A stretch of 64,000 nt of DNA from Trypanosoma brucei (lineage: Eukaryota): contig CP000069.1 of NCBI GenBank assembly GCA_000002445.1, forward strand, positions 128,001-192,000, written 5' to 3'. The position numbers and the translations under genes were made by a program. Within the stretch, counting starts at the first letter, position 1, and every line of letters begins with the position of its first letter. This document shows positions 1 through 64,000 of this stretch, piece after piece. A model generated the notes under the pieces. The model was not told where the DNA came from and made no database searches. It saw nothing but the letters and a program-made list of their open reading frames with translations.

Positions 1-1819
1 AAGTGTTGGAGAGATACACAGCAAGCACATAAAGTTGCTGCGCAAGGACAGGCAGTAAGTGTATTACGTTTCTCCTAAACAATTTCATGCGGGGTCGAAG
101 TGTCATAGGACTGATGAACACTAAATCTTTTCGGTCCAGAAGCCCTCCAGGCATGATACCAAATACTGCAGATACATCCCTGTTATCCTGTACTTGCTCA
201 AGGGATTGCGTCACATTCTCTGAAGATACTGTTAGGGGATGGAAAAATATTCTATTGTCAATATTCTCCGCTTCCTTGCCATGAACCTCGGCACCAAGGA
301 ACCACTTCCTGCTCGCACGTAATGCAATTTTATTATCTGCGAGAAGCAAAAAGAGGCCACTCAATGGCGCACCCACATGTACATTGGCACTCGAGCACTC
401 TGATACACCCCACGTTAGATGTCCTTCCCACAAAGGCGCTGGTCGGAAGCCATCCATTATACTCTTCATATATACCATACTGCCACCTTGATTGCATTCA
501 CACATGGCACCCTGTAATGCAACGGCCTCATTGCACTCACCACCAAAGTCACCAACCACAAGGTCATCAATCACGTAGCGACGCTGCTTGTACAGAGATT
601 CCCTGAATGATGTACGGTTCGTCAGCTGTGGGGCGTTATTCAGAGCTTCGAAGAGAACTTCTCCCGCAAGCCACCCATACACCATCATCTCACCTGCGTT
701 GTCGTCCTCAAGGTAGTGATCGGGTTTCTTAAAAAAGTTCCAGTCATTGTTTGTCCTGAGGTAGTTGTCCATGTCATGCTGGAAGCGCTGAATCAGTGAG
801 AACCGAGTATCGTTAGCGAGCGGCACTGTTCCAGTTGTGATTAGCTGTCCAGGAGTGAATGTACGATTAGCTAACGCCAATGCCTCACGCCACATCTTGA
901 TCAAAAAATTTTGCTGTAGTGAAGTAGAAAGAAGATACGCATTGGCAGTGCGGTTGTCCTGTGCTACCTTCTTGATGAACCACTTTGCTGTATTACCCAG
1001 GGATGAAAACAGCAATATAGCCTGTGGGCGCGTAGCAACAAATTGTCTCCACCTGGTGTTCAAATCATCCTCAGAGATATTTTGATTCTCACTCTCCTTC
1101 ACAACGAACATTCCACACAGCTCGCGACCCATCATTTCCAATATCTGCACAGTAAACTCATACGGTCCCATACTGGCGGTGCTGCTCTTCACGTGCATCA
1201 TACCTATTCGTGGGACACGGAGGTAAACAACAGCATAACGAATGAGGGCGAGGAGTTCAGCATTGGGTTCGACACTTATGAAATAAAGGTGAGGGTTCCA
1301 ACCACGGACCTCACTGGAGTACGCAACGGGAGCGAGGGCAACAAGATCATGTTCCTTCAGTTTATCACTGACCCACGAGACGTGATTAGTACCCAGCGGC
1401 CCGAATACAACTAATAACTTGTCTTCACTTTGATTCATTCCCTGCTGAAATATGTCCTCGATTGTCGCATTGGGTGATGGGGGACGGATGACAGATATTG
1501 TCGCATTAGAGCCCGTCTTCCAGCTGTGGGCACTCAGTGATGCGTCAAAACCGGCATTAAGATCGTTAACTTCATCGTCAGAATATTCCGGATTATACAT
1601 CATGGATAGCACTTTTACCGTCACATTACTCGCTTCCGCGCACACAGGTGGCATCCACATGAGTAGCAAAGGCAACAAGTGTAGCAGTGACATAGCAGTA
1701 ATGACAGGTGAGTGCTTGTACTTGCTGTAACGCCTTGCAGGGCTCCTTGCGGTAAGGTTCCGCCTGCAGTTTCCATGAGGGTACACACATCCTCTTCCAC
1801 CACCTTCCTGCCAGCACAT
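1..1819 (-). CDS. GRESAG4: receptor-type adenylate cyclase (GRESAG4-like), 5'-partial: N-terminal ~600 codons; the rest of the gene lies beyond the window start
   Basis: nt 1-1817 are near-identical to nt 11388-13204, the N-terminal half of the complete cyclase ORF 9385-13227. ATG (revcomp cat) is at 1817-1819. The same antisense ORF pattern is present as in the complete copies. The ORF track does not report it because it runs off the edge, so intactness of the frame was only spot-checked. Confidence 0.55.
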   Translation of the reverse strand, partial: MCWQEGGGRGCVYPHGNCRRNLTARSPARRYSKYKHSPVITAMSLLHLLPLLLMWMPPVCAEASNVTVKVLSMMYNPEYSDDEVNDLNAGFDASLSAHSWKTGSNATISVIRPPSPNATIEDIFQQGMNQSEDKLLVVFGPLGTNHVSWVSDKLKEHDLVALAPVAYSSEVRGWNPHLYFISVEPNAELLALIRYAVVYLRVPRIGMMHVKSSTASMGPYEFTVQILEMMGRELCGMFVVKESENQNISEDDLNTRWRQFVATRPQAILLFSSLGNTAKWFIKKVAQDNRTANAYLLSTSLQQNFLIKMWREALALANRTFTPGQLITTGTVPLANDTRFSLIQRFQHDMDNYLRTNNDWNFFKKPDHYLEDDNAGEMMVYGWLAGEVLFEALNNAPQLTNRTSFRESLYKQRRYVIDDLVVGDFGGECNEAVALQGAMCECNQGGSMVYMKSIMDGFRPAPLWEGHLTWGVSECSSANVHVGAPLSGLFLLLADNKIALRASRKWFLGAEVHGKEAENIDNRIFFHPLTVSSENVTQSLEQVQDNRDVSAVFGIMPGGLLDRKDLVFISPMTLRPRMKLFRRNVIHLLPVLAQQLYVLAVYLSNT

Positions 1820-2111
1820 ATTTTCGGGAATGTGTGACACTTTTCGTGTGTGAAATCTTATGTCCTAAGGAAGAATATCAAAAGAGGGAAAATAGAAATC
1901 AGTAAGATTACACTTCCAGACAGTTGGATGCTATAACAAGTTCCCGACAAAACCAAAACAATGCTTAAAAAGCAATGAAGGCACGTCAAGGTAGCGAGAG
2001 GCGACTCGTTTATGATGTCACTGTAAATTGCGAGCAAATGATAGAAAGGGACAACCGACACGCTGGTAGGTAATGGTGTCACACAAACAAACACGTATAT
2101 GTATTTCATGT
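1820..2111 (-). repeat. U5: conserved ~300-bp 5' flank found upstream of every full-length cyclase copy (also 13207-13553, 22619-22978, 34046-34347)
   Basis: Near-identical sequence in four copies; contains the same 83-93-aa spurious ORF each time. Confidence 0.8.
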
Positions 2112-4735
2112 GCGTTGCTGCTTCTTTCCCGCAAGGAAGTATTTAAGTGTGATGTGGGGCAAGAGTTTGGATTGTTTCTTATTTCGGTGCCGCAGTCACT
2201 TGTTTGTTGTTTTGTTTCCGCCAGCGTCTACCTCGGCTAATGCGTCTCGGCTCTTAATAATTTCTGTTGTGCCCTTCGCCTTTTGTGTGGCTGCCTGGCT
2301 GGCTGTTCCTCTCATATACTTCTTAAAGGCGCTTTCCAGACAGGAAAAGTTTCCCCTTGGGCACGAATGTCGCGTAGCACATGCAGTGGAAGAAGGGCGT
2401 AAGAACATGCGCGACGGAAGAACCGAATCTCATCCAGTTCCGCTTTCTCTTTTTTTTCTCCTTTGTACCCTACTTTACTTGCAAACGCCGCAATCATGTG
2501 GAAACACTTGGTCCCCTCTTATGACATCAATCATCTGCCTTTTGGGATGCATTGTCACTCCTCCCTTTTCCTTCATTCATCTTCGTGTTGTTGCGTCGTC
2601 ACTCACTCATCCGGTTAGACACACCCTCCACATCCATTCGCACCATTTTCCTCATATTCCGAGTCTCATGCAGCAGAGAGCATGTATTTATCCATTTTAT
2701 TTCTTTCCTTGGGTCCACCCAACAAGTTTCGTATTTGGACCGTAACACAAATTTCATTTCCTGGTCGCAACCCAAACGCCGTTCGCGATCAGACGAGTTT
2801 CAATTCCGGGTAATGGGCCCCTTTCCACTTTGAAATGATTGAACCCTCTTTTTCGCACTTCCAATGGTTGCTGCCACCGTCACCACACCTTCTCCACGTA
2901 GCGTTGGAAAGAAGTAAGAAATAATAAAAACGCATCTGAGCAACGCAGCAGCGATCAGCCAGTGGACCTCATCAGAGTTTGTGCCTCCAATCTCATTCCC
3001 AAACCAAAAAATTAATCGGGCCCGCATGCGGCACGAGGCGTCCGGCGACTACGGGGGTTTACAAAAGAAGGAAAGTGATGTAACAAAAGGAGTTACATAA
3101 ACATCGCGACCGCACGCACTCCGGCCATACAGGGCTGGAAAATTAATAAAACAACCCGCTCAGGGATAACAATTGCCCTTGAGGGAAAAAGGTTGGATGC
3201 CTGCAGCCGCACGAGTTCCGCTGCGATTCAGGTGAGTTTATCCTTTCCCCCTGAGGGTCGACAGTGTTTCCCTCCATTTGTTCCCTTCCCAAATAATATC
3301 TTCAGCACGTAGCAGTATTTTTGATATTCCAAAGCGGCTGCCAGTGCGTACACTCCTGCATGGGGGGAAAAGCCCCAAGTGAGGGCGGCAGATATGCGCA
3401 AGTAACAATCAGAGCCCATGCACGCAAACACACATGATGTAAAGGGAAGCATGTAACAGGTATGCCAAATGCTCAGTTGAGGTTACACACTGCAGCGACG
3501 TAGCCGCTCCCTCCCGCCACAACTCGCCGTAGCTCCTCATCGCACAGTTAAAACGTCAAGGGTTCAGTCTAGAATTACCACAAAATACGGATAAATGAGG
3601 TTTGTCCCTATAAAGGAGCGGCATTTCTGCACTCCCCTCGAGTGTCCAAACAGTGTTGTAAATAACGGAAGGATATTATAGGCTCAGCAATATTAACAGA
3701 GTGAACGTGTTACAAAACTCCCTCACAATACAATAATTAGTATAAGCTGCAATAACTGCGACGGTGAGGGAACTTTGTTATACTGCGAGGCAACGCGGGT
3801 TTCAGTACATAACTAAGCTCATGCATCGACATCACACTCTGGAGGGAATGGAGGCAATCACATACCTTAAATCCTTACGGCAACACAAATGAGTGAAGGG
3901 AAAGAAAGCATGCAACTGGTGAAACAACATGTAACATCAGCAATGCAGAGGGTGATAAGGGTTGTATATCCGAAGAGAGAGATACAACAGCCCACATAAC
4001 ACCCAACACATACAAACACACATGCAACATAACACTCATTATGAAAAAATATTTAAAGACACCGCTAGCATTAAGTGGATTCAAAAAGAAAAACGTGACG
4101 CAGACACACACGGAAACACAGTTTTGTACCCAAAAGGTTGCGGGATTGGGCGTGAGAGGTGGAATTAAAAAAAAATAAAATAAAATAGTCATGCACTCGC
4201 ACGCTTAAGGACAGACGTGTTGAAAAAGAAATGTTTCACCTTATTTTTCTTAAAGCCTCAAATGGCAAGGACACAAATAAAAAAGAGAGCCCTTAGGGAA
4301 AGTACATAGCTAATCCCGTTTTGTGATTACTCACAGAACAAAAACGTTTTGGTTAAATTAGAAGAAATGTTGAGCCGTCCTGTCTTCCATAAGTGTCGGA
4401 TTTGGAACAGTAAGAAACCAACCGGCGCTGACACGGCAAAACACATGCATGTGTTAATTCAGTGTCTTGAAAGACAACGCATGTGTAATCTAACAGAGGG
4501 CATGTTCCCTCTTAAGATTAGTATGTGCTTTAATGCAGAGGCAGCAGCCACCAAAAATAGAATGTAAAAAATGTAATAATAAATAGATGGCAAAAGATAA
4601 AAATAGATACAAAAGACAAACCCTACCGAGACTACGTTAAAATTCACTAACAACTACTACAATCGGTATGCTAATTAACTTTTCCGCCGAGTAAAACTAA
4701 GAGATTTGTACGCTTTATGACGTGCAACACTACCA
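2112..4735 (-). repeat. S spacer copy 1 (~2.6 kb intergenic segment between the 3' end of a degenerate cyclase and the U5 flank of the next full-length cyclase); other copies at 31444-34045, 42810-45407 and a truncated copy at 54421-55706
   Basis: Direct sequence comparison: the same blocks (e.g. MLPFTSCVFACMGSD-encoding stretch, CCFFPARKYLSVMWG-encoding stretch) recur in all copies in the same order. Confidence 0.8.
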
Positions 4736-6460
4736 CTAATGTAACGACGGAAGCGGACACCCAAAGTGGCCTTCTCTGAAATGTGAACCAACGAATGGAA
4801 CAATTATGATTGAGCCCTCTTCAGTACTCACAGAAGCTTCACTGCTCCCACTTTGAGCGCTACGGTTAGCGACACGCCCAACCTTAACTGCAATGCGACG
4901 CACCACTTCCTCACAGTAGGCGTCATCCCACTCGAATGCAGCTTCACGGGGAAGAGGCACACGCCAATGCTCACAAAGCGACGCCAGAAGATTCCCCCGT
5001 TGCGCTGCTTTAAAAGTTCGGAAAACAGACTGCAGTGAGTTCAATATCGATTGTGCTGATTCACTCAGCTCAGCACGTGAAGAACTGTGGTCGCTTGTGG
5101 AGGTTGTCGTGCCATCCTCGTCTTCAAAGAATTCGCGATCCAGCCGTAATGCAGCAAAGTTGCGGCCAGGCACGGCATTCAACTGGTACATTTCCACAGG
5201 ATCATTCACGCCGCGAAGTGCAACATCACCAAGTGCAGTGACATCAATTTGCTCACGCTCCTCAGCTGACAGTGACATGTAAACCTCATGCGTCATCAGC
5301 ACCTGACCACCATTTGCTACACTCTCTGTCCTTTCTGCCATGTTTGGAGTCCGCCCATAGTAGTCATATCCCTTCGTCACTTCATCGTGTCGGATGTCGC
5401 ACAACCCGGTGTGGATTCCAACACGTACACGCAGGCCATTCCACAAACGACTGTACACTTTAAGGTCCAACCGCGCAGTTGGCGGTGTGTACTTCTCGTC
5501 CTCCTCCGCACGCTGCTGCTCCAACTGCTGGTAAGAATCATCAACTGCATTTGTTCCCCAGTCATGATGCAAGAAACACAGCTGTAATTCCTGTGCGAGT
5601 TGGACGGCAGCGAAAGGACTCTTACTCGCTATCATGAACGAATCCCCAACAGTTTTGACTTCGTAGCACTTATACCTCGCAATCAGTGAACGAATCAAAT
5701 AGTGATGTGCCGCAACGGCATCGGGCATCAGTTCAGGGTGTGCAGCCCACAACGCAGTGCTGCTCTCAATGTCAGTAAATATTAGTGTCACGGGGTCAGT
5801 TTGTTCCTTGGGTGCAAGATTGTTATCACGGGCATTCCGGTGTGTTGCTAATATAACAACCACAAGAACCGTAACAAGCGGCACCAACATTACGACGAAG
5901 CCAACTGCAATAGCGGCAATTTGCTCAGTCATCTGTTGGATCCATCTCGGTTCATCATAGGTCACTGACGGTGTTGCAGACGACAGCGCAGAGGACACAA
6001 AAGGGTTTAGAACATGTGACATCGACCATACAAAAATATGCATCGCACCACAGTTGACAACAGTGCTTCGCCTCAAGTCAAGTTTCGTTCGTACACTTGT
6101 CTCCAAACGACCCATACATTGCAGGACACTTCCCATTGCGTATGCGATGGCAGACCCAAGTAGTGACAACGGTTTCCACTTCGACTCATTCTGCACGATC
6201 TTGCGGAACTCACGTACTGTTTTGGACTCCGTGATCTTATCCCTCCGATGTGACAGATTCGTTGCGAATAGCAAGGGGTTAGAAAATGGCTTTTCATGGA
6301 AGGCATTCACGAGTTCGCCGTGGATTGGTGCATCATCGAAGAATAGGACAAAGACGTGCGCATTACGGTGTTTGTTAGGGTGAAAGAGGATTATGGGGAT
6401 ATTATATGGGATAAGACCTACAACCAATACCTGACATGCAGTTGACAGCTTGTCTCTCAA
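4736..6460 (-). CDS. open TM + class III adenylate cyclase catalytic domain frame of P1 (574 codons from a TTG; first in-frame ATG at 6134-6136 would give a 466-aa ectodomain-less cyclase)
   Basis: Contains a TM helix (IAAIAVGFVVMLVPLVTVLVVVIL) and cyclase motifs FTDIESSTALW, KTVGDSFMIA, VGIHTG, DYYGRTPNMAERTES. The ORF-track start codon is TTG (revcomp caa at 6458-6460), not ATG. Confidence 0.55.
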   Translation of the reverse strand: MRDKLSTACQVLVVGLIPYNIPIILFHPNKHRNAHVFVLFFDDAPIHGELVNAFHEKPFSNPLLFATNLSHRRDKITESKTVREFRKIVQNESKWKPLSLLGSAIAYAMGSVLQCMGRLETSVRTKLDLRRSTVVNCGAMHIFVWSMSHVLNPFVSSALSSATPSVTYDEPRWIQQMTEQIAAIAVGFVVMLVPLVTVLVVVILATHRNARDNNLAPKEQTDPVTLIFTDIESSTALWAAHPELMPDAVAAHHYLIRSLIARYKCYEVKTVGDSFMIASKSPFAAVQLAQELQLCFLHHDWGTNAVDDSYQQLEQQRAEEDEKYTPPTARLDLKVYSRLWNGLRVRVGIHTGLCDIRHDEVTKGYDYYGRTPNMAERTESVANGGQVLMTHEVYMSLSAEEREQIDVTALGDVALRGVNDPVEMYQLNAVPGRNFAALRLDREFFEDEDGTTTSTSDHSSSRAELSESAQSILNSLQSVFRTFKAAQRGNLLASLCEHWRVPLPREAAFEWDDAYCEEVVRRIAVKVGRVANRSAQSGSSEASVSTEEGSIIIVPFVGSHFREGHFGCPLPSLH

Positions 6461-8230
6461 ATTAGGACCTTCACCACTCGCAACAAAGAAGCTTAGTGAT
6501 GTGTTAAAGTTGTCAAGTGTTTTTGCAACATATTCCTAATTCCTCTCGTATCACCACCACGACACACAATGACATGCATTCTTCCTGCACCATTTTGTAT
6601 AATATGCTCAACTATCATAAATAACTGCTGCTCATTTGTTGGTAACAGGTGGATCACATTCCTTCTGGGGTTACTCGGTTGTGATGTGAGTATTATAGGA
6701 TCGATGAATGCCATACCCTTCGTCCGCAGTAACGAATTATCCACGACACCAAGCACAGCAGTTACAACTCGTTTCTCAACATCATTATACAGAGTTGCAC
6801 AAGTTTCGTAAGATTTCGAGGATAGTCAGTGTAAAAAGAAACCATCAGAGTGACCCAGTTGACCTTTGCCAACAACATGAGGGACACCATCGTATACCAT
6901 CTATGCAGCACGCAGTGCCTTTGGGTCATCGGTTATATTAAACATGACCCCACTCAATGGGCCATACAACTGTGGCAGGTCTCGATAACAGCGAGATGAA
7001 CCAAGGGTTAATATAGCTTCCTTCATAGGGTGTAGATGGAGATCCTTTTCCACCTTCTTCATGCACATCACACTCCCACCTTGGTTACGTAAACACGATA
7101 CACCCCGCTCTCCCGCCATATTACGGCACTCACCACCAAAGTCACCAACCACAATATTATCAATTGGATAACGACGTTTATTGTACAGTGATTTCATAAA
7201 TACACCCCTGCTAGTTAGCTATTCGTGACAACTCAGTGCCTGTTTCAATACCTCTTCAGCAACCCATCTGTTCAATGTCAGCTCAGCTTCAGCGTCTTGC
7301 TCGGTGAAGTTATTTTCGTTAATATCCCACCTTGTGCGCTTATAGTTATTACCATTAACCTTTAACAACATAGTCATATCATCCCTGAAACGCCTGACAG
7401 CTTTGTATGTGTCACCCTTCGTAATTAGGTCAGCCCCAGTTATTATTATTTTATCAGCCACAAACTCGTCTCTACCCAATTTATATGCCCACTTGTTCTT
7501 GATGGCGTGTTGGAGTGCAGAGGGTGTATGAATAAATATTCGCCTCTTGTCCTGTGGTCATATAATCATTTCATGGGGAATCTCTTCATATCAGGGATTG
7601 GAGAACCAAATACAATCATTCCCTGAGGTCCAGTATCGGCAACCTTATTCCACTCCGCACTGAAGCTACTGTTATCCGATTCCTTACCAATTTGACTCTT
7701 CAATGCAAAAAAATAACAACTAAACAACTTGCGATTCATCCGTGTTGCCAACTACGCAGCAAGCTTATACTCATCATCACCATAAGAAACATCTTTCAAA
7801 TACATGAAATCCAGTCGGTGTGACCGTAACTGAGTGATAGCATAACGGAAAAGAGCAAGCATCTCAACGGCGAGTGATGCTTCCAGGAGTCATAAATTGG
7901 GATTCCAACTGTGTACCCTACTGAATCCTGTGAAGGGTAAGAAATCAACTACACATTCTTTTCATTGAAATATTTGGTTAAGTTGAGAGTATTTTTGTCA
8001 CCCACAGGTTCCAGTATAATGGCAAGCTCATCACCGTAATTGGTTGTACAGATGGCGTATCCAAAGTCATCCATAGACGGAACATGTGCAACTGCCACAG
8101 ACACACGGAAGCGACTTCCCGTTGGTAATAGATGCGTTGAAACCTGCAATAATAGGATCACATACCTTTGCTGAAATCTTGTCACTGTATAACATGTTGT
8201 ATACCCTTACCCATATTAATCCATTTGCAA
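4736..8230 (-). pseudogene. P1: divergent GRESAG4-like adenylate cyclase, N-terminal extracellular region broken by at least 5 frameshifts/stops but colinear with the full-length gene; C-terminal TM+cyclase half intact
   Basis: Short minus-strand ORFs 7949-8185, 7219-7479, 6901-7197, 6493-6756 are each homologous, in order, to consecutive parts of the full-length cyclase ectodomain (e.g. YPIDNIVVGDFGGEC vs YVIDDLVVGDFGGEC; RRNVIHLLP shared). The frames differ between pieces. Confidence 0.75.
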
Positions 8231-9384
8231 GCTATACTTCAGCCAGCAGCTGTAGTAACATAGAAAAACACCACGTAAGTGACTACGCCATCTCTAGCAT
8301 GTAATTCACGCATGGAGGTAACCGTGATACTAGTAACTCAACGTAATTCAACTTTCAAACTACAGGACAAAAACGGCATAATAACAAAGTATTGGTACAA
8401 GATTAATAGACTGCATATGTATGTGTATATGTAAAAGCGTGGGAAAGGGAACTACTGTAGTGGATAACATTACACAAACCATAACAGCGAGAAAGTAGTT
8501 CAACACACATTCCCCCATACACCCACATATCATTCATGTATCCGATACAAAAACATAAAACATCACTAGGCATAAGGGTAAATGTGTAGATAGAACATTA
8601 CAGTATCATAAACTGGATTGCCATTAACAAAAACACAGCACACTAACAGTCACAGTTAACACTCAAACTGTAAATTTTAACTCACAACATCACGGCAGAC
8701 ATTGCTCAGTTTCATATTCCTTGACTGTCTAGGAGTAAAAGAGAGTGTGCGAGAGAATATGAGGAAAGTTTCAGCGACCATAGAGAAATATAAAGGAAGT
8801 TATACACATGTATCAGATATTGCAAATAGTTAGATGCAGCAAGGTGATTAAGAGATACCTTACAAGCCAGCATCTCCGAATGAAAAAAAAAGATTAGGGT
8901 AGACGCGAGGGATAAGCACAGGAGGTCACTTTTACTTCGCTATAGCCTCCGCTTCATGGGCATCACCTTATTATCAAACATATTTTTAAATGCAAGGACA
9001 CAGCTCCTAACAACACATTAGAGGTGGAGCGCCTCACATGACTACCGCCCACACGGACGGCAATATAAATTCAAATAAGATATTATTTAGAAGAAGTTGA
9101 GCATCAATGGCGGCGTGGGTGAACACATCCCTCACTACGTTAAACAGAAAGTTAACGACCCCCGAATATTGTAATCAAAAAATGGTGTGCCCATTTCAGA
9201 AGTAAAATGCATCCCGTACACAAGGATATTTAAAGCATCCAGCATATGAAGAAAATATTGCATGCGCAAAAAGTTGGGACGCAAAATGATAAAAATCGTT
9301 TATACAAGCCTGCTATGAAAACACAAAATGAATTATGTAAACATTATTATCCATTTACAACAACAAAACATACATACATCAATG
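8231..9384 (-). repeat. T spacer (3' flank of full-length cyclase up to the 5' end of the degenerate paralog); other copies 26798-27949 and 38155-39319
   Basis: Three near-identical copies, always between an F stop codon and a P copy. Confidence 0.75.
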
Positions 9385-12300
9385 TCATGAAGGATATTGG
9401 CTGGCACTCTCAACACTTTCCAGGTCAATCAAGTGCAGAGTGCAGCGTCGTCCCTCAACATAGGAAAAGTTTGAAGATGAAGCAACCGTTGCAACAGTAG
9501 CTCCTCCAGGTGAAAAGAGACTTCCACCCCTTTCCAATGATGTCACACTGCTGGAAGTATTCCTCGTTCCAAAATCCATAACACAACCCACCTTTGCAGC
9601 AATCCGACGGGTAACACAGCGACAACTGGCTTCATTCCAAGCATCCACCCCTGGGGGCTTCTTAACATGCCAACGCTCACAAAATGTTGCAAGCATCTTC
9701 TGTCGCTGGATAACTGGAAATGCGCCAATGAGAGCATCAATGCAACCAGCAACCTGTTGAGCGGTGGCAGTTAAACCACACTCATTAAAGCTCGACTCAC
9801 TAGCGCTACTACCTGTTCCAACATCTTCTTCATCCTCGATTTCACGTTCCAGCCGTAATGCAGCAAAGTTGCGGCCAGGCACGGCATTCAACTGGTACAT
9901 TTCCACAGGATCGGGCACACCACGTAGCGGCACATCACCAAGTGCAGTGACATCAATTTGCTCACGCTCCTCAGCTGAAAGTGACAGGTATGTTGAGCCT
10001 GTCATCAGCACCTGACCACCATTTGCTACACTCTCTGTCCTTGCTGCCATGTTTGGGGTCCGCCCATAGTAGTCATATCCCTTCGTCACTTCATCGTGTC
10101 GGATGTCGCACAACCCGGTGTGGATTCCAACACGTACACGCAGGCCATTCCACAAACGACTGTACACTTTAAGGTCCAACCGCGCAGTTGGCGGTGTGTA
10201 CTTCTCGTCCTCCTCCGCACGCTGCTGCTCAAACTGCTGGTAAGAATCATCAACTGCATTTGTTCCCCAGTCATGTTGCAAGAAACACAGCTGTAATTCC
10301 TGTGCGAGTTGGACGGCAGCGAAAGGACTCTTACTCGCTATCATGAACGAATCCCCAACAGTTTTGACTTCGTAGCACTTATACCTCCCAATCAGTGAAC
10401 GAATCAAATAGTGATGTGTCGCAACGGCATCGGGCATCAGCTCAGGGTGTGCAGCCCACAACGCAGTGCTGCTCTCAATGTCAGTAAATATTAGTGTCAC
10501 AGGGTCCGTTGGCTCCTTGGGCGCAAGATTGTTATCACGAGCATTCCGCAGGGTGATGCGTAGGAGCACACCAAGGGCAATAAAAGGTATCAAGCCGGCT
10601 ATACACCCGATACCTATGCCGGCTATCTGTGACCCTGTGAGACGACTCCCTCCTGAAATGATATACCCCATAGACGGTGTCATGCCGCGTTGCAATATGG
10701 GCACACTTGAATTCAGCACACGCGCCATCGACCATACAGAAATGTTTGTGGCTCCAAAGTTTGAGGCACACTCATTTGCCGAAACACTCGTACCAGAAAC
10801 ACATTCCACATCATTGAAGGGTCCAAATCGCATGTCATCCACTTTGATGTTGGACTCCGTGTAAATGCGGTCTGCCAGCAGCTCTGCATTCACTTTCTTC
10901 ATATTCGGGAGAATCACTTGAAGCAGCCGAGTGGTAACAAAACCTAAGAACGTTAGTGGATCCCAATGCGATTCATTCACAATGCGATGGAAACTCGCAA
11001 CCACATCTGATTTCGTGTCCTTCTCCGCCCAGTGTGGAAAACTCGTCGCGAATAGGAGCCGCTCTGAGCTAGCAATAGACTCTTTACTCGCATTAAACGC
11101 AGCTACAAACTCATCGTAGTACATTGCAAGGTCATTGAATGGAATGAATACACGTGCCCTGCGGTGTGCCTGAAGGTGCCGCGCAACTGCAGCAACGTCA
11201 GTGAGAGTGAGTCCAATAGTAAACACATCTCCATCACCCGAGAGATATGACGCTATCGGGTCACCATCACCAAGTGTCTTGCTGGAATCAAGCGGCACAC
11301 CAAACGTGTCCAATGACTTGTGCAGCAGGCTACTGATCTCCCCTGCTTGCTCACTACGTATGAGTGCATTTACTCCTCTGGAAGAAGTGTTGGAGAGATA
11401 CACAGCAAGCACATAAAGTTGCTGCGCAAGGACAGGCAGTAAGTGTATTACGTTTCTCCTAAACAATTTCATGCGGGGCCGAAGTGTCATAGGACTGATG
11501 AACACTAAATCTTTTCGATCCAGAAGCCCTCCAGGCATGATACCAAATACTGCAGATACATCCCTGTTATCCTGTACTTGCTCAAGGGATTGCGTCACAT
11601 TCTCTGAAGATACTGTTAGGGGATGGAAAAATATTCTATTGTCAATATTCTCCGCTTCCTTGCCATGAACCTCGGCACCAAGGAACCACTTCCTGCTCGC
11701 ACGTAATGCAATTTTATTATCTGCGAGAAGCAAAAAGAGGCCACTCAATGGCGCACCCACATGTACATTGGCACTCGAGCACTCTGATACACCCCACGTT
11801 AGATGTCCTTCCCACAAAGGCGCTGGTCGGAAGCCATCCATTATACTCTTCATATATACCATACTGCCACCTTGATTGCAATTACACATGGCACCCTGTA
11901 ATGCAACGGCCTCATTGCACTCACCACCAAAGTCACCAACCACAAGGTCATCAATCACGTAGCGACGCTGCTCGTACAGAGATTCCATGAATGACGTACG
12001 GTTCGTCAGCTGTGGAGCGTTATTCAGAGCCTGGAAGAGAACTTCTCCTGCAAGCCACCCATACACCATCATCTCACCTGCGTTGTCGTCCTCAAGGTAG
12101 TGATCGGGTTTCGCAAAGCCCTTCCAGTCACTTTTTGTATCCAGGTAGTTGTCCATGTCATGCTGGAAGTGCTGAATCAGTGAGAACCGAATGTCGCTGG
12201 CGAGCGGCACTGTTCCAGTTGTGATCAGCTGTCCAGGAGTAAATGTACGATTAGCTAACGCCAATGCCTCACGCCACATGTTGATAAGAGGACCCTGCTG

Positions 12301-13206
12301 TAGTGAAGTAGAAAGAAGATACGCATTGGCAGTGCGGTTGTCCTGTGCTACCTTCTTGATGAACCACGTGATGCTGCCATCCACCAGGGATGAAAACAGC
12401 AATATAGCCTGTGGGCGCGTAGCAACAAATTGTCTCCACCTGGTGTTCAAATCATCCTCAGAGATATTTTGATTCTCACTATCCTTCACAACGAACATTC
12501 CACACAACTCGCGACCCATCATTTCCAATATCTGCAGAGTAAACTCATACGGTCCCATACTGGCGGTGCTGCTCTTCACGTGCATCATACCTATTCGTGG
12601 GACACGGAGGTAAACAACAGCATAACGAATGAGGGCGAGGAGTTCAGCATTGGGTTCGACACTTATGAAATAAAGGTGAGGGTTCCAACCACGGACCTCA
12701 CTGGAGTGCGCAACGGGAGCGAGGGCAACAAGATCATTTTCCCTTAGTTTATTTCGGACATTTGCGACACGGTCACTACCCAGGGGCCCGAACACAACTA
12801 ATAACTTGTCTTTGCTTTGATCCATTCCCTCCTGAATCATGCCATCAACTGTCGCATTGGGTGATGAGGGACGGATGACAGATATTGTCGCATTAGAGCC
12901 CGTCTTCCAGCTGTGGGCACTCAGTGATGCGTCAAAGCCGGCATTCAGGGCGTTAATTTCACCTTCGGTATAAGCTGGATTATGCATCATGGATAGCACT
13001 TTTACCGTCACATTACCGTTTTCTGCGCACACAGGTGGCATCCACATGAGTAGCAAAGGCAACAAGTGTAGCAGTGATACAGCAGTAATGACAGGTGAGT
13101 GCTTGTACTTGCTGTAACGCCTTGCAGGGCTCCTTGCGGTAAGGTTCCGCCTGCAGTTTCCATGAGGGTACACACATCCTCTTCCACCACCTTCCTGCCA
13201 GCACAT
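9385..13206 (-). CDS. GRESAG4: receptor-type adenylate cyclase GRESAG4-like, full length (F1)
   Basis: 1273-aa frame from ATG (revcomp cat 13204-13206). The ORF-track start at 13227 is a GTG. It has a hydrophobic signal core (VITAVSLLHLLPLLLMWMPPVCA), a long extracellular region, one TM (IAGIGIGCIAGLIPFIALGVLL), then a class III cyclase domain with FTDIESSTALW / KTVGDSFMIASKSPF / RVGIHTG / DYYGRTPNMAARTES. Confidence 0.9.
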   Translation of the reverse strand: MCWQEGGGRGCVYPHGNCRRNLTARSPARRYSKYKHSPVITAVSLLHLLPLLLMWMPPVCAENGNVTVKVLSMMHNPAYTEGEINALNAGFDASLSAHSWKTGSNATISVIRPSSPNATVDGMIQEGMDQSKDKLLVVFGPLGSDRVANVRNKLRENDLVALAPVAHSSEVRGWNPHLYFISVEPNAELLALIRYAVVYLRVPRIGMMHVKSSTASMGPYEFTLQILEMMGRELCGMFVVKDSENQNISEDDLNTRWRQFVATRPQAILLFSSLVDGSITWFIKKVAQDNRTANAYLLSTSLQQGPLINMWREALALANRTFTPGQLITTGTVPLASDIRFSLIQHFQHDMDNYLDTKSDWKGFAKPDHYLEDDNAGEMMVYGWLAGEVLFQALNNAPQLTNRTSFMESLYEQRRYVIDDLVVGDFGGECNEAVALQGAMCNCNQGGSMVYMKSIMDGFRPAPLWEGHLTWGVSECSSANVHVGAPLSGLFLLLADNKIALRASRKWFLGAEVHGKEAENIDNRIFFHPLTVSSENVTQSLEQVQDNRDVSAVFGIMPGGLLDRKDLVFISPMTLRPRMKLFRRNVIHLLPVLAQQLYVLAVYLSNTSSRGVNALIRSEQAGEISSLLHKSLDTFGVPLDSSKTLGDGDPIASYLSGDGDVFTIGLTLTDVAAVARHLQAHRRARVFIPFNDLAMYYDEFVAAFNASKESIASSERLLFATSFPHWAEKDTKSDVVASFHRIVNESHWDPLTFLGFVTTRLLQVILPNMKKVNAELLADRIYTESNIKVDDMRFGPFNDVECVSGTSVSANECASNFGATNISVWSMARVLNSSVPILQRGMTPSMGYIISGGSRLTGSQIAGIGIGCIAGLIPFIALGVLLRITLRNARDNNLAPKEPTDPVTLIFTDIESSTALWAAHPELMPDAVATHHYLIRSLIGRYKCYEVKTVGDSFMIASKSPFAAVQLAQELQLCFLQHDWGTNAVDDSYQQFEQQRAEEDEKYTPPTARLDLKVYSRLWNGLRVRVGIHTGLCDIRHDEVTKGYDYYGRTPNMAARTESVANGGQVLMTGSTYLSLSAEEREQIDVTALGDVPLRGVPDPVEMYQLNAVPGRNFAALRLEREIEDEEDVGTGSSASESSFNECGLTATAQQVAGCIDALIGAFPVIQRQKMLATFCERWHVKKPPGVDAWNEASCRCVTRRIAAKVGCVMDFGTRNTSSSVTSLERGGSLFSPGGATVATVASSSNFSYVEGRRCTLHLIDLESVESASQYPS

Positions 13207-13553
13207 ATTTTCGGGAATGTGTGACACTTTTCGTGTGTGAAATCTTATGTCCTAAGGAAGAATATCAAAAGAGGGAAAATAGAAATCAGTAAGATTACAC
13301 TTCCAGACAGTTGGATACTATAACAAGTTCCCGACAAAACCAAAACAATGCTTAAAAAGCAATGAAGGCACGTCAAGGTAGCGAGAGGCGACTCGTTTAT
13401 GATGTCACTGTAAATTGCGAGCAAATGATAGAAAGGGACAACCGACACGCTGGTAGCTAATGGTGTCACACAAACAAACACGTATACGTATTTCATGTGT
13501 GTCGTTGTTTTCCTTGCTACTGACATTTCATTACGAAATATGGATCTGTCTTC
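13207..13553 (-). repeat. U5 5' flank of F1 (inner end of left inverted arm)
   Basis: Homology to 22634-22978 in inverted orientation ends at about 13553. Confidence 0.7.
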
Positions 13554-16500
13554 GATGTGGCTTTCGTTTGAGTTGAGGGCAGAACGATAGTCGTAAGTGC
13601 CCTGGTGGTGTATTCACTACATTCATGCATTCAGATACCTATTATCCCCTTTGTACCTACCATGGTGATGGGGTTTGAGACTCTCCGTTGCAAGCACATA
13701 TTTCATGGGAGTAAAGAATTTCTTGCTTACCTAATGGACATCTCTGTCACATTGCTAAAAACATAAGGCGCAACTCGTCATATCGTGGCGGCAGAGCCAT
13801 GGAATGATCAGGCGTTTGCAGGGTAGATGAGTCATAACTGTCTGTGGCGGAGGCATCCTACAGCGATCTGCAGGTACGAAATGTGTTGGATCGTACCCGA
13901 TTCCGTGGGTCTAACAGTGCCGCAGCTGTTTGTGTGAGATGGAGCCTGGTTCCATTCTTTGGGTGCCATTTTACGTTAGCAGTGTAAAGCAGCAGAATAT
14001 CTGTACTGGCATACGGCATCCCCACAACTCATACGTCGGTCAACTAACTTCACGAAACATCCTGACCAATGCGGCAAAACCGTATAAGTAACCGTCGCCG
14101 TCTCCCAAACCCACTTCTGCAGAGCAGGCTAACTTACAGTCTGAGACGACGGGATCCGTCCATTATATCCTCGCTGACTACCACGGTGTTGGCACCCAGA
14201 GAGCGCAACCGTAACACTTATTTTCGCTACACGCAATCTCCTTACGTCTCTCTTCACCTGCAACAACTGATCCATCGTTGCGAAAGCGCAGCAGAACGAG
14301 GCGCATGCGGTGGTCGCAGCGTATGTTCATCGGTGCAGATTACCGGAAAAGGGAAAGCGCTGCCTTCACATGCATAACGTACCTCACTGGATGCTGATCA
14401 GCTGTGTCGTCTGTTCGCACATGCCTGTGACACACAAGCAAAAAAAAAAAAAAAACACAGCAACAACGCACATACGCATAGGTTGTGGTTCTCTGCATGT
14501 TTCGCATATAATTCTCAACAGCAGATGAATACAACGTTGTCACCAAGAACCGTCTTTTTTTCGTTTTTTCTGTCGCGAGAAGGGAAGCTCATCATCACGT
14601 GTCCGCTATCCATTACACATAGCATGGTTTAAATCGCCACTGGAGTGCTGTGACGAGTCCCGTTCTTGTGCGGCAAAAGTGTGATAACAATGCTGTACAC
14701 TGTGACTCTTGGCATGGCTAGTGAATTGGCCAATATCGTATCCCTAGTGCAACATCAACCCTCCCACATCGCCAAATATAAAATCGGTCGTCGTGTGCAG
14801 CGACATACACGCTGTTGAATTCGTAAACATGTGTCAGACTACCAAGGCTGACACAAAACATTTTACAGGAAACCTGTGGGAAGCAAAGTCTCCAACCTAG
14901 AAGCATCCCGCAGAGTATATGAGCCTTGCTGTGGCTTCAAACAGAAGAAACCCAACAATTGTGAAGGAGCTGCAACGCTACACTCGCGAGGTATCACTCA
15001 ATATGGCAACTCCGTCACATCACTCATCTCATTCTTTTTCAGCTCATTTCTTTGCTGCTGTCACTCTCAGCGCTTTGGAATATCAGCAGTAGATCTCTGA
15101 AACCCCTAAGGCGCTTGTGGCGAAACACTAACCTCGCTATCCAGTAATGGTTAAAAGGGGGGTTTGTAAGCAAGATCACAAGTCCATATAACCCCAGAAA
15201 GAAAAAAAATGATACCATAAAGATATTTCCACGAAAAAAAAAATTTGGTAATATTGGTAGCGTTGAATGGCATGAAGAACACTGGAAGTAGAAACGTGTC
15301 ATTCCCTCCTGGGGTAAATACAAAACCGGTAAGTCTCTTCCTTTCATCAGTAAGGAATAAGGAGCACTGTTCTAGCTGTGGCAACGGGAAGAAACAAAAA
15401 TGTCAGGTAAATAGACTCATGTATCGATGCAGCATGGGCTATCAAAAATCGAAGCGTGGAACTGCTCTATCCGAGAAAACATAGTGATACAAATCATCAG
15501 ATACAACACCAGAAAATAGAGAGGACAAAAAACGGTATGATGTAAGACTCAACATTAGCGTGTACAATGCGGTGACGGTGTACAAGCAACAACCATTAAT
15601 CTGAGACTAACCCGGGCTTCCCTCCGAAAAGGAAAAAGAACCGAAACCTAAAGTAACGAAAAATGCTCTATTTGACAGTTAAAAGCAGTATCCACGCAGT
15701 GTATGGCATCAAAAAAAAAACAATAAAACTTTAGAACAATCCAAATGAAATATCAGGGGGGGAAACGGGAACACCATCATATCGACCAAGCACATATCCT
15801 ACTGTGGTTCAGTATCAAAAGGAGGTTAATTTCCCAACCGGATATAAGAGTAAACGGAAACAATATGAGGGGCAAGAAAGTGCCTTCAGACCTGTCAGCC
15901 CAATACCACAGTTCAATCGATAGGCGACCGCAAATATCACAAAATTCAAAGCGCACCACGACACACAGGCACCTTAAACAATTATAACTAAGAAGTGATA
16001 CCTGATACCCCCTTTATTTCCATCGTCAGAGAGAGTGAATGAGCATAGGAAGGTCGTGTGATGTAAACGTATGCATGATGTAACGCCATGTTTGAAATAC
16101 TATCAATACTCCAGAGGGATCATTACGGAATGGAGTTACGGGACAAGCAGCCAAACGATGGTACTGCACGCAAGAGCAGTTATCACACACACGGAGAGAG
16201 ATGTAGGCGCTCATGCATAAGCACACTATACAGAAGCCAAAGGCCGAAACACACACAAATCCTATTTGACCATTGTGTTTTACTGTACCTTTTAAAAAGT
16301 TTATCGACCTTGTGGTGGTGAGCTGAGGGTATCGGAATAAGGTGCTCCTTTACCTTTTAGTGGAAAAACAAATTTCGTATCAATAGTGGCCGCATACACG
16401 TTTGGGGACAATATCTCTTTACAGTAACTGCTTCCACAATGTTAGCCTTTATTGTCGGCAACAAAACATTCAATGTATAAGCGCAACAACAAAATAATGT

Positions 16501-19500
16501 GTCCCTATGACACTATTAGTTCCTTCTTAAGATATCCCTTGTTCGGTATAAGTCATTTAAAATAGTGCCTACACATTGAGACAAACTGCAGCTACGGTCA
16601 CCAGCCCCCGAGTCACATCTGAAACCATCGGTTGCAAATATTTGTGCTCAGCGAGGAAAGGCCAGTGCCACAGAACCTACAGCACAGTCGTACCTTGTCT
16701 CAAACGCACACACTCAGCATATTCACTTTTCAATTGGTTTCTTCTCTTTATCCTCATATTTTAAGAGCAACAATAACAACAAAGAAGCACACTTGCGTTA
16801 AAACCATAGAGGAATTTGGCAGTGCAGAAAGCATTGTTTCACTAAGTGTAGAAACCACAGGAACTCGAAGTATCGGAATTAAACATTACCACACAGTCCT
16901 GTTAACCACATAGCATCTCCAACAATAGTCCTCTCACTGTTAGTTAGCCGGCATGTCCTGCATTAGTTCCTATCCGCTTTTTCCTTTCTTTTTCCATTTT
17001 TGGTCTCTCTCCCAGTGGTGCATCATACATTAAAATTATGTGCGCTGTTGAGTGTATGGTACTTACCTTCAGTCAAAGAAAAAAAAAAAGCGATATGACT
17101 TCCTAAGTCAGTAAGTGAGATGCGTATCTGTTTTGTGCTTCTTCCTTTCTTCACTTTTATACATGCCGGTAGCTGCTTGTCGCGAAGAAAAAGAGAGGCA
17201 GTAATTTATTGGGATGTCTCTCGGAGTAAAAAAATAATTATAGGCATATGAAGGAGGTAATTAAATTGGGAATATTGCCAACGAGGTAGCAAAGAAAAAC
17301 GAGCCTCCAACAACAAAACGGCAGGTGCCATCGAGCGACACAAATGGCATCTCAGTAACATCCCGTGAGTGACATTGGGTATTGCCCATCTGTTACCTAT
17401 CCAATCCACGAAAGGTGATTACTCACTAACTCTCCGTAACTTGTACTCAATTCCCTTACGAGGAGAGAGCAGTGGAGTATCACCTCATGTTACAGGTAGT
17501 GTCACGGGAAATTTTTTATGGGCATCGCAAGGCATCGCAATTCGTAGCCTCACCAACATTCTGGTACGGATACCTATATTTGATGAGATTATCTTGAGTA
17601 GTTACTTTCCTCAAAATGGGTGTACAACACGCTGCCTCCATGAGTAACACAATTACTAGCGCTAGATCTGCCGCCAGTAAATCACTGCCAAGTTCTAAAT
17701 TAATATCATTCTTGCTTCATTCACAATCATGGCAGGGACTGGATGTAAATTTTACCATGATGTTTTGTAGCGCTTAGTGCCTCGTAGCGAAAATATGGCT
17801 CCAATTGCACACACAGACAGTACCTTTATACCAGCACTAAACGTCTTTACGTACATCGTCCGTCCCTAACCAAATGCTCAAAAAATAATTTGAACCAAGG
17901 CTGGCCGATCAGAAGTTTTTAGACAAACTGGGTCATTCACTTTCTAATCATTATTTACAACCTTATTACATTGTCCGTTGGTTTTTGCACCCTTCGGCAG
18001 CACCCCCAAAGTGAGTTAGAGCGTATCGATGGCGCAAGCAGATAGTTGTTACCGTCATTGTCATATTTTCTCTCTTTTGTCTTGATCGAGACAAACGAGT
18101 ATTGTTTACGTTCCGCAAATACCCTGCAGCACACGACACGAATAGCCGATCCGCTACCGCACCAAAGGTGATGAGCAATGTTTTATAGTTACGATGGGAA
18201 GCCATCTTTTTGACATACTGGGAAAATAATAGACTGGCATCTTATGAGCCGGATAAAAATGGCTCGCTAGCTAAGACAGCACTCCACGTTGAACGCATAC
18301 ATCCCTCACGCGGGTGTGTGTGCCGATGGCGAGCTCCACATTGCTACGAAAATAACGGTATGGTCACGAATATTCCTTTATCATGTCCAGAGCAGAGGAA
18401 AGTTGACACTCAGAGCTATTCGAGGCGGGCACCAAACAAAATCCAGCGTCCATGCCTAACCTCCCCTAAAACAGCGCAAATCAACCACAGTAACCGCACA
18501 CAGTACCACCGGTACATTCAATGGAAGGAGCGCTCTTTGATATTACCTCCGCGCACTCGCCCCAGCCGACGCTGCCAGTGAGCGGCCGTACCATCGATGC
18601 CGTGGCGTTCCGCCTTCACATGGACACTCAACGAAGGGGAAATTTTGCACACTCTTCGGTGCTCACACCCGCACGCCGGAGGCGGACAAGCCGGAAAGAA
18701 AAACACTTGAGAAAGCCGAGGCCGACGGAACATTCCAGTTGGTAAGGCCGATTCTGAGGGGGCACCAACTCGCGCGCCTCCCGACAAAATGCATGGAGCG
18801 ACCTTCCCTTACCAAACAGAAGCAGCGCGATCACGAAGACAAAATGAAAAAGCAATTCCGCAACCCAGGCATAAGGTCCAAAGAAACTTCCCCGCATTTA
18901 CTACAATGACAGACCCAAAAGGCACTACGCAAAGAATGTGGGGCGGAAAATACCGTGAGGGGCAGATCATCGCTTCACGGGCTGTGGGCGCATTTTTCAC
19001 GTAGGTTCTTGAAACTGGAAGACTTAGATCTGATCGCGGAACTGTGAAACCTTTTCCCGACCGAACGGACGACTCCAAACAGAGAGAGAGAGAGCAAAGG
19101 ACAACTTTTAACTGAAGCTGCAATGTCTAAAGTTGCAATCGGACTAAGTCGAGGCACCGGAGATAGAGCTGAGAGAGGTTCGAATAATTGTGGCAGGATG
19201 GTGACCGTGGCGCCGAGGCACAAGAGCCAAATGCTGGTAAAAGGGTGTTAAGCGAGGGAAACTTTGGTGAGGCTGTGCTACACGTGCCGCAGGGTCGCAT
19301 CGCCGTTCATACGAGATGGTGTCACTTAACTCTGTGGCTGCGTGAATTGTGAAACAGCAATGTTACATGCACATGCGCCTATCAAGAATACGCAGCAGTG
19401 GTTTACATGTGGTGGGTCGATGCGTTAAACTCCCTGAGTATTCTCCTCATTTTATACAAGCGAAACTGAATGAACCCGCGTAGGGGATACCATGCCGACC

Positions 19501-22389
19501 TCTGATGAAGGGGCGCCTGAGTTTGATGGTAAATCGTCTGATCGGGGCCACGCTACGGGGAAACGAACTGAGCGCACTTGTTACAACCCCAAAGGTTGAA
19601 TATAAATCCTGATATTGAGTATAGATGACCCTTTCTTTAAACGGTCGTAACATCCAATGAAAGGATTACCCACGCTCGTAGTCGATTTTGTCTTTCAAAA
19701 AATGAAATGTAAACTTCAAAGGGAAGTTCGCCCTCATTGTCAGGCTCTGCCAGGGATCAGCCTGTGGTTCAAAACATTTGACCATGACCTTCTGGTGTGT
19801 GACAATTCGTGCTCCGTCTACTGAAACTTTGTGAACTGAGGGGGTGGAATTTTTTCTTGGTGCGTTTCAGGAACAATATGTATTGCATTGACTTTGGTTA
19901 GTGCATGCTTATTCTTCGGAACATGAATTAGTATTATTGTTATGTTTTGTTGAAAGATGACAAATGGATGAAGATATTCTAGTGCCGTAATTGCTTGTTA
20001 AATTTCAGTGTGAGTATGATGTAAATGAAATATGGGCACAATTTCCCCTCTGAGACATTGTAGAATACCACAGGGATGGTAGTCACATCGAAGTCATTGC
20101 TGTTCGCCTTAAGTGCATGTACAGCATTAGGTACCGCCAGCTTACTAGTCTGTGTAACAGGGGGCTCTCATTGTCGTCCTTGAACTTATGCATGCTAGTG
20201 TTGAAGGAACTTTGTGACATAACGTCTTTGTATGTGTGCGATAACATTAATTGAAGATAGCACGGATACCCGAGATGTCAATGTCGATACGAAACAAGAA
20301 ATGCGAGATCAACTTTCTTTACTGTGAATGACAGGTTGCCACTATGGGGAACACAGCGCAAGTGGTAAGCGAACCATTGAGTCTGTGTATGTGAAATGAT
20401 AGACACTTTAACAGCAGTCGCAGTTTTCTTATATTGGAGTGAGTGAACGACATAGTGTGATAAGGAAGTAATCGACATGAAAAATATAAGAAGGAAACAG
20501 TCCTGACCTGTTTGCAGCAGTACTTGCTTCTGTTAACGCAGCTGTAGGTTTTTGATGGGAATGGTTTGTGTAAAAAACCTTTCTGTTTCTATGTTCATTG
20601 TCTATCCTCTACAATGTTGAATATTGCTATCTTCTTTTAGTTATTAGGTTCTAAGGTGGTAGTGAGTGGTAATATATGGATACACTGAATTGCTGGTACC
20701 TACTGGTTCGGTGCAGTATATACAGTCATACGTTTGTCACTAGTCCACCATCACGGTTGATACATTTTGCACAATAAAACAAAGAAACACATTGGCGTTG
20801 ATATGTTTGCTTGTTTATTCAAACTTTGCGAATATATTTAAGGCTTTGTATGTGCTTATCCCTTCCATATTTATCAGCTGCTATTGTTTTCCCCATCTGA
20901 CCATGAGTCCGTCGGATATATCACTAATTACTGTGAGTTGGCGCAATCAGTATTTCTCAGGGTTAGTTCCCTCACATCTGGCACCGTCTGTATGACACAT
21001 ATTTGTTTATCCGTGCGTTCACCCTCTTGACCATAATTTACACATGAAAAGAGTCCATTGAAGTACTCTTCGTGAGCCCTGTATTGATTTCTGTGCTGTC
21101 AGTGTATTTATGAAGTGTGATGACTTCATTGACAGTTCATTTTCTCTGCACTGTAATGAATGTGTGAGTCTTCTCTGATGTAACTCCGTTATAAGAAGCA
21201 ATTGCTCTCAAGAACATTACCTGACAATCTCACTCCATGCAGTGACTATTGTGTATCATTGCTGAATTTGGTTTAATTTCGTTCTCTCGTTAGAAATAAA
21301 CTCACAGGGAGGGAGAAGATAAATTAAAAGGTAAATTACACAGCTAAAATGGCGTTTCACTGGAACGATATGATTCACTAGCATTGAATATTATGTTTGG
21401 AAATAGGAAGGCAATCCATACGATAAGGGAGTATCCCTACACAAACACATTTCGCTGCAGCACACGGGGCTTCAAGCTATATCTTTTTCTTCTTGTGGTC
21501 AATCCACGCAATTGTGTGCAGCAGATGTGATCTTTCACCTCCAACACCGGAAGCGAATGCACATGATCTGTATGATTATGCGGTATCTAACTCATTTAAG
21601 GTTGGAGAAAATGGGAGACACTGCTACCTGTGTCGAACAGAATAGCAGGTGCCAGCACTATGGACAGCTCATGAAACTTTAAAGATAAAGAGACTTCAAT
21701 AGCCTACAATATATTGTGGTATACAAGATGCCAACGCTAATGCTTCACATTGTGTGCATGCCTGTACTCCACTGCAAGTGTGCGATGTGTCCAAGTGTTC
21801 TTGTCCCTCTGCTCAAGGGAACTGACGTTAAACATGTGAATAACCACTGATTATGTTTATTTCTTAGCGGTCATTGAGCCGATATTGTTATCTGTAGTTG
21901 TGTTCCATCCCTTCTTTGCCATTGTTGTTACCTTCTAAACAATAGCGCTATTTGTGTCACGGTAATGATAACAGCAATTTCGTAATTGCTGATTTAGTTT
22001 GTTTCTACTCATATACTATTCGATGTTAAGATAACATTGCGAGTAATGTGTTAGTGTCAAACACAGAAGCTACCAACCTATTCAAATATTCAAACGCAGA
22101 TACGTGTGTCCATCTGAAATAGTGTTTGTTCGTCATCTAAATGGAGCGCACACTCATTTGTTTTCGTTTATTTTTATTATTTCTTCGTTCATATCGTGTA
22201 CTATAGCGTAAGAGTGTGCACAAATGTGTCACCATTAGTTTGCTGACATTTCGCCCGTAATCCCTTCTTATGGCATAGGTGTCACATGTTTTATTCGCGT
22301 CTTTCACATTGTGAGCCCTTTTTAATTCACAAACGATGAATTGCACATCGGTGGAAAAGGCTGGTAAAGCGTGGTATATGTACAAATAT
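13554..22389. other. 8.8-kb unique, ORF-poor central spacer between the two oppositely oriented cyclase arrays (divergent strand-switch-like region)
   Basis: No ORF above 140 aa on either strand, and none with recognisable protein features. It is flanked by F1 (minus) and F2 (plus) pointing away from it. It contains simple repeats (AG)7 at 19081-19094 and A16 at 14442-14457. Confidence 0.5.
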
Positions 22390-22618
22390 TGTCCCATATT
22401 ACACGTAATAACAAATGATAAGTGAGCGCATGTCTTGTGACAATCATGTGGTGGCTGCTGCAGATGGGGAGCCAACAGCAGAGAATCAAATGAAAGCAAG
22501 TGTCCTCTACAAAATGGAGGACAGATGAAAAGGGTTATGTGGTTAAGGGGATTCAACAAAATAAACTAAAAGGGTCAACTATACATGAGCAAATGCAGCC
22601 ACACAAACACACATGGAG
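22390..22618 (+). repeat. B boundary repeat (second copy 45420-45658, direct orientation) flanking the plus-strand array
   Basis: About 230 bp near-identical at both ends of the plus-strand array, including the MLNPLNHITLFICPPFCRG-encoding stretch. Confidence 0.7.
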
Positions 22619-22978
22619 CAAGCGATAACTACATCAATGCCGGATCCATATTTCGTAATGAAATGTCAGTAGCAAAGAAAACAACGACACACATGAAATA
22701 CATATACGTGTTTGTGTGACACCATTACCTACCAGCGTGTCGGTTGTCCCTTTCTATCATTTGCTCGCAATTTACAGTGACATCATAAACGAGTCGCCTC
22801 TTGCTACCTTGACGTGCCTTCATTGCTTTTTAAGCATTGTTTTGGTTTTGTCGGGAACTTGTTATAGTATCCAACTGTCTGGAAGTGTAATCTTACTGAT
22901 TTCTATTTTACCTCTTTTGATATTCTTCCTTAGGACATAAGATTTCACACACGAAAAGTGTCACACATTACCGAAAAT
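22619..22978 (+). repeat. U5 5' flank of F2
   Basis: Matches 13207-13553 in reverse complement and 34046-34347 directly. Confidence 0.75.
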
Positions 22979-25900
22979 ATGAGCTGGCAGGAAGGTGGTG
23001 GAAGAGGATGTGTGTACCCTCATGGAAACTGCAGGCGGAACCTTACCGCAAGGAGCCCTGCAAGGCGTTACAGCAAGTACAAGCACTCACCTGTCATTAC
23101 TGCTGTATCACTGCTACACTTGTTGCCTTTGCTACTCATGTGGATGCCACCTGTGTGCGCGGAAGCGAGTACTGTGACGGTAAATGTGCTATCCATGATG
23201 CATAATCCAGCTTATACCGAAGGTGAAATTAACGCCATTAATGCCGGCTTTGACGCATCACTGAGTGCCCACAGCCGGAAGACGGGCTCTAATGCGACAA
23301 TATCTGTCATCCGTCACCCATCACCCAATGCGACAGTTGAGGAGATATTTCAGCATGGAATGAAACAAAGTGAAGGGAAGTTATTAGTTGTATTCGGGCC
23401 CCTGGGTAGTGACCGTGTCGCAAATGTCCGTGATAAACTGAAGGAACATGATCTTGTTGCCCTCGCTCCCGTTGCGCACTCCAGTGAGGTCCGTGGTTGG
23501 AACCCTCACCTCTATTTCATAAGTGTCGAACCCAATGCTGAACTCCTCGCCCTCATTCGTTATGCTGTTGTTTACCTCCGTGTCCCACGAATAGGTATGA
23601 TGCACGTGAAGAGCAGCACCGCCAGTATGGGACCGTATGAGTTTACTGTGCAGATATTGGAAATGATGGGTCGCGAGCTGTGTGGAATGTTCGTTGTGAA
23701 GGATAGTGAGAATCAAAATATCTCTGAGGATGATTTGAACGTCAGGTGGAGACAATTTGTTGCTACGCGCCCACAGGCTATATTGCTGTTTTCATCCCTG
23801 GGTAATACAGCAAAGTGGTTCATCAAGAAGGTAGCACAGGACAACCGCACTGCCAATGCGTATCTTCTTTCTACTTCACTACAGCAAAATTTTTTGATCA
23901 AGATGTGGCGTGAGGCATTGGCGTTAGCTAATCGTACATTCACTCCTGGACAGCTAATCACAACTGGAACAGTGCCGCTCGCCAGCGACATTCGGTTCTC
24001 ACTGATTCAGCACTTCCAGCATGACATGGACATCTACCTCAGGACAAACAATGACTGGAAGGGCTTTGCGAAACCCGATCACTACCTTGAGGACGACGGT
24101 TTAGGTGAGATGATGGTGTATGGGTGGCTTGCGGGAGAAGTTCTCTTCGAAGCTCTGAATAACGCTCCACAGCTGACGAACCGTAAATCATTCAGGGAAT
24201 CTCTGTACAAGCAGCGTCGCTACGTGATTGATGACCTTGTGGTTGGTGACTTTGGTGGTGAGTGCAATGAGGCCGTTGCATTACAGGGTGCCATGTGTGA
24301 ATGCAATCAAGGTGGCAGTATGGTATATATGAAGAGTATAATGGATGGCTTCCGACCAGCGCCTTTGTGGGAAGGACATCTAACGTGGGGTGTATCAGAG
24401 TGCTCGAGTGCCAATGTACATGTGGGTGCGCCATTGAGTGGCCTCTTTTTGCTTCTCGCAGATAATGAAATTGCATTACGTGCGAGCAGGAAGTGGTTTC
24501 TTGGTGCCGAGGTTCATGGCAAGGAAGCGGAGAATATTGACAATAGAATATTTTTCCATCCCCTAACAGTATCTTCAGAGAATGTGACGCAATCCCTTGA
24601 GCAAGTACAGGACAACAGGGATGTATCTGCAGTATTTGGTATCATGCCTGGAGGGCTTCTGGATCGAAAAGATTTAGTGTTCATCAGTCCTATGACACTT
24701 CGACCCCGCATGAAATTGTTTAGGAGAAACGTAATACACTTACTGCCTGTCCTTGCGCAGCAACTTTATGTGCTTGCTGTGTATCTCTCCAACACTTCTT
24801 CCAGAGGAGTAAATGCACTCATACGTAGTGAGCAAGCAGGGGAGATCAGTAGCCTGCTGTACAAGTCATTGGACACGTTTGGTGTGCCGCTTGATTCCAG
24901 CAAGACACTTGGTGATGGTGACCCGATATCGTCATATCTCTCGGGTGATGGAGATGTGTTTACTATTGGACTCACTCTCACTGACGTTGCTGCAGTTGCG
25001 CGGCACCTTCAGGCACACCGCAGGGCACGTGTATTCATTCCATTCAATGACCTTGCAATGTACTACGATGAGTTTGTAGCTGCGTTTAATGCGAGTAAAG
25101 AGTCTATTGCTAGCTCAGAGCGGCTCCTATTCGCGACGAGTTTTCCACACTGGGCGGAGAAGGACACGAAATCAGATGTGGTTGCGAGTTTCCATCGCAT
25201 TGTGAATGAATCGCATTGGGATCCACTAACGTTCTTAGGTTTTGTTACCACTCGGCTGCTTCAAGTGATTCTCCCGAATATGAAGAAAGTGAATGCAGAG
25301 CTGCTGGCAGACCGCATTTACACGGAGTCCAACATCAAAGTGGATGACATGCGATTTGGACCCTTCAATGATGTGGAATGTGTTTCTGGTACGAGTGTTT
25401 CGGCAAATGAGTGTGCCTCAAACTTTGGAGCCACAAACATTTCTGTATGGTCGATGGCGCGTGTGCTGAATTCAAGTGTGCCCATATTGCAACGCGGCAT
25501 GACACCGTCTATGGGGTTTTCCATTGCAGGAGGGAGTCGTCTCACAGGGTCACAGATAGCCGGCATAGGTATCGGGTGTATAGCCGGCTTGATACCTTTT
25601 ATTGCCCTTGGTGTGCTCCTACGCATCACCCTGCGGAATGCTCGTGATAACAATCTTGCGCCCAAGGAGCCAACGGACCCTGTGACACTAATATTTACTG
25701 ACATTGAGAGCAGCACTGCGTTGTGGGCTGCACACCCTGAGCTGATGCCCGATGCCGTTGCGACACATCACTATTTGATTCGTTCACTGATTGCGAGGTA
25801 TAAGTGCTACGAAGTCAAAACTGTAGGGGATTCGTTCATGATAGCGAGTAAGAGTCCTTTCGCTGCCGTCCAACTCGCACAGGAATTACAGCTGTGTTTC

Positions 25901-26797
25901 TTGCAACATGACTGGGGAACAAATGCAGTTGATGATTCTTACCAGCAGTTTGAGCAGCAGCGTGCGGAGGAGGACGAGAAGTACACACCGCCAACTGCGC
26001 GGTTGGACCTTAAAGTGTACAGTCGTTTGTGGAATGGCCTGCGTGTACGTGTTGGAATCCACACCGGGTTGTGCGATATCCGACACGATGAAGTGACGAA
26101 GGGATATGACTACTATGGGCGGACTCCAAACATGGCAGCAAGGACAGAGAGTGTAGCAAATGGTGGTCAGGTGCTGATAACAGGCTCAACATACCTGTCA
26201 CTGTCAGCTGAGGAGCGTGAGCAAATTGATGTCACTGCACTTGGTGGTGTGCCGCTACGTGGTGTGCCCGATCCTGTGGAAATGTACCAGTTGAATGCCG
26301 TGCCTGGCCGCAACTTTGCTGCATTACGGCTGGAACGTGAAATCGAGGATGAAGAAGATGTTGGAACAGGTAGTAGCGCTAGTGAGTCGAGCTTTAATGA
26401 GTGTGGTTTAACTGCCACCGCCCAACAGGTTGCTGGTTGCATTGATGCTCTCATTGGCGCATTTCCAGTTATCCAGCGACAGAAGATGCTTGCAACATTT
26501 TGTGAGCGTTGGCATGTTAAGAAGCCCCCAGGGGTGGATGCTTGGAATGAAGCCAGTTGTCGCTGTGTTACCCGTCGGATTGCTGCAAAGGTGGGCCGTG
26601 TTATGGATTTTGGAACGAGGAGCTCCTCCAGCAGTGTGACATCATTGGAAAGGGGTGGAAGTCTCTTTTCACCTGGAGGAGCTACTGTTGCAACGGTTGC
26701 TTCATCTTCAAACTTTTCCTATGTTGAGGGGCGACGCTGCACTCTGCACTTGATTGACCTGGAAAGTGTTGAGAGTGCCAGCCAATATCCTTCATGA
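22979..26797 (+). CDS. GRESAG4: receptor-type adenylate cyclase GRESAG4-like, full length (F2)
   Basis: 1272-aa frame from ATG 22979 (the ORF-track start 22958 is a GTG). Same domain order and cyclase motifs as F1. About 97-99% identical to F1/F3 outside a few mosaic patches. Confidence 0.9.
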   Translation: MSWQEGGGRGCVYPHGNCRRNLTARSPARRYSKYKHSPVITAVSLLHLLPLLLMWMPPVCAEASTVTVNVLSMMHNPAYTEGEINAINAGFDASLSAHSRKTGSNATISVIRHPSPNATVEEIFQHGMKQSEGKLLVVFGPLGSDRVANVRDKLKEHDLVALAPVAHSSEVRGWNPHLYFISVEPNAELLALIRYAVVYLRVPRIGMMHVKSSTASMGPYEFTVQILEMMGRELCGMFVVKDSENQNISEDDLNVRWRQFVATRPQAILLFSSLGNTAKWFIKKVAQDNRTANAYLLSTSLQQNFLIKMWREALALANRTFTPGQLITTGTVPLASDIRFSLIQHFQHDMDIYLRTNNDWKGFAKPDHYLEDDGLGEMMVYGWLAGEVLFEALNNAPQLTNRKSFRESLYKQRRYVIDDLVVGDFGGECNEAVALQGAMCECNQGGSMVYMKSIMDGFRPAPLWEGHLTWGVSECSSANVHVGAPLSGLFLLLADNEIALRASRKWFLGAEVHGKEAENIDNRIFFHPLTVSSENVTQSLEQVQDNRDVSAVFGIMPGGLLDRKDLVFISPMTLRPRMKLFRRNVIHLLPVLAQQLYVLAVYLSNTSSRGVNALIRSEQAGEISSLLYKSLDTFGVPLDSSKTLGDGDPISSYLSGDGDVFTIGLTLTDVAAVARHLQAHRRARVFIPFNDLAMYYDEFVAAFNASKESIASSERLLFATSFPHWAEKDTKSDVVASFHRIVNESHWDPLTFLGFVTTRLLQVILPNMKKVNAELLADRIYTESNIKVDDMRFGPFNDVECVSGTSVSANECASNFGATNISVWSMARVLNSSVPILQRGMTPSMGFSIAGGSRLTGSQIAGIGIGCIAGLIPFIALGVLLRITLRNARDNNLAPKEPTDPVTLIFTDIESSTALWAAHPELMPDAVATHHYLIRSLIARYKCYEVKTVGDSFMIASKSPFAAVQLAQELQLCFLQHDWGTNAVDDSYQQFEQQRAEEDEKYTPPTARLDLKVYSRLWNGLRVRVGIHTGLCDIRHDEVTKGYDYYGRTPNMAARTESVANGGQVLITGSTYLSLSAEEREQIDVTALGGVPLRGVPDPVEMYQLNAVPGRNFAALRLEREIEDEEDVGTGSSASESSFNECGLTATAQQVAGCIDALIGAFPVIQRQKMLATFCERWHVKKPPGVDAWNEASCRCVTRRIAAKVGRVMDFGTRSSSSSVTSLERGGSLFSPGGATVATVASSSNFSYVEGRRCTLHLIDLESVESASQYPS

Positions 26798-27949
26798 CAT
26801 TGATGTATGTTTTGTTGTTGTAAATGGATAATAATGTTTATATAATTTAAATTATTTTTAGATTAGTCTTGTATAAGGCATTTTTAACTCTTTGCTCCCC
26901 AACTTTTTGCGCATGCAATATTTCCCTCATATGTTGGGTGTTTAAATATTTTTATGCACAGGGATGCATTTTATTTCTGAAATGGGCACACCATTTTTTG
27001 ATTGTAATATATGAAAGTCGTTAATTTTCTGTTTAACGTAGTGAGGGATGTGTGCATCCACGCCACCATTAATGCTTAAATTTTCGTAAATAATATCTTA
27101 TTTAAATTTAAATTGCCGTCCGTGTGGGCCGTTGTCAAGTGAGGCGCTCCACCTCTAATGTGTTGTTAGGAGCTGTGTCCCTGCATTTAAAAATGTGTTT
27201 GATAATAAGGTGATGCCCATGAAGCGGAGGCTATAGCGAAGTAAAAGTGACCTCCTGTGCTTATCCCTCGCGTCTACCCTAATCTTTTTTTTTCATTCGG
27301 AGATGCTGGCTTGTAAGAGGTATCTCTTAATCACCTTGCTGCATGTAACTATTTGCAATATCTGATACATGTGTATAACTTCCTTTATATTTCTCTATGG
27401 TTGCTGAAACTTTCCTCATATTCTCTCGCACACTCTCTTTTACTCCTAGACAGTCAAGGAATATGAAACTGAGCAATGTCTGCCGTGATGTTGTGAGTTA
27501 AAATTTACAGTTTGAGTGTTAACTGTGACTGTTAGTGTGCTGTGTTTTTGTTAATGGCAATCCAGTTTATGATACTGTAATGTTCTATCTACACATTTAC
27601 CCTTATGCCTAGTGATGTTATATTTTTTTGTATCGGATACATGAATGATATGTGGGTGTATGGGGGAATGTGTGTTGAACTACTTTCTCGCTGTTATGGT
27701 TTGTGTAATGTTATCCACTACAGTAGTTCCCTTTCCCACGCTCTTACATATACATATGCAGTCTATTAATCTTGTACCAATACTTTGTTATTATGCCCTT
27801 TTTGTCCTGTAGTTTGAAAGTTGAATTACGTTGAGTTACTAGTATCACGGTTACCTCCATGCGTGAATTACATGCTAGAGATGGCGTAGTCACTTACGTA
27901 GTGTTTTTCTATGTTACTACAGCTGCTGGCTGAAGTATAGCTTGCAAAT
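26798..27949 (+). repeat. T spacer copy 2
   Basis: Near-identical to 38155-39319 and to the reverse complement of 8231-9384. Confidence 0.75.
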
Positions 27950-30900
27950 GGATTATTATGGGTAAGGGTATACAACATGTTATACAGTGACAAGATTTCA
28001 GCAAAGGTATTTGATCCTATTACTGCAGGCTTCAACGCATCTATTACCAACGGGAAGTCGCTTCCGTGTGTCAGTGTGGCAGTTGCATATGTTCCGTCTC
28101 TGGATGACTTTGGATACGCCATCTGTACAACCAATTACGGTGATGAGCTTGCTATTATACTGGAATCTGTGGGTGACAAAAATACTCTCAACTTAACCAA
28201 ATATTTCAATGAAAAGAATGTGTAGTTGATTTCTTACCTTTCACAGGATTCAGTAGGGTACACAGTTGGAATCCCAATTTATACCTCCTGGAAGCACCAC
28301 TCGCCGTTGAGATGCTTGCTCTTTTCCGTTATGCTATCACTCAGTTACGGTCACACCGACTGGATTTCATGTATTTGAAAGATGTTTCTTATGGTGATGA
28401 TGAGTATAAGCTTGCTGCGTAGTTGGCAACACGGATGAATCGCAAGTTGTTTAGTTGTTATTTTTTTTTTTTTTGCATTGAAGAGTCAACTTGATAAGGA
28501 ATCGGATAACAGGAGCTTCAGTGCGGAGTGTAATAAGGTTGCCGATACTGGACCTCAGGGAATGATTGTATTTGGTTCTCCAATCCCTGATATGAAGAGA
28601 TTCCCCATGAAATGATTATATGACCACAGGACAAGAGGCGAATATTTATTCATACACCCTCTGCACTCCAACACGCCATCAAGAACAAGTGGGCATATAA
28701 ATTGGGTAGAGACGAGTTTGTGGCTGCTAAGATAATAATAACTGGGGCTGACCTAATTACGAAGGGTGACACATACAAAGCTGTCAGGCGTTTCAGAGAT
28801 GATATGACTATGTTGTTAAAGGTTAATGGTAATAACTATAAGCGCACAAGGTGGGATATTAACGAAAATAACTTCACCGAGCAAGACGCTGAAGCTGAGC
28901 TGACATTGAACAGATGGGTTGCTGGAGAGGTATTGAAACAGGCACTGAGTTGTCACGAATAGCTAACTAGCAGGGGTGTATTTATGAAATCACTGTACAA
29001 TAAACGTCGTTATCCAATTGATAATATTGTGGTTGGTGACTTTGGTGGTGAGTGCCGTAATAAGGCGGGAGAGCGGGGTGTATCGTGTTTACGTAACCAA
29101 GGTGGGAGTGTGATGTGCATGAAGAAGGTGGAAAAGGATCTCCATCTACACCCTATGAAGGAAGCTATATTAACCCTTGGTTCATCTCGCTGTTATCGAG
29201 ACCTGCCACAGTTGTATGGCCCATTGAGTGGGGTCATGTTTAATATAACCGATGACCCAAAGGCACTGCGTACTGCATAGATGGTATACGATGGTGTCCC
29301 TCATGTTGTTGGCAAAGGTCAACTGGGTCTCTGATAGTTTCTTTTTACACTGACTATCCTCGAAATTTTACGAAGCTTCTGCAACTCTGTATAATGATGT
29401 TGAGAAACGAGTTGTAACTGCTGTGCTTGGTGTCGTGGATAATTCGTTACTACGGACGAAGGGTATGGCATTCATCGATCCTATAATACTCACATCACAA
29501 CCGAGTAACCCCAGAAGGAATGTGATCCACCTGTTACCAACAAATGAGCAGCAGTTATTTATGATAGTTGAGCATATTATACAAAATGGTGCAGGAAGGA
29601 TGCATTTCATTGTGTGTCGTGGTGGTGATACGAGAGGAATTAGGAATATGTTGCAAAAACACTTGACAACTTTAACACATCACTAAGCTTCTTTGTTGCG
29701 AGTGGTGAAGGTCCTATTTTGAGAGACAAGCTGTCAACTGCATGTGAGGTATTGGTTGTAGGTCTTATCCCATATAATATCCCCATAATCCTCTCTCACC
29801 CTAACAAACACCGTAATGCGCACGTCTTCGTCCTGTTCTTCGATGATGCACCAATCCACGGCGAACTCATGAATGCCTTCCATGAAGAGCCATTTTCTAG
29901 CCGCTTGCTATTCGCAACGAATCTGTCACATCGGAGGGATAAGATCACGGAGTCCAAAACAGTACGTGAGTTCCGCAAGATCGTGCAGAATGAGTCGAAG
30001 TGGAAGCCGTTGTCACTACTTGGGTCTGCCATCGCATACGCAATGGGAAGTGTCCTGCAATGTATGGGTCGTTTGGAGACAAGTGTACGAACGAAACTTG
30101 ACTTGAGGCGAAGCACTGTTGTCAACTGTGGTGCGATGCATATTTTTGTATGGTCGATGTCACATGTTCTAAACCCTTTTGTGTCCTCTGCGCTGTCGTC
30201 TGCCACACTGTCAGTGACCTATGATGAACCGAGATGGATCCAACAGATAACTGAGCAAATTGCCGCTATTGCAGTTATCTTCGTCGTAATCTTGGTGCCG
30301 CTTGTTACGGTTCTTGTGGTTGTTATATTAGCAACACACCGGAATGCTCGTGATAACAATCTTGCGCCCAAGGAACCAACTGACCCCGTGACACTAATAT
30401 TTACTGACATTGAGAGCAGCACTGCGTTGTGGGCTGCACACCCTGAACTGACGCCCGATGCCGTTGCAACACATCACTATTTGATTCGTTTACTGATTGG
30501 GAGGTATAAGTGCTACGAAGTCAAAACTGTAGGGGATTCGTTCATGATAGCGAGTAAGAGTCCTTTCGCTGCCGTCCAACTCGCACAGGAACTGCAGCTG
30601 CGTTTCTTGCATCATGACTGGGGAACAAATGCACTTGATGAGTCCTACCAGCAGTTTGAGCAGCAGCGTGCGGAGGAGGACGAGAAGTACACACCGCCAA
30701 CTGCGCGGTTGGACCCTAAAGTGTACAGTCGTTTGTGGAATGGCCTGCGTGTACGTGTTGGAATCCACACCGGGTTATGCGACATCCGACACGATGAAGT
30801 GACGAAGGGATATGACTACTATGGGCGGACCCCAAACATGGCAGCAAGGACGGAGAGTGTAGCAAATGGTGGTCAGGTGCTGATAACAGGCTCAACATAC

Positions 30901-31443
30901 CTGTCACTGTCGGCTGAGGAGCGTGAGCAAATTGATGTCACTGCACTTGGTGATGTTGCACTTCGTGGCGTGAATGATCATGTGGAAATGTACCAGTTGA
31001 ATGCCGTGCCTGGCCGCAACTTTGCTGCATTACGGCTGGATCGCGAACTCTTTGATGAAGACGAGGATGGCACGACAACCTCCACCAGCGACCACAGTTC
31101 TTCACGTGCCGAGCTGAGTGAATCAGCTTAGATATTGAACTCACTGCAGTCTGTTTTCCGAACTTTTAAAGCAGCGCAACGGGGGAATCTTCTGGCGTCG
31201 CTTTGTGAGCGTTGGCGTGTGCCTCTTCCCCGTGAAGCCGCATTCGAGTGGGATGACGCCTACTGTGAGGAAGTGGTGCGTCGCATTGCAGTTAAGGTTG
31301 GGCGTGTCGCTAACCGTAGCGCTCAAAGTGGAAGCAGTGAAGCTTCTGTGAGTACTGAAGAGGGCTCAATCATAATTGTTCCATTCGTTGGTTCACATTT
31401 CAGAGAAGGCCACTTTGGGTGTCCGCTTCCGTCGTTACACTAG
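27950..31443 (+). pseudogene. P2: degenerate divergent adenylate cyclase paralog; catalytic frame additionally cut by an in-frame TAG at 31129-31131
   Basis: Same ordered fragment ORFs as P1/P3/P4 (27977-28225, 28702-28962, 28984-29280, 29423-29686), then the 470-aa frame 29719-31131. A 3-nt indel relative to P3 (gcacaatcga to gcttaga) creates the TAG. The tail frame 31135-31443 continues in register. Confidence 0.75.
29719..31131 (+). CDS. TM + cyclase catalytic domain frame of P2 (470 codons, C-terminal tail lost to premature stop)
   Basis: Motifs FTDIESSTALW, KTVGDSFMIA, GIHTG, DYYGRTPNMAARTES. Carries the F-like patch QVLITGSTYLSLS where the other P copies have THEVYMS. Confidence 0.5.
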   Translation: MRDKLSTACEVLVVGLIPYNIPIILSHPNKHRNAHVFVLFFDDAPIHGELMNAFHEEPFSSRLLFATNLSHRRDKITESKTVREFRKIVQNESKWKPLSLLGSAIAYAMGSVLQCMGRLETSVRTKLDLRRSTVVNCGAMHIFVWSMSHVLNPFVSSALSSATLSVTYDEPRWIQQITEQIAAIAVIFVVILVPLVTVLVVVILATHRNARDNNLAPKEPTDPVTLIFTDIESSTALWAAHPELTPDAVATHHYLIRLLIGRYKCYEVKTVGDSFMIASKSPFAAVQLAQELQLRFLHHDWGTNALDESYQQFEQQRAEEDEKYTPPTARLDPKVYSRLWNGLRVRVGIHTGLCDIRHDEVTKGYDYYGRTPNMAARTESVANGGQVLITGSTYLSLSAEEREQIDVTALGDVALRGVNDHVEMYQLNAVPGRNFAALRLDRELFDEDEDGTTTSTSDHSSSRAELSESA

Positions 31444-34045
31444 TGGTACTGTTGCACGTCATAAAGCGTACAAATCTCTTAGTTTTACTCGGCGGAAAAG
31501 TTAATTAGCATACCGATTGTAGTAGTTGTTAGTGAATTTTAACGTAGTCTCGGTAGGGTTTGTCTTTTGTATCTATTTTTATCTTTTGCCATCTATTTAT
31601 TATTACATTTTTTACATTCTATTTTTGGTGGCTGCTGCCTCTGCATTAAAGCACATACTAATCTTAAGAGGGAACATGCCCTCTGTTAGATTACACGTGC
31701 GTTGTCTTTCAAGACACTGAATTAACACATGCATGTGTTTTGCCGTGTCAGCGCCGGTTGGTTTCTTACTGTTCCAAATCCGACCCTTATGGAAGACAGG
31801 ACGGCTCAACATTTCTTCTAATTTAACCAAAACGTTTTTGTTCTGTGAGTAATCACAAAACGGGATTAGCTATGTACTTTCCCTAAGGGCTCTCTTTTTT
31901 ATTTGTGTCCTTGCCATTTGAGGCTTTAAGAAAAGTAAGGTGAAACATTTCTTTTTCAACACGTCTGTCCTTAAGCGTGCGAGTGCATGACTATTTTTTT
32001 TAAACATTCCACCTCTCACGCCCAATCCCGCAGCCTTTTGGGTACAAAACTGTGTTTCCGTGTGTGTCTGCGTCACGTTTTTCTTTTTGAATCCACTTAA
32101 TGCTAGCGGTGTCTTTAAATATTTTTTCATAATGAGTGTTATGTTGCATGTGTGTTTGTATGTGTTGGGTGTTATGTGGGCTGTTGTATCTCTCTTCGGA
32201 TATACAACCCTTATCACCCTCTGCATTGCTGATGTTACATGTTGTTTCACCAGTTGCATGCTTTCTTTCCCTTCACTCATTTGTGTTGCCGTAAGGATTT
32301 AAGGTATGTGATTGCCTCCATTCCCTCCAGAGTGTGATGTCGATGCATGGGCTTAGTTATGCACTGAAACCCGCGTTGCCTCGCAGTATAACAAAGTTCC
32401 TTCACCATCACAGTTATTGCAGCTTATACTAATTATAGTATTGTGAGGGAGTTTTGTAACACGTTCACTCTGTTAATATTGCTGAGCCTATAATATCCTT
32501 CTGTTATTTACAACACTGTTTGGACACCCGAGGGGAGTGCAGAAATGCCGCTCCTTTATAGGGACAAACCTCATTTATCCGTATTTTGTGGTAATTCAAG
32601 ACTGAACCCTTGACGTTTTAACTGTGTGATGAGGAGCTACGACGAGTTGTGGCGGGAGGGAGCGTCTACGTCGCTGCAGTGTGTAACCTCAACTGAGCAT
32701 TTGGCATAACCTCTACATGCTTCCCTTTACATCATGTGTGTTTGCGTGCATGGGCTCTGATTGTTACTTGCGCATATCTGCCGCCCTCACTTGGGGCTTT
32801 TCCCCCCATGCAGGAGTGTACGCACTGGCAGCCGCTTTGGAGTATCAAAAATACTGCTACGTGCTGAAGATATTATTTGGGAAGGGAACAAATGGAGGGA
32901 AAGACTGTCGACCTTCAGGGGGAAAGGATAAACTCACCTGAATCGCAGCGGAACTCGTGCGGCTGCAGGCATCCAACCTTTTTCCCTCAAGGGCAATTGT
33001 TATCCCTGAGCGGGTTGTTTTATTAATTTTCCAGCCCTGTATGGCCGGAGTGCGTGTGGTCGCGATGTTTATGTAACTCCTTTTGTTACATCACTTTCCT
33101 TCTTTTGTAAACCCCCGTAGTCGCCGGACGCCTCGTGCCGCATGCGGGCCCGATTAATTTTTTGGTTTGGGAATGAGATTGGAGGTACAAACTCTGATGA
33201 GGCCCACTGGCTGATCGCTGCTGCGTTGCTTAGATGCGTTTTTATTATTCCTTACTTCTTTCCAACGCTACGTGGAGAAGGTGTGGTGACGGTGGCAGCA
33301 ACTGTTGGAAGTGCGAAAAAGAGGGCTCAATCATTTCAAAGTGGAAAGGGGCCCATTACCCGGAATTGAAAACTCATCTGATCGCGAACGGCGTTTGGGT
33401 TGCGACCAGGAAATGAAATTTGTGTTACGGTCCAAATACGAAACTTGTTGGGTGGACCCAAGGAAAGAAATAAAATGGATAAATACATGCTCTCTGCTGC
33501 ATGAGACCCGGAATATGAGGAAAATGGTGCGAATGGATGTGGAGGGTGTGTCTAACCGGATGAGTGAGTGACGACGCAACAACACGAAGATGAATGAAGG
33601 AAAAGGGAGGAGTGACAATGCATCCCAAAAGGCAGATGATTGATGTCATAAGAGGGGACCAAGTGTTTCCGCATGATTGCGGCGTCTGCAAGTAAAGTAG
33701 GGTACAAAGGAGAAAAAAAAAGAGAAAGCGGAACTGGATGAGATTCGGTTCTTCCGTCGCGCATGTTCTTACGCCCTTCTTCCACTGCATGTGCTATGCG
33801 ACATTCGTGCCCGAGGGGAAACTTTTCCTGTCTGCAAAGCGCCTTTAAGAAGTATATGAGAGGAACAACCAGCCAAGCAGCCACACAAAAGGCGAAGGAC
33901 ACAACAGAAATTATTAAGAGCCGAGACGCATTAGCCGAGGTAAACGCTGGCGGAAACAAAACAACAAACAAGTGACTGCGGCACTGAAATAAGAAACAAT
34001 CCAAACTCTTGCCCCACATCACACTTAAATACTTCCTTGCAGGAA
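31444..34045 (+). repeat. S spacer copy 2
   Basis: Reverse complement of 2112-4735; same internal blocks. Confidence 0.8.
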
Positions 34046-34347
34046 AGAAGCAGCAACGCACATGAAATACATATACGTGTTTGTGTGACACCATTACCTA
34101 CCAGCGTGTCGGTTGTCCCTTTCTATCATTTGCTCGCAATTTACAGTGACATCATAAACGAGTCGCCTCTTGCTACCTTGACGTGCCTTCATTGCTTTTT
34201 AAGCATTGTTTTGGTTTTGTCGGGAACTTGTTATAGCATCCAACTGTCTGGAAGTGTAATCTTACTGATTTCTATTTTCCCTCTTTTGATATTCTTCCTT
34301 AGGACATAAGATTTCACACACGAAAAGTGTCACACATTACCGAAAAT
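34046..34347 (+). repeat. U5 5' flank of F3
   Basis: Same flank as the other U5 copies. Confidence 0.75.
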
Positions 34348-37300
34348 ATGAGTTGGCAGGAAGGTGGTGGAAGAGGATGTGTGTGCCCTCATGGAAACTG
34401 CAGGCGGAACCTTACCGCAAGGAGCCCTGCAAGGCGTTACAGCATGTACAAGCACTCACCTGTCATTACTGCTGTATCACTGCTACACTTGTTGCCTTTG
34501 CTACTCATGTGGATGCCACCTGTGTGCGCAGAAAACGGTAATGTGACGGTAAAAGTGCTATCCATGATGTACAGCCTCGGTTTCACCACTCCTGAAGTTA
34601 ACGCCATTAATGCCGGCTTTGACGCATCACTGAGTGCCCACAGCTGGAAGACGGGCTCCGGTGCGACAATATCTGTCATCCGTCCCCCATCACCCAATGC
34701 GACAATCGAGGACATATTTCAGCAGGGGGTGAAACAAAGCAAAGACGAGTTATTAGTTGTATTCGGGCCCCTGGGTACTAATCACGTCTCGTGGGTCAGT
34801 GATAAACTAAAGGAACATGATCTTGTTGCCCTAGCTCCCGTTGCGTACTCCAGTGAGGTCCGTGGTTGGAACCCTCACCTTTATTTCATAAGTGTCGAAC
34901 CCAATGCTGAACTCCTCGCCCTCATTCGTTATGCTGTTGTTTACCTCCGTGTCCCACGAATAGGTATGATGCACGTGAAGAGCAGCACCGCCAGTATGGG
35001 ACCGTATGAGTTTACTGTGCAGATATTGGAAATGATGGGTCGCCATTTATGTGGAGTGTTCGTTGTGAAGGAGAGTGAGAATCAAAATATCTCTGAGGAT
35101 GATTTGAACACCAGGTGGAGACAATTTGTTGCTACGCGCCCACAGGCTATATTGTTGTTTTCATCCCTGGGTAATACAGCAAAGTGGTTCATCAAGAAGG
35201 TAGCACAGGACAACCGCACTGCCAATGCGTATCTTCTTTCTACTTCACTACAGCAAAATTTTTTGATCAACATGTGGCGTGAGGCATTGGTGTTAGCTAA
35301 TCGTACATTCACTCCTGGACAGCTAATCACAACTGGAACAGTGCCGCTCGCTAACGATACTCGGTTCTCACTGATTCAGCGCTTCCAGCGTGATGTGAAC
35401 AACTACCTGGATACAAACACTGACTGGAAGGGCTTTGCGAAACCCGATCACTACCTTGAGGACGACAACGCAGGTGAGATGATGGTGTATGGGTGGCTTG
35501 CAGGAGAAGTTCTCTTCCAGGCTCTGAATAACGCTCCACAGCTGACGAACCGTACGTCATTCATGGAATCTCTGTACAAGCAGCGTCGCTACGTGATTGA
35601 TGACCTTGTGGTTGGTGACTTTGGTGGTGAGTGCAATGAGGCCGTTGCATTACAGGGTGCCATGTGTAAATGCAATCAAGGTGGCAGTATGGTATATATG
35701 AAGAGTATAATGGATGGCTTCCGACCAGCGCCTTTGTGGGAGGGACATCTAACGTGGGGTGTATCAGAGTGCTCGAGTGCCAATGTGCATGTGGGTGCGC
35801 CATTGAGTGGCCTCTTTTTGCTTCTCGCAGATAATAAAATTGCATTACGTGCGAGCAGGAAGTGGTTCCTTGGTGCCGAGGTTCATGGCAAGGAAGCGGA
35901 GAATATTGACAATAGAATATTTTTCCATCCCCTAACAGTATCTTCAGAGAATGTGACGCAATCCCTTGAGCAAGTACAGGACAACAGGGATGTATCTGCA
36001 GTATTTGGTATCATGCCTGGAGGGCTTCTGGATCGAAAAGATTTAGTGTTCATCAGTCCTATGACACTTCGACCCCGCATGAAATTGTTTAGGAGAAACG
36101 TAATACACTTACTGCCTGTCCTTGCGCAGCAACTTTATGTGCTTGCTGTGTATCTCTCCAACACTTCTTCCAGAGGAGTAAATGCACTCATACGTAGTGA
36201 GCAAGCAGGGGAGATCAGTAGCCTGCTGTACAAGTCATTGGTTACGTTCGGTGTGCCGCTTGATTCCAGCAAGACACTTGGTGATGGTGACCCGATATCG
36301 TCATATCTCTCGGGTAATGGAGATGTGTTTACTATTGGACTCACTCTCACTGACGTTGCTGCGGTTGCGCGGCACCTTCAGACCCACCGCAGGGCGCGTG
36401 TATTCATTCCATTCAATGACCTTGCAATGTACTACGATGAGTTTGTAGCTGCGTTTAATGCGAGTAAAGAGTCTATTGCTAGCTCAGAGCGGCTCCTATT
36501 CGCGACGAGTTTTCCACACTGGGCAAAGAAGAACACGAAATCAGATGTGGTTGCAAGTTTCCATCGCATTGTGAATGAATCGCATTGGGATCCACTAACG
36601 TTCTTAGGTTTTGTTACCACTCGGCTGCTTCAAGTGATTCTCCCGAATATGAGGAAGGTGAATGCAGAGCTGCTGGCAGACCGCATTTACACGGAGTCCA
36701 ACATCAAAGTGGATGACATGCGATTTGGACCCTTCAGTGATGTGGAATGTGTTTCTGGTACGAGTGTTTCGGCAAATGAGTGTGCCTCAAACTTTGGAGC
36801 CACAAACATTTCTGTATGGTCGATGGCGCGTGTGCTGAATTCAAGTGTGCCCATATTGCAACGCGGCATGACACCGTCTATGGATTATATCATTTCAGGA
36901 GGGAGTCGTCTCACAGGGTCACAGATAGCCGGCATAGGTATTGGGTGTATAGCCGGCTTGATACCTTTTATTGCCCTTGGTGTGCTCCTACGCATCACCC
37001 TGCGGAATGCTCGTGATAACAATCTTGCACCCAAGGAACCAACTGACCCCGTGACACTAATATTTACTGACATTGAGAGCAGCACTGCGTTGTGGGCTGC
37101 ACACCCTGAGCTGATGCCCGATGCCGTTGCGACACATCACTATTTGATTCGTTCACTGATTGGGAGGTATAAGTGCTACGAAGTCAAAACTGTAGGGGAT
37201 TCGTTCATGATAGCGAGTAAGAGTCCTTTCGCTGCCGTCCAACTCGCACAGGAACTACAGCTGTGTTTCTTGCAGCATGACTGGGGAACAAATGCAGTTG

Positions 37301-38154
37301 ATGATTCTTACCAGCAGTTTGAGCAGCAGCGTGCGGAGGAGGACGAGATGTACACACCGCCAACTGCGCGGTTGGACCCTAAAGTGTACAGTCGTTTGTG
37401 GAATGGCCTGCGTGTACGTGTTGGAATCCACACCGGGTTATGCGACATCCGACACGATGAAGTGACGAAGGGATATGACTACTATGGGCGGACTCCAAAC
37501 ATGGCAGCAAGGACGGAGAGTGTAGCAAATGGTGGTCAGGTGCTGATAACAGGCTCAACATACCTGTCACTGTCGGCTGAGGAGCGTGAGCAAATTGATG
37601 TCACTGCACTTGGTGGTGTGCCGCTACGTGGTGTGCCCGATCCTGTGGAAATGTACCAGTTGAATGCCGTGCCTGGTCGCAACTTTGCTGCATTACGGCT
37701 GGAACGTGAAATCGAGGATGAAGAAGATGTTGGAACAGGTAGTAGCGCTAGTGAGTCGAGCTTTAATGAGTGTGGTTTAACTGCCACCGCTCAACAGGTT
37801 GCTGGTTGTATTGATGCCCTCATTGGCGCATTTCCAGTTATCCAGCGACAGAAGATGCTTGCAACATTTTGTGAGCGTTGGCATGTTAAGAAGCCCCCAG
37901 GGGTGGATGCTTGGAATGAAGCCAGTTGTCGCTGTGTTACCCGTCGGATTGCTGCAAAGGTGGGTTGTGTTATGGATTTTGGAACGAGGAGCTCCTCCAG
38001 CAGTGTGACATCATTGGAAAGGGGTGGAAGTCTCTTTTCACCTGGAGGAGCTACTGTTGCAACGGTTGCTTCATCTTCAAACTTTTCCTATGTTGAGGGA
38101 AAACGTGGCGCCACTGATTTGATTGACCTGGAAAGTGTTGGTAGTACCTGTTAA
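34348..38154 (+). CDS. GRESAG4: receptor-type adenylate cyclase GRESAG4-like, full length (F3)
   Basis: 1268-aa frame from ATG 34348 (the ORF-track start 34327 is a GTG). Same architecture and motifs. The C-terminal tail differs from F1/F2 (ends ...YVEGKRGATDLIDLESVGSTC, earlier stop). Confidence 0.9.
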   Translation: MSWQEGGGRGCVCPHGNCRRNLTARSPARRYSMYKHSPVITAVSLLHLLPLLLMWMPPVCAENGNVTVKVLSMMYSLGFTTPEVNAINAGFDASLSAHSWKTGSGATISVIRPPSPNATIEDIFQQGVKQSKDELLVVFGPLGTNHVSWVSDKLKEHDLVALAPVAYSSEVRGWNPHLYFISVEPNAELLALIRYAVVYLRVPRIGMMHVKSSTASMGPYEFTVQILEMMGRHLCGVFVVKESENQNISEDDLNTRWRQFVATRPQAILLFSSLGNTAKWFIKKVAQDNRTANAYLLSTSLQQNFLINMWREALVLANRTFTPGQLITTGTVPLANDTRFSLIQRFQRDVNNYLDTNTDWKGFAKPDHYLEDDNAGEMMVYGWLAGEVLFQALNNAPQLTNRTSFMESLYKQRRYVIDDLVVGDFGGECNEAVALQGAMCKCNQGGSMVYMKSIMDGFRPAPLWEGHLTWGVSECSSANVHVGAPLSGLFLLLADNKIALRASRKWFLGAEVHGKEAENIDNRIFFHPLTVSSENVTQSLEQVQDNRDVSAVFGIMPGGLLDRKDLVFISPMTLRPRMKLFRRNVIHLLPVLAQQLYVLAVYLSNTSSRGVNALIRSEQAGEISSLLYKSLVTFGVPLDSSKTLGDGDPISSYLSGNGDVFTIGLTLTDVAAVARHLQTHRRARVFIPFNDLAMYYDEFVAAFNASKESIASSERLLFATSFPHWAKKNTKSDVVASFHRIVNESHWDPLTFLGFVTTRLLQVILPNMRKVNAELLADRIYTESNIKVDDMRFGPFSDVECVSGTSVSANECASNFGATNISVWSMARVLNSSVPILQRGMTPSMDYIISGGSRLTGSQIAGIGIGCIAGLIPFIALGVLLRITLRNARDNNLAPKEPTDPVTLIFTDIESSTALWAAHPELMPDAVATHHYLIRSLIGRYKCYEVKTVGDSFMIASKSPFAAVQLAQELQLCFLQHDWGTNAVDDSYQQFEQQRAEEDEMYTPPTARLDPKVYSRLWNGLRVRVGIHTGLCDIRHDEVTKGYDYYGRTPNMAARTESVANGGQVLITGSTYLSLSAEEREQIDVTALGGVPLRGVPDPVEMYQLNAVPGRNFAALRLEREIEDEEDVGTGSSASESSFNECGLTATAQQVAGCIDALIGAFPVIQRQKMLATFCERWHVKKPPGVDAWNEASCRCVTRRIAAKVGCVMDFGTRSSSSSVTSLERGGSLFSPGGATVATVASSSNFSYVEGKRGATDLIDLESVGSTC

Positions 38155-39319
38155 TATCCTTCATGACATTGATGTATGTTTTGTTGTAAATGGATAATAA
38201 TGTTTATATAATATGTGCAAACTTTTTTTAGATACACTTCATATAGTGTTCTTCTAATACTTTGCTCCCCAACTTTTTGCGCATGCAATATTTCCCTCAT
38301 ATGTTGGGTGTTTAAATATTTTTATGCACAGGGATGCATTTTATTTCTGAAATGGGCACACCATTTTTTGATTGTAATATATGAAAGTCGTTAATTTTCT
38401 GTTTAACGTAGTGAGGGATGTGTGCATCCACGCCACCATTAATGCTTAAATTTTCGTAAATAATATCTTATTTAAATTTAAATTGCCGTCCGTGTGGGCC
38501 GTTGTCAAGTGAGGCGCTCCACCTCTAATGTGTTGTTAGGAGCTGTGTCCTTGCATTTAAAAATGTGTTTGATAATAAGGTGATGCCCATGAAGCGGAGG
38601 CTATAGCGAAGTAAAAGTGACCGCCGGTGCTTATTCCTCGCGTCTACCCTAATCTTTTTTTTTCATTCGGAGATGCTGGCTTGTAAGGTATCTCTTAATC
38701 ACCTTGCTGCATGTAACTATTTGCAATATCTGATACATGTGTATAACTTCCTTTATATTTCTCTATGGTTGCTGAAACTTTCCTCATATTCTCTCGCACA
38801 CTCTCTTTTACTCCTAGACAGTCAAGGAATATGAAACTGAGCAATGTCTGCCGTGATGTTGTGAGTTAAAATTTACAGTTTGAGTGTTAACTGTGACTGT
38901 TAGTGTGCTGTGTTTTTGTTAATGGCAATCCAGTTTATGATACTGTAATGTTCTATCTACACATTTACCCTTATGCCTAGTGATGTTATATGTTTTTGTA
39001 TCGGATACATGAATGATATGTGGGTGTATGGGGGAATGTGTGTTGAACTACTTTCTCGCTGTTATGGTTTGTGTAATGTTATCCACTACAGTAGTTCCCT
39101 TTCCCACGCTCTTACATATACATATGCAGTCTATTAATCTTGTACCAATACTTTGTTATTATGCCCTTTTTGTCCTGTAGTTTGAAAGTTGAATTACGTT
39201 GAGTTACTAGTATCACGGTTACCTCCATGCGTGAATTACATGCTAGAGATGGCGTAGTCACTTACGTAGTGTTTTTCTATGTTACTACAGCTGCTGGCTG
39301 AAGTATAGCTTGCAAATGG
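38155..39319 (+). repeat. T spacer copy 3
   Basis: Near-identical to 26798-27949. Confidence 0.75.
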
Positions 39320-42300
39320 ATTATTATGGGTAAGGGTATGCAACATGTTATACAGTGACAAGATCTCAGCAAAGGTATGTGATCCTATTATTGCAGGTTT
39401 CAACGCATCTATTACCAACGGGAAGTCGCTTCCGTGTGTCAGTGTGGCAGTTGCATATGTTCCGTCTCTGGATGACTTTGGATACGCCATCTGTACAACC
39501 AATTACGGTGATGAGTTTGCTATTATACTGGAATCTGTGGGTGACAAAAATACTCTCAACTTAACCAAATATTTCAATGAAAAGAATGCGTAGTTGATTT
39601 CTTACCTTTCACAGGATTCAGTAGGGTACACAGTTGGAATCCCAATTTATACCTCCTGGAAGCACCACTCGCCGTTGAGATGCTTGCTCTTTTCCGTTAT
39701 GCTATCACTCAGTTACGGTCACACCGACTGGATTTCATGTATTTGAAAGATGTTTCTTATGGTGATGATGAGTATAAGCTTGCTGCGTAGTTGGCAACAC
39801 GGATGAATCGCAAGTTGTTTAGTTGTTATTTTTTTGCATTGAAGAGTCAACTTGATAAGGAATCGGATAACAGGAGCTTCAGTGCGGAGTGTAATAAGGT
39901 TGCCGATACTGGACCTCAGGGAATGATTGTATTTGGTTCTCCAATCCCTGATATGAAGAGATTCCCCATGAAATGATTATATGACCACAGGACAAGAGGC
40001 GAATATTTATTCATACACCCTCTGCACTCCAACACGCCATCAAGAACAAGTGGGCATATAAATTGGGTAGAGACGAGTTTGTGGCTGCTAAGATAATAAT
40101 AACTGGGGCTGACCTAATTACGAAGGGTGACACATACAAAGCTGTCAGGCGTTTCAGAGATGATATGACTATGTTGTTAAAGGTTAATGGTAATAACTAT
40201 AAGCGCACAAGGTGGGATATTAACGAAAATAACTTCACCGAGCAAGACGCTGAAGCTGAGCTGACATTGAACAGATGGGTTGCTGGAGAGGTATTGAAAC
40301 AGGCACTGAGTTGTCACGAATAGCTAACTAGCAGGGGTGTATTTATGAAATCACTGTACAATAAACGTCGTTATCCAATTGATAATATTGTGGTTGGTGA
40401 CTTTGGTGGTGAGTGCCGTAATAAGGCGGGAGAGCGGGGTGTATCGTGTTTACGTAACCAAGGTGGGAGTGTGATGTGCGTGAAGAAGGTGGAAAAGGAT
40501 CTCCATCTGCACCCTATGAAGGAAGCTATATTAACCCTTGGTTCATCTCGCTGTTATCGAGACCTGCCACAGTTGTAGGGCCCATTGAGTGGGGTCATGT
40601 TTAATATAACCGATGACCCAAAGGCACTGCGTACTGCATAGATGGTATACGATGGTGTCCCTCATGTTGTTGGCAAAGGTCAGCTGGGTCACTCTGATAG
40701 TTTCTTTTTACACTGACTATCCTCGAAATCTTACGAAACTTGTGCAACTCTGTATAATGATGTTGAGAAACGAGTTGTAACTGCTGTGCTTGGTGTCGTG
40801 GATAATTCGTTACTACGGACGAAGGGTATGGCATTCATCGATCCTATAATACTCACATCACAACCGAGTAACCCCAGAAGGAATGTGATCCACCTGTTAC
40901 CAACAAATGAGCAGCAGTTATTTATGATAGTTGAGCATATTATACAAAATGGTGCAGGAAGGATGCATTTCATTGTGTGTCGTGGTGGTGATACGAGAGG
41001 AATTAGGAATATGTTGCAAAAACACTTGACAACTTTAACACATCACTAAGCTTCTTTGTTGCGAGTGGTGAAGGTCCTATTTTGAGAGACAAGCTGTCAA
41101 CTGCATGTGAGGTATTGGTTGTAGGTCTTATCCCATATAATATCCCCATAATCCTCTTTCACCCTAACAAACACCGTAATGCGCACGTCTTCGTCCTGTT
41201 CTTCGATGATGCACCAATCCACGGCGAACTCGTGAGTGCCTTCCATGAAGAGCCATTTTCTAACCGCTTGCTATTCGCAACGAATCTGTCACATCGGAGG
41301 GATAAGATCACGGAGTCCAAAACAGTACGTGAGTTCCGCAAGATCGTGCAGAATGAGTCGAAGTGGAAGCCGTTGTCACTACTTGGGTCTGCCATCGCAT
41401 ACGCAATGGGAAGTGTCCTGCAATGTATGGGTCGTTTGGAGACAAGTGTACGAACGAAACTTGACTTGAGGCGAAGCACTGTTGTCAACTGTGGTGCGAT
41501 GCATATTTTTGTATGGTCGATGTCACATGTTCTAAACCCTTTTGTGTCCTCTGCGCTGTCGTCTGCCACACTGTCAGTGACCTATGATGAACCGAGATGG
41601 ATCCAACAGATAACTGAGCAAATTGCCGCTATTGCAGTTGGCTTCGTCGTAATCTTGGTGCCGCTTGTTACGGTTCTTGTGGTTGTTATATTAGCAACAC
41701 ACCGGAATGCTCGTGATAACAATCTTGCACCCAAGGAACAAACTGACCCCGTGACACTAATATTTACTGACATTGAGAGCAGCACTGCGTTGTGGGCTGC
41801 ACACCCTGAACTGATGCCTGTTGCCGTTGCAACACATCACTATTTGATTCGTTCACTGATTGGGAGGTATAAGTGCTACGAAGTCAAAACTGTAGGGGAT
41901 TCGTTCATGATAGCGAGTAAGAGTCCTTTCGCTGCCGTCCAACTCGCACAGGAACTACAGCTGTGTTTCTTGCAGCATGACTGGGGAACAAATGCAGTTG
42001 ATGATTCCTACTGGGAATTTGAGCAGCAGCGTGCGGAGGAGGACGAGAAGTACACACCGCCAACTGCGCGGTTGGACCTCAAAGTGTACAGTCGTTTGTG
42101 GAATGGCCTGCGTGTACGTGTTGGAATTCACACCGGGTTGTGCGATATCCGACACGATGAAGTGACGAAGGGATATGACTACTATGGGCGGACTCCAAAC
42201 ATGGCAGCAAGGACGGAGAGTGTAGCAAATGGTGGTCAGGTGCTGATAACGCATGAGGTTTACATGTCATTTTCAGCTGAGGAGCGTGAGCAAATTGATG

Positions 42301-42809
42301 TCACTGCACTTGGTGATGTTGCACTTCGTGGCGTGAATGATCATGTGGAAATGTACCAGTTGAATGCCGTGCCTGGTCGCAACTTTGCTGCATTACGGCT
42401 GGAACGTGAACTCTTTGATGAAGACGAGGATGGCACGACAACCTCCACCAGCGACCACAGTTCTTCACGTGCGGAGCTGAGTGAATCAGCACAATCGATA
42501 TTGAACTCACTGCAGTCTGTTTTCCGAACTTTTAAAGCAGCGCAACGGGGGAGTCTTCTGGCGTCGCTTTGTGAGCGTTGGCGTGTGCCTCTTCCCCGTG
42601 AAGCTGCATTCGAGTGGGATGACGCCTACTGTGAGGAAGTGGTGCGTCGCATTGCAGTTAAGGTTGGGCGTGTCGCTGACCGTAGCGCTCAAAGTGGAAG
42701 CAGTGAAGCTTCTGTGAGTACTGAAGAGGGCTCAATCATAATTGTTCCATTCGTTGGTTCACATTTCAGAGAAGGCCACTTTGGGTGTTCGCTTCCGTCG
42801 TTACATTAG
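39320..42809 (+). pseudogene. P3: degenerate divergent adenylate cyclase paralog, N-terminal half fragmented, C-terminal TM+cyclase half open
   Basis: Fragment ORFs 39345-39593, 39791-39976, 40063-40323, 40345-40578, 40786-41049 in different frames, each homologous in order to the F ectodomain, then the 575-codon frame 41082-42809. Confidence 0.75.
41082..42809 (+). CDS. TM + cyclase catalytic domain frame of P3 (575 codons from a non-ATG start; first in-frame ATG about 109 codons in)
   Basis: TM IAAIAVGFVVILVPLVTVLVVVIL plus cyclase motifs. The tail is QRGSLLASLCERWRVPLPREAAFEWDDAYCEEVVRRIAVKVG, homologous to but divergent from the F tail. Confidence 0.55.
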   Translation: MRDKLSTACEVLVVGLIPYNIPIILFHPNKHRNAHVFVLFFDDAPIHGELVSAFHEEPFSNRLLFATNLSHRRDKITESKTVREFRKIVQNESKWKPLSLLGSAIAYAMGSVLQCMGRLETSVRTKLDLRRSTVVNCGAMHIFVWSMSHVLNPFVSSALSSATLSVTYDEPRWIQQITEQIAAIAVGFVVILVPLVTVLVVVILATHRNARDNNLAPKEQTDPVTLIFTDIESSTALWAAHPELMPVAVATHHYLIRSLIGRYKCYEVKTVGDSFMIASKSPFAAVQLAQELQLCFLQHDWGTNAVDDSYWEFEQQRAEEDEKYTPPTARLDLKVYSRLWNGLRVRVGIHTGLCDIRHDEVTKGYDYYGRTPNMAARTESVANGGQVLITHEVYMSFSAEEREQIDVTALGDVALRGVNDHVEMYQLNAVPGRNFAALRLERELFDEDEDGTTTSTSDHSSSRAELSESAQSILNSLQSVFRTFKAAQRGSLLASLCERWRVPLPREAAFEWDDAYCEEVVRRIAVKVGRVADRSAQSGSSEASVSTEEGSIIIVPFVGSHFREGHFGCSLPSLH

Positions 42810-45407
42810 TGGTAGTGTTGCACGTCATAAAGCGTACAAATCTCTTAGTTTTACTCGGCGGAAAAGTTAATTAGCATACCGATTGTAGTAGTTGTTAGTG
42901 AATTTTAACGTAGTCTCGGTAGGGTTTGTCTTTTGTATCTATTTTTATCTTTTGCCATCTATTTATTATTACATTTTTTACATTCTATTTTTGGTGGCTG
43001 CTGCCTCTGCATTAAAGCACATACTAATCTTAAGAGGGAACATGCCCTCTGTTAGATTACACATGCGTTGTCTTTCAAGACACTGAATTAACACATGCAT
43101 GTGTTTTGCCGTGTCAGCGCCGGTTGGTTTCTTACTGTTCCAAATCCGACACTTATGGAAGACAGGACGGCTCAACATTTCTTCTAATTTAACCAAAACG
43201 TTTTTGTTCTGTGAGTAATCACAAAATGGGATTAGCTATGTACTTTCCCTAAGGGCTCTCTTTTTTATTTGTGTCCTTGCCATTTGAGGCTTTAAGAAAA
43301 GTAAGGTGAAACATTTCTTTTTCAACACGTCTGTCCTTAAGCGTGCGAGTGCATGACTATTTTTTTTAAACATTCCACCTCTCACGCCCAATCCCGCAGC
43401 CTTTCGGGTACAAAACTGTGTTTCCGTGTGTGTCTGCGTCACGTTTTTCTTTTTGAATCCACTTAATGCTAGCGGTGTCTTTAAATATTTTTTCATAATG
43501 AGTGTTATGTTGCATGTGTGTATGTATGTGTTGGGTGTTATGTGGGCTGTTGTATCTCTCTCTTCGGATATACAACCCTTATCACCCTCTGCATTGATGT
43601 TACATGTTGTTTCACCAGTTGCATGCTTTTTTCCCCTTCACTCATTTGTGTTGCCGTAAGGATTTAAGGTATGCGATTGCCTCCATTCCCTCCAGAGTGT
43701 GATGTCGATGCATGGGCTTAGTTATGCACTGAAACCCGCGTTGCCTCGCAGTATAACAAAGTTCCTTCACCATCACAGTTATTGCAGCTTATACTAATTA
43801 TAGTATTGTGAGGGAGTTTTGTAACACGTTCACTCTGTTAATATTGCTGAGCCTATAATATCCTTCTGTTATTTACAACACTGTTTGGACACCCGAGGGG
43901 AGTGCAGAAATGCCGCTCCTTTATAGGGACAAACCTCATTTATCCGTATTTTGTGGTAATTCAAGACTGAACCCTTGACGTTTTAACTGTGTGATGAGGA
44001 GCTACGACGAGTTGTGGCGGGAGGGAGCGTCTACGTCGCTGCAGTGTGTAACCTCAACTGAGCATTTGGCATAACCTCTACATGCTTCCCTTTACATCAT
44101 GTGTGTTTGCGTGCATGGGCTCTGATTGTTACTTGCGCATATCTGCCGCCCTCACTTGGGGCTTTTCCCCCCATGCAGGAGTGTACGCACTGGCAGCCGC
44201 TTTGGAGTATCAAAAATACTGCTACGTGCTGAAGATATTATTTGGGAAGGGAACAAATGGAGGGAAAGACTGTCGACCTTCAGGGGGAAAGGATAAACTC
44301 ACCTGAATCGCAGCGGAACTCGTGCGGCTGCAGGCATCCAACCTTTTTCCCTCAAGGGCAATTGTTATCCCTGAGCGGGTTGTTTTATTAATTTTCCAGC
44401 CCTGTATGGCCGGAGTGCGTGTGGTCGCGATGTTTATGTAACTCCTTTTGTTACATCACTTTCCTTCTTTTGTAAACCCCCGTAGTCGCCGGACGCCTCG
44501 TGCCGCATGCGGGCCCGATTAATTTTTTGGTTTGGGAATGAGATTGGAGGTACAAACTCTGATGAGGTCCACTGGCTGATCGCTGCTGCGTTGCTTAGAT
44601 GCGTTTTTATTATTCCTTACTTCTTTCCAACGCTACGTGGAGAAGGTGTGGTGACGGTGGCAGCAACTGTTGGAAGTGCGAAAAAGAGGGCTCAATCATT
44701 TCAAAGTGGAAAGGGGCCCATTACCCGGAATTGAAAACTCATCTGATCGCGAACGGCGTTTGGGTTGCGACCAGGAAATGAAATTTGTGTTACGGTCCAA
44801 ATACGAAACTTGTTGGGTGGACCCAAGGAAAGAAATAAAATGGATAAATACATGCTCTCTGCTGCATGAGACCCGGAATATGAGGAAAATGGTGCGAATG
44901 GATGTGGAGGGTGTGTCTAACCGGATGAGTGAGTGACGACGCAACAACACGAAGATGAATGAAGGAAAAGGGAGGAGTGACAATGCATCCCAAAAGGCAG
45001 ATGATTGATGTCATAAGAGGGGACCAAGTGTTTCCGCATGATTGCGGCGTCTGCAAGTAAAGTAGGGTACAAAGGAGAAAAAAAAAGAGAAAGCGGAACT
45101 GGATGAGATTCGGTTCTTCCGTCGCGCATGTTCTTACGCCCTTCTTCCACTGCATGTGCTATGCGACATTCGTGCCCGAGGGGAAACTTTTCCCGTCTGC
45201 AAAGCGCCTTTAAGAAGTATATGAGAGGAACAACCAGCCAAGCAGCCACACAAAAGGCGAAGGACACAACAGAAATTATTAAGAGCCGAGACGCATTAGC
45301 CGAGGTAGACGCTGGCGGAAGCAAAACAACAAACAAGTGACTGCGGCACTGAAATAAGAAACAATCCAAACTCTTGCCCCACATCACACTTAAATACTTC
45401 CTTGCGA
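42810..45407 (+). repeat. S spacer copy 3 (terminal copy; departs from the consensus at 45407 and runs into the B repeat)
   Basis: Identical to 31444-34045 up to ...acttccttgc, after which the U5/F unit is absent and the B repeat follows. Confidence 0.75.
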
Positions 45408-45419
45408 AAAAGAAGAAAA

Positions 45420-45658
45420 GAGGGAAAAACAATGCGCGTAATAACAAATGATAAGTGAGCGCATGTCTTGTGACAATCATGTGGTGGCTGCTGCAGATGG
45501 GGAGCCAACAGCAGAGAACCAAATGAAAGCAAGTATCCTCTACAAAATGGAGGACAGATGAAAAGGGTTATGTGGTTAAGGGGATTCAACAAAATAAACT
45601 AAAAGGGTCAACTATACATGAGCAAATGCAGCCACACAAACACACATGGAGCATGCGA
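45420..45658 (+). repeat. B boundary repeat, second copy
   Basis: Matches 22390-22618. Confidence 0.7.
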
Positions 45659-46110
45659 TGTGAAGTTAACTGTTTGGTTGTGCCTGGTTGAGGCGTACAA
45701 ACAATTTTTTTTGTTTTTCTGAATTTTTGTTCTCTGCTTTTTCTTGCTTGTCTGCGGGTGGAAGCGTAGTGTAGGGGCTGAGAAGCAGCTAAGCCAACAG
45801 CCCCGGTGCGAGATGTGACGCAGAGAAACTGGTAGCACGCCGTTTCATCGTCAGTTATAGAGTAATCCAGGGGAGAAAAAAGCGAAACGCGCCAAGAGCA
45901 CCGCCGAGAAGCAAAGAAAAAAGAAGGAAGGGGAAAACATTCCGCAGGGGTCGATTTCCATTCTTTCGTTTCCTCCCTCATTTCCTCGCTTCTGTCTGAG
46001 TAACCAAAACACGTGGGAGGAAGTTTGCACACCTGTGCGTTTCCTTTCTATCTGTTTTTCTCTTAAAAGAAAAAAAAAACAGGAATACACCTCTTATCCA
46101 AACTCGTTCT

Positions 46111-46133
46111 CCATTCCATTCCATTCCATTCCA
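46111..46133. repeat. (CCATT)4 microsatellite in the convergent intergenic region
   Basis: ccattccattccattccattcca read directly. Confidence 0.8.
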
Positions 46134-46485
46134 GTGCCATGCGCACAAGCGCCCGTGAGAAAAGCGGGGTGCGGAACTCGGTGGACAAAGAAGTTAGCAA
46201 CGAAACAAAAGGGGGAAAATAGCGTGCAAAGGGAGAAAGTAAAAAAAAATTATGTGCAAACGAAGGGGGAGGAGAAACAGAAAACAATATCGTTGGTGTT
46301 ATGACTCACATCGCAATAAACGATGTCCGCACAACGTCACATCCTTTCCTTACAAATCCACTCAAGGAAAAGGAGTGGGGGGGGGGAAAGAAAGGAAAAC
46401 ATGGTTGCGCCAAGACAAAGCGTGGAAGGATGCATATATTTCCCACCTTCCCTGAGCAACTCATCCTTTCGTAGCCTTCATTCCA

Positions 46486-47343
46486 TTACATAATCGAGCA
46501 TCCCGCATTTTTTCCTCCAGCGCCTTCCCCATACTCAAGATCATCTCTATAACTTTTATCTGCGTTCCTTTCAACCGAACCCACGGCAGCAGTTGGCTTT
46601 ATTTTGTGCCGCTTGAGGAGATGCCCTTCAAATGCGTCAGTTGCGGGGAACTGCTCGCGGCACACCGGGCAACGGAATAGCACGGGGTTGGGGACACACA
46701 CAAAGAGAGAATCGGGATGCTCCGCGGCAAAGTGGTCGTAGAGCAACCCGCTGGCAGTGAAGCCCTTGCGGCACACCGGGCAGCAAAGAAGTCTTCCGGC
46801 CGCATCAGGCGCCTCAACTATTACCGGGGAGGTTTGCTTCAATTTCTTCTGCAACTCCTCCCGTAACTGCCGCGCCTCCTCGACCTCAGTGCGCAGAATC
46901 GACTGGTGCAACGTTTCGCGCGCGCGTTCCACTTCGGCCTTCAGTCGCCGCACCTCCGCTTCAAAATCAACAGGTTTATCCATTTTTGCTTCCTCCTTTC
47001 TTGCCGCCCCCTTTTTGGACTCATCTTTCTTTGGCGCGTTCGTTTTCCCCACACGTGTCTTCGATTCCGCTCCTTTCGACGCCTCGCCCCTCCGTGTTGC
47101 AACTCCTTTTCGTTCAGTTCGTGTTGGCGACGCATCCTTTGGATCATTTTTTCTCTGCCCATCGTTTCCCCCTAATTTGGGACTTCTTGCCTCTCCTTCC
47201 CCTGGTCCGTCTTGCCTTTGGTTCTCCGCTTCCACCCTTGGCGCTCTCCGCTCCCGTGCCGGCTTGATGCCTTCCCTCGTCTGAGAAGTGCCCTTTTCAG
47301 CATCTTGGAGGGAAATAATCGGCGATACGGCTTGAATCGTCAT
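46486..47343 (-). CDS. C2H2 zinc-finger protein (two C-x2-C-x12-H-x4-H fingers; Lys/Arg/Glu-rich N-terminal region with predicted coiled coil)
   Basis: 285-aa ORF with a genuine ATG (revcomp cat 47341-47343). Fingers CPVCRKGFTASGLLYDHFAAEH and CPVCREQFPATDAFEGHLLKRH. The heptad-like stretch EAEVRRLKAEVERARETLHQSILRTEVEEARQLREELQKKLKQ. Confidence 0.7.
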   Translation of the reverse strand: MTIQAVSPIISLQDAEKGTSQTREGIKPARERRAPRVEAENQRQDGPGEGEARSPKLGGNDGQRKNDPKDASPTRTERKGVATRRGEASKGAESKTRVGKTNAPKKDESKKGAARKEEAKMDKPVDFEAEVRRLKAEVERARETLHQSILRTEVEEARQLREELQKKLKQTSPVIVEAPDAAGRLLCCPVCRKGFTASGLLYDHFAAEHPDSLFVCVPNPVLFRCPVCREQFPATDAFEGHLLKRHKIKPTAAVGSVERNADKSYRDDLEYGEGAGGKNAGCSIM

Positions 47344-47684
47344 TTGTTTCGGGAAAGACGAGCAGCAAGAGTTAGACTAAGGAAACCTGATCAGGGGGGT
47401 TTCCTGACAGCGCACTTGTAAAGGAGAACAGTTAAGAATATGGATGTAAAAAGAGAGGGAAATGGGCACGAGAAGGTGGGAGCACATGGATGCAGCGGGG
47501 AAGCGAATTTAAAGATGTAAGAGAAACAATACTGTTCCTGGCGCACGCGAAATACGTATATACGCGTGCTTGTGCGTGTGTGTGTTGATGTGTATATTTC
47601 CGTGCTCAGTTCACGTCAGGCCTTTGGTATCGAAGAACACATTACGAAAGCAAGCCACTGGCGAAACCTGACGATACCATCAGT

Positions 47685-48896
47685 TCACGAAGCCACTACA
47701 TGCGTCACGAAGAAGTCTGACTTGTGCGAGGCATTGAAAAGGACGACGGCGTTCATTACAGGAAACGGAGAGGGTGGTTTCCGTGTGCCCTGAGGGTGCA
47801 GTGGAGGTTGACACTGCGCCAGCAATCTTTTCCCCTTTTGAACGAACTCCATTGGGACAAGTTGTTTATTGTTGCTGTACCTGTCCAGCATCCGCGCGTA
47901 ATCTTCCTCACTGACCCCATGAATAACAACGAAGTTGTTCCGTAGCGGTGTATCGCACTGCTTTCTGTCTATAGCATGGAAGCGACAACATGTCTCAACA
48001 ACGATTGTCACGCTGTCGTCGGTTGCGAGAGAGAGAACGCGTCCGACCATGATGTCTTCATTTTCCATTCGAAAAAGGGTAAGGTTCCTCCGCAGGCGCC
48101 AACTGTACGGTTTCCTAATGAGCGGCCATATCGGCTCGTACGCCACCAACATTTTGGCCATGTCCTTTGAAAGCGTGTATGGTAAGCCGGATGCAACGTA
48201 GTAAGGATCCCCGAGAAAGTTAAGTCAGATATTTCCCCAATAAACGTTCTGACACGGTAACTTGTGCAAGTCAACAAGGTATTGATGCGCATGAACAAAC
48301 GCGTCATCATCACCTTTTGCCACCTAGTTCACACGGGGTAGTAGTCGGACAGCGAGATCATACCACAGGAACACTTTGCGGCTCATAGTGACTTCCGCTT
48401 TTATACCCCGTGTACCGCCATCCCCAATTTTCTTGTTCCGTCCAGGAACACCCTCATTAATTGGAAGCGTAACCATATCCTGCCAACGCAACGCCTCCTC
48501 CTTTAGTTCCGCCGTGTACGTGTGACCGTTACGATGGGGTCGATCAGTGAGGTACAATACAAGCATCTCCCCCGTGAAGTTGTTGCTCTTCTTTGCTACA
48601 ACGTCATGGATCCAGCAAGACGTGTGAAGAATGCGCCGCCTCCGCCTCACACTCGTGTCAGGTGACAGAATACCAAGTGCAACAAGATAGTTCCGCTCCC
48701 TCCATGTTTCCACCACATCAGACGCCACGAACTGCAGGGTTTCCTCTTCGTCATCGGGGAGGACGGGGGAGGAGGGAAAACGTAATGTTTTCCTATGACA
48801 AAACTGTTTTCCCGATGTCCACGGCACACTAACAACATCGCGGTGTAAGGAAACACACGCAGCGATAAGCATCACTAGGTAGAGGGGAAGTAGCAT
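47685..48896 (-). pseudogene. UDP-Gal/UDP-GlcNAc-dependent glycosyltransferase (trypanosome GT67 / beta-1,3-GT-like) with a single continuous reading frame interrupted only by two in-frame stops (TAG 48324-48326, TGA 48225-48227)
   Basis: The ORF-track pieces 48324-48914 and 47685-48161 are in the same frame (both codon sets start at positions divisible by 3). Hand translation across the gap gives ...GIKAEVTMSRKVFLWYDLAVRLLPRVN*VAKGDDDAFVHAHQYLVDLHKLPCQVYWGNI*LNFLGDPYYVASGLPYTLSKDMAKMLVAYEP...ENEDIMVGRVL. From N to C the frame has a signal-anchor (MLLPLYLVMLIAAC), an RRRRILHTSCW (RxxxW) motif, KGDDD, Y-x-x-SG-x-x-Y-x-LS-x-D and ED-x-x-VG motifs in canonical beta3-GT order. The N-terminal piece begins at a GTG in the track; the first in-frame ATG is at 48894-48896. 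Confidence 0.7.
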
Positions 48897-51706
48897 CGTT
48901 ACCACACGACGCACATTAGTTCATTTTATTCCTCTCATTTCTTCGTGGCCAGCGAAGGAAAAAAAAAAAACGACAACGCCATGGAAAAACAGTAATGAGT
49001 CCATGCCAAAAACGTCGCGCCTCCCCAGGAGAACACGAGAGGACGTCCCGTGCCACGCACGCGCACGAAAAAACAAACAAACAAACGGTAATATGCACTC
49101 TTGTAGGGAAGTGAAATGAATATGCTCCCACACTTCTGCTAGAATCAGAATGACTATACCTACCGCTCCAACTCCGGCCGTATGGGTGAAGATGGCTCGG
49201 TTAACATACTCACGTGGATGGTTCACCAAACTTTCAGTCCCCCCCCCCCAGCAGCACAATTCGAAGTGTGTAGCAACCATTGCTATTGTAAGCGCGAATG
49301 TCTTTCATGCTGAACTGTTGACAGGCGGCATTCCATCCAGTTGTCAATATTCCCCCGTTAAATGGCCATAAAAAGGCATAATGCGCGACCCCTCCCAGTA
49401 ACTATCATGTGATCCCACCCGCCAGCGGGGCCCGCGAGCACATAGGGACCACCACTGGATTATTACATGTATCATTTCCCCACTGGACGCAGTGGAATCG
49501 GCGCCGGATGCCATGTCCATGCCCTAAAGGGAGTTTCCTCCTGAACATGAATTGTTCGACGGATGGAATGCTGAAAGAGTTTGGGGGGAATACCTTGTTT
49601 GAGAGTCTGTAGTACATGAGGGTGTGGCAGATGGTTTCGTCCCATTTTTCACTGTTTTTGGAGAAGGTGGATGTTCGATGCGCATATCGCCGGTGGATAG
49701 CACTCCGCTGTGTGGCATTGAACTGCACCACTTTAAAATGCGGTACGTGATGCGATCCGCCTGCTGTGTTGATAAATGCAGTCGCAAAGTCAAGGGTATG
49801 CTCAGTGGTTGTTCAATACGGCCGGATCTTGGAAAAGGAACTCAGAGCAACCACACACCATATAAGGACCCCTTTTTGCACCTACGCCGCTGCCATCTCA
49901 TCGCTGAGACGCTGGAGGTGGAGAATTAGCGGGCCGCAGCGCTGGAGTGCCCGCTCTCGAGCGGCATCGTGGCAGCGGACCACAAAATTACTACGATGTT
50001 ACTCTCATTTCTGTGAGAACACAATGTAGACGTAACACGCTCCCCCAGCCCACCAACTACGACACTCTCAAGTCTTGGGGCAATCTCCACAAAATGCGTA
50101 GCGAAAGCAGCGGAGAGCAGTCACCGCTTTTTGATTCTTCAAAACAGATGCATGGACTGAAGAAAAGCTGCACCAAAGTCCTGTTCTGCGCGCAACTTAC
50201 GTGGTGGAAGGCATAAATTGGCACAACAAACGCACGGAAAGTAGTATGAGCACTTCGTTTTTTCTGACTGTGCCGAATGAGGAGACATCGCATGGTGCAA
50301 ACACCGGAGAGAATAAACGGGGAAAATGTTAAGACAGCACAACAGTGACCGAGCACAGTGTTCAGAGTAAACCGTCCCGTTCGTACGTTCTGAAATTCCC
50401 GCACAAAGCGCCGTCACTGTTGCTGCTGCATATCGTAGTTGTAGTTATAAAAAATACCAAACCTGACATGCGGCGAAGTGCTCCCACATAGCCCACCAAA
50501 GCTCCTGTTTCTTCTGGCACTTCGTTCCGAAGTTGCCCTATCAGCGTACTCCGCTGAAAAATATTGTCCGTAACACAATTTTCCGAAAGGAACTGCGACA
50601 GCATATGCCGCCGAGAACACCGACAACCAGGACTACGAATGGCATTTTGCTGCGCCTGGGAAACGCGTTCTACAGCGGGAACAGCAACGTGCCGCGACGC
50701 TGCTGACTTCAAACCGTCTGGTGAACGTAACCCCTTTGAACTAACAGGCACATATCGACGCAGGTAAAGCGCTGACAACATCCGAGCATCCGATCTATTG
50801 ACATTCTATCTCTTTGCTTAAGTTACAATCAACGAGGTGGACAGTTTACAACAATAACAATGAACTATCCTTTCAACTCATGTATAGTGCTTGGTCAATT
50901 GCCTTCACTTGGTCCTTTCCACGATCTGTACCGGACCCAGCAACACACAACGGTACAAGCGGATATTTTCAATCCGTAAAGACAGTGACACTACCAGTAA
51001 TACGTGTCAGCAATATACCTGTCTTTGCACCCGCGTTACATTCCACAGTTCAAACCGTCCCAGTTTGCTGTTGTTTTCCATATATCACAGCGCCCTGCAG
51101 CAGGGCAGTGAAGAGAACGACCATCCGTGCGAAGCCGCATGCCGTCATGCTTATCTCAGTGCCCATTGTTAGTATTACTTGCTTGTCAGTCTATGGGTCG
51201 CGCGTGAAAGAAAACAGGTTAGGAAGAGTAAGCACAAAACAAGGTGAACAAGGAAGATGATCACATCGCAATTGACCTGCATTGTAGAAACACCGCCCCG
51301 TTAAAATACGCGGAGAGTGATGAAGATATTGATCTGCTACACGAAATAGAACGCTACAAGGGAAAAGCAAAAACAGAGGAAAACACGATGCGCGGAAGCG
51401 GCCTCATTCACACGTCCAATGGAGCTCTGAACAGGGTGCGCAATTCCGCAATACCCCTGAGGGAGGGGAAATAAATAGGAATAGAGGAACAAATGGTTTT
51501 ATAACTGACACTTAATAGGCTCTCACTTAGCATCTTAGAGGAAATGGATGTTCATAAAATCGCTCACATAAAAAAAAGATAAAACGAAAATAAAACGATT
51601 AGTGGAAGTTGTTCTACTAGTTGCGTGTTATGGGCCAAACGAGTATCTACCCGTATCTTGTTATGGCTTATATGAGTAACACTGCACAGCCGGTAGGCCG
51701 CACAAG

Positions 51707-52657
51707 TCAGCACACAATTGCGAGGGAAAAAAAGACGATGAGTAGACACAATTCACCACCTACACAGATCGTAATGTGCGACAAGGAAGTCAATGTCGTC
51801 TCCGCCTCTCCTTTTGGTTTGGGAGTTGCCGAAGGTTGATCTTGAGAATTTGTAGACTCCTCATCTGAATGCAAACTTTCGTTGATTACTGCTAGCTCCT
51901 CATTGGCAGTGGAGTTTCCATTACCTGGAACGGGATGCGATGGCTGTGGAACTGTAACTTCGCAGAGGGCAGCGAAATAAGTTAGTGACTTGTATCCAGG
52001 TGCCTTACCCCCGGGCTTGTTGCCAGAAACTTCGCCGCCATCAAACCAACCGAACCACTTCGTCACGTTAGTGTACCAACCCATCACGTGCAATTGGCCA
52101 TCCTGAGGATAACTTTGCGCAAAAAACGACGGATAACCACCCAATGCGCCTGAACCACTTTTATAAGTGTACGATCCCCGCCAGAATGCAACGCCGTTGC
52201 CCTCTATTCCCGATGCTTCAAACAGACCACTGTTCCATCGGTAGACGCAATTAAGGGAAGTATCGTAGTCTCCTGCTGTGCAACGAATTCCCGCGTCCTG
52301 TGCCGCACTTGCACTGTAAGTGGCATCCCCTCCAAGGTAACTGTAGATAAATGGGCCATCAGCTACACCCAAGTGGTAGGCAGTGAGGCGTTCGTTAGTT
52401 GCCTGCGAGTGGTCAGTGGCCAGCGTCCCGCCGGCTTCACGGCAGATATGCACTGAGTTACTGTAGTCTACAAGGTAATCACCTCCATGCCAAAACTTTC
52501 GGTTGGGGAAAAGAATATACTCCTTGACATAGGCAGTTGGGTACACCTTACCAAATGCGAAGAGATGTGATGAACCTGAAAGACATTGCAGCAGGGCAGT
52601 GAAGAGAACGACCATCCGTGCGAAGCCGCATGCCGTCATGCTTATCTCAGTGCCCAT
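51707..52657 (-). CDS. secreted/surface glycoprotein, 316 aa: N-terminal signal peptide, ~230-aa Trp/Tyr/Gly-rich globular region with 4 Cys (weak C-type-lectin-like spacing), acidic Ser/Thr-rich stalk, C-terminal hydrophobic segment with no cytoplasmic tail (GPI-signal-like); tandem copy 1
   Basis: True ATG (revcomp cat 52655-52657). Signal peptide MGTEISMTACGFARMVVLFTALLQCLSG. N-glycosylation sequons NVTK, NGNST, NEST. C-terminus ...TSLSHITICVGGELCLLIVFFSLAIVC. Confidence 0.7.
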   Translation of the reverse strand: MGTEISMTACGFARMVVLFTALLQCLSGSSHLFAFGKVYPTAYVKEYILFPNRKFWHGGDYLVDYSNSVHICREAGGTLATDHSQATNERLTAYHLGVADGPFIYSYLGGDATYSASAAQDAGIRCTAGDYDTSLNCVYRWNSGLFEASGIEGNGVAFWRGSYTYKSGSGALGGYPSFFAQSYPQDGQLHVMGWYTNVTKWFGWFDGGEVSGNKPGGKAPGYKSLTYFAALCEVTVPQPSHPVPGNGNSTANEELAVINESLHSDEESTNSQDQPSATPKPKGEAETTLTSLSHITICVGGELCLLIVFFSLAIVC

Positions 52658-53197
52658 TGTTAGTATTACTTGCTTGTCAGTCTATGGGCCGCGCGTGAAA
52701 GAAAACAGGTTAGGAAGAGTAAGCACAAAACAAGGTGAACAAGGAAGATGATCACATCGCAATTGACCTGCATTGTAGAAACACCGCCCCGTTAAAATAC
52801 GCGGAGAGTGATGAAGATATTGATCTGCTACACGAAATAGAACGCTACAAGGGAAAAGCAAAAACAGAGGAAAACACGATGCGCGGAAGCGGCCTCATTC
52901 ACACGTCCAATGGAGCTCTGAACAGGGTGCGCAATTCCGCAATACCCCTGAGGGAGGGGAAATAAATAGGAATAGAGGAACAAATGGTTTTATAACTGAC
53001 ACTTAATAGGCTCTCACTTAGCATCTTAGAGGAAATGGATGTTCATAAAATCGCTCACATAAAAAAAAGATAAAACGAAAATAAAACGATTAGTGGAAGT
53101 TGTTCTACTAGTTGCGTGTTATGGGCCAAACGAGTATCTACCCGTATCTTGTTATGGCTTATATGAGTAACACTGCACAGCCGGTAGGCCGCACAAG

Positions 53198-54148
53198 TCA
53201 GCACACAATTGCGAGGGAAAAAAAGACGATGAGTAGACACAATTCACCACCTACACAGATCGTAATGTGCGACAAGGAAGTCAATGTCGTCTCCGCCTCT
53301 CCTTTTGGTTTGGGAGTTGCCGAAGGTTGATCTTGAGAATTTGTAGACTCCTCATCTGAATGCAAACTTTCGTTGATTACTGCTAGCTCCTCATTGGCAG
53401 TGGAGTTTCCATTACCTGGAACGGGATGCGATGGCTGTGGAACTGTAACTTCGCAGAGGGCAGCGAAATAAGTTAGTGACTTGTATCCAGGTGCCTTACC
53501 CCCGGGCTTGTTGCCAGAAACTTCGCCGCCATCAAACCAACCGAACCACTTCGTCACGTTAGTGTACCAACCCATCACGTGCAATTGGCCATCCTGAGGA
53601 TAACTTTGCGCAAAAAACGACGGATAACCACCCAATGCGCCTGAACCACTTTTATAAGTGTACGATCCCCGCCAGAATGCAACGCCGTTGCCCTCTATTC
53701 CCGATGCTTCAAACAGACCACTGTTCCATCGGTAGACGCAATTAAGGGAAGTATCGTAGTCTCCTGCTGTGCAACGAATTCCCGCGTCCTGTGCCGCACT
53801 TGCACTGTAAGTGGCATCCCCTCCAAGGTAACTGTAGATAAATGGGCCATCAGCTACACCCAAGTGGTAGGCAGTGAGGCGTTCGTTAGTTGCCTGCGAG
53901 TGGTCAGTGGCCAGCGTCCCGCCGGCTTCACGGCAGATATGCACTGAGTTACTGTAGTCTACAAGGTAATCACCTCCATGCCAAAACTTTCGGTTGGGGA
54001 AGAGAATATACTCCTTGACATAGGCAGTTGGGTACACCTTACCAAATGCGAAGAGATGTGATGAACCTGAAAGACATTGCAGCAGGGCAGTGAAGAGAAC
54101 GACCATCCGTGCGAAGCCGCATGCCGTCATGCTTATCTCAGTGCCCAT
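53198..54148 (-). CDS. secreted/surface glycoprotein, tandem copy 2 (identical to copy 1)
   Basis: Identical 316-aa translation; same repeat unit. Confidence 0.7.
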   Translation of the reverse strand: MGTEISMTACGFARMVVLFTALLQCLSGSSHLFAFGKVYPTAYVKEYILFPNRKFWHGGDYLVDYSNSVHICREAGGTLATDHSQATNERLTAYHLGVADGPFIYSYLGGDATYSASAAQDAGIRCTAGDYDTSLNCVYRWNSGLFEASGIEGNGVAFWRGSYTYKSGSGALGGYPSFFAQSYPQDGQLHVMGWYTNVTKWFGWFDGGEVSGNKPGGKAPGYKSLTYFAALCEVTVPQPSHPVPGNGNSTANEELAVINESLHSDEESTNSQDQPSATPKPKGEAETTLTSLSHITICVGGELCLLIVFFSLAIVC

Positions 54149-54420
54149 TGTTAGTATTACTTGCTTGTCAGTCTATGGGCCGCGCGTGAAAGAAAACAGG
54201 TTAGGAAGAGTAAGCACAAAACAAGGTGAACAAGGAAGATGATCACATCGCAATTGACCTGCATTGTAGAAACACCGCCCCGTTAAAATACGCGGAGAGT
54301 GATGAAGATATTGATCTGCTACACGAAATAGAACGCTACAAGGGAAAACATAGTTGGAAGGTGAGAGTGGCAGTAAATACTAAGAGCATGGAGAAAAAAC
54401 ACATAAAAAAATATAATGTA

Positions 54421-55706
54421 AAGGGAAGCATGTAGAGGTTATGCCAAATGTTCAGTTGAGGTTACACACTGCAGCGACGTAGACGCTCCCTCCCGCCACA
54501 ACTCGTCGTAGCTCCTCATCGCACAGTTAAAACGTCAAGGGTTCAGTCTTGAATTACCACAAAATACGGATAAATGAGGTTTGTCCCTATAAAGGAGCGG
54601 CATTTCTGCACTCCCCTCGAGTGTCCAAACAGTGTTGTAAATAACAGAAGGATATTATAGGCTCAGCAATATTAACAGAGTGAACGTGTTACAAAACTCC
54701 CTCACAATACTATAATTAGTATAAGCTGCAATAACTGTGACTGTGAAGGAACTTTGTTATACTGCGAGGCAACGCGGGTTTCAGCACATAACTAAGCTCA
54801 TGCATCGACATCACACTCTGGAGGGAATGGAGGCAATCACATACCTTAAATCCTTACGGCAACACAAATGAGTGAAGGGAAAGAAAGCATGCAACTGGTG
54901 AAACAACATGTAACATCAGCAATGCAGAGGGTGATAAGGGTTGTATATCCGAAGAGAGAGATACAACAGCCCACATAACACCCAACACATACAAACACAC
55001 ATGCAACATAACACTCATTATGAAAAAATATTTAAAGACATCGCTAGCATTAAGTGGATTCAAAAAGAAAAACGTGACGCAGACACACACGGAAACACAG
55101 TTTTGTACCCGAAAGGCTGCGGGATTGGGCGTGAGAGGTGGAATGTTTAAAAAAAATAGTCATGCACTCGCACGCTTAAGGACAGACGTGTTGAAAAAGA
55201 AATGTTTCACCTTATTTTTCTTAAAGCCTCAAATGGCAAGGACAAAAATAAAAAAGAGAGCCCTTAGGGAAAGTACATAGCTAATCCCATTTTGTGATTA
55301 CTCACAGAACAAAAACGTTTTGGTTAAATTAGAAGAAATGTTGAGCCGTCCTGTCTTCCATAAGGGTCGGATTTGGAACAGTAAGAAACCAACCGGCGCT
55401 GACACGGCAAAACACATGCATGTGTTAATTCAGTGTCTTGAAAGACAACGCATGTGTAATCTAACAGAGGGCATGTTCCCTCTTAAGATTAGTATGTGCT
55501 TTAATGCAGAGGCAGCAGCCACCAAAAATAGAATGTAAAAAATGTAATAATAAATAGATGGCAAAAGATAAAAATAGATACAAAAGACAAACCCTACCGA
55601 GACTACGTTAAAATTCACTAACAACTACTACAATCGGTATGCTAATTAACTTTTCCGCCGAGTAAAACTAAGAGATTTGTACGCTTTATGACGTGCAACA
55701 GTACCA
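54421..55706 (-). repeat. S spacer, truncated fourth copy (distal ~1.3 kb only), fused at 54421 to the surface-protein tandem repeat
   Basis: Matches 3440-4735 (aagggaagcatgta... onward). The sequence below 54421 belongs to the 1491-bp repeat flank instead of the rest of S. Confidence 0.75.
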
Positions 55707-57434
55707 CTAATGTAACGACGGAAGCGAACACCCAAAGTGGCCTTCTCTGAAATGTGAACCAACGAATGGAACAATTATGATTGAGCCCTCTTCAGTACTC
55801 ACAGAAGCTTCACTGCTTCCACTTTGAGCGCTACGGTCAGCGACACGCCCAACCTTAACTGCAATGCGACGCACCACTTCCTCACAGTAGGCGTCATCCC
55901 ACTCGAATGCAGCTTCACGGGGAAGAGGCACACGCCAACGCTCACAAAGCGACGCCAGAAGATTCCCCCGTTGCGCTGCTTTAAAAGTTCGGAAAACAGA
56001 CTGCAGTGAGTTCAATATCGATTGTGCTGATTCACTCAGCTCCGCACGTGAAGAACTGTGGTCGCTGGTGGAGGTTGTCGTGCCATCCTCGTCTTCATCA
56101 AAGAATTCGCGATCCAGCCGTAATGCAGCAAAGTTGCGGCCAGGCACGGCATTCAACTGGTACATTTCCACATGATCATTCACGCCACGAAGTGCAACAT
56201 CACCAAGTGCAGTGACATCAATTTGCTCACGCTCCTCAGCTGACAGTGACATGTAAACCTCATGCGTTATCAGCACCTGACCACCATTTGCTACACTCTC
56301 TGTCCTTGCTGCCATGTTTGGAGTGCGCCCATAGTAGTCATATCCCTTCGTCACTTCATCGTGTCGGATGTCGCACAACCCGGTGTGGATTCCAACACGT
56401 ACACGCAGGCCATTCCACAAACGACTGTACACTTTAGGGTCCAACCGCGCAGTTGGCGGTGTGTACTTCTCGTCCTCCTCCGCACGCTGCTGCTCAAATT
56501 CCCAGTAGGACTCATCAATCGCATTTGTTCCCCAGTCATGCTGCAAGAAACACAGCTGTAGTTCCTGTGCGAGTTGGACGGCAGCGAAAGGACTCTTACT
56601 CGCTATCATGAACGAATCCCCTACAGTCTTGACTTCGTAGCACTTATACCTCCCAATCAGTGAACGAATCAAATAGTGATGTGTTGCAACGGCAACAGGC
56701 ATCAGATCAGGGTGTGCAGCCCACAACGCAGTGCTGCTCTCAATGTCAGTAGATATTAGTGTCACGGGGTCAGTTGGTTCCTTGGGTGCAAGATTGTTAT
56801 CACGAGCATTCCGGTGTGTTGCTAATATAACAACCACAAGAACCGTAACAAGCGGCACCAACATTACGACGAAGCCAACTGCAATAGCGGCAATTTGCTC
56901 AGTTATCTGTTGGATCCATCTCGGTTCATCATAGGTCACTGACAGTGTGGCAGACGACAGCGCAGAGGACACAAAAGGGTTTAGAACATGTGACATCGAC
57001 CATACAAAAATATGCATCGCACCACAGTTGACAACAGTGCTTCGCCTCAAGTCAAGTTTCGTTCGTACACTTGTCTCCAAACGACCCATACATTGCAGGA
57101 CACTTCCCATTGCGTAAGCGATGGCAGACCCACGTAGTGACAATGGCTTCCACTTCGACTCATTCTGCACGATCTTGCGGAACTCACGTACTGTTTTGGA
57201 CTCCGTGATCTTATCCCTCCGATGTGACAGATTCGTTGCGAATAGCAAGGGGTTAGAAAATGGCTCTTCATGGAAGGCATTCACGAGTTCGCCGTGGATT
57301 GGTGCATCATCGAAGAACAGGACGAAGACGTGCGCATTACGGTGCTTGTTAGGGTGAAAGAGGATTATGGAGATATTATATGGGATAAGACCTACAACCA
57401 ATACCTCACATGCAGTTGACAGCTTGTCTCTCAA
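55707..57434 (-). CDS. TM + cyclase catalytic domain frame of P4 (575 codons from a non-ATG start)
   Basis: Cyclase motifs present. Has the unusual substitution ISTDIESS where other copies have IFTDIESS. Confidence 0.5.
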   Translation of the reverse strand: MRDKLSTACEVLVVGLIPYNISIILFHPNKHRNAHVFVLFFDDAPIHGELVNAFHEEPFSNPLLFATNLSHRRDKITESKTVREFRKIVQNESKWKPLSLRGSAIAYAMGSVLQCMGRLETSVRTKLDLRRSTVVNCGAMHIFVWSMSHVLNPFVSSALSSATLSVTYDEPRWIQQITEQIAAIAVGFVVMLVPLVTVLVVVILATHRNARDNNLAPKEPTDPVTLISTDIESSTALWAAHPDLMPVAVATHHYLIRSLIGRYKCYEVKTVGDSFMIASKSPFAAVQLAQELQLCFLQHDWGTNAIDESYWEFEQQRAEEDEKYTPPTARLDPKVYSRLWNGLRVRVGIHTGLCDIRHDEVTKGYDYYGRTPNMAARTESVANGGQVLITHEVYMSLSAEEREQIDVTALGDVALRGVNDHVEMYQLNAVPGRNFAALRLDREFFDEDEDGTTTSTSDHSSSRAELSESAQSILNSLQSVFRTFKAAQRGNLLASLCERWRVPLPREAAFEWDDAYCEEVVRRIAVKVGRVADRSAQSGSSEASVSTEEGSIIIVPFVGSHFREGHFGCSLPSLH

Positions 57435-59200
57435 AATAGGACCTTCACCACTCGCAACAAAGAAGCTTAGTGATGTGTTAAAGTTGTCAAGTGTTTTTGC
57501 AACATATTCCTAATTCCTCTCGTATCACCACCACGACACACAATGAAATGCATCCTTCCTGCACCATTTTGTATAATATGCTCAACTATCATAAATAACT
57601 GCTGCTCATTTGTTGGTAACAGGTGGATCACATTCCTTCTGGGGTTACTCGGTTGTGATGTGAGTATTATAGGATCGATGAATGCCATACCCTTCGTCCG
57701 TAGTAACGAATTATCCACGACACCAAGCACAGCAGTTACAACTCGTTTCTCAACATCATTATACAGAGTTGCAGAAGCTTCGTAAAATTTCGAGGATAGT
57801 CAGTGTAAAAAGAAACTATCAGAGACCCAGTTGACCTTTGCCAACAACATGAGGGACACCATCGTATACCATCTATGCAGTACGCAGTGCCTTTGGGTCA
57901 TCGGTTATATTAAACATGACCCCACTCAATGGGCCCTACAACTGTGGCAGGTCTCGATAACAGCGAGATGAACCAAGGGTTAATATAGCTTCCTTCATAG
58001 GGTGCAGATGGAGATCCTTTTCCACCTTCTTCACGCACATCACACTCCCACCTTGGTTACGTAAACACGATACACCCCGCTCTCCCGCCTTATTACGGCA
58101 CTCACCACCAAAGTCACCAACCACAATATTATCAATTGGATAACGACGTTTATTGTACAGTGATTTCATAAATACACCCCTGCTAGTTAGCTATTCGTGA
58201 CAACTCAGTGCCTGTTTCAATACCTCCCCAGCAACCCATCTGTTCAATGTCAGCTCAGCTTCAGCGTCTTGCTCGGTGAAGTTATTTTCGTTAATATCCC
58301 ACCTTGTGCGCTTATAGTTATTACCATTAACCTTTAACAACATAGTCATATCATCTCTGAAACGCCTGACAGCTTTGTATGTGTCACCCTTCGTAATTAG
58401 GTCAGCCCCAGTTATTATTATCTTAGCAGCCACAAACTCGTCTCTACCCAATTTATATGCCCACTTGTTCTTGATGGCGTGTTGGAGTGCAGAGGGTGTA
58501 TGAATAAATATTCGCCTCTTGTCCTGTGGTCATATAATCATTTCATGGGGAATCTCTTCATATCAGGGATTGGAGAACCAAATACAATCATTCCCTGAGG
58601 TCCAGTATCGGCAACCTTATTACACTCCGCACTGAAGCTCCTGTTATCCGATTCCTTATCAAGTTGACTCTTCAATGCAAAAAAAAAAAAATAACAACTA
58701 AACAACTTGCGATTCATCCGTGTTGCCAACTACGCAGCAAGCTTATACTCATCATCACCATAAGAAACATCTTTCAAATACATGAAATCCAGTCGGTGTG
58801 ACCGTAACTGAGTGATAGCATAACGGAAAAGAGCAAGCATCTCAACGGCGAGTGGTGCTTCCAGGAGGTATAAATTGGGATTCCAACTGTGTACCCTACT
58901 GAATCCTGTGAAAGGTAAGAAATCAACTACGCATTCTTTTCATTGAAATATTTGGTTAAGTTGAGAGTATTTTTGTCACCCACAGATTCCAGTATAATAG
59001 CAAACTCATCACCGTAATTGGTTGTACAGATGGCGTATCCAAAGTCATCCAGAGACGGAACATATGCAACTGCCACACTGACACACGGAAGCGACTTCCC
59101 GTTGGTAATAGATGCGTTGAAACCTGCAATAATAGGATCACATACCTTTGCTGAGATCTTGTCACTGTATAACATGTTGCATACCCTTACCCATAATAAT
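55707..59200 (-). pseudogene. P4: degenerate divergent adenylate cyclase paralog (N-terminal half fragmented, C-terminal half open); copy homology ends abruptly at 59297
   Basis: Same ordered fragment ORFs as the other P copies (58927-59175, 58538-58729, 58191-58451, 57936-58169, 57467-57730) plus the 575-codon frame 55707-57434. Confidence 0.75.
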
Positions 59201-59297
59201 CCATTTGCAAGCTATACTTCAGCCAGCAGCTGTAGTAACATAGAAAAACACTACGTAAGTGACTACGCCATCTCTAGCATGTAATTCACGCATGGGG

Positions 59298-60780
59298 TGA
59301 CTGTAGGCGTGAGTCGCACGATGAACGGCGCGTGTCGATTCCCTGAATCCATTTCTTGGTAAAATTTAGGGGCTGCATTTGGATGCAGTGCGATCACACG
59401 AAGTAGCTGCGTTTCCCGTTGAACCAAAGCACATAACTTACATCGACAATCCTTTGTAGCAGTGCGGAGGCCCGCGCTCGGCCATGCCGACCCGCTGAAG
59501 TCGATCTTCGTCGGGGGGGGGGGAGGGGAACGGTTTTTTATTTGCCCTCCACGCTCAACTTTGACAACGTCAAAGGGCGTAGTTGGAGGTGTCGGGACAC
59601 GCCTGGCTTCGCAGAGCGCTTGTTTGCCTTCCAATTGGATACTGAGGACATCCTTGGTGGTGGGGAAGTGCCTCAACTAAGGGCGGAGTGAACGGTTTCT
59701 TGACATTGCTTTTTTCTCATTTTCACGGGGATGCCGCGCCATTCAATCCGTTTGGAGAACCATGTAGATCCTTTCCTCGTGGGGACGCCAACCGGGCAGG
59801 GCGCACGTGCCGGTGCCTCAGTCGCCTTCCTCTGCGGGTTGGCTAATTTAGTAGATGCCCCTTGGGGTTTTGGGAGGTGGTGCTGCGGTGCCACTGGGCG
59901 TGGTGACGCCTTGATCACCCTTGAGGATTGGGAGGGGCAAGTGGTGTGGCGATGGCCGCTTACCCGCGCCGTGGCTGACATTCTTTTAGCTTTCGGGGTT
60001 GCGTTAGCTGCCGCGCGGTGCCAAAAAAGTGCTAAGGGGAGGGATAATGTGGCCTTCAACCTCGCTCGGGGCGTTGGGCGCGTACAGCGCGTTTGGAAGA
60101 AGTGGCTTCCGCCGTCTGGGGTGCCGGTGGCGTGTGCCTCGTGCGGTTGGTTTTTCTCTTCAGGAGATGGGACTGATCAATGCTTGGGGGTTAGAACTTC
60201 TGTCTCCTTGTGTTCGCTTGTGGGGAGCTAGTGGGGCGCAGGCCGCCCGCTAGCAGGAGGTAGCAAAGGTGCGTGGAAGTTCCGGCCACTTTAAAGGATA
60301 TGAAACTGAAGGGGAGATATCGCCTCCAAGGCACCCTAGGGAGTCGCGGTTTAGCAGCACTGTCCCTTGGGGGCTGCTGCCGCATGATCGTGTTGCCGGA
60401 GCCCGCTATTTCGTATCTTCGGGCGCCAGCTGGGGGGGGGGGGGGGCGGCGGGTTTCTCCACTTGGAGACCCCCACCGTGCTCGGGCGCCGTCATTTAAT
60501 CGGCGGTCCCTCGGGAAAGAAAGGGACCTGTATGGGCATTCCGGGTGGGGGGATTTTTTTTTTGTGTGCGCAGGCGCGCTTCAATTGCGTAGTATCAATA
60601 GAAGGATTGAACATCCCCCCTGAAACGAAGTATCAATCGCGTGCTGACACTCGATTCTGTGTTCGTGATACCGGTGTTTGTGCTGAGCGTTGCTTGTACT
60701 GCTTGACTGTGTGGGCCGCACACTGCGGTATGCTTGAGAGGGAAAGAAAAAGAAAGGATATCCTCCACGACGGTTAGAGA
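59298..60780. other. GC-rich island with long G homopolymer runs (G11 at 59513-59523, G15 at 60432-60446, G6+T10 at 60547-60563) and overlapping low-complexity ORFs on both strands; probably non-coding
   Basis: Composition and homopolymers read directly. ORFs 59673-60059(-) and 59731-60231(+) overlap each other, are Ala/Gly/Arg/Pro-rich, and lack recognisable motifs. Confidence 0.5.
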
Positions 60781-62611
60781 CTATATGTCAAGGATAAAAG
60801 GAAAAGGGGCAGATATAAAGAGGTATTCAGTTATGCAGTGTGTGTATGTGTGGATCTGTGGTTGCGGGATACTCCACACTTCTTTTGTTTTTTTTATTAC
60901 GAGTGAACACGTTGCTGTGCACGGTGAACGTCCCTCCCACGACCGAAGGATTTTTTAATTCTGATAATGCGGATATCCGTAAAGTTCCGTCCTTTTCTTT
61001 GTGTTACAAGGGGTCGTGTGTCTTTCACTCATGCAGTTTGATTTTATTTTCGTCGACTCCTGGAATTATCTGTGTTATTTATTTTAATTCCGTTCGTGTG
61101 ATTCCGATATACCTCTTTTGGTTGTTTCCTATTAGGTGGTCGGCTACAATGTTAACTTTTCGCTGATGTTTGTGAGTCTTCTGTGCACTTTTCCTATTGG
61201 CCTTTGCAAATGGGTGTTGATCTTCATAGTGCATAGACGGTTTGCGAGGATGTTGGGACCATGCAATCACTTTGGCGGTGCGTCCGTTCTTTTTCTTTTT
61301 GGAGAAAAATATTGCGTACATTTATTCACTTAATTTTGTCGGTGGCCTCTGCTATGTTTTTTGATTGTGCTTGTTTTTCTAGGAGAATCCGCACCTTCTT
61401 TAATTTTGAGGTTGTATAAGCAGTTGTTTTGTAGTATAAGTAAGGAGACATATGCTACAATGTTTTTGTAAACATTATGTTCGGGTACATACGAAATATT
61501 TTACTGCTTCCTTTTTCCGCTGAACTTGGGGTGAAGTTCCTACGTTTTTATTCTGTTTCATTAAGGTAACCCAAGTTCCTTTTCTTTCGTTGCCTTCTCC
61601 CTCTGGACACAACACGGGCGGTCGAATATGACTGCTTATATCAAGGCATCGCGACGGCGTTAGAAAACAAAGGTGACGTGTGTAATAACTTTCGCTTGGC
61701 CGGAGGGTCATGTTTCTGCCTCTTTGTTTTTTGCGTCGTGAAATGGTGACCTGGTTTTTGTGTACCGAGCATGTACTTTTTCATATTATCATATTCCACG
61801 AAGATTTCAAGTATTGTCACATACTTTGCCCGTGGTAGGTGCTACCCAGGCCATGCTTCCAGAGGTAATAATGATAGTTTCAGCGAAGTGTGTTGTCGAT
61901 GATGTTATCGGCGGTTTTGCATAATCGTTTGTCGTGTTTTATCTGTTGTGGCAACCTCGTTAATATACAGTTAGACGTTAATTTACATATTTTGCGGTTC
62001 GGTCATAAGCCATAAGTTTTCTAGAAGTGGGTGTGTTTGTTACCCCTTTTACACTCACTGTTAGAAGATGTTTTACGTGTCTACTACTCGGCTATTGTAT
62101 TTGGCCGCAATATATTCGGGGAGACGGCTTTGATATGGATCTGACTCGTCATGTGTGTATCTGCATGCGTGCATAAAGTGTAGAGGAGGAAAGTGCAGGT
62201 GCAACATCATTACCTCGCGTTAATAGAAGACGAAGTGAGTATGTGATTTCAGCGGGCGCCAAGTTGATCTTCGGCTCTGCCGGTGACGAGGATAGCTGCA
62301 GGGGCCTTGAAGGAGAACTTAACACAGTCGTGGTAAGTAAGTACGAGAGCAAAGTATGTACAAAACTAGGTTGCCACAGGGGAGAAAGGTGTACACCGCT
62401 GGAGATGGTGTTGGCATGTGCATATGTGCATGTACTGAAGCATTGTCCATATTGTCGGCAATTAAATAATTCTTCCCTCCGACAGATTTAAACACCAAGT
62501 GAAGTATACAGTTTTTCACTGCTGCAACTACACATACGAATTTAGTTTTTTTCTTCGAAGGGACTAACCATACAAGCATTCGAATTTTCAGTAAGAGCGC
62601 AAACTTGTGAA

Positions 62612-62636
62612 TAGGGTTAGGGTTAGGGTTAGGGTA
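62612..62636 (+). repeat. interstitial telomere-like repeat (TTAGGG)x3.5
   Basis: tagggttagggttagggttagggta read directly. It sits 25 nt upstream of the peptidase ATG, downstream of a polypyrimidine tract (62533-62548). Confidence 0.9.
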
Positions 62637-62661
62637 CACATAAAAAATAAGTAAATACTCC

Positions 62662-64000
62662 GATGCAGGTTGATTGGGGTGCAGTTCATAAATTCATTAC
62701 TGACGAATGGGACAAGACCCTCGTCCCCACCATTTCTGCATACATCGAGGTTCCGAACCAAAGCCCCCACTACGACCAGGAATGGGCAACCAATGGGTTA
62801 ATGCAAAAGGCTATGGATATCATTATTGAGTGGGTCAAAAAACAGCCCATCAAGGGTATGAAATACGAGCTTTTCGAGGAGAAAGGATTAACGCCTTTCC
62901 TCATTGTGGAGATTGAAGGAACTGAGCCATGTGCCAACACACTAATGATGTACGGCCATATGGACAAACAACCCCCTCTTCTTCCGTGGGAGGAGGGACT
63001 CCACCCATATAAGCCAGTGTATCGGGATGGCAGATTATATGGTCGTGGAGGAGCTGACGATGGTTATGCCGTGTTTTCAGCTCTGACCGCAATGGCGGCT
63101 GTGCAAAAGCAAGGCATTCCACACGGGAAAGTCGTTGTTATCATTGAGGCCAGTGAGGAATCTGGGAGTATGCACCTCCCTTTTTACCTCGAGAAATGCA
63201 GGGACCGCATCGGCAACGTCGATCTTCTTATTTGTTTGGACAGTGGGGCGATGAGCTACGATCAACTTTGGCTGACGACAGCTCTACGAGGAGTATGTGG
63301 TGGCATGCTTACAGTGGAAACAATGAAGGAAGGCATGCACAGTGGCCTATCCGGTGGCGTTGTTCCCGATTCCTTTCGTATTGCCCGTATGCTCCTCGAA
63401 CGTATTGAAGATACAAATACCGGTGAAGTAAAAATTATCGAAGCAAACTGTGACATCCCTCAGCATGTTGTGGAGAGTATGCAGTCAATAAGGGCAATTG
63501 CATACAAGGAGCAGTTTCCCCTTCTGTCCGGCGTGTCTACTGAAGTTGATGACACTGTGGAGCTAGCCCTGAGGAATTCTTGGAAACCGTGCTTGACAGT
63601 GGTGGGTGATAACCTCCCTGATGCGGCAACGGCTGGGAATGTCAATCGTGCCAAGACCGTGCTGCGGCTCTCCCTCCGTGTCCCCCCTATTGTGGACGCG
63701 ACGAAGGCCACACTAGCGATGAAAAGAATACTCGAGGCTGATTCCCCATATAACGCCAAAGTAACTTTCACTCCGGATGATGCAGGTGACGGCTGTGCGA
63801 CACCACGGCTAAAGCCATGGCTTGTGGAGGCGCTCAATAAGGGTAGTGAGATGGCTTTTGGTAAGGGGTTCGCATCACAGGGCATGGGTGGGTCCATTCC
63901 TTTTATTGCAATGTTGCTGAAAAAATTTCCGGATGCGCAATTTGTGGTCACCGGCGTTTTGGGACCGAAGAGCAACGCACACGGGCCGAACGAGTTTCTA
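62662..64000 (+). CDS. M20-family metallopeptidase (CNDP/Dug1-like dipeptidase type), 3'-partial: 446 codons, no stop before window end
   Basis: Open frame from ATG 62662 to the window end, hand-translated. It has the M20 motifs YGHMD (metal-binding His/Asp), YGRGGADDGY (GRGxxDDKG-like) and EASEESGS (catalytic/metal Glu pair), plus HGPNEF near the end. It is not in the ORF track because it is incomplete. Confidence 0.8.

What the first reader, a model, noticed from the sequence alone, without database searches (positions are those of the whole stretch)
1..45665. Two mirror-image adenylate-cyclase arrays form a large inverted duplication around an 8.8-kb gene-free core
The left side reads F0-S-P1-T-F1-U5 on the minus strand. 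The right side reads U5-F2-T-P2-S-U5-F3-T-P3-S on the plus strand. So the same multi-gene unit order occurs in both orientations, pointing away from the central spacer 13554-22389. The arms are at least 13.5 kb (the left arm runs off the window) and are not perfect copies: F1 is more F3-like than F2-like at its N-terminus, so this is an old inverted segmental duplication, not an assembly mirror artefact. The right array is bracketed by a ~230-bp direct repeat (B, 22390-22618 and 45420-45658) that is absent from the left inner boundary. That suggests B was the substrate or footprint for the expansion on that side. In trypanosomes this geometry matches a divergent polycistronic strand-switch region, which would put a Pol II start zone in the core.
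Basis: partly seen in the sequence, partly recalled or inferred. Interest (0 to 1): 0.6.

Follow-up and report, generated by a model that had tools for sequence, protein, structure and literature searches.

The report
Mirror-image cyclase arrays around known promoter
The window is a published stretch of Trypanosoma brucei chromosome 6 in which two mirror-image arrays of adenylate-cyclase genes are read outwards from a shared, already mapped two-way transcription start region, so the finding is real but ordinary.

Summary
Window 1-13570 is the reverse complement of 36166-22619 (96.7% over 13.6 kb). Each arm is a tandem array of an 11.37-kb unit holding one intact GRESAG4 adenylate cyclase and one frame-broken cyclase pseudogene. 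The arms lie 9,048 bp apart.

The window is T. brucei brucei TREU927 chromosome 6, 128,001-192,000, genes Tb927.6.280 to about .400. The strand-switch reading is correct and already published. Kolev et al. 2010 (Table S14) list Tb927.6.300->.270 (-) and .310->.340 (+) as divergent Pol II units.

Their data also show the core is not transcript-free. Two processed transcripts run leftwards and three rightwards, leaving a silent 3.9-kb centre (16753-20640). My base-composition switch point (19158) falls inside that centre.

An assembly artefact is excluded. The arms differ by 3.3% in a mosaic pattern. The T. b. equiperdum assembly carries the centre (inverted F1 start, core, repeat B, right arm), and a third contig carries the left half.

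Two sub-claims fail. F1 is closer to F2 than to F3; the mirror pairs F1-F2 and F0-F3 are the closest. Repeat B brackets the whole right arm even where that arm has a single unit, so B is not a footprint of the tandem expansion.

Novelty is low.

The parts
1..13570 (-). Left arm of the palindrome, which runs off the window. Read on the minus strand: upstream leader, F1, P1, spacer S, leader, then the 5' part of F0.
   Evidence: Inverted match to 36166-22619, 96.7%. Tandem match 1-2123 = 11385-13510.
2..1819 (-). F0 = Tb927.6.280, first 606-607 aa. The rest lies left of the window.
   Evidence: The window part is identical to the N-terminus of XP_845156. tblastn placement.
4796..8282 (-). P1 = Tb927.6.290, a frame-broken full-length cyclase pseudogene of a divergent clade. 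Its longest ORF is 4736-6460.
   Evidence: tblastn pieces lie in different frames. The N-terminal part is 24-34% identical to F1 and the C-terminal part 56%. Pfam cyclase domain. No close annotated protein elsewhere.
9385..13206 (-). F1 = Tb927.6.300, an intact receptor-type adenylate cyclase (GRESAG4), 1273 aa.
   Evidence: The translation from the first ATG equals XP_845157 exactly. Pfam PF25495, PF25493 and PF00211.
13571..22403 (.). Unique core between the arms, with no protein-coding potential.
   Evidence: It is 98-99% identical in T. b. equiperdum.
13374..16752 (-). Two processed non-annotated transcripts running leftwards: Tb6.NT.19 (15163->13374) and Tb6.NT.20 (16752->15298).
   Evidence: Kolev 2010 Table S7 coordinates minus 128,000.
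16753..20640 (.). Centre of the core with no processed transcript on record. This is the probable two-way Pol II start zone. The composition switch point is at 19158.
   Evidence: It is the gap between the minus and plus transcripts. The cumulative G+T excess has its minimum at 19158, going from -82/kb to +72/kb.
20641..22791 (+). Three processed transcripts running rightwards: Tb6.NT.21, NT.22 and NT.23. NT.23 spans B and ends in the leader of F2.
22404..22626 (+). Direct repeat B, inner copy. It abuts the inner edge of the right arm.
   Evidence: 98.7% identical to 45437-45659. Boundary alignment.
22619..45415 (+). Right arm: two tandem units, 22671-34050 and 34041-45415.
   Evidence: T. b. 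equiperdum has one unit here.
22979..26797 (+). F2 = Tb927.6.310, intact cyclase, 1272 aa.
   Evidence: Equals XP_845158 exactly.
28222..31383 (+). P2 = Tb927.6.320, cyclase pseudogene.
   Evidence: tblastn. Pfam on the ORF 29719-31131.
34348..38154 (+). F3 = Tb927.6.330, intact cyclase, 1268 aa.
   Evidence: Equals XP_845159 exactly.
39590..42809 (+). P3 = Tb927.6.340, cyclase pseudogene, the last ORF of the right-hand unit.
   Evidence: tblastn. Pfam. Kolev Table S14.
45437..45659 (+). Direct repeat B', outer copy, 22 bp beyond the end of the right arm.
43400..47100 (.). Convergent strand-switch region where the right array meets the Tb927.6.350 unit. This is CTU20 of Tschudi 2012. The composition maximum is at 44935.
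   Evidence: CTU20 at 171,400-175,100, minus 128,000..

Best explanation
This is a palindromic segmental duplication in T. brucei TREU927 chromosome 6 (128,001-192,000).

The repeated unit is 11.37 kb. It holds one intact GRESAG4 receptor adenylate cyclase and one cyclase pseudogene. The unit stands in tandem on both sides of a 9-kb unique spacer, in opposite orientations. There are two units on the right. On the left the window shows one full unit plus the start of a second, and published data imply two.

The spacer is an ordinary trypanosome divergent strand-switch region. RNA polymerase II starts in both directions in its central ~3.9 kb. It first makes a few short processed non-coding transcripts on each side. 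It then reads each cyclase array as a short polycistronic unit (Tb927.6.300->.270 leftwards, .310->.340 rightwards). Each unit ends at a convergent region.

The practical effect is four intact copies of one cyclase subtype served by one two-way promoter.

Shown:
- the geometry;
- the identity of the genes;
- the published transcription units and transcripts;
- the composition switch;
- conservation of the centre in the T. b. equiperdum assembly, and of the left half in a third contig.

Inferred:
- A two-unit array was copied as a block, because mirror-position genes are the closest pairs.
- The copies keep exchanging sequence by gene conversion and change unit number by unequal crossing-over.
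- The right arm may be the derived copy. It could have arisen by two replication template switches, or by integration of a circle at B. Either would leave the 223-bp B repeat on both its sides. I rate this last step about 0.35.
For: Identity of the locus:
- The ORFs from their first ATG equal XP_845157, XP_845158 and XP_845159 exactly, and the F0 fragment equals the start of XP_845156.
- ORF 46486-47343 is exactly Tb927.6.350, and the two 316-aa ORFs are exactly XP_845161/2.

Coordinate offset of 128,000:
- The mirror pair Tb6.NT.18 / Tb6.NT.24 solves to 128,001.
- 6 of 10 published splice sites then follow an AG. This is the best of 2,001 offsets tried, with the next best at 5.

Palindrome and tandem structure.

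Published divergent Pol II units: Kolev 2010 Table S14 and text.

Transcripts in the core point outwards and leave 16753-20640 silent.

The G+T excess flips at 19158, from -73 to -90 per kb on the left to +64 to +76 per kb on the right.

Independent assemblies:
- T. b. equiperdum is colinear with window 12971-34050 at 97.6%, then continues at 45415-48228. The core is 98-99% identical.
- A third contig covers 15514-2080 of the left half.

Block duplication: protein differences are F1-F2 54 and F0-F3 55, against F0-F1 77, F2-F3 80, F1-F3 84 and F0-F2 66.

Ongoing exchange:
- The identity profile is a mosaic.
- The equiperdum right unit shares private variants with the TREU927 left arm.
- One genome carries an F/P fusion through the shared 734-bp patch.

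B abuts the inner edge of the right arm and follows its outer end by 22 bp. It has no third copy.
Against: - The left arm leaves the window after 13.6 kb. That it has two units rests on the published unit Tb927.6.300->.270, on F0 being a complete protein, and on CTU19 lying where the mirror image predicts. I did not see that sequence.
- I did not see the raw 5'-triphosphate or histone tracks for this region. Reads in the near-identical arms map ambiguously, so the evidence for initiation is the published table plus the unique-sequence transcripts.
- No GT-rich promoter-like tract or long G run lies in the silent centre, so no sequence motif for initiation was found.
- The direction of the duplication is open. 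The lengths of the three rightward core transcripts (558/773/589 nt) resemble two other trios on chromosome 6 at 32-34 kb and 76-78 kb. If the right flank of the core is a dispersed module that normally precedes this cyclase type, the right arm would be the older one.
Confidence: 0.9

Rival explanations
1. Assembly mirror artefact: one array was assembled twice in opposite orientations, or two haplotypes or chromosomes were joined.
For: Repeats of 11 kb at 96-98% identity are hard to assemble. The T. b. gambiense chromosome 6 assembly seems to omit the region: its record starts about 14 kb before the Tb927.6.400 homologue, and its Tb927.6.350 protein is annotated as partial.
Against: - The arms differ at 3.3% of positions in a patchwork, and the four cyclases are four different proteins.
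- The unique core joins both arms in T. b. equiperdum.
- The core joins the left arm in a third contig.
- Published processed transcripts cross both core-arm boundaries: NT.19 ends at 13374 and NT.23 ends at 22791.
Confidence: 0.02
2. The palindrome works as a hairpin source of double-stranded RNA and siRNAs, like the seven long inverted repeats of Tschudi et al. 2012, and so silences the cyclase genes.
For: [quoted passage not shown] The two convergent regions that flank the palindrome are siRNA sources: CTU19 with 9,011 reads and CTU20 with 420 reads in wild type and 3,598 in dcl1-/-.
Against: - Transcription leaves the centre in both directions, so no single transcript should contain both arms.
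- The genome-wide survey of inverted repeats lists none on chromosome 6. Its members are 99-100% identical, against 96.7% here.
- The cyclase mRNAs are detected at about 14 copies per cell for the gene group.
- The siRNAs are reported for the convergent ends, which is the usual pattern for all such regions.
Confidence: 0.05
3. The region was once a single leftward transcription unit with a termination and re-start gap (Tb927.6.390 ... .350, gap, .300 ... .270). The right arm is a later inverted copy dropped into that gap beside a promoter that fires both ways, which gave it expression at once. It remains an excisable cassette bracketed by B.
For: - Removing 22627-45659 leaves every gene from 59.3 kb leftwards on the minus strand.
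- B abuts the inner edge of the right arm, B' follows its outer end, and there is no B on the left, neither at the inner boundary nor at the outer end seen in L003.
- The unit number of the right arm differs between genomes: two in TREU927 and one in T. b. equiperdum.
- Kolev et al. describe Pol II start sites as intrinsically two-way.
Against: - The 3.2 kb right of the switch point already has plus-strand composition and three spliced plus-strand transcripts.
- The transcript trio may be part of an older dispersed module.
- No genome lacking the right arm was found. This is compatible with the main explanation and concerns history only.
Confidence: 0.35
4. The gene-free core is a centromere or another chromosome-maintenance element rather than a promoter region.
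For: From my own knowledge, T. brucei centromeres lie in strand-switch regions. The core is long (9 kb) and has no genes.
Against: There are no tandem repeats at all in the core. There is no retroelement or other Pfam signal. GC content is 40-48%, not strongly AT-rich. It carries processed Pol II transcripts.
Confidence: 0.02

Closest known systems
Divergent strand-switch regions (two-way Pol II start regions) of T. brucei, for example the neighbouring Tb927.6.390/.400 (HpHbR) region
   Same: Genes point away from a 5-10 kb gene-poor region. Published 5'-triphosphate RNA enrichment exists for these units, and this pair of units is itself in the published list. Short processed transcripts flank a silent centre. 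Strand composition flips.
   Different: Here the first genes on the two sides are copies of each other, so the two units are near mirror images. Most such regions separate unrelated genes.
Long inverted repeats IR1-IR7 of T. brucei (Tschudi et al. 2012)
   Same: Large inverted repeats within one chromosome of the same genome.
   Different: Those are 0.4-10 kb, 99-100% identical and yield siRNAs from the arms. This one is at least 13.6 kb per arm (probably about 22.8 kb) and 96.7% identical. It is absent from their list and is transcribed outwards from the spacer.
Other GRESAG4 tandem arrays of T. brucei (Jackson 2007; Jackson et al. 2010), for example Tb927.6.760-.800 and Tb927.7.6050-.6080
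   Same: Tandem cyclase genes with mosaic identity caused by gene conversion. Tb927.6.760-.800 also starts at a divergent region.
   Different: Those are described as one-directional arrays. This locus has an array on each side of the start region, and each unit carries a pseudogene of a second cyclase type.
Inverted duplications made by replication template switching, or by repeat-mediated amplification in Leishmania (my own knowledge, not tested)
   Same: An inverted copy lies next to its source. A short direct duplication (B, 223 bp) brackets the copy.
   Different: This is a stable chromosomal feature shared by at least two T. brucei lineages, not a drug-selected amplicon. The 9-kb spacer is long, and no junction signature beyond B was found.

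Membership tests
T. brucei divergent strand-switch region / Pol II transcription start region | Flanking protein-coding genes lie on opposite strands and point away from the region. | tested here: met
   F1 is on the minus strand (13206->9385) and F2 on the plus strand (22979->26797). Both are intact and identical to annotated proteins.
T. brucei divergent strand-switch region / Pol II transcription start region | Experimental evidence of Pol II initiation (5'-triphosphate RNA ends) in both directions. | tested here: met
   Taken from the literature, not recomputed. Kolev 2010 Table S14 lists Tb927.6.300->.270 (-) and .310->.340 (+) as 'Divergent'. The text says enrichment was seen at every divergent unit.
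T. brucei divergent strand-switch region / Pol II transcription start region | Enrichment of H2A.Z, H2B.V, H4K10ac and BDF3 chromatin. | not testable with these tools
   No ChIP data are available here. Kolev et al. state that their sites coincide with the histone-marked sites of Siegel 2009.
T. brucei divergent strand-switch region / Pol II transcription start region | The strand asymmetry of base composition and of processed transcripts switches inside the region. | tested here: met
   The cumulative G+T excess has its minimum at 19158. Minus-strand transcripts end at 16752 and plus-strand transcripts begin at 20641.
GRESAG4 receptor-type adenylate cyclase | Extracellular periplasmic-binding-protein-like domains plus a class III cyclase catalytic domain in a protein of about 1250 aa. 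| tested here: met
   Pfam PF25495 (2e-49), PF25493 (2e-132) and PF00211 (6e-45) in F1. Exact matches to proteins named GRESAG 4.
siRNA-producing long inverted repeats (Tschudi 2012) | Near-identical arms (99-100%) and listing among IR1-IR7. | tested here: not met
   The arms are 96.7% identical. No chromosome 6 entry appears in their Table 3.
siRNA-producing long inverted repeats (Tschudi 2012) | Small RNAs arise from the arms and the spacer on both strands. | not testable with these tools
   Only counts for the flanking convergent units CTU19 and CTU20 are available.
Centromeric strand-switch region | AT-rich tandem repeat arrays and degenerate retroelements. | tested here: not met
   There are no tandem repeats in 13400-22800, no Pfam hit in the six-frame stretches, and GC content is 40-48%.

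The most novel reading that the evidence does not exclude
The right arm is a copy-number-variable cassette bracketed by 223-bp direct repeats (B). On this reading it was created when an inverted copy of the cyclase array landed on the idle side of a two-way Pol II promoter and so gained expression at once ('promoter capture by inverted duplication'). B-mediated loop-out or re-integration would then let T. brucei lineages gain or lose whole cyclase transcription units.
Probability: 0.25. Interest if true: 0.4.

Novelty: already known. Interest (0 to 1): 0.15.

Why it matters
Little is new for the field. The sequence, the gene models and the two divergent transcription units have been public since 2005-2010, and the neighbouring start region is already an experimental model.

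The modest value lies in the fine structure.
- One two-way start region serves two mirror-image copies of the same gene array.
- Mirror-position genes are the closest relatives.
- Unit number differs between T. brucei lineages.
- A 223-bp direct repeat brackets only one arm.

Together these make the locus a tidy natural case for asking two questions: how segmental duplications become expressed in a genome without gene-specific promoters, and how cyclase gene dosage changes between strains.

It also warns that reads in these arms map ambiguously. Expression or ChIP values for Tb927.6.280-.340 are group values.

Tried and rejected
- **Wrong first coordinate guess.** I first placed the window at about 51 kb or 75.5 kb on chromosome 6 by matching the convergent units CTU18 and CTU19. 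Polyadenylation-site coordinates then showed Tb927.6.200 at 90 kb and .420 at 200 kb. The mirror pair of novel transcripts and the splice-site AG test fixed the offset at 128,000.
- **Coding remnants in the core.** I repeated it on concatenated stop-free stretches of 40 aa or more and found no hits.
- **Core against the rest of the window.** blastn with word size 7 and tblastx found nothing.
- **Other scans.** tRNA, Rfam and tandem-repeat scans of the window found nothing relevant.
- **TREU927 contig look-ups.** Exact-protein look-ups for Tb927.6.350, XP_845158 and XP_845149 were not on record, so I could not read the sequence left of the window.
- **T. b. gambiense.** The closest cyclase there lies downstream, next to HpHbR and procyclin, not in the palindrome. 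That assembly seems to lack the region.
- **Walking left in T. b. equiperdum.** The homology search with the P ORF returned no close T. brucei-group protein to use as an anchor.
- **ORC-binding supplement of Tiengwe 2012.** Nothing on this region.
- **Promoter-like sequence.** A search for GT-rich tracts or G runs in the silent centre found none. The only strongly skewed tract is at 14424-14481.
- **Literature.** No paper in the library describes this palindrome as such.
Full report
**What is there.**
A self-comparison of the window shows that 1-13570 is the reverse complement of 36166-22619, at 96.7% over 13,597 aligned columns. It also matches 45415-34048 in reverse, from position 2121, at 96.5%.

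The right side is a tandem pair of 11.37-kb units (22671-34050 and 34041-45415, 97.4%). The left side is tandem as well (1-2123 = 11385-13510, 95.0%).

The arms end at 13570 and 22619, 9,048 nt apart. The innermost 100 nt are only 89% complementary.

A 223-bp direct repeat, B, lies at 22404-22626 and 45437-45659 (98.7%). A word-7 BLAST finds no third copy.

**What the unit contains.**
The long ORFs carry the two periplasmic-binding-protein-like domains and the class III cyclase domain of trypanosome receptor adenylate cyclases.

tblastn with F1 shows that each 'P' is not a short gene. It is a full-length second cyclase broken by frame changes. Its N-terminal half is 24-34% identical to F, and its C-terminal half about 56%. 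It also carries a 734-bp patch at about 94% nucleotide identity, which looks like a gene-conversion tract.

The P ORF has no close annotated protein in any T. brucei-group genome. The best match is 51%, in T. congolense. So each unit holds one intact cyclase and one cyclase pseudogene.

**Where the window comes from.**
- From their first ATG, F1, F2 and F3 are identical to XP_845157, XP_845158 and XP_845159 of T. brucei brucei TREU927. The F0 fragment is identical to the start of XP_845156.
- ORF 46486-47343 is exactly Tb927.6.350. The two 316-aa lectin-domain ORFs are exactly XP_845161/2.
- Kolev et al. 2010 group Tb927.6.170.280.300.310 and .330 as one multi-copy cyclase. With the accession order, this gives F0=.280, P1=.290, F1=.300, F2=.310, P2=.320, F3=.330 and P3=.340.
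- Their polyadenylation table puts Tb927.6.200 at 90 kb and .420 at 200 kb.
- The novel transcripts Tb6.NT.18 (minus) and Tb6.NT.24 (plus) are mirror images. This solves the offset as 128,001.
- With an offset of 128,000, six of ten published splice sites sit directly after an AG. That is the best of 2,001 offsets tried, with the next best at five. The three copies of the repeated S transcript then share the same upstream sequence.

The window is chromosome 6, 128,001-192,000.

**Is the core a transcription start region?**
This is already published. Kolev et al. 2010 Table S14 lists Tb927.6.300->.270 (-) and Tb927.6.310->.340 (+) as 'Divergent' Pol II transcription units. The text states that 5'-triphosphate RNA ends were enriched at every divergent unit, and at all sites marked by the histone variants of Siegel et al. 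2009.

Their Table S7 also shows that the core is not silent. All five transcripts below carry a spliced leader and a poly(A) tail.

| Transcript | Window coordinates | Strand |
|---|---|---|
| Tb6.NT.19 | 15163->13374 | minus |
| Tb6.NT.20 | 16752->15298 | minus |
| Tb6.NT.21 | 20641-21199 | plus |
| Tb6.NT.22 | 21310-22083 | plus |
| Tb6.NT.23 | 22202-22791 | plus |

This leaves 16753-20640 as the only part with no processed transcript.

Independently, the cumulative excess of G+T on the plus strand falls through the left arm and the left part of the core (-73 to -90 per kb). It reaches its minimum at 19158 and then rises (+64 to +76 per kb) up to 44935. Composition and published transcripts therefore agree on a start zone of about 3.9 kb. 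The switch point lies some 1.2 kb right of the spacer's midpoint.

I found no motif that would explain initiation. There is no GT-rich tract and no long G run in the centre.

**Is the core otherwise empty?**
It has no ORF above 140 aa, no tRNA and no Rfam family. It has no Pfam hit in any stop-free stretch of 40 aa or more on either strand. It has no tandem or internal repeat and no similarity to the rest of the window. This argues against a centromere, a retroelement graveyard or a decayed gene.

**Artefact?**
No.
- The arms differ at 3.3% of positions in a patchwork, and the four cyclases are four distinct proteins.
- The T. b. equiperdum assembly (CM010677.1, 79,047-102,865) is colinear with window 12971-34050 at 97.6%. 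That stretch comprises the inverted start of F1, the whole core, B and one unit. The alignment then continues at 45415-48228 with B' and Tb927.6.350. The core is 98-99% identical.
- A 17.4-kb contig filed under Schistosoma mansoni (NW_017386323.1) is plainly trypanosome DNA. It covers window 15514-9815 and 5839-2080, which is the left half. It is 98.2% identical to T. b. equiperdum over the region the two share, the left part of the core and the start of the left arm.

**History.**
Mirror-position genes are the closest pairs.

| Pair | Protein differences |
|---|---|
| F1-F2 | 54 |
| F0-F3 | 55 |
| F0-F2 | 66 |
| F0-F1 | 77 |
| F2-F3 | 80 |
| F1-F3 | 84 |

This fits a two-unit array copied as a block, not two arrays that expanded separately.

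Later exchange is evident.
- In the T-P-S part, the two right-hand units of TREU927 are up to 100% identical to each other.
- The single right-hand unit of T. b. equiperdum shares private variants with the TREU927 left arm.
- In the third genome, F and P are fused through the shared 734-bp patch and only one unit is present.

Unit number is thus variable: 2 on the right in TREU927, 1 in T. b. equiperdum, and 1 chimeric unit on the left in the third genome.

**Repeat B.**
The unit-to-unit junction carries no B, only about 28 bp of imperfect microhomology. In T. b. equiperdum B and B' bracket a single unit. B is therefore not the footprint of the tandem expansion.

B ends exactly where the right arm begins (22619-22626). 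B' starts 22 bp after the right arm ends. The left inner boundary has no B, and neither does the left outer flank seen in the third genome.

A short direct duplication around an inverted copy is what two replication template switches would leave: out of the template just after B, then back in just before it. Integration of a circle by a crossover in B would leave the same pattern. Either would make the right arm the derived copy. It would then have been inserted into what was a leftward termination and re-start gap, beside a promoter that fires both ways.

This is inference, and I rate it about 0.35. One clue points the other way. The three rightward core transcripts (558/773/589 nt) have near-twins in length at 32-34 kb and 76-78 kb of chromosome 6. 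The right flank of the core may therefore be an older dispersed module. I could not read those regions.

**Flanks.**
- The right array ends at a convergent region. The composition maximum is at 44935, and CTU20 of Tschudi et al. 2012 (171.4-175.1 kb) corresponds to window 43.4-47.1 kb. It gave 420 siRNA reads in wild type.
- The mirror position of the end of P3 is about -6.6 kb. This falls at the edge of CTU19 (115-122 kb, 9,011 reads).
- The third genome shows leucine-rich-repeat ORFs on the opposite strand beyond the left array.
- Both short cyclase units are therefore closed by convergent regions.
- Tschudi et al. surveyed TREU927 for long inverted repeats and list seven, none on chromosome 6. 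This palindrome was probably missed because its arms are only 96.7% identical.
- Because transcription leaves the centre in both directions, a hairpin transcript is unlikely.

**Verdict.**
The main interpretation, an old inverted duplication around a divergent Pol II start region, is correct. However, the locus, its gene models and its transcription units are already in the literature. The new details are the block duplication, the one-sided B repeat, the unit-number differences and the 3.9-kb silent centre. They are descriptive.

Interest is low.

Noticed in passing
window 54405-59304 (minus strand): A fifth, isolated copy of the pseudogene part of the unit (P4 = Tb927.6.390, with flanks, 4.9 kb). 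It is in left-arm orientation and 97-98.6% identical to the array copies. It is the first ORF of the Tb927.6.390->.360 unit.
   Followed up: partly
window about 59292 (between 57.4 and 62.2 kb): A second divergent strand-switch region, with its composition minimum at 59292. It is the shared promoter of the Tb927.6.390-.360 and Tb927.6.400-.440 (HpHbR) units. That promoter was shown in 2024 to be silenced one allele at a time under trypanosome-lytic-factor selection (PMC11796357). The segment at 59-61 kb is unusually GC-rich (0.53).
   Followed up: partly
L003 (NW_017386323.1, Schistosoma mansoni RefSeq assembly), whole contig: This contig, and the 'S. mansoni' proteins Smp_112590 and XP_018644084, are trypanosome DNA, so they are contamination of that assembly. 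The contig holds the left half of this palindrome from another T. brucei-group genome.
   Followed up: yes
L003 2300-6064; window 9815-10548 and 5109-5839: In that genome the intact cyclase and the pseudogene are fused in frame through the shared 734-bp catalytic-domain patch. This gives a 1254-aa chimeric cyclase and deletes about 4.7 kb. The patch therefore acts as a recombination site.
   Followed up: partly
Chromosome 6 at 32.2-34.3 kb and 76.0-78.3 kb (outside the window); window 20641-22791: The three novel transcripts right of the core centre (558/773/589 nt) have near-twins in length at two other places on chromosome 6: 540/772/584 nt and 492/772/693 nt, both on the minus strand. The right flank of the core may be a dispersed module. 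I could not check the sequence.
   Followed up: no
window 51096-54348: Two identical 316-aa invariant-glycoprotein (IGP family, DUF5075 lectin domain) genes lie in a 1.49-kb-period tandem duplicate that is 99.9% identical.
   Followed up: no
window 23000-24500, 34350-35850 and 11700-13200: The first ~1.5 kb of the intact cyclase genes, which encodes the outer part of the extracellular domain, is the most divergent part of the unit (88-96% against 97-100% elsewhere). Amino-acid differences cluster at residues 51-150. This may reflect diversifying selection or old alleles kept apart from gene conversion.
   Followed up: partly
L002 (T. b. gambiense FN554969.1, 14,217-37,954): The T. b. gambiense chromosome 6 record begins only about 14 kb before the Tb927.6.400 homologue, and its Tb927.6.350 protein is annotated as partial. 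The whole palindrome seems to be missing from that assembly.
   Followed up: partly

What the first reader, a model, noticed from the sequence alone, without database searches (positions are those of the whole stretch)
9385..13206. Cyclase cores of F and P copies are near-identical at nucleotide level while sensor domains and tails are highly diverged: concerted evolution confined to the catalytic core
Across about 600 nt of the cyclase core (e.g. cttgcgcccaaggagccaac...gattcgttcactgattg) the F copies and P copies look nearly identical to the base by eye. Immediately upstream (juxtamembrane, e.g. IVNESHWDPLTFLG vs IVQNESKWKPLSLLG) and downstream (tail, QRQKMLATFCERWHVKKPPGVDAWNEASCRCVTRR vs QRGNLLASLCERWRVPLPREAAFEWDDAYCEEVVRR) amino-acid identity falls to roughly 50%. 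So homogenisation by gene conversion appears restricted to the catalytic core. The disabled paralogs are thereby kept as a reservoir of, or a sink for, cyclase-core sequence.
Basis: seen in the sequence. Interest (0 to 1): 0.5.

Follow-up and report, generated by a model that had tools for sequence, protein, structure and literature searches.

The report
Gene–pseudogene exchange in trypanosome cyclase array
In a Trypanosoma brucei array of receptor adenylate cyclase genes, intact genes and neighbouring pseudogenes share a 0.7-kb catalytic-domain segment because of recombination rather than selection, and the segments on either side come from two different cyclase subfamilies: a clear example of a known process.

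Summary
The window is T. brucei brucei TREU927 chromosome 6. It holds three intact GRESAG4-type cyclase genes (F), one further F copy cut by the window edge, and four frameshifted paralogs (P). F and P are 93–96% identical in nucleotides over one 708-nt tract, the cyclase domain ±10–15 codons. Identity is about 46% on both sides, and the breakpoints are the same in every copy.

Selection cannot explain this. Synonymous divergence is 0.08–0.17 in the tract and saturated (0.76–0.82) in the flanks. Cores of other T. brucei-group paralogs are only about 70% identical to F or P.

The interpretation needs correcting. The flanks did not diverge from a common ancestor; they belong to two subfamilies in reciprocal order. 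F has an A-type sensor and core with a B-type tail. P has a B-type sensor, an A-type core and an A-type tail. The F tail, the intergenic DNA and the P sensor together form one colinear block from a B-type tandem array.

Conversion has continued since the array was amplified. There are no fixed F/P differences in core nt 1–617 and 13 shared polymorphisms. P1 and P2 each carry their own F-like tract, and divergence spikes only in P cores. So P is mainly a sink. The reservoir role is not shown for cores.

This is a known kind of process and of modest interest.

The parts
9385..13227 (-). F1, an intact receptor-type adenylate cyclase (GRESAG4). The ATG is at 13206. Its layout is A-type ectodomain, TM, cyclase core, then a B-type C-terminal tail.
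   Evidence: ORF of 1280 codons. Pfam hits PF25495, PF25493 and PF00211. 95.8% amino-acid identity to a TREU927 GRESAG4 protein.
22958..26797 (+). F2, an intact cyclase (ATG at 22979). From the ATG it is identical to the TREU927 protein P0001.
   Evidence: 100% identity over 1272 aa.
34327..38154 (+). F3, an intact cyclase (ATG at 34348).
1..2123 (-). F0, the 5' part of a further F copy plus its upstream region. It is cut by the window start and its core lies outside the window.
   Evidence: blastn 95% to F1. tblastn aa 1-614 at 91%.
9841..10548 (-). F1 shared core tract (708 nt, aa 894-1129). PF00211 (aa 904-1114) lies inside it. Core nt 1-617 is A-type. From nt 618 (window 9931 downwards) F is B-like.
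25634..26341 (+). F2 shared core tract.
37003..37710 (+). F3 shared core tract. Its haplotype matches the F-like tract in P2.
4736..8261 (-). P1, a full-length B-type cyclase pseudogene. The ectodomain is spread over three reading frames with 12 in-frame stops. The C-terminal 600 codons are open.
   Evidence: tblastn with the B1 protein and with F1.
27911..31443 (+). P2 pseudogene. It has an extra stop at about 31132, early in the tail.
39279..42809 (+). P3 pseudogene.
55707..59241 (-). P4 pseudogene. It stands alone, with no F copy upstream of it in the window.
5132..5839 (-). P1 core tract. It contains an F1/F2-like conversion tract at core nt 117-379 (window 5461-5723 at minimum).
   Evidence: run of 10 of 10 F-type sites, p about 5e-6.
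30340..31047 (+). P2 core tract. It contains an F3-like conversion tract at core nt 310-558 (window 30649-30897 at minimum), including the GSTYLSLS block.
41703..42410 (+). P3 core tract, mostly the 'pure' P/L001 type.
56106..56813 (-). P4 core tract.
26251..30339 (+). B-derived block in unit 2: the 3' edge of the F2 core, the F2 tail, the intergenic region, and the P2 ectodomain with its TM. The equivalent blocks are about 9931-5840(-) in unit 1 and 37620-41702(+) in unit 3.
   Evidence: One colinear 4185-nt blastn alignment (76.5%) of window 25624-29673 to the Tbg chr4 B array, L010 12525-16649. pS to B1 is 0.34-0.37 in all the B-derived coding parts.

Best explanation
F and P are reciprocal mosaics of two adenylate-cyclase subfamilies. 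They share only an A-type catalytic core.

Most likely origin (inferred): an A-type gene recombined, within the conserved cyclase domain, with one unit of a B-type tandem array. The A-type gene had the arrangement ectodomain A, core, tail A', as in the hybrid-like gene on locus L001. The B unit supplied tail B, intergenic DNA and ectodomain B. The result was ectoA-core-tailB (F), then intergenic DNA, then ectoB-core-tailA' (P), with the core duplicated. The B-type ectodomain then decayed into a pseudogene, and the F-P unit was amplified into an inverted pair of arrays.

Since amplification (shown): short homologous gene-conversion tracts, about 250-500 nt where they can be delimited, have kept moving between the cores, mostly from a nearby F into a P. 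The exchange is limited to the core simply because the flanks are about 46% identical and offer no homology. That limit is inferred from the known length and identity dependence of RAD51-mediated recombination in T. brucei.
For: 1. The cause is not selection.
- F×P pS is 0.08-0.17 in the core and 0.76-0.82 in both flanks.
- Cores of five other T. brucei-group paralogs, one T. congolense gene and one T. vivax gene are 69-71% identical to F and P, with pS 0.64-0.81.

2. The mosaic.
- The F ectodomain groups with L004 and L001 (90-94% nt).
- The P ectodomain and TM are 72% nt identical to B1 (pS 0.34) and 47% to F.
- The F tail is 80% identical to B1 (pS 0.37; 73-75% aa to P0010 and P0026) and 42-46% to A-type tails.
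- The P tail is 98-99% identical to L001 and 73% to L004.
- Window 25624-29673 aligns colinearly with the stretch B core, tail, intergenic DNA and next B ectodomain.
- L001 matches the F1 upstream region, ectodomain and core. Through the core it then matches the P core, tail and downstream region.

3. Ongoing conversion.
- There are 0 fixed F/P differences in core nt 1-617 and 8 fixed differences at 618-636.
- There are 13 polymorphisms shared between the F and P groups.
- 458 of 1176 site pairs fail the four-gamete test, and PHI gives p=0.0005.
- P2 and P3 differ by 0-5 mismatches per 250 nt over about 6 kb, but by 7, 14 and 17 in the core windows. pS is 0.10 in the core and 0.00-0.04 in the flanks.
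- P1 and P2 carry different F-type runs, p≤1e-5. The P2 run carries F3-specific alleles.

4. The same core/tail junction is reused in the Tbg chr4 array. B1 and B3 are 99-100% identical through the core and 50% identical in the tail.
Against: - Only seven copies from one genome were compared. There are no population or other-strain data.
- The direction of transfer rests on using L001 as a proxy for the unconverted P-type core. L001 is a contaminant contig in a Schistosoma assembly, and its F/P join could be an assembly collapse across the repeat.
- The B comparator comes from another subspecies and chromosome (pS about 0.35), so the real donor is unknown.
- A simple single crossover predicts a B-type 5' core in P, which is not seen. 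A gap-repair event or later F-to-P conversion must be assumed.
- The 10 clustered sites at core nt 549-558 are probably one event, which inflates the run statistic for P2.
- The L004 core has two divergent patches, so exchange with unseen paralogs also occurs.
Confidence: 0.75

Rival explanations
1. Purifying selection on the catalytic domain alone keeps the F and P cores alike. The flanks drifted apart and no recombination was involved.
For: The cyclase homology domain is the most conserved part of trypanosome cyclases, at 83-87% amino-acid identity according to the review PMC6027212. The tract coincides with PF00211 ±10-15 codons.
Against: Synonymous sites are homogenised too (pS 0.08-0.17 against saturation in the flanks). 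Equally constrained cores of other paralogs are only about 70% identical, with pS 0.64-0.81. P copies are pseudogenes and carry substitutions next to catalytic motifs: A to E in NMAARTES in P1 and F to S in IFTDIESS in P4. The edges are knife-sharp.
Confidence: 0.02
2. A single ancient domain-shuffling event produced the mosaic, and nothing has been exchanged since. The present similarity is just the age of that event.
For: All four P copies share identical breakpoints. F×P core pS (about 0.12) is similar to F×L004 pS in the ectodomain and core (0.11-0.16), so one old event could set the baseline.
Against: P2 and P3 have virtually identical flanks but 38 core differences. P1 and P2 carry different F-type tracts. 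There are 13 polymorphisms shared between F and P, no fixed differences in core nt 1-617, and PHI p=0.0005.
Confidence: 0.1
3. The P C-terminal ORF (short stub, TM, cyclase and tail; about 470-600 codons) is an expressed N-terminally truncated cyclase. Selection, together with conversion, maintains it.
For: Three of the four P copies keep 600 codons open. The ectodomain has about one disabling lesion per 45-60 codons, and the chance of none in the 245 pre-core codons is roughly 0.015. The catalytic residues are retained. The P-type tail occurs in an intact gene, L001.
Against: P2 has a premature stop. pN/pS of the P pre-core against B1 is 0.76, and it is about 0.7 among P copies. There is no ATG until about codon 130 of the ORF, and no signal peptide. 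No annotated protein matching the ORF turned up, though that search was incomplete.
Confidence: 0.1
4. Assembly artefact: reads from F cores were mis-assigned to P copies, or the reverse, in a repetitive array.
For: The 708-nt repeat is comparable to Sanger read length, and the arrays are repetitive.
Against: Each of the seven cores is distinct (1-5% apart). The boundaries are identical in four copies. An independent assembly (L001) has the same P-type core and tail joined to an F-type head. The mosaic is also seen in proteins annotated in other assemblies.
Confidence: 0.03

Closest known systems
Partial gene conversion and chimaeric copies in T. brucei tandem gene arrays (Jackson 2007, BMC Evol Biol, PMC1855330). 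That study includes GRESAG4 arrays Tb28, Tb42 (chr 6, 5 copies) and Tb62.
   Same: Same organism, gene family and process: short conversion tracts between neighbouring duplicates. This locus is probably the paper's array 42, but that match was not verified.
   Different: That study treated only the intact copies, and for array 42 it listed one 261-bp event in the ectodomain. The interleaved pseudogenes, the A/B reciprocal mosaic and the core-limited F-P exchange are not described there.
Tandem gene-pseudogene conversion systems, for example human CYP21A2/CYP21A1P in the RCCX module (from general knowledge).
   Same: A functional gene and a nearby disabled paralog exchange short tracts by non-allelic homologous recombination. 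Unequal crossover between them gives hybrid genes, as the L001-type F-head/P-tail gene may be.
   Different: In the human case the flow of clinical interest is from pseudogene to gene. Here the detectable flow is mostly from gene to pseudogene, and homology covers only one domain because the partners come from different subfamilies.
Segmental gene conversion that assembles mosaic VSGs from pseudogenes in T. brucei (from general knowledge; mentioned in PMC1855330).
   Same: Same organism and recombination machinery. Pseudogene segments can end up in intact genes, and the P-type tail is part of the intact L001 gene.
   Different: Nothing links this locus to expression sites or antigenic variation. 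Transfer of P core sequence into F is not demonstrated.
Ends-in, gap-repair (Campbell-type) integration that duplicates the region of homology. This is the classical yeast plasmid integration model of Orr-Weaver, Szostak and Rothstein (from general knowledge).
   Same: It predicts exactly the observed product: the inserted unit flanked by two copies of the recipient's homologous segment.
   Different: It is purely an inferred analogy for a past event. No circular intermediate or break is observable here.

Membership tests
Trypanosomatid receptor-type adenylate cyclase (ESAG4/GRESAG4 family) | Class III cyclase catalytic domain (PF00211) on the cytosolic side | tested here: met
   PF00211 has E=5.9e-45 in F1 (aa 904-1114) and E=2.2e-44 in the P3 ORF.
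Trypanosomatid receptor-type adenylate cyclase (ESAG4/GRESAG4 family) | Large extracellular domain like a periplasmic binding protein, followed by a single TM | tested here: met
   F1 matches PF25495 and PF25493. The hydrophobic segment just before RNARDNN is visible in the alignment. F2 is 100% identical to an annotated TREU927 GRESAG4 protein. In P the domain is recognisable but broken by frameshifts and stops.
Interlocus (non-allelic) gene conversion / concerted evolution | A delimited tract much more similar than its flanks, at synonymous sites as well | tested here: met
   Identity is 0.93-0.95 against 0.46, with chi2 of 417-465. pS is 0.08-0.17 against 0.76-0.82.
Interlocus (non-allelic) gene conversion / concerted evolution | Phylogenetic incompatibility and polymorphisms shared between paralog classes | tested here: met
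   13 shared polymorphisms, 458 of 1176 site pairs incompatible, and PHI p=0.0005.
Interlocus (non-allelic) gene conversion / concerted evolution | Copy-specific tracts with an identifiable donor haplotype | tested here: met
   P1 has a tract at core nt 117-379 that is F1/F2-like. P2 has a tract at nt 310-558 that is F3-like. Only the P cores show a divergence spike.
Interlocus (non-allelic) gene conversion / concerted evolution | Paralogs within a lineage more alike than orthologs between lineages | not tested
   No orthologous F-P array from another strain or species could be fetched. TREU927 genes are not in the contig index, and the Tbg chr6 locus L004 holds a single A-type gene.
Family-wide homogenisation of the cyclase core across all T. 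brucei cyclases | All paralog cores near-identical in nucleotides | tested here: not met
   The cores of L002, L003, L005, L006, L008 and L010 are 69-75% identical to F and P, with saturated pS.
Processed or unprocessed pseudogene (the P copies) | Disabling lesions and relaxed constraint | tested here: met
   Each ectodomain has 2-4 frameshifts and 7-16 stops. pN/pS against B1 is 0.76 in the pre-core. Expression could not be tested.

The most novel reading that the evidence does not exclude
The conserved cyclase core may act as a universal recombination 'joint' that lets T. brucei shuffle sensor ectodomains and C-terminal tails between cyclase subfamilies. On this reading the interleaved pseudogenes would serve as stores of tail and core modules that can be put back into intact genes by crossover in the core. 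The F-head/P-tail gene on L001 and the independent tail swap at the same junction in the Tbg chr4 array (B1/B3) would be examples. That would be a combinatorial diversification system for a host-interaction gene family, analogous to VSG mosaic formation.
Probability: 0.2. Interest if true: 0.6.

Novelty: new member of a known kind. Interest (0 to 1): 0.35.

Why it matters
It shows concretely how the roughly 80-member T. brucei cyclase family is built from exchangeable modules (sensor, core and tail). It also shows that annotated pseudogenes are still active recombination partners of their intact neighbours.

There are practical consequences:
- Reads, RNAi triggers and CRISPR guides aimed at the catalytic domain of these chromosome 6 genes will also hit the pseudogenes.
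- Whole-gene phylogenies of the family mix incompatible histories. Selection scans on such alignments could likewise be misled.
- A Schistosoma mansoni RefSeq gene model (Smp_112590) is actually trypanosome DNA.

Conceptually this is an instance of well-known non-allelic gene conversion limited by homology, so the advance is incremental.

Tried and rejected
- The look-up of encoding contigs for the TREU927 proteins P0001 and P0009 found nothing on record. No other TREU927 DNA was therefore available. The chr7 B-type gene P0010 could be compared only as protein, and the Tbg chr4 array (L010) served as the B comparator.
- The third homolog search, with the P3 ORF, returned only 44-64% hits and missed even P0003. 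It is therefore uninformative about whether the P ORF is annotated anywhere.
- An Rfam scan of the window found nothing.
- The literature search 'GRESAG4 / recombination / chimeric' returned only irrelevant papers. 'GRESAG4 / gene conversion / catalytic domain' returned one paper, which was not opened.
- Family-wide core homogenisation was considered and rejected, as were selection alone and assembly artefact.
- I tried to infer P-to-F transfer from F3-specific alleles. Twelve of about 13 are shared with P copies, but outgroups (L004, B1) often carry them too, so the direction is unresolved.
- Whether L001 is the ancestral 'empty site' or a derived F/P deletion product could not be decided. 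Its head is as far from the F copies as they are from each other, and its tail is as close to the P copies as they are to each other.
Full report
**What the window is**

The window carries large ORFs of 1275-1280 codons at 9385-13227(-), 22958-26797(+) and 34327-38154(+). It also carries 575-codon ORFs at 4736-6460(-), 41082-42809(+) and 55707-57434(-), plus a split one at 29719-31443(+). The long ORFs are receptor-type adenylate cyclases, with PF25495 and PF25493 ectodomains and a PF00211 catalytic domain. [quoted passage not shown] The window is therefore T. brucei chromosome 6.

A fourth F copy (F0) is truncated by the window start. tblastn with a B-type cyclase shows that the short ORFs are the C-terminal ends of four full-length paralogs:
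- P1 4736-8261(-)
- P2 27911-31443(+)
- P3 39279-42809(+)
- P4 55707-59241(-)

Their ectodomains are spread over 2-4 reading frames and contain 7-16 stop codons, so they are pseudogenes. F and P alternate in 11.4-kb units. Two such arrays lie head to head around a 9-kb spacer.

**Checking the observation**

blastn of F1 with its flanks against the window detects F-P similarity only over about 734 nt, at 92.3-94.6% identity. On a codon alignment of the C-terminal halves, mean F×P identity in 60-nt windows is 0.29-0.62 before the tract. It is 0.94-1.00 through most of the tract, falling to 0.83-0.89 at its 3' end, and 0.31-0.62 after it. F×F and P×P identity stays at or above 0.9 almost throughout.

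A maximum chi-square scan finds the same two breakpoints in all four pairs tested, with identity 0.93-0.95 inside and 0.46 outside (chi2 417-465). The tract is 708 nt. It runs from CGGAATGC (the RNARDNN motif directly after the transmembrane helix) to CTGGA(A/T)CG(T/C)GAA (LRL(E/D)RE). In F1 this is aa 894-1129, which encloses PF00211 at aa 904-1114.

The one caveat is that 'identical to the base' is really 4-7% divergence.

**Selection or recombination?**

By the Nei-Gojobori method, F×P synonymous divergence is saturated in both flanks (pS 0.76-0.82) and only 0.08-0.17 in the core.

As a control for what purifying selection alone produces, I fetched genomic DNA for other cyclase paralogs of the T. 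brucei group: T. b. gambiense chr 4, 5 and 11, and T. equiperdum. I also fetched one T. congolense and one T. vivax gene. Their cores are 69-71% identical to both F and P, with pS 0.64-0.81 and pN about 0.17. The 93-96% identity of the F and P cores therefore reflects recent common ancestry of the DNA, not constraint. It is also not a family-wide homogenisation.

**The flanks are not diverged versions of each other**

I call the two subfamilies involved A-type and B-type; these are my own labels.

- *Ectodomain:* the F ectodomain and core group with an A-type gene next to HpHbR on T. b. gambiense chr 6 (L004; 90-93% nt, pS 0.11-0.16).
- *F tail:* it resembles no A-type tail (42-46% nt). It is 73-75% identical in amino acids to the TREU927 chr7 protein P0010 and its chr4 relatives P0025 and P0026.
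- *P ectodomain:* those same B-type proteins are also the closest relatives of the P ectodomain (51-53% aa, against about 30% for all others).
- *P tail:* it is A-like, at 73% nt to L004 and 70-72% aa to GRESAG4.1-type tails.

At DNA level, window 25624-29673 runs from the F2 core through the F2 tail and the intergenic region to the P2 ectodomain. It forms one colinear 4185-nt alignment (76.5%) with a T. b. gambiense chr4 B-type tandem array, running from one B gene's core through its tail and intergenic spacer into the next B gene's ectodomain.

Synonymous distances to that B gene agree across the B-derived parts:
- 0.34 for the P pre-core
- 0.37 for the F tail
- 0.36 for the last 90 nt of the F core
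- 0.69 for both cores at nt 1-617

F is therefore ectoA-coreA-tailB and P is ectoB-coreA-tailA'. The sharp 5' edge of the shared tract is a junction in the P lineage. The 3' edge is a junction in the F lineage, which already lies at core nt about 618, where F becomes B-like (GDVPLRGVPDP).

**A related 'unsplit' gene**

One homolog (P0003) is annotated as Schistosoma mansoni Smp_112590, but its contig is clearly T. brucei DNA. Positions 1-5691 match the F1 upstream region, ectodomain and core at 95.5%. Positions 4958-8713 match the P1 core, tail and downstream region at 98.2%. The two matches overlap exactly in the core. The intact 1254-aa gene has an F-type head and a P-type tail.

This gene equals the F-P locus minus the segment tailB, intergenic DNA, ectoB and one core. 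It is either the ancestral arrangement, a deletion product of F×P crossover in the core, or an assembly join. I could not decide between these.

**Most likely origin (inferred)**

One recombination within the cyclase domain, the only stretch with useful A/B homology, joined an A'-type gene to a unit of a B-type tandem array and duplicated the core. Ends-in gap-repair integration gives exactly this product, with both cores of the recipient type. A simple crossover followed by F-to-P conversion would give the same result. The B ectodomain then decayed and the unit was amplified.

The same core/tail junction has been used independently in the B array. B1 and B3 are 99-100% identical through the core and about 50% identical from LRLDR(E/D) onwards.

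**Ongoing exchange (shown)**

Among the three F and four P cores:
- There is no fixed F/P difference in nt 1-617, and there are eight fixed differences at nt 618-636.
- Thirteen polymorphisms are shared between the two classes.
- 458 of 1176 pairs of informative sites fail the four-gamete test.
- A PHI permutation test gives p=0.0005.

Repeat units 2 and 3 differ by 0-5 mismatches per 250 nt over the roughly 6 kb around P2 and P3. In the three windows covering the P core they differ by 7, 14 and 17. The F cores show no such spike (pS figures).

I then looked at the 36 sites where all F copies differ from the L001 core. P1 has an unbroken F-type run at core nt 117-379. P2 has a different run at nt 310-558. 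P3 and P4 are mostly L001-type. Both runs are significant by permutation (p≤1e-5), with the caveat that sites 549-558 are probably one event. The P2 run carries F3-specific alleles and the P1 run carries F1/F2 alleles.

The pseudogene cores are thus repeatedly overwritten from F copies, so 'sink' fits. Evidence for P-to-F transfer is limited to a possible micro-tract in F3 at nt 27-48, and outgroups leave its direction open.

**Why the exchange is confined to the core**

The flanks are about 46% identical, which is effectively unalignable. Heteroduplex formation cannot extend beyond the core. No selective maintenance of the pseudogenes needs to be invoked. This step is inference from the known homology dependence of recombination.

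**Comparison with the literature**

The general picture of a variable ectodomain, a conserved catalytic domain (83-87% aa) and a variable tail of about 110 aa is textbook for these enzymes (PMC6027212). Positive selection in cyclase ectodomains has been reported; Tb927.6.760 served as the example gene in that paper's structural alignment (PMC2386149).

Partial gene conversion in T. brucei tandem arrays, cyclase arrays included, was catalogued by Jackson (PMC1855330). For the chr6 array ('42', five copies) that paper lists one 261-bp event in the ectodomain and does not consider the pseudogenes. I found no description of the reciprocal A/B mosaic or of core-limited exchange between F and P. The literature tool covers open-access papers only.

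**Verdict**

The gene-conversion reading is supported for the core, but the evolutionary framing was wrong. This is module shuffling between subfamilies followed by homology-limited conversion. It is not differential divergence, and the pseudogenes are not a purposeful reservoir. It is a clean, well-resolved example of a known process. Interest is modest, at 0.35.

Noticed in passing
L001 (NCBI GCF_000237925.1, NW_017386323.1), gene at 2300-6064: A contig and gene model (Smp_112590) in the Schistosoma mansoni RefSeq assembly is T. brucei DNA, 95-98% identical to this window. It is contamination. A second 'S. mansoni' cyclase (P0037) looks like the same problem.
   Followed up: partly
window 13200-13570 and 22619-22985: The two F-P arrays are head to head. 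The inverted-repeat arms (277 nt at 98%, 100 nt at 89%) cover the F1/F2 starts and upstream regions. A 9.0-kb unique spacer separates them, probably a divergent strand-switch region.
   Followed up: partly
window 51707-52657 and 53198-54148 (-): Two tandem genes encode identical 316-aa proteins with the IGP-family C-type lectin domain (PF16825).
   Followed up: partly
window 23115-24111 and 26612-27102 (and the equivalents in F1 and F3): Among F copies, divergence is concentrated in two places. The N-terminal part of the ectodomain has 9-33 mismatches per 250 nt, and the 3' end with the 3' UTR has up to 49 mismatches per 250 nt. Most of the rest of the gene has fewer than 10. This could reflect diversifying selection or exchange with other A-type genes.
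   Followed up: no
window 4736-6535, 41007-42809 and 55707-57509: The C-terminal 600 codons of P1, P3 and P4 have no stop or frameshift. The equally old ectodomain has one disabling lesion per about 45-60 codons. The chance of none in the 245 pre-core codons is roughly 0.015.
   Followed up: partly
L010 10001-13684 and 18381-22250 (T. b. gambiense chr 4): Adjacent B-type cyclase genes are 99-100% identical through the ectodomain and core. Their tails are unrelated, starting exactly after LRLDR(E/D). This is an independent tail swap at the same junction.
   Followed up: partly
window 37990-38154 versus 9385-9460: The extreme C-terminus of F3 (…EGKRGATDLIDLESVGSTC) differs from that of F1 and F2 (…EGRRCTLHLIDLESVESASQYPS). 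It matches the TREU927 paralog P0002, so there is a further small mosaic at the very end of the gene.
   Followed up: no
L004 core nt 91-180 and 271-360: The T. b. gambiense chr6 A-type gene has two patches of 14-20% divergence from F and P inside an otherwise 97-99% identical core. This suggests further patchy exchange with unseen paralogs.
   Followed up: no

What the first reader, a model, noticed from the sequence alone, without database searches (positions are those of the whole stretch)
22979..26797. Full-length cyclases differ from each other mainly in short mosaic patches of the N-terminal extracellular lobe
F1, F2 and F3 are ~97-99% identical overall but show clustered, reticulate differences in residues ~67-160. 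Examples are ENGNVTVKVLSMMHNPAYTEGEINALNAG (F1) vs EASTVTVNVLSMMHNPAYTEGEINAINAG (F2) vs ENGNVTVKVLSMMYSLGFTTPEVNAINAG (F3), and DGMIQEGMDQSKDK vs EEIFQHGMKQSEGK vs EDIFQQGVKQSKDE. Smaller patches occur around 280-300 and 355-380. The patchwork sharing (F1 resembles F3 at one patch and F2 at another) looks like segmental gene conversion concentrated in the presumed ligand-binding (periplasmic-binding-protein-like) lobe. That fits diversification of what the receptors sense.
Basis: partly seen in the sequence, partly recalled or inferred. Interest (0 to 1): 0.5.

Follow-up and report, generated by a model that had tools for sequence, protein, structure and literature searches.

The report
Mosaic sensor domain in trypanosome cyclases
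Four near-identical copies of a Trypanosoma brucei surface receptor (adenylate cyclase) gene differ mainly by short swapped sequence patches in their outermost sensor domain; this is real gene-conversion shuffling, but it has already been described for this gene family.

Summary
The region is F2, one copy of a T. brucei GRESAG4-type receptor adenylate cyclase. It sits in a palindromic array of 11.4-kb units, each holding one intact cyclase (F) and one frameshifted cyclase pseudogene (P).

- **Clustering:** of 204 variable sites among F1-F3, 126 lie in the first 1260 nt (p=6e-17). They form dense clusters of 5-40 nt.
- **Reticulation:** adding the partial copy F0 gives three mutually incompatible 2|2 splits (22/20/4 sites). 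Hudson-Kaplan Rm is 15, and PHI-like and 3SEQ-like tests are significant. Tracts are shorter than about 50-130 nt.
- **Origin of the patches:** synonymous divergence is also about 5-fold higher in the patches. They are therefore old or imported sequence, not recent point mutation.
- **Location in the protein:** the patches lie in the first LIVBP-like Venus-flytrap domain, mostly in loops after strands and first helical turns. They also toggle N-glycosylation sites.

Gene-conversion mosaics in T. brucei GRESAG4 arrays, and selection on their LBP-like ectodomain, were published in 2007-2010. The finding is therefore solid but already known. The ligand-sensing interpretation stays plausible and unproven.

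The parts
22979..26797 (+). F2, intact GRESAG4-type receptor adenylate cyclase (1272 aa from the ATG). It has a leader/signal, VFT1 (aa ~61-445), VFT2 (aa 484-847), a TM segment, a class III cyclase domain (aa 896-1106) and a C-terminal tail.
   Evidence: Pfam hits PF25495, PF25493, PF00211 and a weak PF13458. The catalytic domain matches T. brucei GRESAG4.1 (1FX2) at E=3e-133.
23161..23458 (+). Main hypervariable zone of F2 (CDS nt 183-480, aa 61-160). It covers the mature N-terminus, the beta1-alpha1 loop, alpha2, and the beta3-alpha3 loop with alpha3 of VFT1 lobe I.
   Evidence: 21.7 variable sites per 100 nt against a background of ~2.3. Clusters reach 15 differences in 28 nt. The splits F0F2|F1F3 and F0F3|F1F2 alternate.
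23675..24238 (+). Second variable zone of F2 (CDS nt ~697-1260, aa ~233-420). It contains lobe II loops and helices of VFT1, a 1-codon indel (aa 275) and patches at aa 304-308, 336-365, 374-375 and 386-412.
   Evidence: 9.8 variable sites per 100 nt in nt 811-1260; alignments.
26719..27200 (+). Additional mosaic hot spot covering the last ~25 codons and the proximal 3'UTR of the F gene.
   Evidence: 19.9 variable or gapped columns per 100 nt. F3 differs at the C-terminus and F1 differs across the 3'UTR.
9385..13206 (-). F1, intact paralogue and mirror partner of F2 in the palindrome.
34348..38154 (+). F3, intact paralogue in the next tandem unit.
1..1819 (-). F0, the N-terminal ~606 codons of a fourth copy, cut by the window edge.
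28222..31383 (+). P2, a frameshifted and N-terminally truncated divergent cyclase pseudogene that alternates with the F genes. P1 is 4796-7952(-), P3 is 39590-42749(+) and P4 is 55767-58930(-). Its catalytic block is 95-98% identical to F, with sharp edges.
   Evidence: tblastn shows frame changes in every P copy. Sliding identity is, and the F3-identical patch at 30880-30912 is.
22671..34050 (+). One 11.4-kb tandem unit (F + P + spacers). Background variation between units is 1-4 per 100 nt.
   Evidence: Self-BLAST; unit alignment.

Best explanation
The region is one copy (F2) of a T. brucei GRESAG4-type receptor adenylate cyclase. It lies in a palindromic tandem array of 11.4-kb units.

Long-range concerted evolution or recent duplication keeps whole units about 97-99% identical, spacers and the second flytrap domain included. 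The catalytic domain is kept nearly identical even with the neighbouring pseudogene.

The membrane-distal flytrap domain (VFT1) instead carries islands of old, strongly diverged sequence. These are 5-40 nt long and up to ~50% different locally, at synonymous and non-synonymous sites alike. Very short-tract gene conversion (shorter than about 50-130 nt) exchanges them among array members and probably other family members, so each copy holds a different combination.

Selection, diversifying or at least relaxed, keeps this diversity from being homogenised. Each copy therefore encodes an ectodomain with a different set of cleft-side loops, exposed helices and glycan sites on a constant signalling core.

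Shown here: the clustering, the reticulation, the short tracts, the raised dS, the fold, and the bias in secondary-structure location. Inferred: that selection maintains the patches, and that they change ligand or partner specificity.
For: - **Clustering and runs:**
- **Reticulation:** three incompatible splits, Rm=15 and PHI-like p=0.0008; 3SEQ-like p<=5e-5.
- **Synonymous divergence:** dS is 0.11-0.28 in nt 181-480 against 0.02-0.05 downstream. dN/dS is 0.4-1.05 there against 0.06-0.4 in most downstream segments and 0.17-0.42 for nt 1261-3738 as a whole.
- **Background:** spacers and pseudogene vary at only 1-4 per 100 nt.
- **Different histories along the unit:** F1 and F2 are closest in the CDS body, while U2 and U3 are closest in the 3'UTR and spacer.
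- **Microconversion with an in-window source:** P2 30880-30912 equals F3. An F/P catalytic block is 95-98% identical with sharp edges.
- **Link to older family diversity:** alternative patch states match states in distant GRESAG4/ESAG4 subfamilies. Examples are the F0/F3 states Y75, W149, Y167, NDT336 and R345, and the F1 'QQGPLI' motif with its extra residue.
- **Structure:** the AF2 model has pLDDT 78.7 and pTM 0.81. Its top Foldseek hits are LIV-binding proteins and class C GPCR flytraps.
- **Position of variable residues:** 4% of strand positions vary, 25% of post-strand loops, 33% of first helical turns, and 12-13% on the opposite face.
- **Published precedent:** the same behaviour is reported for T. 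brucei GRESAG4 arrays in PMC1855330 (Fig. 4) and PMC2854126 (Table 2).
Against: - No donor was found for the many private patches, in the window or in the protein databases. The closest relatives found are 43-55% identical. Import and retention of old diversity therefore cannot be separated.
- dN/dS never clearly exceeds 1.
- A non-coding 3'UTR segment is as mosaic as the sensor domain. Local conversion hot spots or relaxed constraint could explain part of the pattern without selection on sensing.
- The cleft-side enrichment rests on secondary-structure classes from a model, not on 3D distances. The sites are not independent, because they occur in patches.
- Single-site 'runs' may be homoplasy. 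Counting only multi-site runs, at least 4 breakpoints remain.
Confidence: 0.8

Rival explanations
1. The patches are antigenic or surface variation rather than ligand-specificity variation. The ectodomain is exposed to host antibodies. Shuffling exposed helices and glycan sites diversifies epitopes, while the receptor function, if any, is unchanged.
For: - Five of about nine N-glycosylation sequons in VFT1 are polymorphic among copies: N65, N105, N129, N336 and N401.
- 25% of mid-helix positions vary. The densest patches include helices alpha2 and alpha3, which are solvent-exposed in this fold.
- Variation starts just after the hydrophobic leader, at the predicted mature N-terminus.
- The literature has proposed immune evasion as a driver of ectodomain diversification (PMC7719234, citing Salmon 2012; PMC6027212).
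Against: - Variable residues are enriched on the cleft-facing side and coincide with the three lobe I loops that contact ligand in LIV-binding proteins (the contact residues come from my own knowledge).
- All copies lie in ordinary polycistronic units and are presumably co-expressed. That gives little scope for sequential antigenic variation.
- The life-cycle stage at which these copies are expressed is unknown.
Confidence: 0.3
2. The pattern is passive and involves no active diversification. The array descends from older diverged paralogues that long-tract conversion is homogenising. VFT1 patches and the 3'UTR are leftover islands where conversion tracts ended or where constraint is weak. The reticulate pattern is a by-product of incomplete homogenisation.
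For: - dS is raised together with dN in the patches, and dN/dS is at most ~1.
- A non-coding 3'UTR hot spot has similar density.
- F0/F3 patch states match distant paralogues, as expected for retained ancestral sequence.
- Another cyclase pair, in T. b. gambiense chr 5 (L001), has divergent blocks at quite different positions: aa 430-550, 851-900 and 1100-1200.
Against: - Islands only 4-30 nt long, flanked by identical sequence and occurring in different combinations in four copies, need many short exchange events, not just missing long ones.
- Strands are almost invariant (4%) while adjacent loops vary. Constraint is therefore structured, not simply absent.
- Spacers and the pseudogene, which should be least constrained, are homogenised to 1-4 differences per 100 nt.
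Confidence: 0.3
3. The patchwork is an assembly or polishing artefact. In near-identical tandem and inverted repeats, mis-assigned reads can produce chimeric consensus sequences.
For: The locus is highly repetitive, with 11.4-kb units at 96-98% identity and an inverted arm. No read data are available here.
Against: - All three full-length copies keep intact reading frames of 1268-1273 codons (counted from the ATG), and the one indel is in frame.
- Patch boundaries are sharp, and private patches are unique sequences that must exist in the reads.
- The same kind of mosaic is published for clone-based T. brucei assemblies (PMC1855330, PMC2854126).
Confidence: 0.05

Closest known systems
Gene-conversion mosaics in T. 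brucei GRESAG4 tandem arrays (Jackson 2007, PMC1855330; Jackson et al. 2010, PMC2854126)
   Same: The gene family, the organism and the phenomenon are the same. All five GRESAG4 arrays in PMC2854126 Table 2 give PHI p<0.001 with multiple breakpoints. Fig. 4 of PMC1855330 shows conversion within a cyclase array, including events that span the stop codon and the 3'UTR, as seen here at 26719-27200.
   Different: Those papers report breakpoints per array. They do not resolve 5-40-nt patches or place them on the flytrap fold. I could not establish whether this particular array, next to IGP34, is one of those analysed.
Positive selection on the LBP-like extracellular region of T. brucei cyclase paralogues (Emes & Yang 2008, PMC2386149)
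   Same: That paper also places paralogue differences mainly in the N-terminal LIVBP-like ectodomain with a conserved catalytic domain. It offers the same interpretation of diversified ligand sensing.
   Different: That study attributes the pattern to positive selection on codons. Here dS is raised as well and dN/dS is at most ~1, so recombination or import of old sequence explains the clustering better than point-mutation selection does.
Motif shuffling by microconversion in MHC peptide-binding regions
   Same: Short tracts of tens of nt reshuffle old polymorphic motifs in a binding domain, while the rest of the gene is homogeneous. Synonymous diversity is raised in the same segments. This comparison rests on my own knowledge.
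   Different: The protein fold and the biology differ. Here the exchange is among tandem paralogues rather than mainly among alleles, and no ligand is known.
Segmental gene conversion forming VSG mosaics in T. brucei
   Same: The organism is the same, short-tract conversion acts among family members, and pseudogenes can take part (PMC2854126).
   Different: VSG mosaics form somatically during infection in a monoallelically expressed site. The cyclase mosaics are germline and evolutionary, in ordinary polycistronic units.

Membership tests
Trypanosomatid receptor-type adenylate cyclase (ESAG4/GRESAG4) | Class III cyclase catalytic domain closely related to GRESAG4.1 and GRESAG4.3 | tested here: met
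   PF00211 at E=1.8e-44. 1FX2 matches at E=1.7e-135 with ~87% identity over 233 aa, and 1FX4 at E=5e-129.
Trypanosomatid receptor-type adenylate cyclase (ESAG4/GRESAG4) | Large ectodomain with two PBP-like (Venus flytrap) domains, a single TM helix, then the cyclase domain | tested here: met
   PF25495 covers aa 187-330 and PF25493 covers aa 484-847. A hydrophobic segment at aa ~862-885 precedes the catalytic domain. The VFT1 model has a LIVBP fold.
Trypanosomatid receptor-type adenylate cyclase (ESAG4/GRESAG4) | Located in a T. brucei genome outside VSG expression sites (GRESAG4 rather than ESAG4) | tested here: inconclusive
   Both published IGP34 qPCR primers match exactly, twice each, in the neighbouring 316-aa C-type-lectin genes (PMC4497807). 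No VSG or other ESAG was seen among the large ORFs. The chromosome assignment (chr 6 near Tb927.6.380) is inferred, not verified.
Gene-conversion mosaic (recombinant paralogues) | Incompatible site patterns (four-gamete violations) beyond chance, clustered along the sequence | tested here: met
   Splits of 22/20/4 sites, Rm=15, PHI-like p=0.0008; 3SEQ-like p<=5e-5.
Gene-conversion mosaic (recombinant paralogues) | Identifiable donor and recipient for a tract | tested here: inconclusive
   This is met for shared patches among F0-F3 and for the P2 patch at 30880-30912, which is identical to F3. It is not met for the private patches: there is no in-window donor and no close relatives in the searchable databases.
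Diversifying (positive) selection on a ligand-binding site | dN/dS significantly above 1 at the variable sites | tested here: not met
   Pairwise Nei-Gojobori dN/dS is 0.37-1.05 in nt 181-480 and 0.51-0.77 in nt 811-1260. Codon-site models that account for recombination were not run, because there are too few sequences.
Diversifying (positive) selection on a ligand-binding site | Variable residues line the ligand cleft in 3D | tested here: inconclusive
   Only secondary-structure classes could be used. Cleft-side loops plus first helical turns vary at 29% against 13% on the distal side (OR 2.7, p=0.006, sites not independent). The ligand is unknown.

The most novel reading that the evidence does not exclude
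The array may work as a combinatorial cassette system for the first flytrap domain. Microconversion would independently reassort a small set of old alternative cassettes at two kinds of site. One is the three canonical ligand-contact loops of lobe I: beta1-alpha1, beta3-alpha3 and the loop after beta4. The other is helices alpha2 and alpha3, which form the dimer interface in mGluR-type flytraps. Each copy would then differ both in what it binds and in which paralogue it can dimerise with. That would set which cyclases can be co-activated.
Probability: 0.12. Interest if true: 0.55.

Novelty: already known. Interest (0 to 1): 0.25.

Why it matters
No ligand is known for any of the roughly 80 T. 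brucei receptor cyclases, although they act in innate-immune suppression and in tsetse colonisation. Naturally occurring near-isogenic copies that differ only in a few defined VFT1 patches are ready-made chimeras. Swapping patches at aa 75-84, 144-157, 275-280 or 336-365 between F1, F2 and F3 would test whether these loops set ligand response, dimer partner or antibody recognition.

The analysis also adds a caution. Earlier 'positive selection' calls in this family may partly reflect short-tract conversion of old sequence, because synonymous divergence is raised in the same patches.

The phenomenon itself, conversion mosaics in GRESAG4 arrays with a variable LBP-like ectodomain, is already published.

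Tried and rejected
- **In-window donors:** I searched for each private patch with full-length and 12-mer matches and found none. The P pseudogenes are too diverged in their ectodomain part to donate (~30% aa identity).
- **Close relatives and alleles:** three word-indexed protein searches and one exhaustive HMMER search gave nothing above 43-55% identity. Exact-product look-ups of F2 found nothing. Donors outside the window could therefore not be tested.
- **T. b. gambiense chr 5 locus (L001):** its two cyclases are only ~58% identical to F at DNA level. They served only as an outgroup and comparison.
- **Point-mutation positive selection:** rejected as the sole cause, because dS is raised about 5-fold in the patches and dN/dS is at most ~1.
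- **Non-coding RNA or tRNA features:** none found.
- **Mapping variable sites in 3D:** model coordinates are not exposed, so only secondary-structure classes were used, plus a profile alignment to LIV-binding proteins.
- **Profile search with A2:** this was dominated by the catalytic domain of full-length homologues. I repeated it with a trimmed alignment, A3.
Full report
**What is there**

The window holds a repetitive cyclase locus. tblastn with F2 finds three intact copies and one partial copy of a ~1272-aa protein:
- F1 at 9385-13227(-)
- F2 at 22958-26797(+), with the ATG at 22979
- F3 at 34327-38154(+)
- F0, the first 613 aa of a fourth copy, at 1-1840(-), cut by the window edge

Four divergent, frameshifted and N-terminally truncated cyclase pseudogenes (P1-P4) are also present.

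Self-BLAST shows an 11.4-kb tandem unit made of F, P and spacers. The left arm (1-13570) is an inverted copy of 22619-36166 at 96.7% identity. The two arms flank a 9-kb ORF-poor spacer.

F2 carries the Pfam domains PF25495 and PF25493, which are the two PBP-like domains of trypanosome cyclases, and PF00211. Its catalytic domain is ~87% identical to T. brucei GRESAG4.1 (1FX2, E=1.7e-135).

The neighbouring 316-aa tandem genes have the IGP C-type-lectin domain. They contain both published IGP34 qPCR primers as exact matches (primers from PMC4497807). The window is therefore T. brucei. It is probably the chromosome 6 region near Tb927.6.380, but that assignment is an inference.

**Checking the observation**

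At DNA level, F1-F3 differ at 204 sites. Of these, 126 lie in the first 1260 nt (p=6e-17). Site density per 100 nt is:

| Region | Variable sites per 100 nt |
|---|---|
| aa 61-160 | 21.7 |
| aa 271-420 | 9.8 |
| Leader, second PBP domain, TM and cyclase domain, most of the tail | 2.2-2.5 |

The variance/mean ratio in 30-nt bins is 3.8, against a permutation maximum of 1.5. The copy that is the odd one out comes in long runs: 67 runs against 127 expected, z=-9.7.

Local clusters are extreme. F3 has 15 differences in 28 nt at CDS nt 223-250. F0 and F3 share 11 differences in 21 nt at nt 431-451. F2 has 5 consecutive changed bases at nt 1123-1127.

Three sequences cannot show formal incompatibility, so I added F0. 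Over 1822 nt there are 46 informative sites. They split 22 (F0F3|F1F2), 20 (F0F2|F1F3) and 4 (F0F1|F2F3). These splits are mutually incompatible and occur in alternating runs.
- Hudson-Kaplan Rm is 15. Counting only multi-site runs, at least 4 breakpoints remain.
- The PHI-like permutation p is 0.0008.
- 3SEQ-like maximum-descent tests reach p<=5e-5.
- Flanking informative sites bound the tracts to less than about 50-130 nt.

The dominant split F0F3|F1F2 matches the mirror symmetry of the palindrome, with inner copies F1/F2 and outer copies F0/F3. The nearly as frequent F0F2|F1F3 split is the conflicting signal.

Two corrections apply. First, overall identity is 94.0-95.7% at protein level and 95.9-97.4% at DNA level, not 97-99%; only the region downstream of nt 1260 reaches 98-99%. 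Second, a hot spot of similar density covers the last ~25 codons and the proximal 3'UTR at 26719-27200 (19.9 per 100 nt). There F3 has a replaced C-terminus and F1 a divergent 3'UTR.

**What the patches are**

Across the whole 11.4-kb unit, spacers and the pseudogene vary at only 1-4 sites per 100 nt. The units are therefore young or homogenised.

In the patch zones both substitution classes are raised. dS is 0.11-0.28 in nt 181-480, against 0.02-0.05 downstream. dN/dS is 0.4-1.05 there, against 0.06-0.4 in most downstream segments and 0.17-0.42 for nt 1261-3738 as a whole.

Raised synonymous divergence excludes recent point-mutation selection on a homogeneous background. The patches are old or imported sequence.

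Different segments of the unit also have different nearest neighbours. F1 and F2 are closest in the CDS body. U2 and U3 are closest in the 3'UTR and spacer.

Short-tract conversion can be seen directly elsewhere in the window. The F and P catalytic blocks are 95-98% identical between aa ~890-1112, with sharp drops to 35-70% on both sides. Inside that block, P2 30880-30912 is base-for-base F3-like ('GSTYL') where P1, P3 and P4 read 'HEVYM'.

Private patches have no donor in the window. No close relatives could be retrieved from any searchable collection; the best hits are 43-55% identical (exact look-ups).

Alternative patch states do recur in distant family members. The F0/F3 states Y75, W149, Y167, N-D-T336 and R345 are the common state in other GRESAG4/ESAG4 subfamilies. 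F1's 'QQGPLI' motif and its extra residue at aa 275 match another T. brucei subfamily. This fits cassettes drawn or retained from older family diversity.

A second cyclase pair, in T. b. gambiense chr 5 (L001), is also blockwise mosaic. Its blocks lie at aa 430-550, 851-900 and 1100-1200. Mosaicism is thus general in the family, and its concentration in VFT1 is specific to this array.

**Structure**

An AlphaFold2 model of F2 aa 55-470 has pLDDT 78.7 and pTM 0.81. It has the type I PBP fold. The top Foldseek hits are LivK/LivJ-type binding proteins and the flytrap domains of mGluR, T1R and GABA-B receptors.

| Context | Positions that vary |
|---|---|
| Strands | 4% |
| Loops after strands | 25% |
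| First helical turns | 33% |
| Loops after helices | 13% |
| Last helical turns | 12% |
| Mid-helix | 25% |

The cleft-facing side is enriched over the far side (OR 2.7, p=0.006). That p-value is optimistic, because sites within a patch are not independent.

A family profile aligns 'GPLG(S/T)' after beta3 and 'APVA(H/Y)SS' after beta4 with the corresponding loops of LIV-binding proteins. From my own knowledge of LivJ, these loops and the beta1-alpha1 loop carry the ligand contacts (Tyr18; Leu77-Ser79; Ala100-Thr102). All three are variable here. This mapping is a lead, not a test.

Much variation also sits on exposed helices alpha2 and alpha3. Five N-glycosylation sequons are present in some copies and absent in others: N65, N105, N129, N336 and N401.

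**Interpretation**

The best-supported account has three parts. Concerted evolution keeps the units and the signalling core uniform. Short-tract gene conversion reshuffles old, diverged cassettes in VFT1 and in the 3'UTR. Some form of selection or relaxed constraint preserves that diversity.

It could instead serve antigenic or glycan surface variation, as proposed in the literature (PMC7719234, PMC6027212). It could also be largely a passive remnant of incomplete homogenisation. dN/dS is not above 1, no ligand is known, and a non-coding segment behaves similarly. An assembly artefact is unlikely, given the intact frames and the unique private patches, but it cannot be excluded without reads.

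**Comparison with what is known**

Jackson (2007, PMC1855330) documented gene conversion within T. brucei tandem arrays. Fig. 4 of that paper shows a cyclase array, with events spanning the start codon, the stop codon and the 3'UTR.

Jackson et al. (2010, PMC2854126, Table 2) found PHI p<0.001 and multiple breakpoints in all five GRESAG4 arrays tested, and described 'sequence mosaics'.

Emes & Yang (2008, PMC2386149) reported that variable or positively selected sites of cyclase paralogues concentrate in the LBP-like ectodomain. They proposed diversified ligand sensing.

What this analysis adds:
- nucleotide-level resolution of very short tracts
- the raised dS, which argues for recombination of old sequence rather than codon-level positive selection
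- the placement of the patches on cleft-side loops and glycan sites
- the parallel 3'UTR hot spot

**Verdict**

Novelty: already known. Interest: 0.25.

Noticed in passing
1-13570 vs 22619-36166; spacer 13571-22618: The cyclase array is palindromic. The left arm is an inverted copy of the right arm at 96.7% identity. The two arms flank a ~9-kb spacer with no ORF over 140 aa, no tRNA and no Rfam hit. It looks like a divergent strand-switch region with arrays transcribed outward.
   Followed up: partly
F2 25660-26320 vs P2 ~30340-31073 (also P1, P3, P4): The intact cyclases and the frameshifted P pseudogenes share a ~730-nt catalytic-domain block at 95-98% DNA identity. Their flanks are 35-70% identical, with sharp edges. 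This is a conversion tract between otherwise distant paralogues.
   Followed up: partly
30880-30912 (P2): P2 carries a short patch identical to F3, encoding 'GSTYL', where P1, P3 and P4 read 'HEVYM'. It is a microconversion with an identifiable in-window source.
   Followed up: yes
26719-27200 (and counterparts after F1 and F3); 38094-38154: The last ~25 codons and the first ~400 nt of the 3'UTR form a mosaic hot spot of similar density to the sensor domain. F3 has a replaced C-terminus, and F1 has a divergent 3'UTR. Because trypanosome expression is controlled through 3'UTRs, the copies may be regulated differently.
   Followed up: partly
51707-52657 and 53198-54148 (-): These are two tandem 316-aa genes with the IGP-family C-type-lectin domain, lying in a 1762-nt repeat that is 99.9% identical. 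Both published IGP34 qPCR primers match exactly. This identifies the organism as T. brucei and suggests the chromosome 6 IGP34 locus.
   Followed up: yes
54405-59304 (-): A lone, inverted copy of the P-pseudogene segment (P4) is 97-98.6% identical to the segments around P1-P3 but has no adjacent F gene. It is a further inverted segmental duplication in the locus.
   Followed up: no
F copies, aa 65, 105, 129, 336, 401 (F2 coordinates ~23171-24183): N-glycosylation sequons in the first flytrap domain differ among copies. N65 is lost in F2 and N105 is lost in F3. N129 is present only in F0, N336 only in F0 and F3, and N401 is lost in F2.
   Followed up: partly
L001 10001-13624 and 15322-19032 (T. 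b. gambiense DAL972, FN554968.1): This tandem cyclase pair from another subfamily is identical over its first ~400 codons. It has blocks of ~50% divergence at aa 430-550, 851-900 and 1100-1200, and an ISG65/75 gene lies downstream. The mosaic is of the same kind but placed differently.
   Followed up: partly
46486-47343 (-): A 285-aa ORF with C2H2 zinc-finger matches lies between the cyclase array and the IGP34 genes.
   Followed up: no
22979-23140 (F2 aa 1-54): All copies encode an unusually long, basic, cysteine-rich leader of ~40 aa (MSWQEGGGRGCVYPHGNCRRNLTARSPARRYS...) before the hydrophobic signal-like segment. It is almost invariant, with 4 variable nt in 180. Variation starts right after that segment (the '...PPVCA|E' junction, where signal cleavage would be expected).
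   Followed up: no

What the first reader, a model, noticed from the sequence alone, without database searches (positions are those of the whole stretch)
47685..48896. GT67-like glycosyltransferase whose 404-codon frame is intact except for two in-frame nonsense codons
The ORF track splits this into a 196-aa and a 158-aa ORF plus noise. Both pieces and the 33 codons between them are in one frame. Translating through gives every beta3-GT landmark in the right order: signal anchor, RRRRILHTSCW, MSRKVFLW, KGDDDAFV, YYVASGLPYTLSKD, ENEDIMVG. Only TAG (48324-48326) and TGA (48225-48227) interrupt it. With no frameshifts this looks like very recent inactivation. The alternatives are sequencing errors, strain-specific nonsense polymorphisms, or, least likely, programmed read-through.
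Basis: seen in the sequence. Interest (0 to 1): 0.5.

Follow-up and report, generated by a model that had tools for sequence, protein, structure and literature searches.

The report
Dead glycosyltransferase gene in Trypanosoma brucei
This is an ordinary pseudogene: a relic of a GT67 (beta3-type) glycosyltransferase on Trypanosoma brucei chromosome 6, whose first stop codon is present in all eight Trypanozoon assemblies compared, so it is neither a sequencing error nor a strain-specific or very recent loss.

Summary
On the minus strand, 48896..47685 is one 404-codon frame with no frameshift.

The window is T. brucei brucei TREU927 chromosome 6. The frame lies between Tb927.6.350 and the IGP34 genes, inside a GRESAG4 adenylate-cyclase array that holds several broken copies.

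I aligned the orthologous locus from seven other Trypanozoon assemblies. TAG-191 is present in 8 of 8. TGA-224 is present only in TREU927 and T. equiperdum OVI; the other six have TGG (Trp). TREU927 also has a private 3-bp deletion in motif 1, and two assemblies carry extra frameshifts.

TAG-191 replaces the conserved Tyr/Phe that opens the (F/Y)(V/L/M)xxxDxD donor-binding motif.

Decay goes beyond the two stops:
- 18 of 76 highly conserved family columns are changed.
- Pfam Galactosyl_T matches all 14 intact homologues but not this sequence.
- There are 41 extra C-terminal codons.
- Isolate differences look neutral.
- No intact relative is more than 46% identical over most of its length, or 52% over the N-terminal part.

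Verdict: a real, non-processed pseudogene that predates the split of these isolates. GT67 pseudogenes in T. brucei are already reported. Low interest.

The parts
47685..48896 (-). GT67 (beta3GT-like) glycosyltransferase pseudogene: a 404-codon frame from the ATG to the terminal TGA
   Evidence: frame. (E = 1e-82 to 1e-52 to trypanosome UDP-Gal/UDP-GlcNAc-dependent glycosyltransferases). (45% identity over 330 aa, E = 1e-86, to T. brucei paralogue Q389B4).
48324..48326 (-). TAG, codon 191: the primary disabling lesion. It replaces the conserved Tyr/Phe that opens the (F/Y)(V/L/M)xxxDxD motif.
   Evidence: 12 Y and 2 F in 14 homologues at this column. (TAG in 8 of 8 assemblies). (five distinct truncated ORF variants called in read-set assemblies all end ...LLPRVN).
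48225..48227 (-). TGA, codon 224: a secondary, haplotype-specific nonsense codon derived from TGG (Trp)
   Evidence: TGA in TREU927 and T. equiperdum OVI only; TGG in DAL972, IVM-t1 and four ERR79291xx assemblies. Trp at this column in homologues P0001 and P0006.
48303..48311 (-). DDD (codons 196-198), the DxD donor/metal-binding motif. It is still encoded, but it lies downstream of the TAG.
   Evidence: D196, D197 and D198 are invariant columns. Motif definition from PMC3979372.
48612..48647 (-). Motif 1 region, RRRRRIL(Q)HTSCW (codons 84-95). The invariant Arg is replaced by His in all isolates. TREU927 also has a private 3-bp deletion of the Gln codon, between 48627 and 48626.
   Evidence: Arg in 14 of 14 homologues; the deletion is seen only in TREU927.
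48036..48059 (-). Motif 3, EDIMVGRV (codons 280-287), matching the trypanosome version of (E/D)D(A/V)(Y/F)xGx(C/S)
   Evidence: E280 and D281 invariant; M283 and V284 nearly invariant. (motif definition). In T. equiperdum OVI a 2-bp insertion at codon 287 breaks the frame here.
48849..48896 (-). N-terminal hydrophobic segment MLLPLYLVMLIAACVS, the relic of the type II signal anchor. There is no basic cytoplasmic tail from this ATG. An in-frame GTG-Arg-Arg lies just upstream at 48914.
   Evidence: Homologues have a basic tail before the anchor. The idea that the start codon was lost is inference only.
47688..47810 (-). 41-codon C-terminal extension past the family's terminal conserved Cys (C362). 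Among the 13 full-length homologues this tail is 0-1 residues in 12 and 9 in P0001; the truncated P0014 does not align reliably.
   Evidence: Loss of the original stop (for example TAA to CAA at codon 363) is inference.
48954..48970 (-). Polypyrimidine tract (T12CCTTC) with AG dinucleotides downstream, the expected trans-splicing signal of the former gene. The length of the T run varies among isolates.
   Evidence: Function is inferred from general knowledge of trypanosome mRNA processing and was not tested.

Best explanation
This is a non-processed pseudogene of the trypanosome GT67 family of UDP-Gal/UDP-GlcNAc-dependent, beta3GT-like Golgi glycosyltransferases. It lies on T. brucei TREU927 chromosome 6, upstream of Tb927.6.350.

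The ancestral gene encoded a type II membrane GT-A enzyme. A Tyr codon (TAY) at the first position of the (F/Y)(V/L/M)xxxDxD motif mutated to TAG. Translation from ATG 48896 therefore stops after 190 residues, before the DxD donor-binding site and the whole C-terminal half of the catalytic domain, so no active enzyme can be made.

That lesion was already present in the common ancestor of the Trypanozoon lineages sampled. The locus has drifted neutrally since then:
- a second nonsense codon (TGG to TGA) on the TREU927/OVI haplotype;
- a 3-bp deletion in TREU927;
- frameshifts in the OVI and IVM-t1 assemblies;
- mostly non-synonymous SNPs.

Shown: homology, the position and reality of the lesions, their distribution among isolates, and loss of conserved residues.

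Inferred: that the locus is still transcribed within the polycistron, that no product is made, and the dating.
For: Identity of the window: ORF 46486-47343(-) is exactly Tb927.6.350, and the two 316-aa ORFs are exactly AAZ11602 and AAZ11603 of TREU927.

Homology: and the alignment.

The TAG is real and old: it is seen in 8 of 8 independent assemblies. Five different truncated ORF variants from read-set assemblies all end at the same place.

The TGA is real but polymorphic: 2 of 8 assemblies.

The lesion sits on a functional motif: with the motif definition from PMC3979372.

Decay beyond the stops:
- 18 of 76 columns that are at least 12/14 conserved differ, against 1-9 of about 64 for each intact homologue left out in turn. 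These include residues invariant in 14/14 homologues: Arg to His in motif 1, S128T, T153R, W163R and R215C.
- PF01762 is matched by 14 of 14 homologues but not by this sequence. It still fails after repairing both stops in the TREU927 sequence. The repaired DAL972 sequence reaches only E = 0.08.
- It has the longest terminal branch in the family tree.
- It has a 41-codon C-terminal extension.

Neutral pattern among isolates: pairwise pN/pS is 0.6-3 where pS is above zero; 17 variable sites in the frame give 13 non-synonymous, 3 synonymous and 1 stop/Trp change; ORF divergence equals flank divergence, about 1%.

No intact orthologue: the best full-length hit is 46% identical. In an exhaustive search with the N-terminal piece, the best non-self hit is 52% identical and is a T. 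brucei chromosome 10 paralogue.

Standard code: TGA terminates the neighbouring IGP genes, whose products match the deposited proteins exactly.

Literature: GT67 'predicted pseudogenes' are acknowledged and excluded from the count of 19 genes (PMC8477195). GT pseudogenes vary among Trypanozoon strains (PMC4288722).
Against: - In six of eight assemblies a single TAG is the only interruption of a 405-codon frame. That degree of preservation is striking, although it is expected if little neutral time has passed: the simulation gives P(at most 1 stop) above 0.4 up to 5% divergence.
- The isolate comparison has few substitutions, so pN/pS near 1 is weak evidence.
- Only eight assemblies were compared, and four come from one series of read sets of unknown taxon. 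An intact allele could still segregate elsewhere or be hidden in a collapsed heterozygous site.
- The excess of changes at conserved sites could partly reflect an old, divergent but once functional lineage rather than decay after inactivation.
- I could not see the record's own annotation.
Confidence: 0.92

Rival explanations
1. The gene is intact and the two stops are sequencing or assembly errors in the TREU927 reference.
For: None found. The only thing in its favour is the absence of frameshifts in this window.
Against: TAG-191 is present in 8 of 8 independently produced assemblies. TGA-224 is also present in T. equiperdum OVI. Gene callers on read-set assemblies produced 194-197-aa ORFs ending at the same TAG.
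Confidence: 0.01
2. The stops are strain-specific nonsense polymorphisms, and functional alleles of the gene persist in other T. brucei populations.
For: This holds for the second stop: TGG in 6 of 8 assemblies. Apart from the TAG, the frame is open in six assemblies.
Against: No assembly has a sense codon at position 191. Replacements of invariant residues (Arg to His in motif 1, T153R, W163R, S128T) are shared by all isolates. No intact product is in the protein collections.
Confidence: 0.03
3. The stops are read through (programmed read-through or suppression), yielding a full-length enzyme.
For: The long open frame downstream of the TAG. The second stop has a UGA-C context, which is known to be leaky in eukaryotes (general knowledge).
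Against: - TAG is followed by G, an efficient termination context (general knowledge).
- The stop sits on a residue conserved as Tyr/Phe.
- Downstream differences among isolates are 5 non-synonymous, 1 synonymous and 1 nonsense, and two assemblies carry frameshifts.
- Invariant family residues are lost.
- TGA is a normal terminator in neighbouring genes.
- T. brucei is not known to reassign stops (general knowledge).
Confidence: 0.02
4. The 190-aa N-terminal product (anchor, stem and the first third of the GT-A domain) is made and retained for a non-catalytic role.
For: An ATG, a hydrophobic anchor and an upstream polypyrimidine/AG signal are still present. The fragment is the same length in all isolates.
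Against: - Within codons 1-190, isolates differ at 8 non-synonymous and 2 synonymous sites plus a 3-bp indel, so there is no sign of constraint.
- IVM-t1 has two 1-bp deletions in this part.
- A third of a Rossmann-like GT-A domain is unlikely to fold (inference).
- There is no basic cytoplasmic tail from this ATG.
Confidence: 0.03

Closest known systems
T. brucei GT67 family of UDP-Gal/UDP-GlcNAc-dependent glycosyltransferases (TbGT3, TbGT8, TbGT10, TbGT11/GnTI, TbGT15/GnTII; CAZy GT67; beta3GT superfamily)
   Same: Clear sequence homology: 45% identity over 330 aa to the chromosome 10 paralogue Q389B4 (E = 1e-86) and 41% to the chromosome 7 paralogue Q57U24. It has the same order of anchor, stem, motif 1, DxD motif and ED motif, and the conserved terminal Cys.
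   Different: - The reading frame is broken.
- The invariant Arg of motif 1, and W163, T153 and S128, are replaced.
- There is a 41-codon C-terminal tail.
- There is no Pfam PF01762 match.
- It is an orphan lineage with the longest branch in the tree and is not a recent copy of any intact paralogue.
Predicted GT67 pseudogenes of Trypanozoon genomes (mentioned in PMC8477195 and PMC4288722)
   Same: Same family, same organism group and same kind of feature. The literature counts 21 family genes (PMC3979372) but 19 'excluding predicted pseudogenes' (PMC8477195).
   Different: Those papers describe GT genes and pseudogenes as typically subtelomeric and variable in presence among strains. This one is single-copy, lies at a fixed position next to Tb927.6.350, and was found in all eight assemblies. 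I could not confirm that this exact locus is one of the pseudogenes those papers refer to.
Mammalian beta1,3-glycosyltransferases (CAZy GT31; Pfam PF01762 Galactosyl_T), e.g. B3GALT6
   Same: The family profile built from this sequence and its 14 homologues reaches B3GALT6 (PDB 9sp7) around the DxD region, but only weakly (E = 0.014). The three beta3GT motifs are recognisable.
   Different: The relationship is very distant. The sequence itself does not reach PF01762 at all.

Membership tests
GT67 / trypanosome beta3GT-like glycosyltransferases | Significant full-length sequence similarity to named family members | tested here: met
   (E = 1e-82 to 1e-52; 14 hits, those with a source name being glycosyltransferases/hexosyltransferases apart from a few generic labels). 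(E = 1e-86 to T. brucei Q389B4).
GT67 / trypanosome beta3GT-like glycosyltransferases | Motif 1, (I/L)RxxWG-like (trypanosome form RRRRxLQRxTCW) | tested here: not met
   The Arg that is invariant in 14 of 14 homologues is His in all isolates. TREU927 additionally lacks the Gln codon. The rest of the motif is recognisable.
GT67 / trypanosome beta3GT-like glycosyltransferases | Motif 2, (F/Y)(V/L/M)xxxDxD | tested here: not met
   VAKGDDD is present, but the F/Y position is the TAG stop in 8 of 8 assemblies.
GT67 / trypanosome beta3GT-like glycosyltransferases | Motif 3, (E/D)D(A/V)(Y/F)xGx(C/S) | tested here: met
   EDIMVGRV equals the consensus of the trypanosome homologues, EDIMVGRVL.
GT67 / trypanosome beta3GT-like glycosyltransferases | Type II membrane topology with a short basic cytoplasmic tail | tested here: inconclusive
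   A hydrophobic segment is present at residues 1-16, but there is no tail from ATG 48896. Arg-Arg is encoded upstream after an in-frame GTG. No topology predictor was run.
GT67 / trypanosome beta3GT-like glycosyltransferases | Uninterrupted coding sequence (functional member) | tested here: not met
   Two in-frame stops here, and at least one in every assembly.
Pfam PF01762 Galactosyl_T (GT31-type) | Match to the family HMM | tested here: not met
   No match at E <= 10, even with both stops repaired in the TREU927 sequence. The repaired DAL972 sequence scores E = 0.08, 13.2 bits, against a cut-off of 23. All 14 homologues match at E <= 1, the best at 7e-9.
Non-processed (unitary) pseudogene | Homology to a functional gene family plus disabling lesions that are real, not errors | tested here: met
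Non-processed (unitary) pseudogene | Neutral evolution (dN/dS about 1; further lesions accumulating) | tested here: inconclusive
   Pairwise pN/pS is 0.6-3 where pS is above zero. ORF and flanks both diverge by about 1%. There are extra lesions specific to a lineage or an assembly. Only 17 variable sites were available, so power is low.
Non-processed (unitary) pseudogene | No functional protein product | not testable with these tools
   This needs ribosome profiling or proteomics.

The most novel reading that the evidence does not exclude
The locus is not fully dead. In the common haplotype, which has a single TAG and an otherwise open 405-codon frame, low-level read-through or the 190-residue membrane-anchored stub might give a non-catalytic product, for example a partner or decoy for other GT67 enzymes in the Golgi. 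Preservation of the frame would then not be only a matter of recency.
Probability: 0.03. Interest if true: 0.4.

Novelty: already known. Interest (0 to 1): 0.08.

Why it matters
It matters little beyond bookkeeping. This GT67 lineage should not be counted among the functional glycosyltransferases when T. brucei glycan linkages are assigned to genes.

The locus gives a small, clean example of stepwise decay: a fixed primary nonsense mutation in the DxD motif, followed by secondary lesions specific to a haplotype or an assembly. The TGA/TGG site with its linked SNPs marks two haplotype groups. The two T. equiperdum assemblies fall on different sides of that split.

Tried and rejected
- Exact look-ups of the TREU927 proteins (Tb927.6.350 and IGP) for encoding contigs found nothing on record. 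I got the orthologous loci through the near-identical T. equiperdum, T. b. gambiense and Logan variants instead.
- Synteny test in T. vivax: the two best T. vivax homologues (P0001, P0003) sit in unrelated neighbourhoods, so no syntenic intact orthologue was identified. The T. congolense hits have no contig on record.
I used the 190-aa N-terminal ORF instead.
- The ZnF comparison with DAL972 is misaligned (the gene is partial at the contig start) and was discarded.
- Selenocysteine at the TGA was rejected, because the ancestral and majority codon is TGG.
- A literature search for the probable locus tag Tb927.6.360 found nothing. Izquierdo et al. 2009, which lists the 21 family genes, is not held. 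No supplement is held for PMC8477195.
- No tRNA gene and no Rfam family were found in the window.

Full report
**1. The observation.**

ATG is at 48896-48894 and the terminal TGA at 47687-47685, giving 1212 nt = 404 codons in one frame. The frame contains exactly two internal stops: TAG at 48326-48324 (codon 191) and TGA at 48227-48225 (codon 224). The mechanical ORF list breaks this into a 196-aa ORF (from an upstream in-frame GTG at 48914), a 32-aa ORF and a 158-aa ORF. All the quoted motif strings are present and in order. There are 32 sense codons between the stops, not 33.

**2. Where we are.**

The neighbouring 285-aa ORF (46486-47343, minus strand) is identical to Tb927.6.350 of Trypanosoma brucei brucei TREU927. 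The two identical 316-aa ORFs (51707-52657 and 53198-54148) are identical to AAZ11602 and AAZ11603 of the same chromosome, which is 1,618,915 bp long. These two carry the IGP C-type-lectin domain; IGP34 is Tb927.6.380 in PMC4497807.

The rest of the window is a GRESAG4 receptor adenylate-cyclase array. It holds three complete copies, one copy cut by the window edge, and four more divergent copies broken over several frames. The glycosyltransferase frame and Tb927.6.350 are the last units of a minus-strand gene cluster that ends at a convergent strand switch.

**3. What the frame is.**

[quoted passage not shown] The best identities are only 41-46%.

An exhaustive HMMER search of 1.84 billion representatives with the 190-aa N-terminal piece gave two kinds of result:
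- A near-identical 197-aa truncated ORF.
- T. brucei's own paralogues at 52% or less. These include Q389B4, whose 4.05-Mb contig I take to be chromosome 10; an AAZ11016/18/20 group, apparently an array, on a 1.59-Mb chromosome; and Q57U24 on a 2.2-Mb chromosome.

Full-length identity to Q389B4 is 45% over 330 aa (E = 1e-86). In a neighbour-joining tree of the catalytic region, the sequence is an orphan inside the African-trypanosome group and has the longest terminal branch (0.30, against 0.03-0.24 for the others). It is therefore a distinct GT67 lineage with no intact representative in the collections, not a recent copy of a working paralogue. The two best T. vivax hits lie in unrelated gene neighbourhoods.

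**4. Are the stops real, and how old are they?**

I retrieved the orthologous locus from these assemblies:
- T. equiperdum IVM-t1 (L001), T. equiperdum OVI (L002) and T. b. gambiense DAL972 (L004);
- four assemblies of public read sets, ERR7929156, ERR7929159, ERR7929161 and ERR7929162 (L011-L014).

The alignment shows the following:
- TAG at codon 191 is present in all eight assemblies.
- TGA at codon 224 is present only in TREU927 and OVI. The other six have TGG (Trp), the residue that two homologues also carry at that column.
- TREU927 has a private 3-bp deletion that removes the Gln of RRRRRILQHTSCW.
- OVI has a 2-bp insertion at codon 287.
- IVM-t1 has two 1-bp deletions at codons 33 and 46. 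These sit at short runs of one base and might be long-read errors.

In five of the eight assemblies the TAG is the only lesion. Five distinct protein variants called by others on read-set assemblies all end ...LLPRVN, at the same TAG.

Both stops are therefore genuine. The TAG is ancestral to all sampled Trypanozoon lineages, and the TGA is a later lesion on one haplotype. That haplotype is also marked by linked SNPs at codons 120, 215, 239, 367 and 368.

**5. Where the TAG sits, and how decayed the rest is.**

In the alignment with 14 intact homologues, codon 191 falls on a column that is Tyr in 12 and Phe in 2. This is the first position of the beta3GT motif (F/Y)(V/L/M)xxxDxD, as defined for this family in PMC3979372. 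A single TAY-to-TAG change explains it. Translation from ATG 48896 would stop five codons before the DDD, so the product would lack the donor-binding motif and the whole distal half of the domain.

The damage goes beyond the stops:
- **Conserved columns:** the sequence differs at 18 of the 76 columns that are conserved in at least 12 of 14 homologues. Intact homologues left out in turn differ at 1-9 of about 64. The changes include residues invariant in all 14: Arg to His in motif 1, S128T, T153R and W163R in all isolates, and R215C on the TREU927/OVI haplotype.
- **Pfam:** Galactosyl_T (PF01762) is matched by all 14 homologues (E <= 1; best 7e-9) but not by this sequence. It still fails with both stops repaired in the TREU927 sequence. 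The repaired DAL972 version reaches only E = 0.08.
- **C-terminus:** the frame runs 41 codons past the terminal conserved Cys. In the 13 full-length homologues that tail is at most 9 residues, and 0-1 in 12 of them.
- **N-terminus:** from ATG 48896 there is no basic cytoplasmic tail. Arg-Arg is encoded just upstream, after an in-frame GTG.

The last two points suggest that the original stop and start codons may also have changed. That is inference.

**6. Mode of evolution and dating.**

Among the eight sequences the frame has 17 variable sites: 13 non-synonymous, 3 synonymous and 1 stop/Trp. Pairwise pN/pS is 0.6-3 where pS is above zero. Divergence in the frame (about 1%) equals that of the non-coding flanks. 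The N-terminal 190 codons (8 non-synonymous, 2 synonymous, plus an indel) look no more constrained than the rest. This fits neutrality, but with few sites.

A simulation of neutral substitutions on the repaired frame gives a mean of one stop at about 2-3% divergence. P(at most one stop) is 0.42 at 5%, 0.11 at 10% and 0.04 at 15%. An ancestor carrying one stop and no frameshift is thus what a few percent of neutral divergence before the isolates' common ancestor would produce.

The inactivation is therefore recent on the scale of trypanosome species, but older than the Trypanozoon lineages sampled. It is not strain-specific. The excess of changes at conserved columns is somewhat larger than so short a neutral period predicts. 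This suggests relaxed constraint or functional drift before the TAG arose (inference).

**7. Rival readings.**

- **Sequencing error.** Excluded (paragraph 4).
- **A segregating functional allele.** Not seen in eight assemblies, and the motif-1 and other invariant-residue replacements are shared by all. A large panel was not available.
- **Read-through.** The points against it are:
  - TAG-G is an efficient termination context (general knowledge).
  - The stop lies on a conserved Tyr/Phe.
  - Downstream changes among isolates include a nonsense codon and frameshifts.
  - TGA terminates the neighbouring IGP genes, whose products match the deposited proteins exactly.
- **Selenocysteine at the TGA.** Excluded by the TGG majority.
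- **A functional 190-aa stub.** Not excluded, but nothing supports it.

**8. Comparison with what is known.**

The T. brucei GT67 family is well described. PMC3979372 counts 21 genes, and PMC8477195 counts 19 'excluding predicted pseudogenes'. GT pseudogenes are noted to vary among Trypanozoon strains (PMC4288722).

The locus-tag numbering points to an existing annotation. Tb927.6.350 is XP_845160, and the next two protein accessions are the IGP genes. Tb927.6.370 is listed in PMC7952579 as a conserved hypothetical protein, and Tb927.6.380 is IGP34. That leaves Tb927.6.360 without a protein, exactly where this frame lies. It is therefore probably already annotated as a pseudogene. I could not verify this: no paper held mentions the tag.

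**9. Verdict.**

This is a real feature, correctly seen, but ordinary: a GT67 pseudogene shared by all eight Trypanozoon assemblies compared.

Noticed in passing
window 4796-8282 (-), 28222-31383 (+), 39590-42749 (+), 55767-58930 (-): Four GRESAG4-like adenylate-cyclase copies match the intact copies at only about 55% in the catalytic half and 25-34% in the extracellular part. Each is split over several reading frames, so they are probably pseudogenes. They alternate with intact 1275-1280-aa GRESAG4 ORFs at 9385-13227 (-), 22958-26797 (+) and 34327-38154 (+), plus a copy cut by the window edge at 2-1840 (-).
   Followed up: partly
window 13228-22957: About 9.7 kb without any ORF of 150 aa or more lies between two head-to-head GRESAG4 genes that are 96% identical. 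GC skew changes sign here. It looks like a divergent strand-switch (transcription start) region.
   Followed up: no
window ~42810-46485: This is a convergent strand-switch region between the plus-strand GRESAG4 cluster and the minus-strand cluster that ends with the GT relic and Tb927.6.350. It holds a 201-aa ORF (44917-45522, -) with no Pfam match. No tRNA genes are present.
   Followed up: no
window 51707-52657 and 53198-54148 (-): Two identical 316-aa IGP34-type genes (DUF5075 C-type-lectin domain) lie in tandem. The T. equiperdum and T. b. gambiense counterparts differ in length (227 and 329 aa).
   Followed up: no
window 48959-48971; L001, L002, L004, L011-L014: The T run of the polypyrimidine tract upstream of the GT frame differs in length among the isolates: 9 T in five assemblies (OVI and the four read-set assemblies), 11 in DAL972, 12 in TREU927 and 14 in IVM-t1.
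   Followed up: no
L001 (T. equiperdum IVM-t1) versus L002 (T. equiperdum OVI): The two T. equiperdum assemblies carry different haplotypes at this locus. OVI groups with TREU927 (TGA-224, C215, P120, P239). IVM-t1 groups with T. b. gambiense DAL972 and the four read-set assemblies. This fits separate origins of these strains.
   Followed up: no
L004 (T. b. gambiense DAL972, FN554969.1 positions 1-6807): The DAL972 chromosome 6 record starts inside the Tb927.6.350 orthologue. That protein is accordingly annotated as partial (269 aa), and the GRESAG4 array seen in this window is not part of that record's chromosome end.
   Followed up: no
window 48897-48923 (-): Upstream of ATG 48896 the frame stays open back to a TGA at 48923-48921 and contains GTG-CGT-CGT (Val/Met-Arg-Arg) at 48914. 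If the GTG was once ATG, it would give the dibasic cytoplasmic tail typical of Golgi type II transferases. An out-of-frame ATG at 48916 opens a 5-codon mini-ORF.
   Followed up: partly

What the first reader, a model, noticed from the sequence alone, without database searches (positions are those of the whole stretch)
51096..54348. Perfect 1491-bp tandem repeat duplicates a signal-peptide/GPI-like surface glycoprotein gene; the unit boundary splits the signal peptide from the mature domain
Two complete units plus 271 bp of a third, with no differences found by eye. This points to a very recent duplication or an array that is larger in reality and collapsed in assembly. Each unit encodes a 316-aa protein with a signal peptide, a Trp/Tyr/Gly-rich ~230-aa ectodomain with only 4 Cys and three N-glycosylation sequons, an acidic Ser/Thr-rich stalk, and a C-terminal hydrophobic segment ending the protein (GPI-anchor-signal-like). 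The ectodomain has a C...GG.LA...E..(L/F) ... W.W/YRW...G spacing loosely like a C-type-lectin-like fold, but this is weak. The repeat boundary (51096/52587) falls inside the signal-peptide coding region. Each gene's first 24 codons therefore come from the neighbouring unit, and an orphan signal-peptide exon-like stub (51096-51169, minus strand) is left at the array end.
Basis: partly seen in the sequence, partly recalled or inferred. Interest (0 to 1): 0.6.

Follow-up and report, generated by a model that had tools for sequence, protein, structure and literature searches.

The report
Known trypanosome IGP34 two-gene array
The repeat is real, but it is the already published two-copy IGP34 gene pair (Tb927.6.380 and its twin) on Trypanosoma brucei chromosome 6, encoding a C-type-lectin-like secretory glycoprotein, so it is ordinary apart from an unsettled question about how the protein is anchored in the membrane.

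Summary
The 1491-bp tandem repeat at 51096-54348 is real: 2.18 units, with 2 differences in 1762 compared positions, so it is near-perfect rather than perfect. It holds two identical 316-aa genes on the minus strand, plus a 271-bp third piece made of 200 bp of 5' flank and codons 1-24.

The window is T. brucei brucei TREU927 chromosome 6. The protein is 100% identical to two adjacent annotated GenBank entries. It hits Pfam PF16825 ("IGP family C-type lectin domain") at E=4e-73. It is the published IGP34 subfamily of Allison et al. 2014, described there as "two genes" with Tb927.6.380 as representative. That paper's IGP34 primers match both copies exactly.

The "boundary splits the signal peptide" is the truncated end of the array, not an exon-like module. 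T. b. gambiense has one gene plus the same stub. The stub and the gene 5' ends evolve in concert, which fits unequal crossing-over.

"Surface/GPI" is unproven. IGP34 does lack the transmembrane-plus-tail module of its relatives, and it has never been localised.

Verdict: already known, low interest.

The parts
51096..54348 (-). Tandem repeat: 2.18 units of 1491 bp, 99.9% identical
   Evidence: Period-1491 self-identity with 2 mismatches in 1762 positions. Also found by the repeat finder and self-megablast.
53198..54148 (-). IGP34 gene copy A (316 aa; upstream copy in the direction of transcription)
   Evidence: ORF. 100% identical to AAZ11602.1/AAZ11603.1, T. brucei TREU927. Published IGP34 qRT-PCR primers match exactly at 53723-53742 and 53344-53363.
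51707..52657 (-). IGP34 gene copy B (316 aa; identical protein, one synonymous difference from copy A)
   Evidence: ORF. Synonymous Leu49 CTT/CTC difference. Primers match at 52232-52251 and 51853-51872.
51096..51166 (-). Stub: codons 1-24 of a truncated third copy. It reads on into unrelated sequence and stops after 38 codons.
   Evidence: tblastn residues 1-24 at 100%. Translation. The same stub with the same breakpoints is present in T. b. gambiense.
54149..54348 (-). 200-bp 5' flank of copy A. It starts at a pyrimidine run followed by AG (TTTTCCCTTGTAG), a putative trans-splice acceptor region. Repeated at 52658-52857 and 51167-51366.
   Evidence: Sequence read. Five-way alignment. The splice-acceptor role is inferred, not tested.
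52658..53197 (-). 540-bp intergenic segment (3' UTR of copy A plus 5' flank of copy B). Repeated at 51167-51706.
   Evidence: Sequence. It lies inside the repeat.
51959..52477 (-). C-type-lectin-like domain (PF16825/DUF5075, residues 61-233) of copy B. The same domain in copy A is at 53450-53968.
52571..52657 (-). Predicted signal peptide (about residues 1-29) of copy B. Copy A: 54062-54148.
   Evidence: Hydropathy peak at residues 14-22, followed by SGSS. The extent is by rule of thumb only, as no SignalP was available. Allison et al. report a predicted signal for all 20 IGPs.
51710..51775 (-). C-terminal hydrophobic segment (residues 295-316, ITICVGGELCLLIVFFSLAIVC) that ends the protein, copy B. 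Copy A: 53201-53266.
   Evidence: Hydropathy. Predicted helix 294-315. No residue follows it, unlike the TM-CC-basic-PM.LRE module of the homologues.
54413..59298 (-). Context: a 4.9-kb block carrying a truncated GRESAG4-type adenylate cyclase ORF (55707-57434). It lies 64 bp upstream of the array and is one of four copies in the window.
   Evidence: Self-megablast. Pfam Guanylate_cyc plus partial periplasmic-binding-protein-like domain.

Best explanation
**What it is.** The repeat is the IGP34 locus of Trypanosoma brucei brucei TREU927 chromosome 6. It is a head-to-tail pair of identical genes (Tb927.6.380 and its neighbour), followed by the 5' fragment of a truncated third copy.

**Expression (inferred).** From general trypanosome biology, both genes would be transcribed on the minus strand as part of one polycistronic unit. 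That unit runs from the strand switch near 60 kb to the one near 45 kb. Each copy carries its own pyrimidine-tract/AG region 200 bp upstream, for trans-splicing.

**The protein.** Each product enters the ER through an N-terminal signal peptide. It folds into a C-type-lectin-like domain held by four family-conserved cysteines. It carries up to three N-glycans and an acidic stalk, and it is held in the membrane by a C-terminal hydrophobic segment.

**Published biology (Allison et al. 2014).**
- IGP34 mRNA rises about 10-fold in stumpy forms.
- Growth slows within 24 h of inducing IGP34 RNAi, according to the figure legend, although that figure's title names only IGP40 and IGP48.
- The relatives IGP40 and IGP48 are ER-resident.
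- IGP34 itself was never localised.

**How the array arose (inferred).** The array is maintained, and its copy number changed, by unequal crossing-over or gene conversion. The substrate is the 271-bp direct repeat formed by each gene's 5' end and the stub.

**Shown versus inferred.** Shown here: identity of the genes, family membership, fold of the model, array anatomy, the cross-subspecies comparison. Inferred: splice sites, disulfides, recombination mechanism, protein function.
For: **Identity**
- The protein is 100% identical over 316 aa to two consecutive GenBank entries of T. brucei TREU927, on a 1,618,915-bp contig.
- Its mass of 33.9 kDa equals the value given for Tb927.6.380.
- The N-terminal 60 residues printed for Tb927.6.380 in the paper's supplement are identical. 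The supplement says IGP34 is 'two genes'.
- Both published IGP34 primers match both copies with 0 mismatches, and nowhere else in the window at up to 2 mismatches.

**Family**
- PF16825 at E=4.2e-73 against a cut-off of 22.6 bits.
- Only 25 cluster representatives in 1.84 billion proteins.

**Fold**
- AlphaFold model with pLDDT 82.8 and pTM 0.82.
- C72, C126, C137 and C232 are conserved across the family.

**Array dynamics**
- T. b. gambiense DAL972 has one gene plus the same 271-bp stub, with identical breakpoints.
- At five sites both gambiense copies differ from all three TREU927 copies, which means the copies are homogenised within each genome.
- Paralogues differ by 0.07%, against about 1.4% between orthologues.

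**Published biology**
- Tandem arrays, stumpy up-regulation and RNAi growth curves are in PMC4497807.
Against: - The exact gene number of the second copy (probably Tb927.6.390) was not seen in any tool output.
- IGP34 departs from the family description 'type I membrane protein with cytoplasmic domain'. It has no cytoplasmic residues and lacks the W..NWY-TM-CC-basic-PM.LRE module of its complete homologues.
- Its ER location is assumed from relatives. C-terminally HA-tagged IGP34 gave no signal.
- The one-copy state in T. b. gambiense could be an assembly collapse rather than biology.
- The literal Ca2+/sugar-binding tripeptides of classical C-type lectins (EPN, QPD, WND) are absent. The position-equivalent YPQ and WFD were assigned by eye. 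'Lectin' therefore describes the fold, not a shown activity.
Confidence: 0.93

Rival explanations
1. One reading: IGP34 is a GPI-anchored cell-surface glycoprotein. On this view the C-terminal hydrophobic segment is a cleaved GPI-attachment signal, not a transmembrane helix.
For: - The hydrophobic segment runs to the last residue, with no cytoplasmic residue or basic stop-transfer.
- Complete homologues have a quite different C-terminus: TM, a CC motif, basic residues, a conserved PM.LRE motif and a tail.
- Small residues S291 and S293 lie 10-12 residues before the final 14-residue hydrophobic run. This geometry is compatible with an omega site (my reading of the sequence).
- IGP34 tagged with HA at its C-terminus was never detected by blot or microscopy, while IGP40 and IGP48 tagged the same way were. 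That is what cleavage of a GPI signal would produce.
Against: - IGP34 came through a published screen whose last step discarded proteins predicted by GPI-SOM or big-PI to carry a GPI signal.
- The 22-residue stretch 295-316 is long enough to span a membrane and is modelled as one helix.
- Failure to detect the tag can equally reflect low expression in slender bloodstream forms, since the mRNA is about 10-fold higher in stumpy forms.
- No GPI predictor or biochemical test could be run here.
Confidence: 0.22
2. The copy number is an assembly artefact. The true array in TREU927 would then be longer and collapsed, or shorter and falsely duplicated.
For: - Near-identical 1.5-kb units are hard to assemble.
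- The T. b. gambiense assembly shows a different number, one gene plus the stub.
- The IGP paper notes that array expansion and contraction is likely in this family.
Against: - Each repeat copy is marked by its own single-base difference: one specific to the stub copy, one that tells gene A from gene B. This argues for distinct sequenced copies rather than a duplicated consensus.
- Both genes are separately annotated in GenBank and counted as two in the literature.
- No reads were available to test depth.
Confidence: 0.12
3. The breakpoint inside the signal-peptide coding region marks a functional module. On this view an exon-like, separately mobile signal-peptide cassette is joined to mature domains, or the stub encodes a functional 38-aa peptide.
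For: - The stub keeps an intact 5' flank, ATG and hydrophobic N-terminus, and an open 38-codon frame.
- It is conserved with identical breakpoints in T. b. gambiense.
Against: - The breakpoint (codon 24/25) lies inside the hydrophobic core, not at the predicted cleavage site near residue 29-30.
- The sequence downstream of the stub has no similarity to the unit or to IGP34.
- Conservation of the stub is explained by gene conversion from the neighbouring genes.
- Trypanosome protein-coding genes are, with very few exceptions, intron-less (established knowledge).
- The phase of a tandem repeat is arbitrary, so no gene 'borrows' codons from a neighbouring unit.
Confidence: 0.02

Closest known systems
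IGP34 subfamily of the trypanosomatid invariant glycoprotein (IGP) family (Allison et al. 2014, Microb Cell 1:325, PMC4497807; Pfam PF16825/DUF5075); representative Tb927.6.380
   Same: It is the same genes. The protein sequence, mass (33.9 kDa), primer sites, chromosome, two-gene count, signal peptide, C-type-lectin-like domain and N-glycosylation sequons all agree.
   Different: Nothing differs in sequence. Added here: the anatomy of the array (stub, 271-bp flanking repeat, concerted evolution with the T. b. gambiense comparison); a structure-based confirmation of the fold; and the observation that IGP34 lacks the TM/cytoplasmic module of the rest of the family.
IGP48 and IGP40 subfamilies (ER-resident type I membrane glycoproteins of T. 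brucei)
   Same: They share the DUF5075 C-type-lectin-like domain with four conserved Cys, YP..G and W(Y/F)D motifs, a signal peptide and a Thr/Asn-rich stalk, and they also sit in tandem arrays.
   Different: IGP34 is shorter and has no DENTTV/TRIM repeat region. It has no W..NWY pre-TM motif, no CC/basic stop-transfer and no PM.LRE cytoplasmic motif or tail. Its location is unknown, whereas IGP40 and IGP48 co-localise with BiP.
Classical Ca2+-dependent C-type lectin domains (Pfam PF00059; e.g. tetranectin 1HTN, collectin-11 4YLI, SP-D 1PW9)
   Different: Only 17-20% identity to these three chains. There is no PF00059 hit at E <= 1. The EPN, QPD and WND tripeptides are absent; YPQ and WFD stand at what look like the equivalent positions (equivalence assigned by eye). 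The second Cys pair (C126, C137) lies in the long-loop region rather than at beta3/beta4. The domain is about 40-60 residues larger. Sugar binding is untested.
Other T. brucei tandem surface-gene arrays whose copy number varies between strains (e.g. Fam1 on chromosome 6; Jackson et al. 2013, PMC3605285)
   Same: A near-identical tandem array in TREU927 is represented by a single gene in the T. b. gambiense DAL972 assembly.
   Different: It is an unrelated protein family (VSG-like, GPI-anchored) with five copies.

Membership tests
IGP family (Pfam PF16825 / DUF5075) | Significant full-length match to the family-defining domain model | tested here: met
   E=4.2e-73, 245.1 bits against a cut-off of 22.6, profile positions 1-173 of 173.
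IGP family (Pfam PF16825 / DUF5075) | N-terminal signal peptide | tested here: met
   A basic residue (R14) is followed by a hydrophobic core at residues 15-26 and then small residues SGSS. This is rule of thumb only, as no SignalP was available. The paper reports a predicted signal for all 20 IGPs.
IGP family (Pfam PF16825 / DUF5075) | C-type-lectin-like ectodomain | tested here: met
IGP family (Pfam PF16825 / DUF5075) | At least one N-glycosylation sequon | tested here: met
   N197 (NVT), N248 (NST), N259 (NES). Occupancy was not tested.
IGP family (Pfam PF16825 / DUF5075) | Type I topology with one transmembrane domain and a cytoplasmic domain | tested here: inconclusive
   One C-terminal hydrophobic segment (295-316) is present, but the protein ends with it. 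The TM-CC-basic-PM.LRE module of complete homologues is absent.
IGP family (Pfam PF16825 / DUF5075) | Restricted to kinetoplastids | tested here: inconclusive
   An exhaustive HMMER search finds only 25 cluster representatives in 1.84 billion proteins. That library gives no organism names. The three named relatives are all T. brucei subspecies.
IGP family (Pfam PF16825 / DUF5075) | ER localisation | not testable with these tools
   Shown for IGP40 and IGP48 only. IGP34-HA could not be detected.
IGP34 subfamily (Tb927.6.380 and paralogue) | Sequence identity with the published representative, and a two-gene count in TREU927 | tested here: met
   The N-terminal sequence in the supplement is identical, and the supplement says 'IGP34 (two genes)'. 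Both IGP34 primers match exactly in both copies. 33.9 kDa. Two GenBank entries carry this exact sequence.
Classical Ca2+-dependent C-type lectin (PF00059) | Match to the Lectin_C profile | tested here: not met
   No PF00059 hit at E <= 1. PDB sequence hits to C-type lectins are only marginal (E 0.002-0.8).
Classical Ca2+-dependent C-type lectin (PF00059) | EPN/QPD and WND Ca2+/carbohydrate-binding motifs | tested here: not met
   None of EPN, QPD, EPS, EPD or WND occurs in the protein. YPQ (183) and WFD (204) stand at what look like the equivalent positions. The family conserves Y-P-x-x-G and W-(Y/F)-D. The positional equivalence was assigned by eye.
GPI-anchored protein | Signal peptide plus a C-terminal hydrophobic tail with no cytoplasmic residues | tested here: met
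GPI-anchored protein | Small omega and omega+2 residues with a short polar spacer before the hydrophobic tail; a positive dedicated predictor | tested here: inconclusive
   S291/S293 are candidates. The spacer HITICVGGE is partly hydrophobic. No predictor is available here. The published pipeline that retained IGP34 removed GPI-SOM and big-PI positives.
GPI-anchored protein | Biochemical evidence of a lipid anchor | not testable with these tools
   No data found. The loss of the C-terminal HA signal is compatible with a cleaved signal but not specific to it.

The most novel reading that the evidence does not exclude
IGP34 differs from the ER-resident IGP40 and IGP48. Its tail-less C-terminal hydrophobic segment is a cleaved GPI-attachment signal. 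IGP34 would then be a GPI-anchored C-type-lectin-like glycoprotein, displayed on or shed from stumpy-form trypanosomes. This would also explain why the published C-terminally tagged protein was never seen.
Probability: 0.2. Interest if true: 0.4.

Novelty: already known. Interest (0 to 1): 0.1.

Why it matters
It matters little as a discovery. The genes are annotated in the reference genome, and the family, its lectin-like domain and its tandem arrays were described in 2014.

The modest value added:
1. A structure-based confirmation that the DUF5075 domain has a C-type lectin fold but lacks the classical Ca2+/sugar motifs.
2. A clean small example of how a truncated gene copy provides a 271-bp direct repeat. 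That repeat lets a trypanosome gene array expand, contract and homogenise.
3. A pointer that IGP34's membrane anchor and location are still open, and could be settled by tagging internally rather than at the C-terminus.

Tried and rejected
- **Tandem Repeats Finder** cannot see a 1491-bp period, because its longest period is 500. The repeat was verified by direct offset comparison instead.
- **The word-indexed protein search** returned only the query's own cluster. Family relatives came only from the exhaustive HMMER search.
- **An exact-sequence look-up of the TREU927 protein** found no contig. The T. b. gambiense orthologue did give a locus.
- **Sensitive blastn and tblastn of the flanks** (47400-51095 and 54349-55700) against the unit and the protein found nothing above chance. 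The sequence after the stub is therefore not a degraded gene copy that I can recognise.
- **The bacterial-type promoter/terminator scan** was at shuffle level. It is irrelevant to a kinetoplastid.
- **Sequence searches of the PDB** gave only marginal C-type lectin hits. On their own they would not have established the fold.
- **The first AlphaFold model** (full length, pLDDT 65.6) and two fold-search jobs were lost on the server. The ectodomain was re-modelled.
- **The Jackson et al. cell-surface phylome text** did not yield the family number for these genes.

Full report
**1. The observation**

Comparing each base with the base 1491 positions further on gives identity from 51096 to 52857, except at two positions. 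The repeat finder and a self-megablast agree. Tandem Repeats Finder is blind to it because its longest period is 500.

The repeat is not quite perfect.
- 51198 T versus 52689 C lies in the 5' flank and marks the stub copy.
- 52511 A versus 54002 G is a synonymous Leu49 change that tells the two genes apart.

Two identical 316-aa ORFs lie on the minus strand at 53198-54148 and 51707-52657. tblastn finds codons 1-24 a third time at 51095-51166.

**2. What it is**

The protein is 100% identical, over its full length, to two consecutively numbered GenBank entries. These are AAZ11602.1 and AAZ11603.1 (XP_845161.1 and XP_845162.1) of Trypanosoma brucei brucei TREU927, on a contig of 1,618,915 bp.

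Pfam gives one hit, PF16825 (DUF5075, 'IGP family C-type lectin domain'), at E=4.2e-73 over the whole model. That family was defined by Allison et al. 2014 (PMC4497807). They found twenty 'invariant glycoprotein' genes in TREU927, in three subfamilies: IGP34, IGP40 and IGP48. They chose Tb927.6.380 to represent IGP34.

Four things tie the window to IGP34:
- the paper's IGP34 qRT-PCR primers each match both copies with no mismatch, and nowhere else in the window at up to 2 mismatches;
- the supplement prints a Tb927.6.380 N-terminus identical to this ORF;
- the supplement states that IGP34 comprises two genes;
- the computed mass of 33.9 kDa equals the value quoted for Tb927.6.380 elsewhere.

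The finding is therefore the complete, already published IGP34 subfamily.

**3. Surroundings**

- The window is a GRESAG4 adenylate-cyclase region.
- An 11.4-kb unit, made of one full-length cyclase plus a 4.9-kb block with a truncated cyclase ORF, is tandemly repeated at 22671-34050 and 34041-45415. It is present inverted at 1-13570.
- A fourth copy of the 4.9-kb block (54413-59298) ends 64 bp upstream of the IGP34 array.
- Downstream on the same strand lies a C2H2 zinc-finger ORF at 46486-47343.
- At the right end, a peptidase M20 gene on the plus strand runs off the window. Its numbering as Tb927.6.400 is my inference from a paper that lists that gene among peptidases.
- Gene orientation and GC skew place the IGP34 genes in a short minus-strand cluster, between strand switches near 60 kb and 45 kb.

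**4. The 'boundary in the signal peptide'**

The phase of a tandem repeat is arbitrary, so no gene takes codons from a neighbouring unit. What is real is where the array ends.

Read in the direction of the genes, the array begins 200 bp upstream of the first ATG, at a pyrimidine run followed by AG (TTTTCCCTTGTAG). It then runs through gene A, a 540-bp spacer, gene B and a second spacer. It stops after codon 24 of a third copy. That copy continues into unrelated sequence and terminates after 38 codons.

The break lies inside the hydrophobic core of the signal peptide, not at the likely cleavage site near residue 29-30. Nothing similar to the rest of the gene or unit follows it. It is a truncated gene copy, not an exon-like module.

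**5. How the array behaves**

The orthologous locus of T. b. gambiense DAL972 (L001) aligns colinearly with the window. It contains one gene, with a 13-residue insertion in the stalk, followed by the same 271-bp piece with the same breakpoints. The stub therefore predates the split of the two subspecies. In gambiense a single gene is flanked by a 271-bp direct repeat.

In a five-way alignment of the 271-bp copies, both gambiense copies differ from all three TREU927 copies at five sites. Within a genome the copies differ at no more than one site. This is the signature of concerted evolution.

The two TREU927 units differ at 1 of 1491 bases (0.07%). Each differs from the gambiense unit at 20-21 bases (about 1.4%).

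The simplest account is unequal crossing-over or gene conversion between the 5' end of the gene and the stub, which adds, removes and homogenises units. This is an inference. It agrees with the paper's remark that IGP arrays probably expand and contract. An assembly collapse in either genome cannot be excluded without reads. Against a false duplication, each TREU927 copy carries its own private base difference.

**6. The protein**

An exhaustive HMMER search of 1.84 billion representatives finds only 25 relatives.

The four cysteines are conserved across the family. The classical Ca2+/carbohydrate tripeptides EPN, QPD and WND are absent. The family conserves Y-P-x-x-G and W-(Y/F)-D at what look, by eye, like the corresponding places. 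The fold is lectin-like, but canonical Ca2+-dependent sugar binding is unlikely. That is an inference.

**7. Surface and GPI?**

This is the only open point. Complete homologues end with a pre-membrane W..NWY motif, a transmembrane helix, a CC motif, basic residues, a conserved PM.LRE motif and a cytoplasmic tail. IGP34 has none of these and stops at the end of ITICVGGELCLLIVFFSLAIVC.

That is either a tail-less transmembrane anchor or a GPI-attachment signal. S291 and S293 would be possible omega and omega+2 residues.

Allison et al. tagged IGP34 at the C-terminus and never detected it, although IGP40 and IGP48 tagged the same way were seen. They state that they have no information on its location. 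Cleavage of a GPI signal would produce that result. So would low expression in slender forms.

Against GPI, IGP34 survived a screen that discarded GPI-SOM and big-PI positives. I could run no predictor. I put GPI anchoring at about 0.2.

**8. Function, as far as known**

From PMC4497807:
- IGP34 mRNA is about 10-fold higher in stumpy forms.
- RNAi reduced the mRNA by about half.
- The figure legend reports a growth defect within 24 h of induction in the RNAi lines for all three subfamilies, although the figure title names only IGP40 and IGP48.
- IGP40 and IGP48 are ER proteins, and IGP48 affects ER morphology.

None of this could be tested here.

**9. Verdict**

It is partly over-read: 'perfect', the signal-peptide module, surface/GPI. 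The feature is already annotated and published, so novelty is nil and interest is low. The one thread worth a bench experiment is the membrane anchor and location of IGP34.

Noticed in passing
window 1-13570, 22671-34050, 34041-45415: An 11.4-kb unit (one full-length GRESAG4-type receptor adenylate cyclase of about 1275-1280 aa plus a 4.9-kb block) is tandemly repeated on the plus strand. It is present once more inverted at the left end, at 96.5-97.5% identity. This forms a very large inverted repeat around the divergent strand-switch region at about 13.6-22.6 kb.
   Followed up: partly
window 3434-8319, 27853-32735, 39221-44100, 54413-59298: There are four copies (97-99% identical) of a 4.9-kb block. 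Each carries a 470-575-aa ORF with only the C-terminal part of the periplasmic-binding-protein-like domain plus the cyclase catalytic domain. The ORFs begin at TTG, so they are open frames rather than real starts. They are probably truncated or frameshifted GRESAG4 pseudogenes. One block ends 64 bp from the IGP34 array.
   Followed up: partly
L001 10001-10990 (T. b. gambiense) versus window 51707-52657: The gambiense IGP34 orthologue is 329 aa because of a 13-residue insertion (GNGNSPANEDEVS) directly before the similar GNGNSTANEELAV. The stalk itself therefore contains a short tandem duplication that varies between subspecies. The T. b. equiperdum entry (227 aa) has a different, shorter N-terminus.
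   Followed up: partly
window 46486-47343 (-): A 285-aa ORF with C2H2/Di19-type zinc-finger hits lies downstream of the IGP34 array on the same strand. It is conserved at the same place in T. b. gambiense (L001 15394-16198).
   Followed up: no
window 62651-64000 (+): A peptidase M20 family gene runs off the right end of the window on the opposite strand to IGP34. This implies a divergent strand switch between about 59.3 and 62.6 kb. It is probably Tb927.6.400, which a 2022 quorum-sensing study lists among the peptidases it over-expressed.
   Followed up: partly
alignment A2, C-terminal columns: Complete IGP homologues share a strikingly conserved juxtamembrane cytoplasmic motif, (P/S)M.LRE, after a CC-rich end of the transmembrane helix. 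IGP34 lacks it. I saw no comment on the motif in the parts of the IGP paper I read.
   Followed up: no
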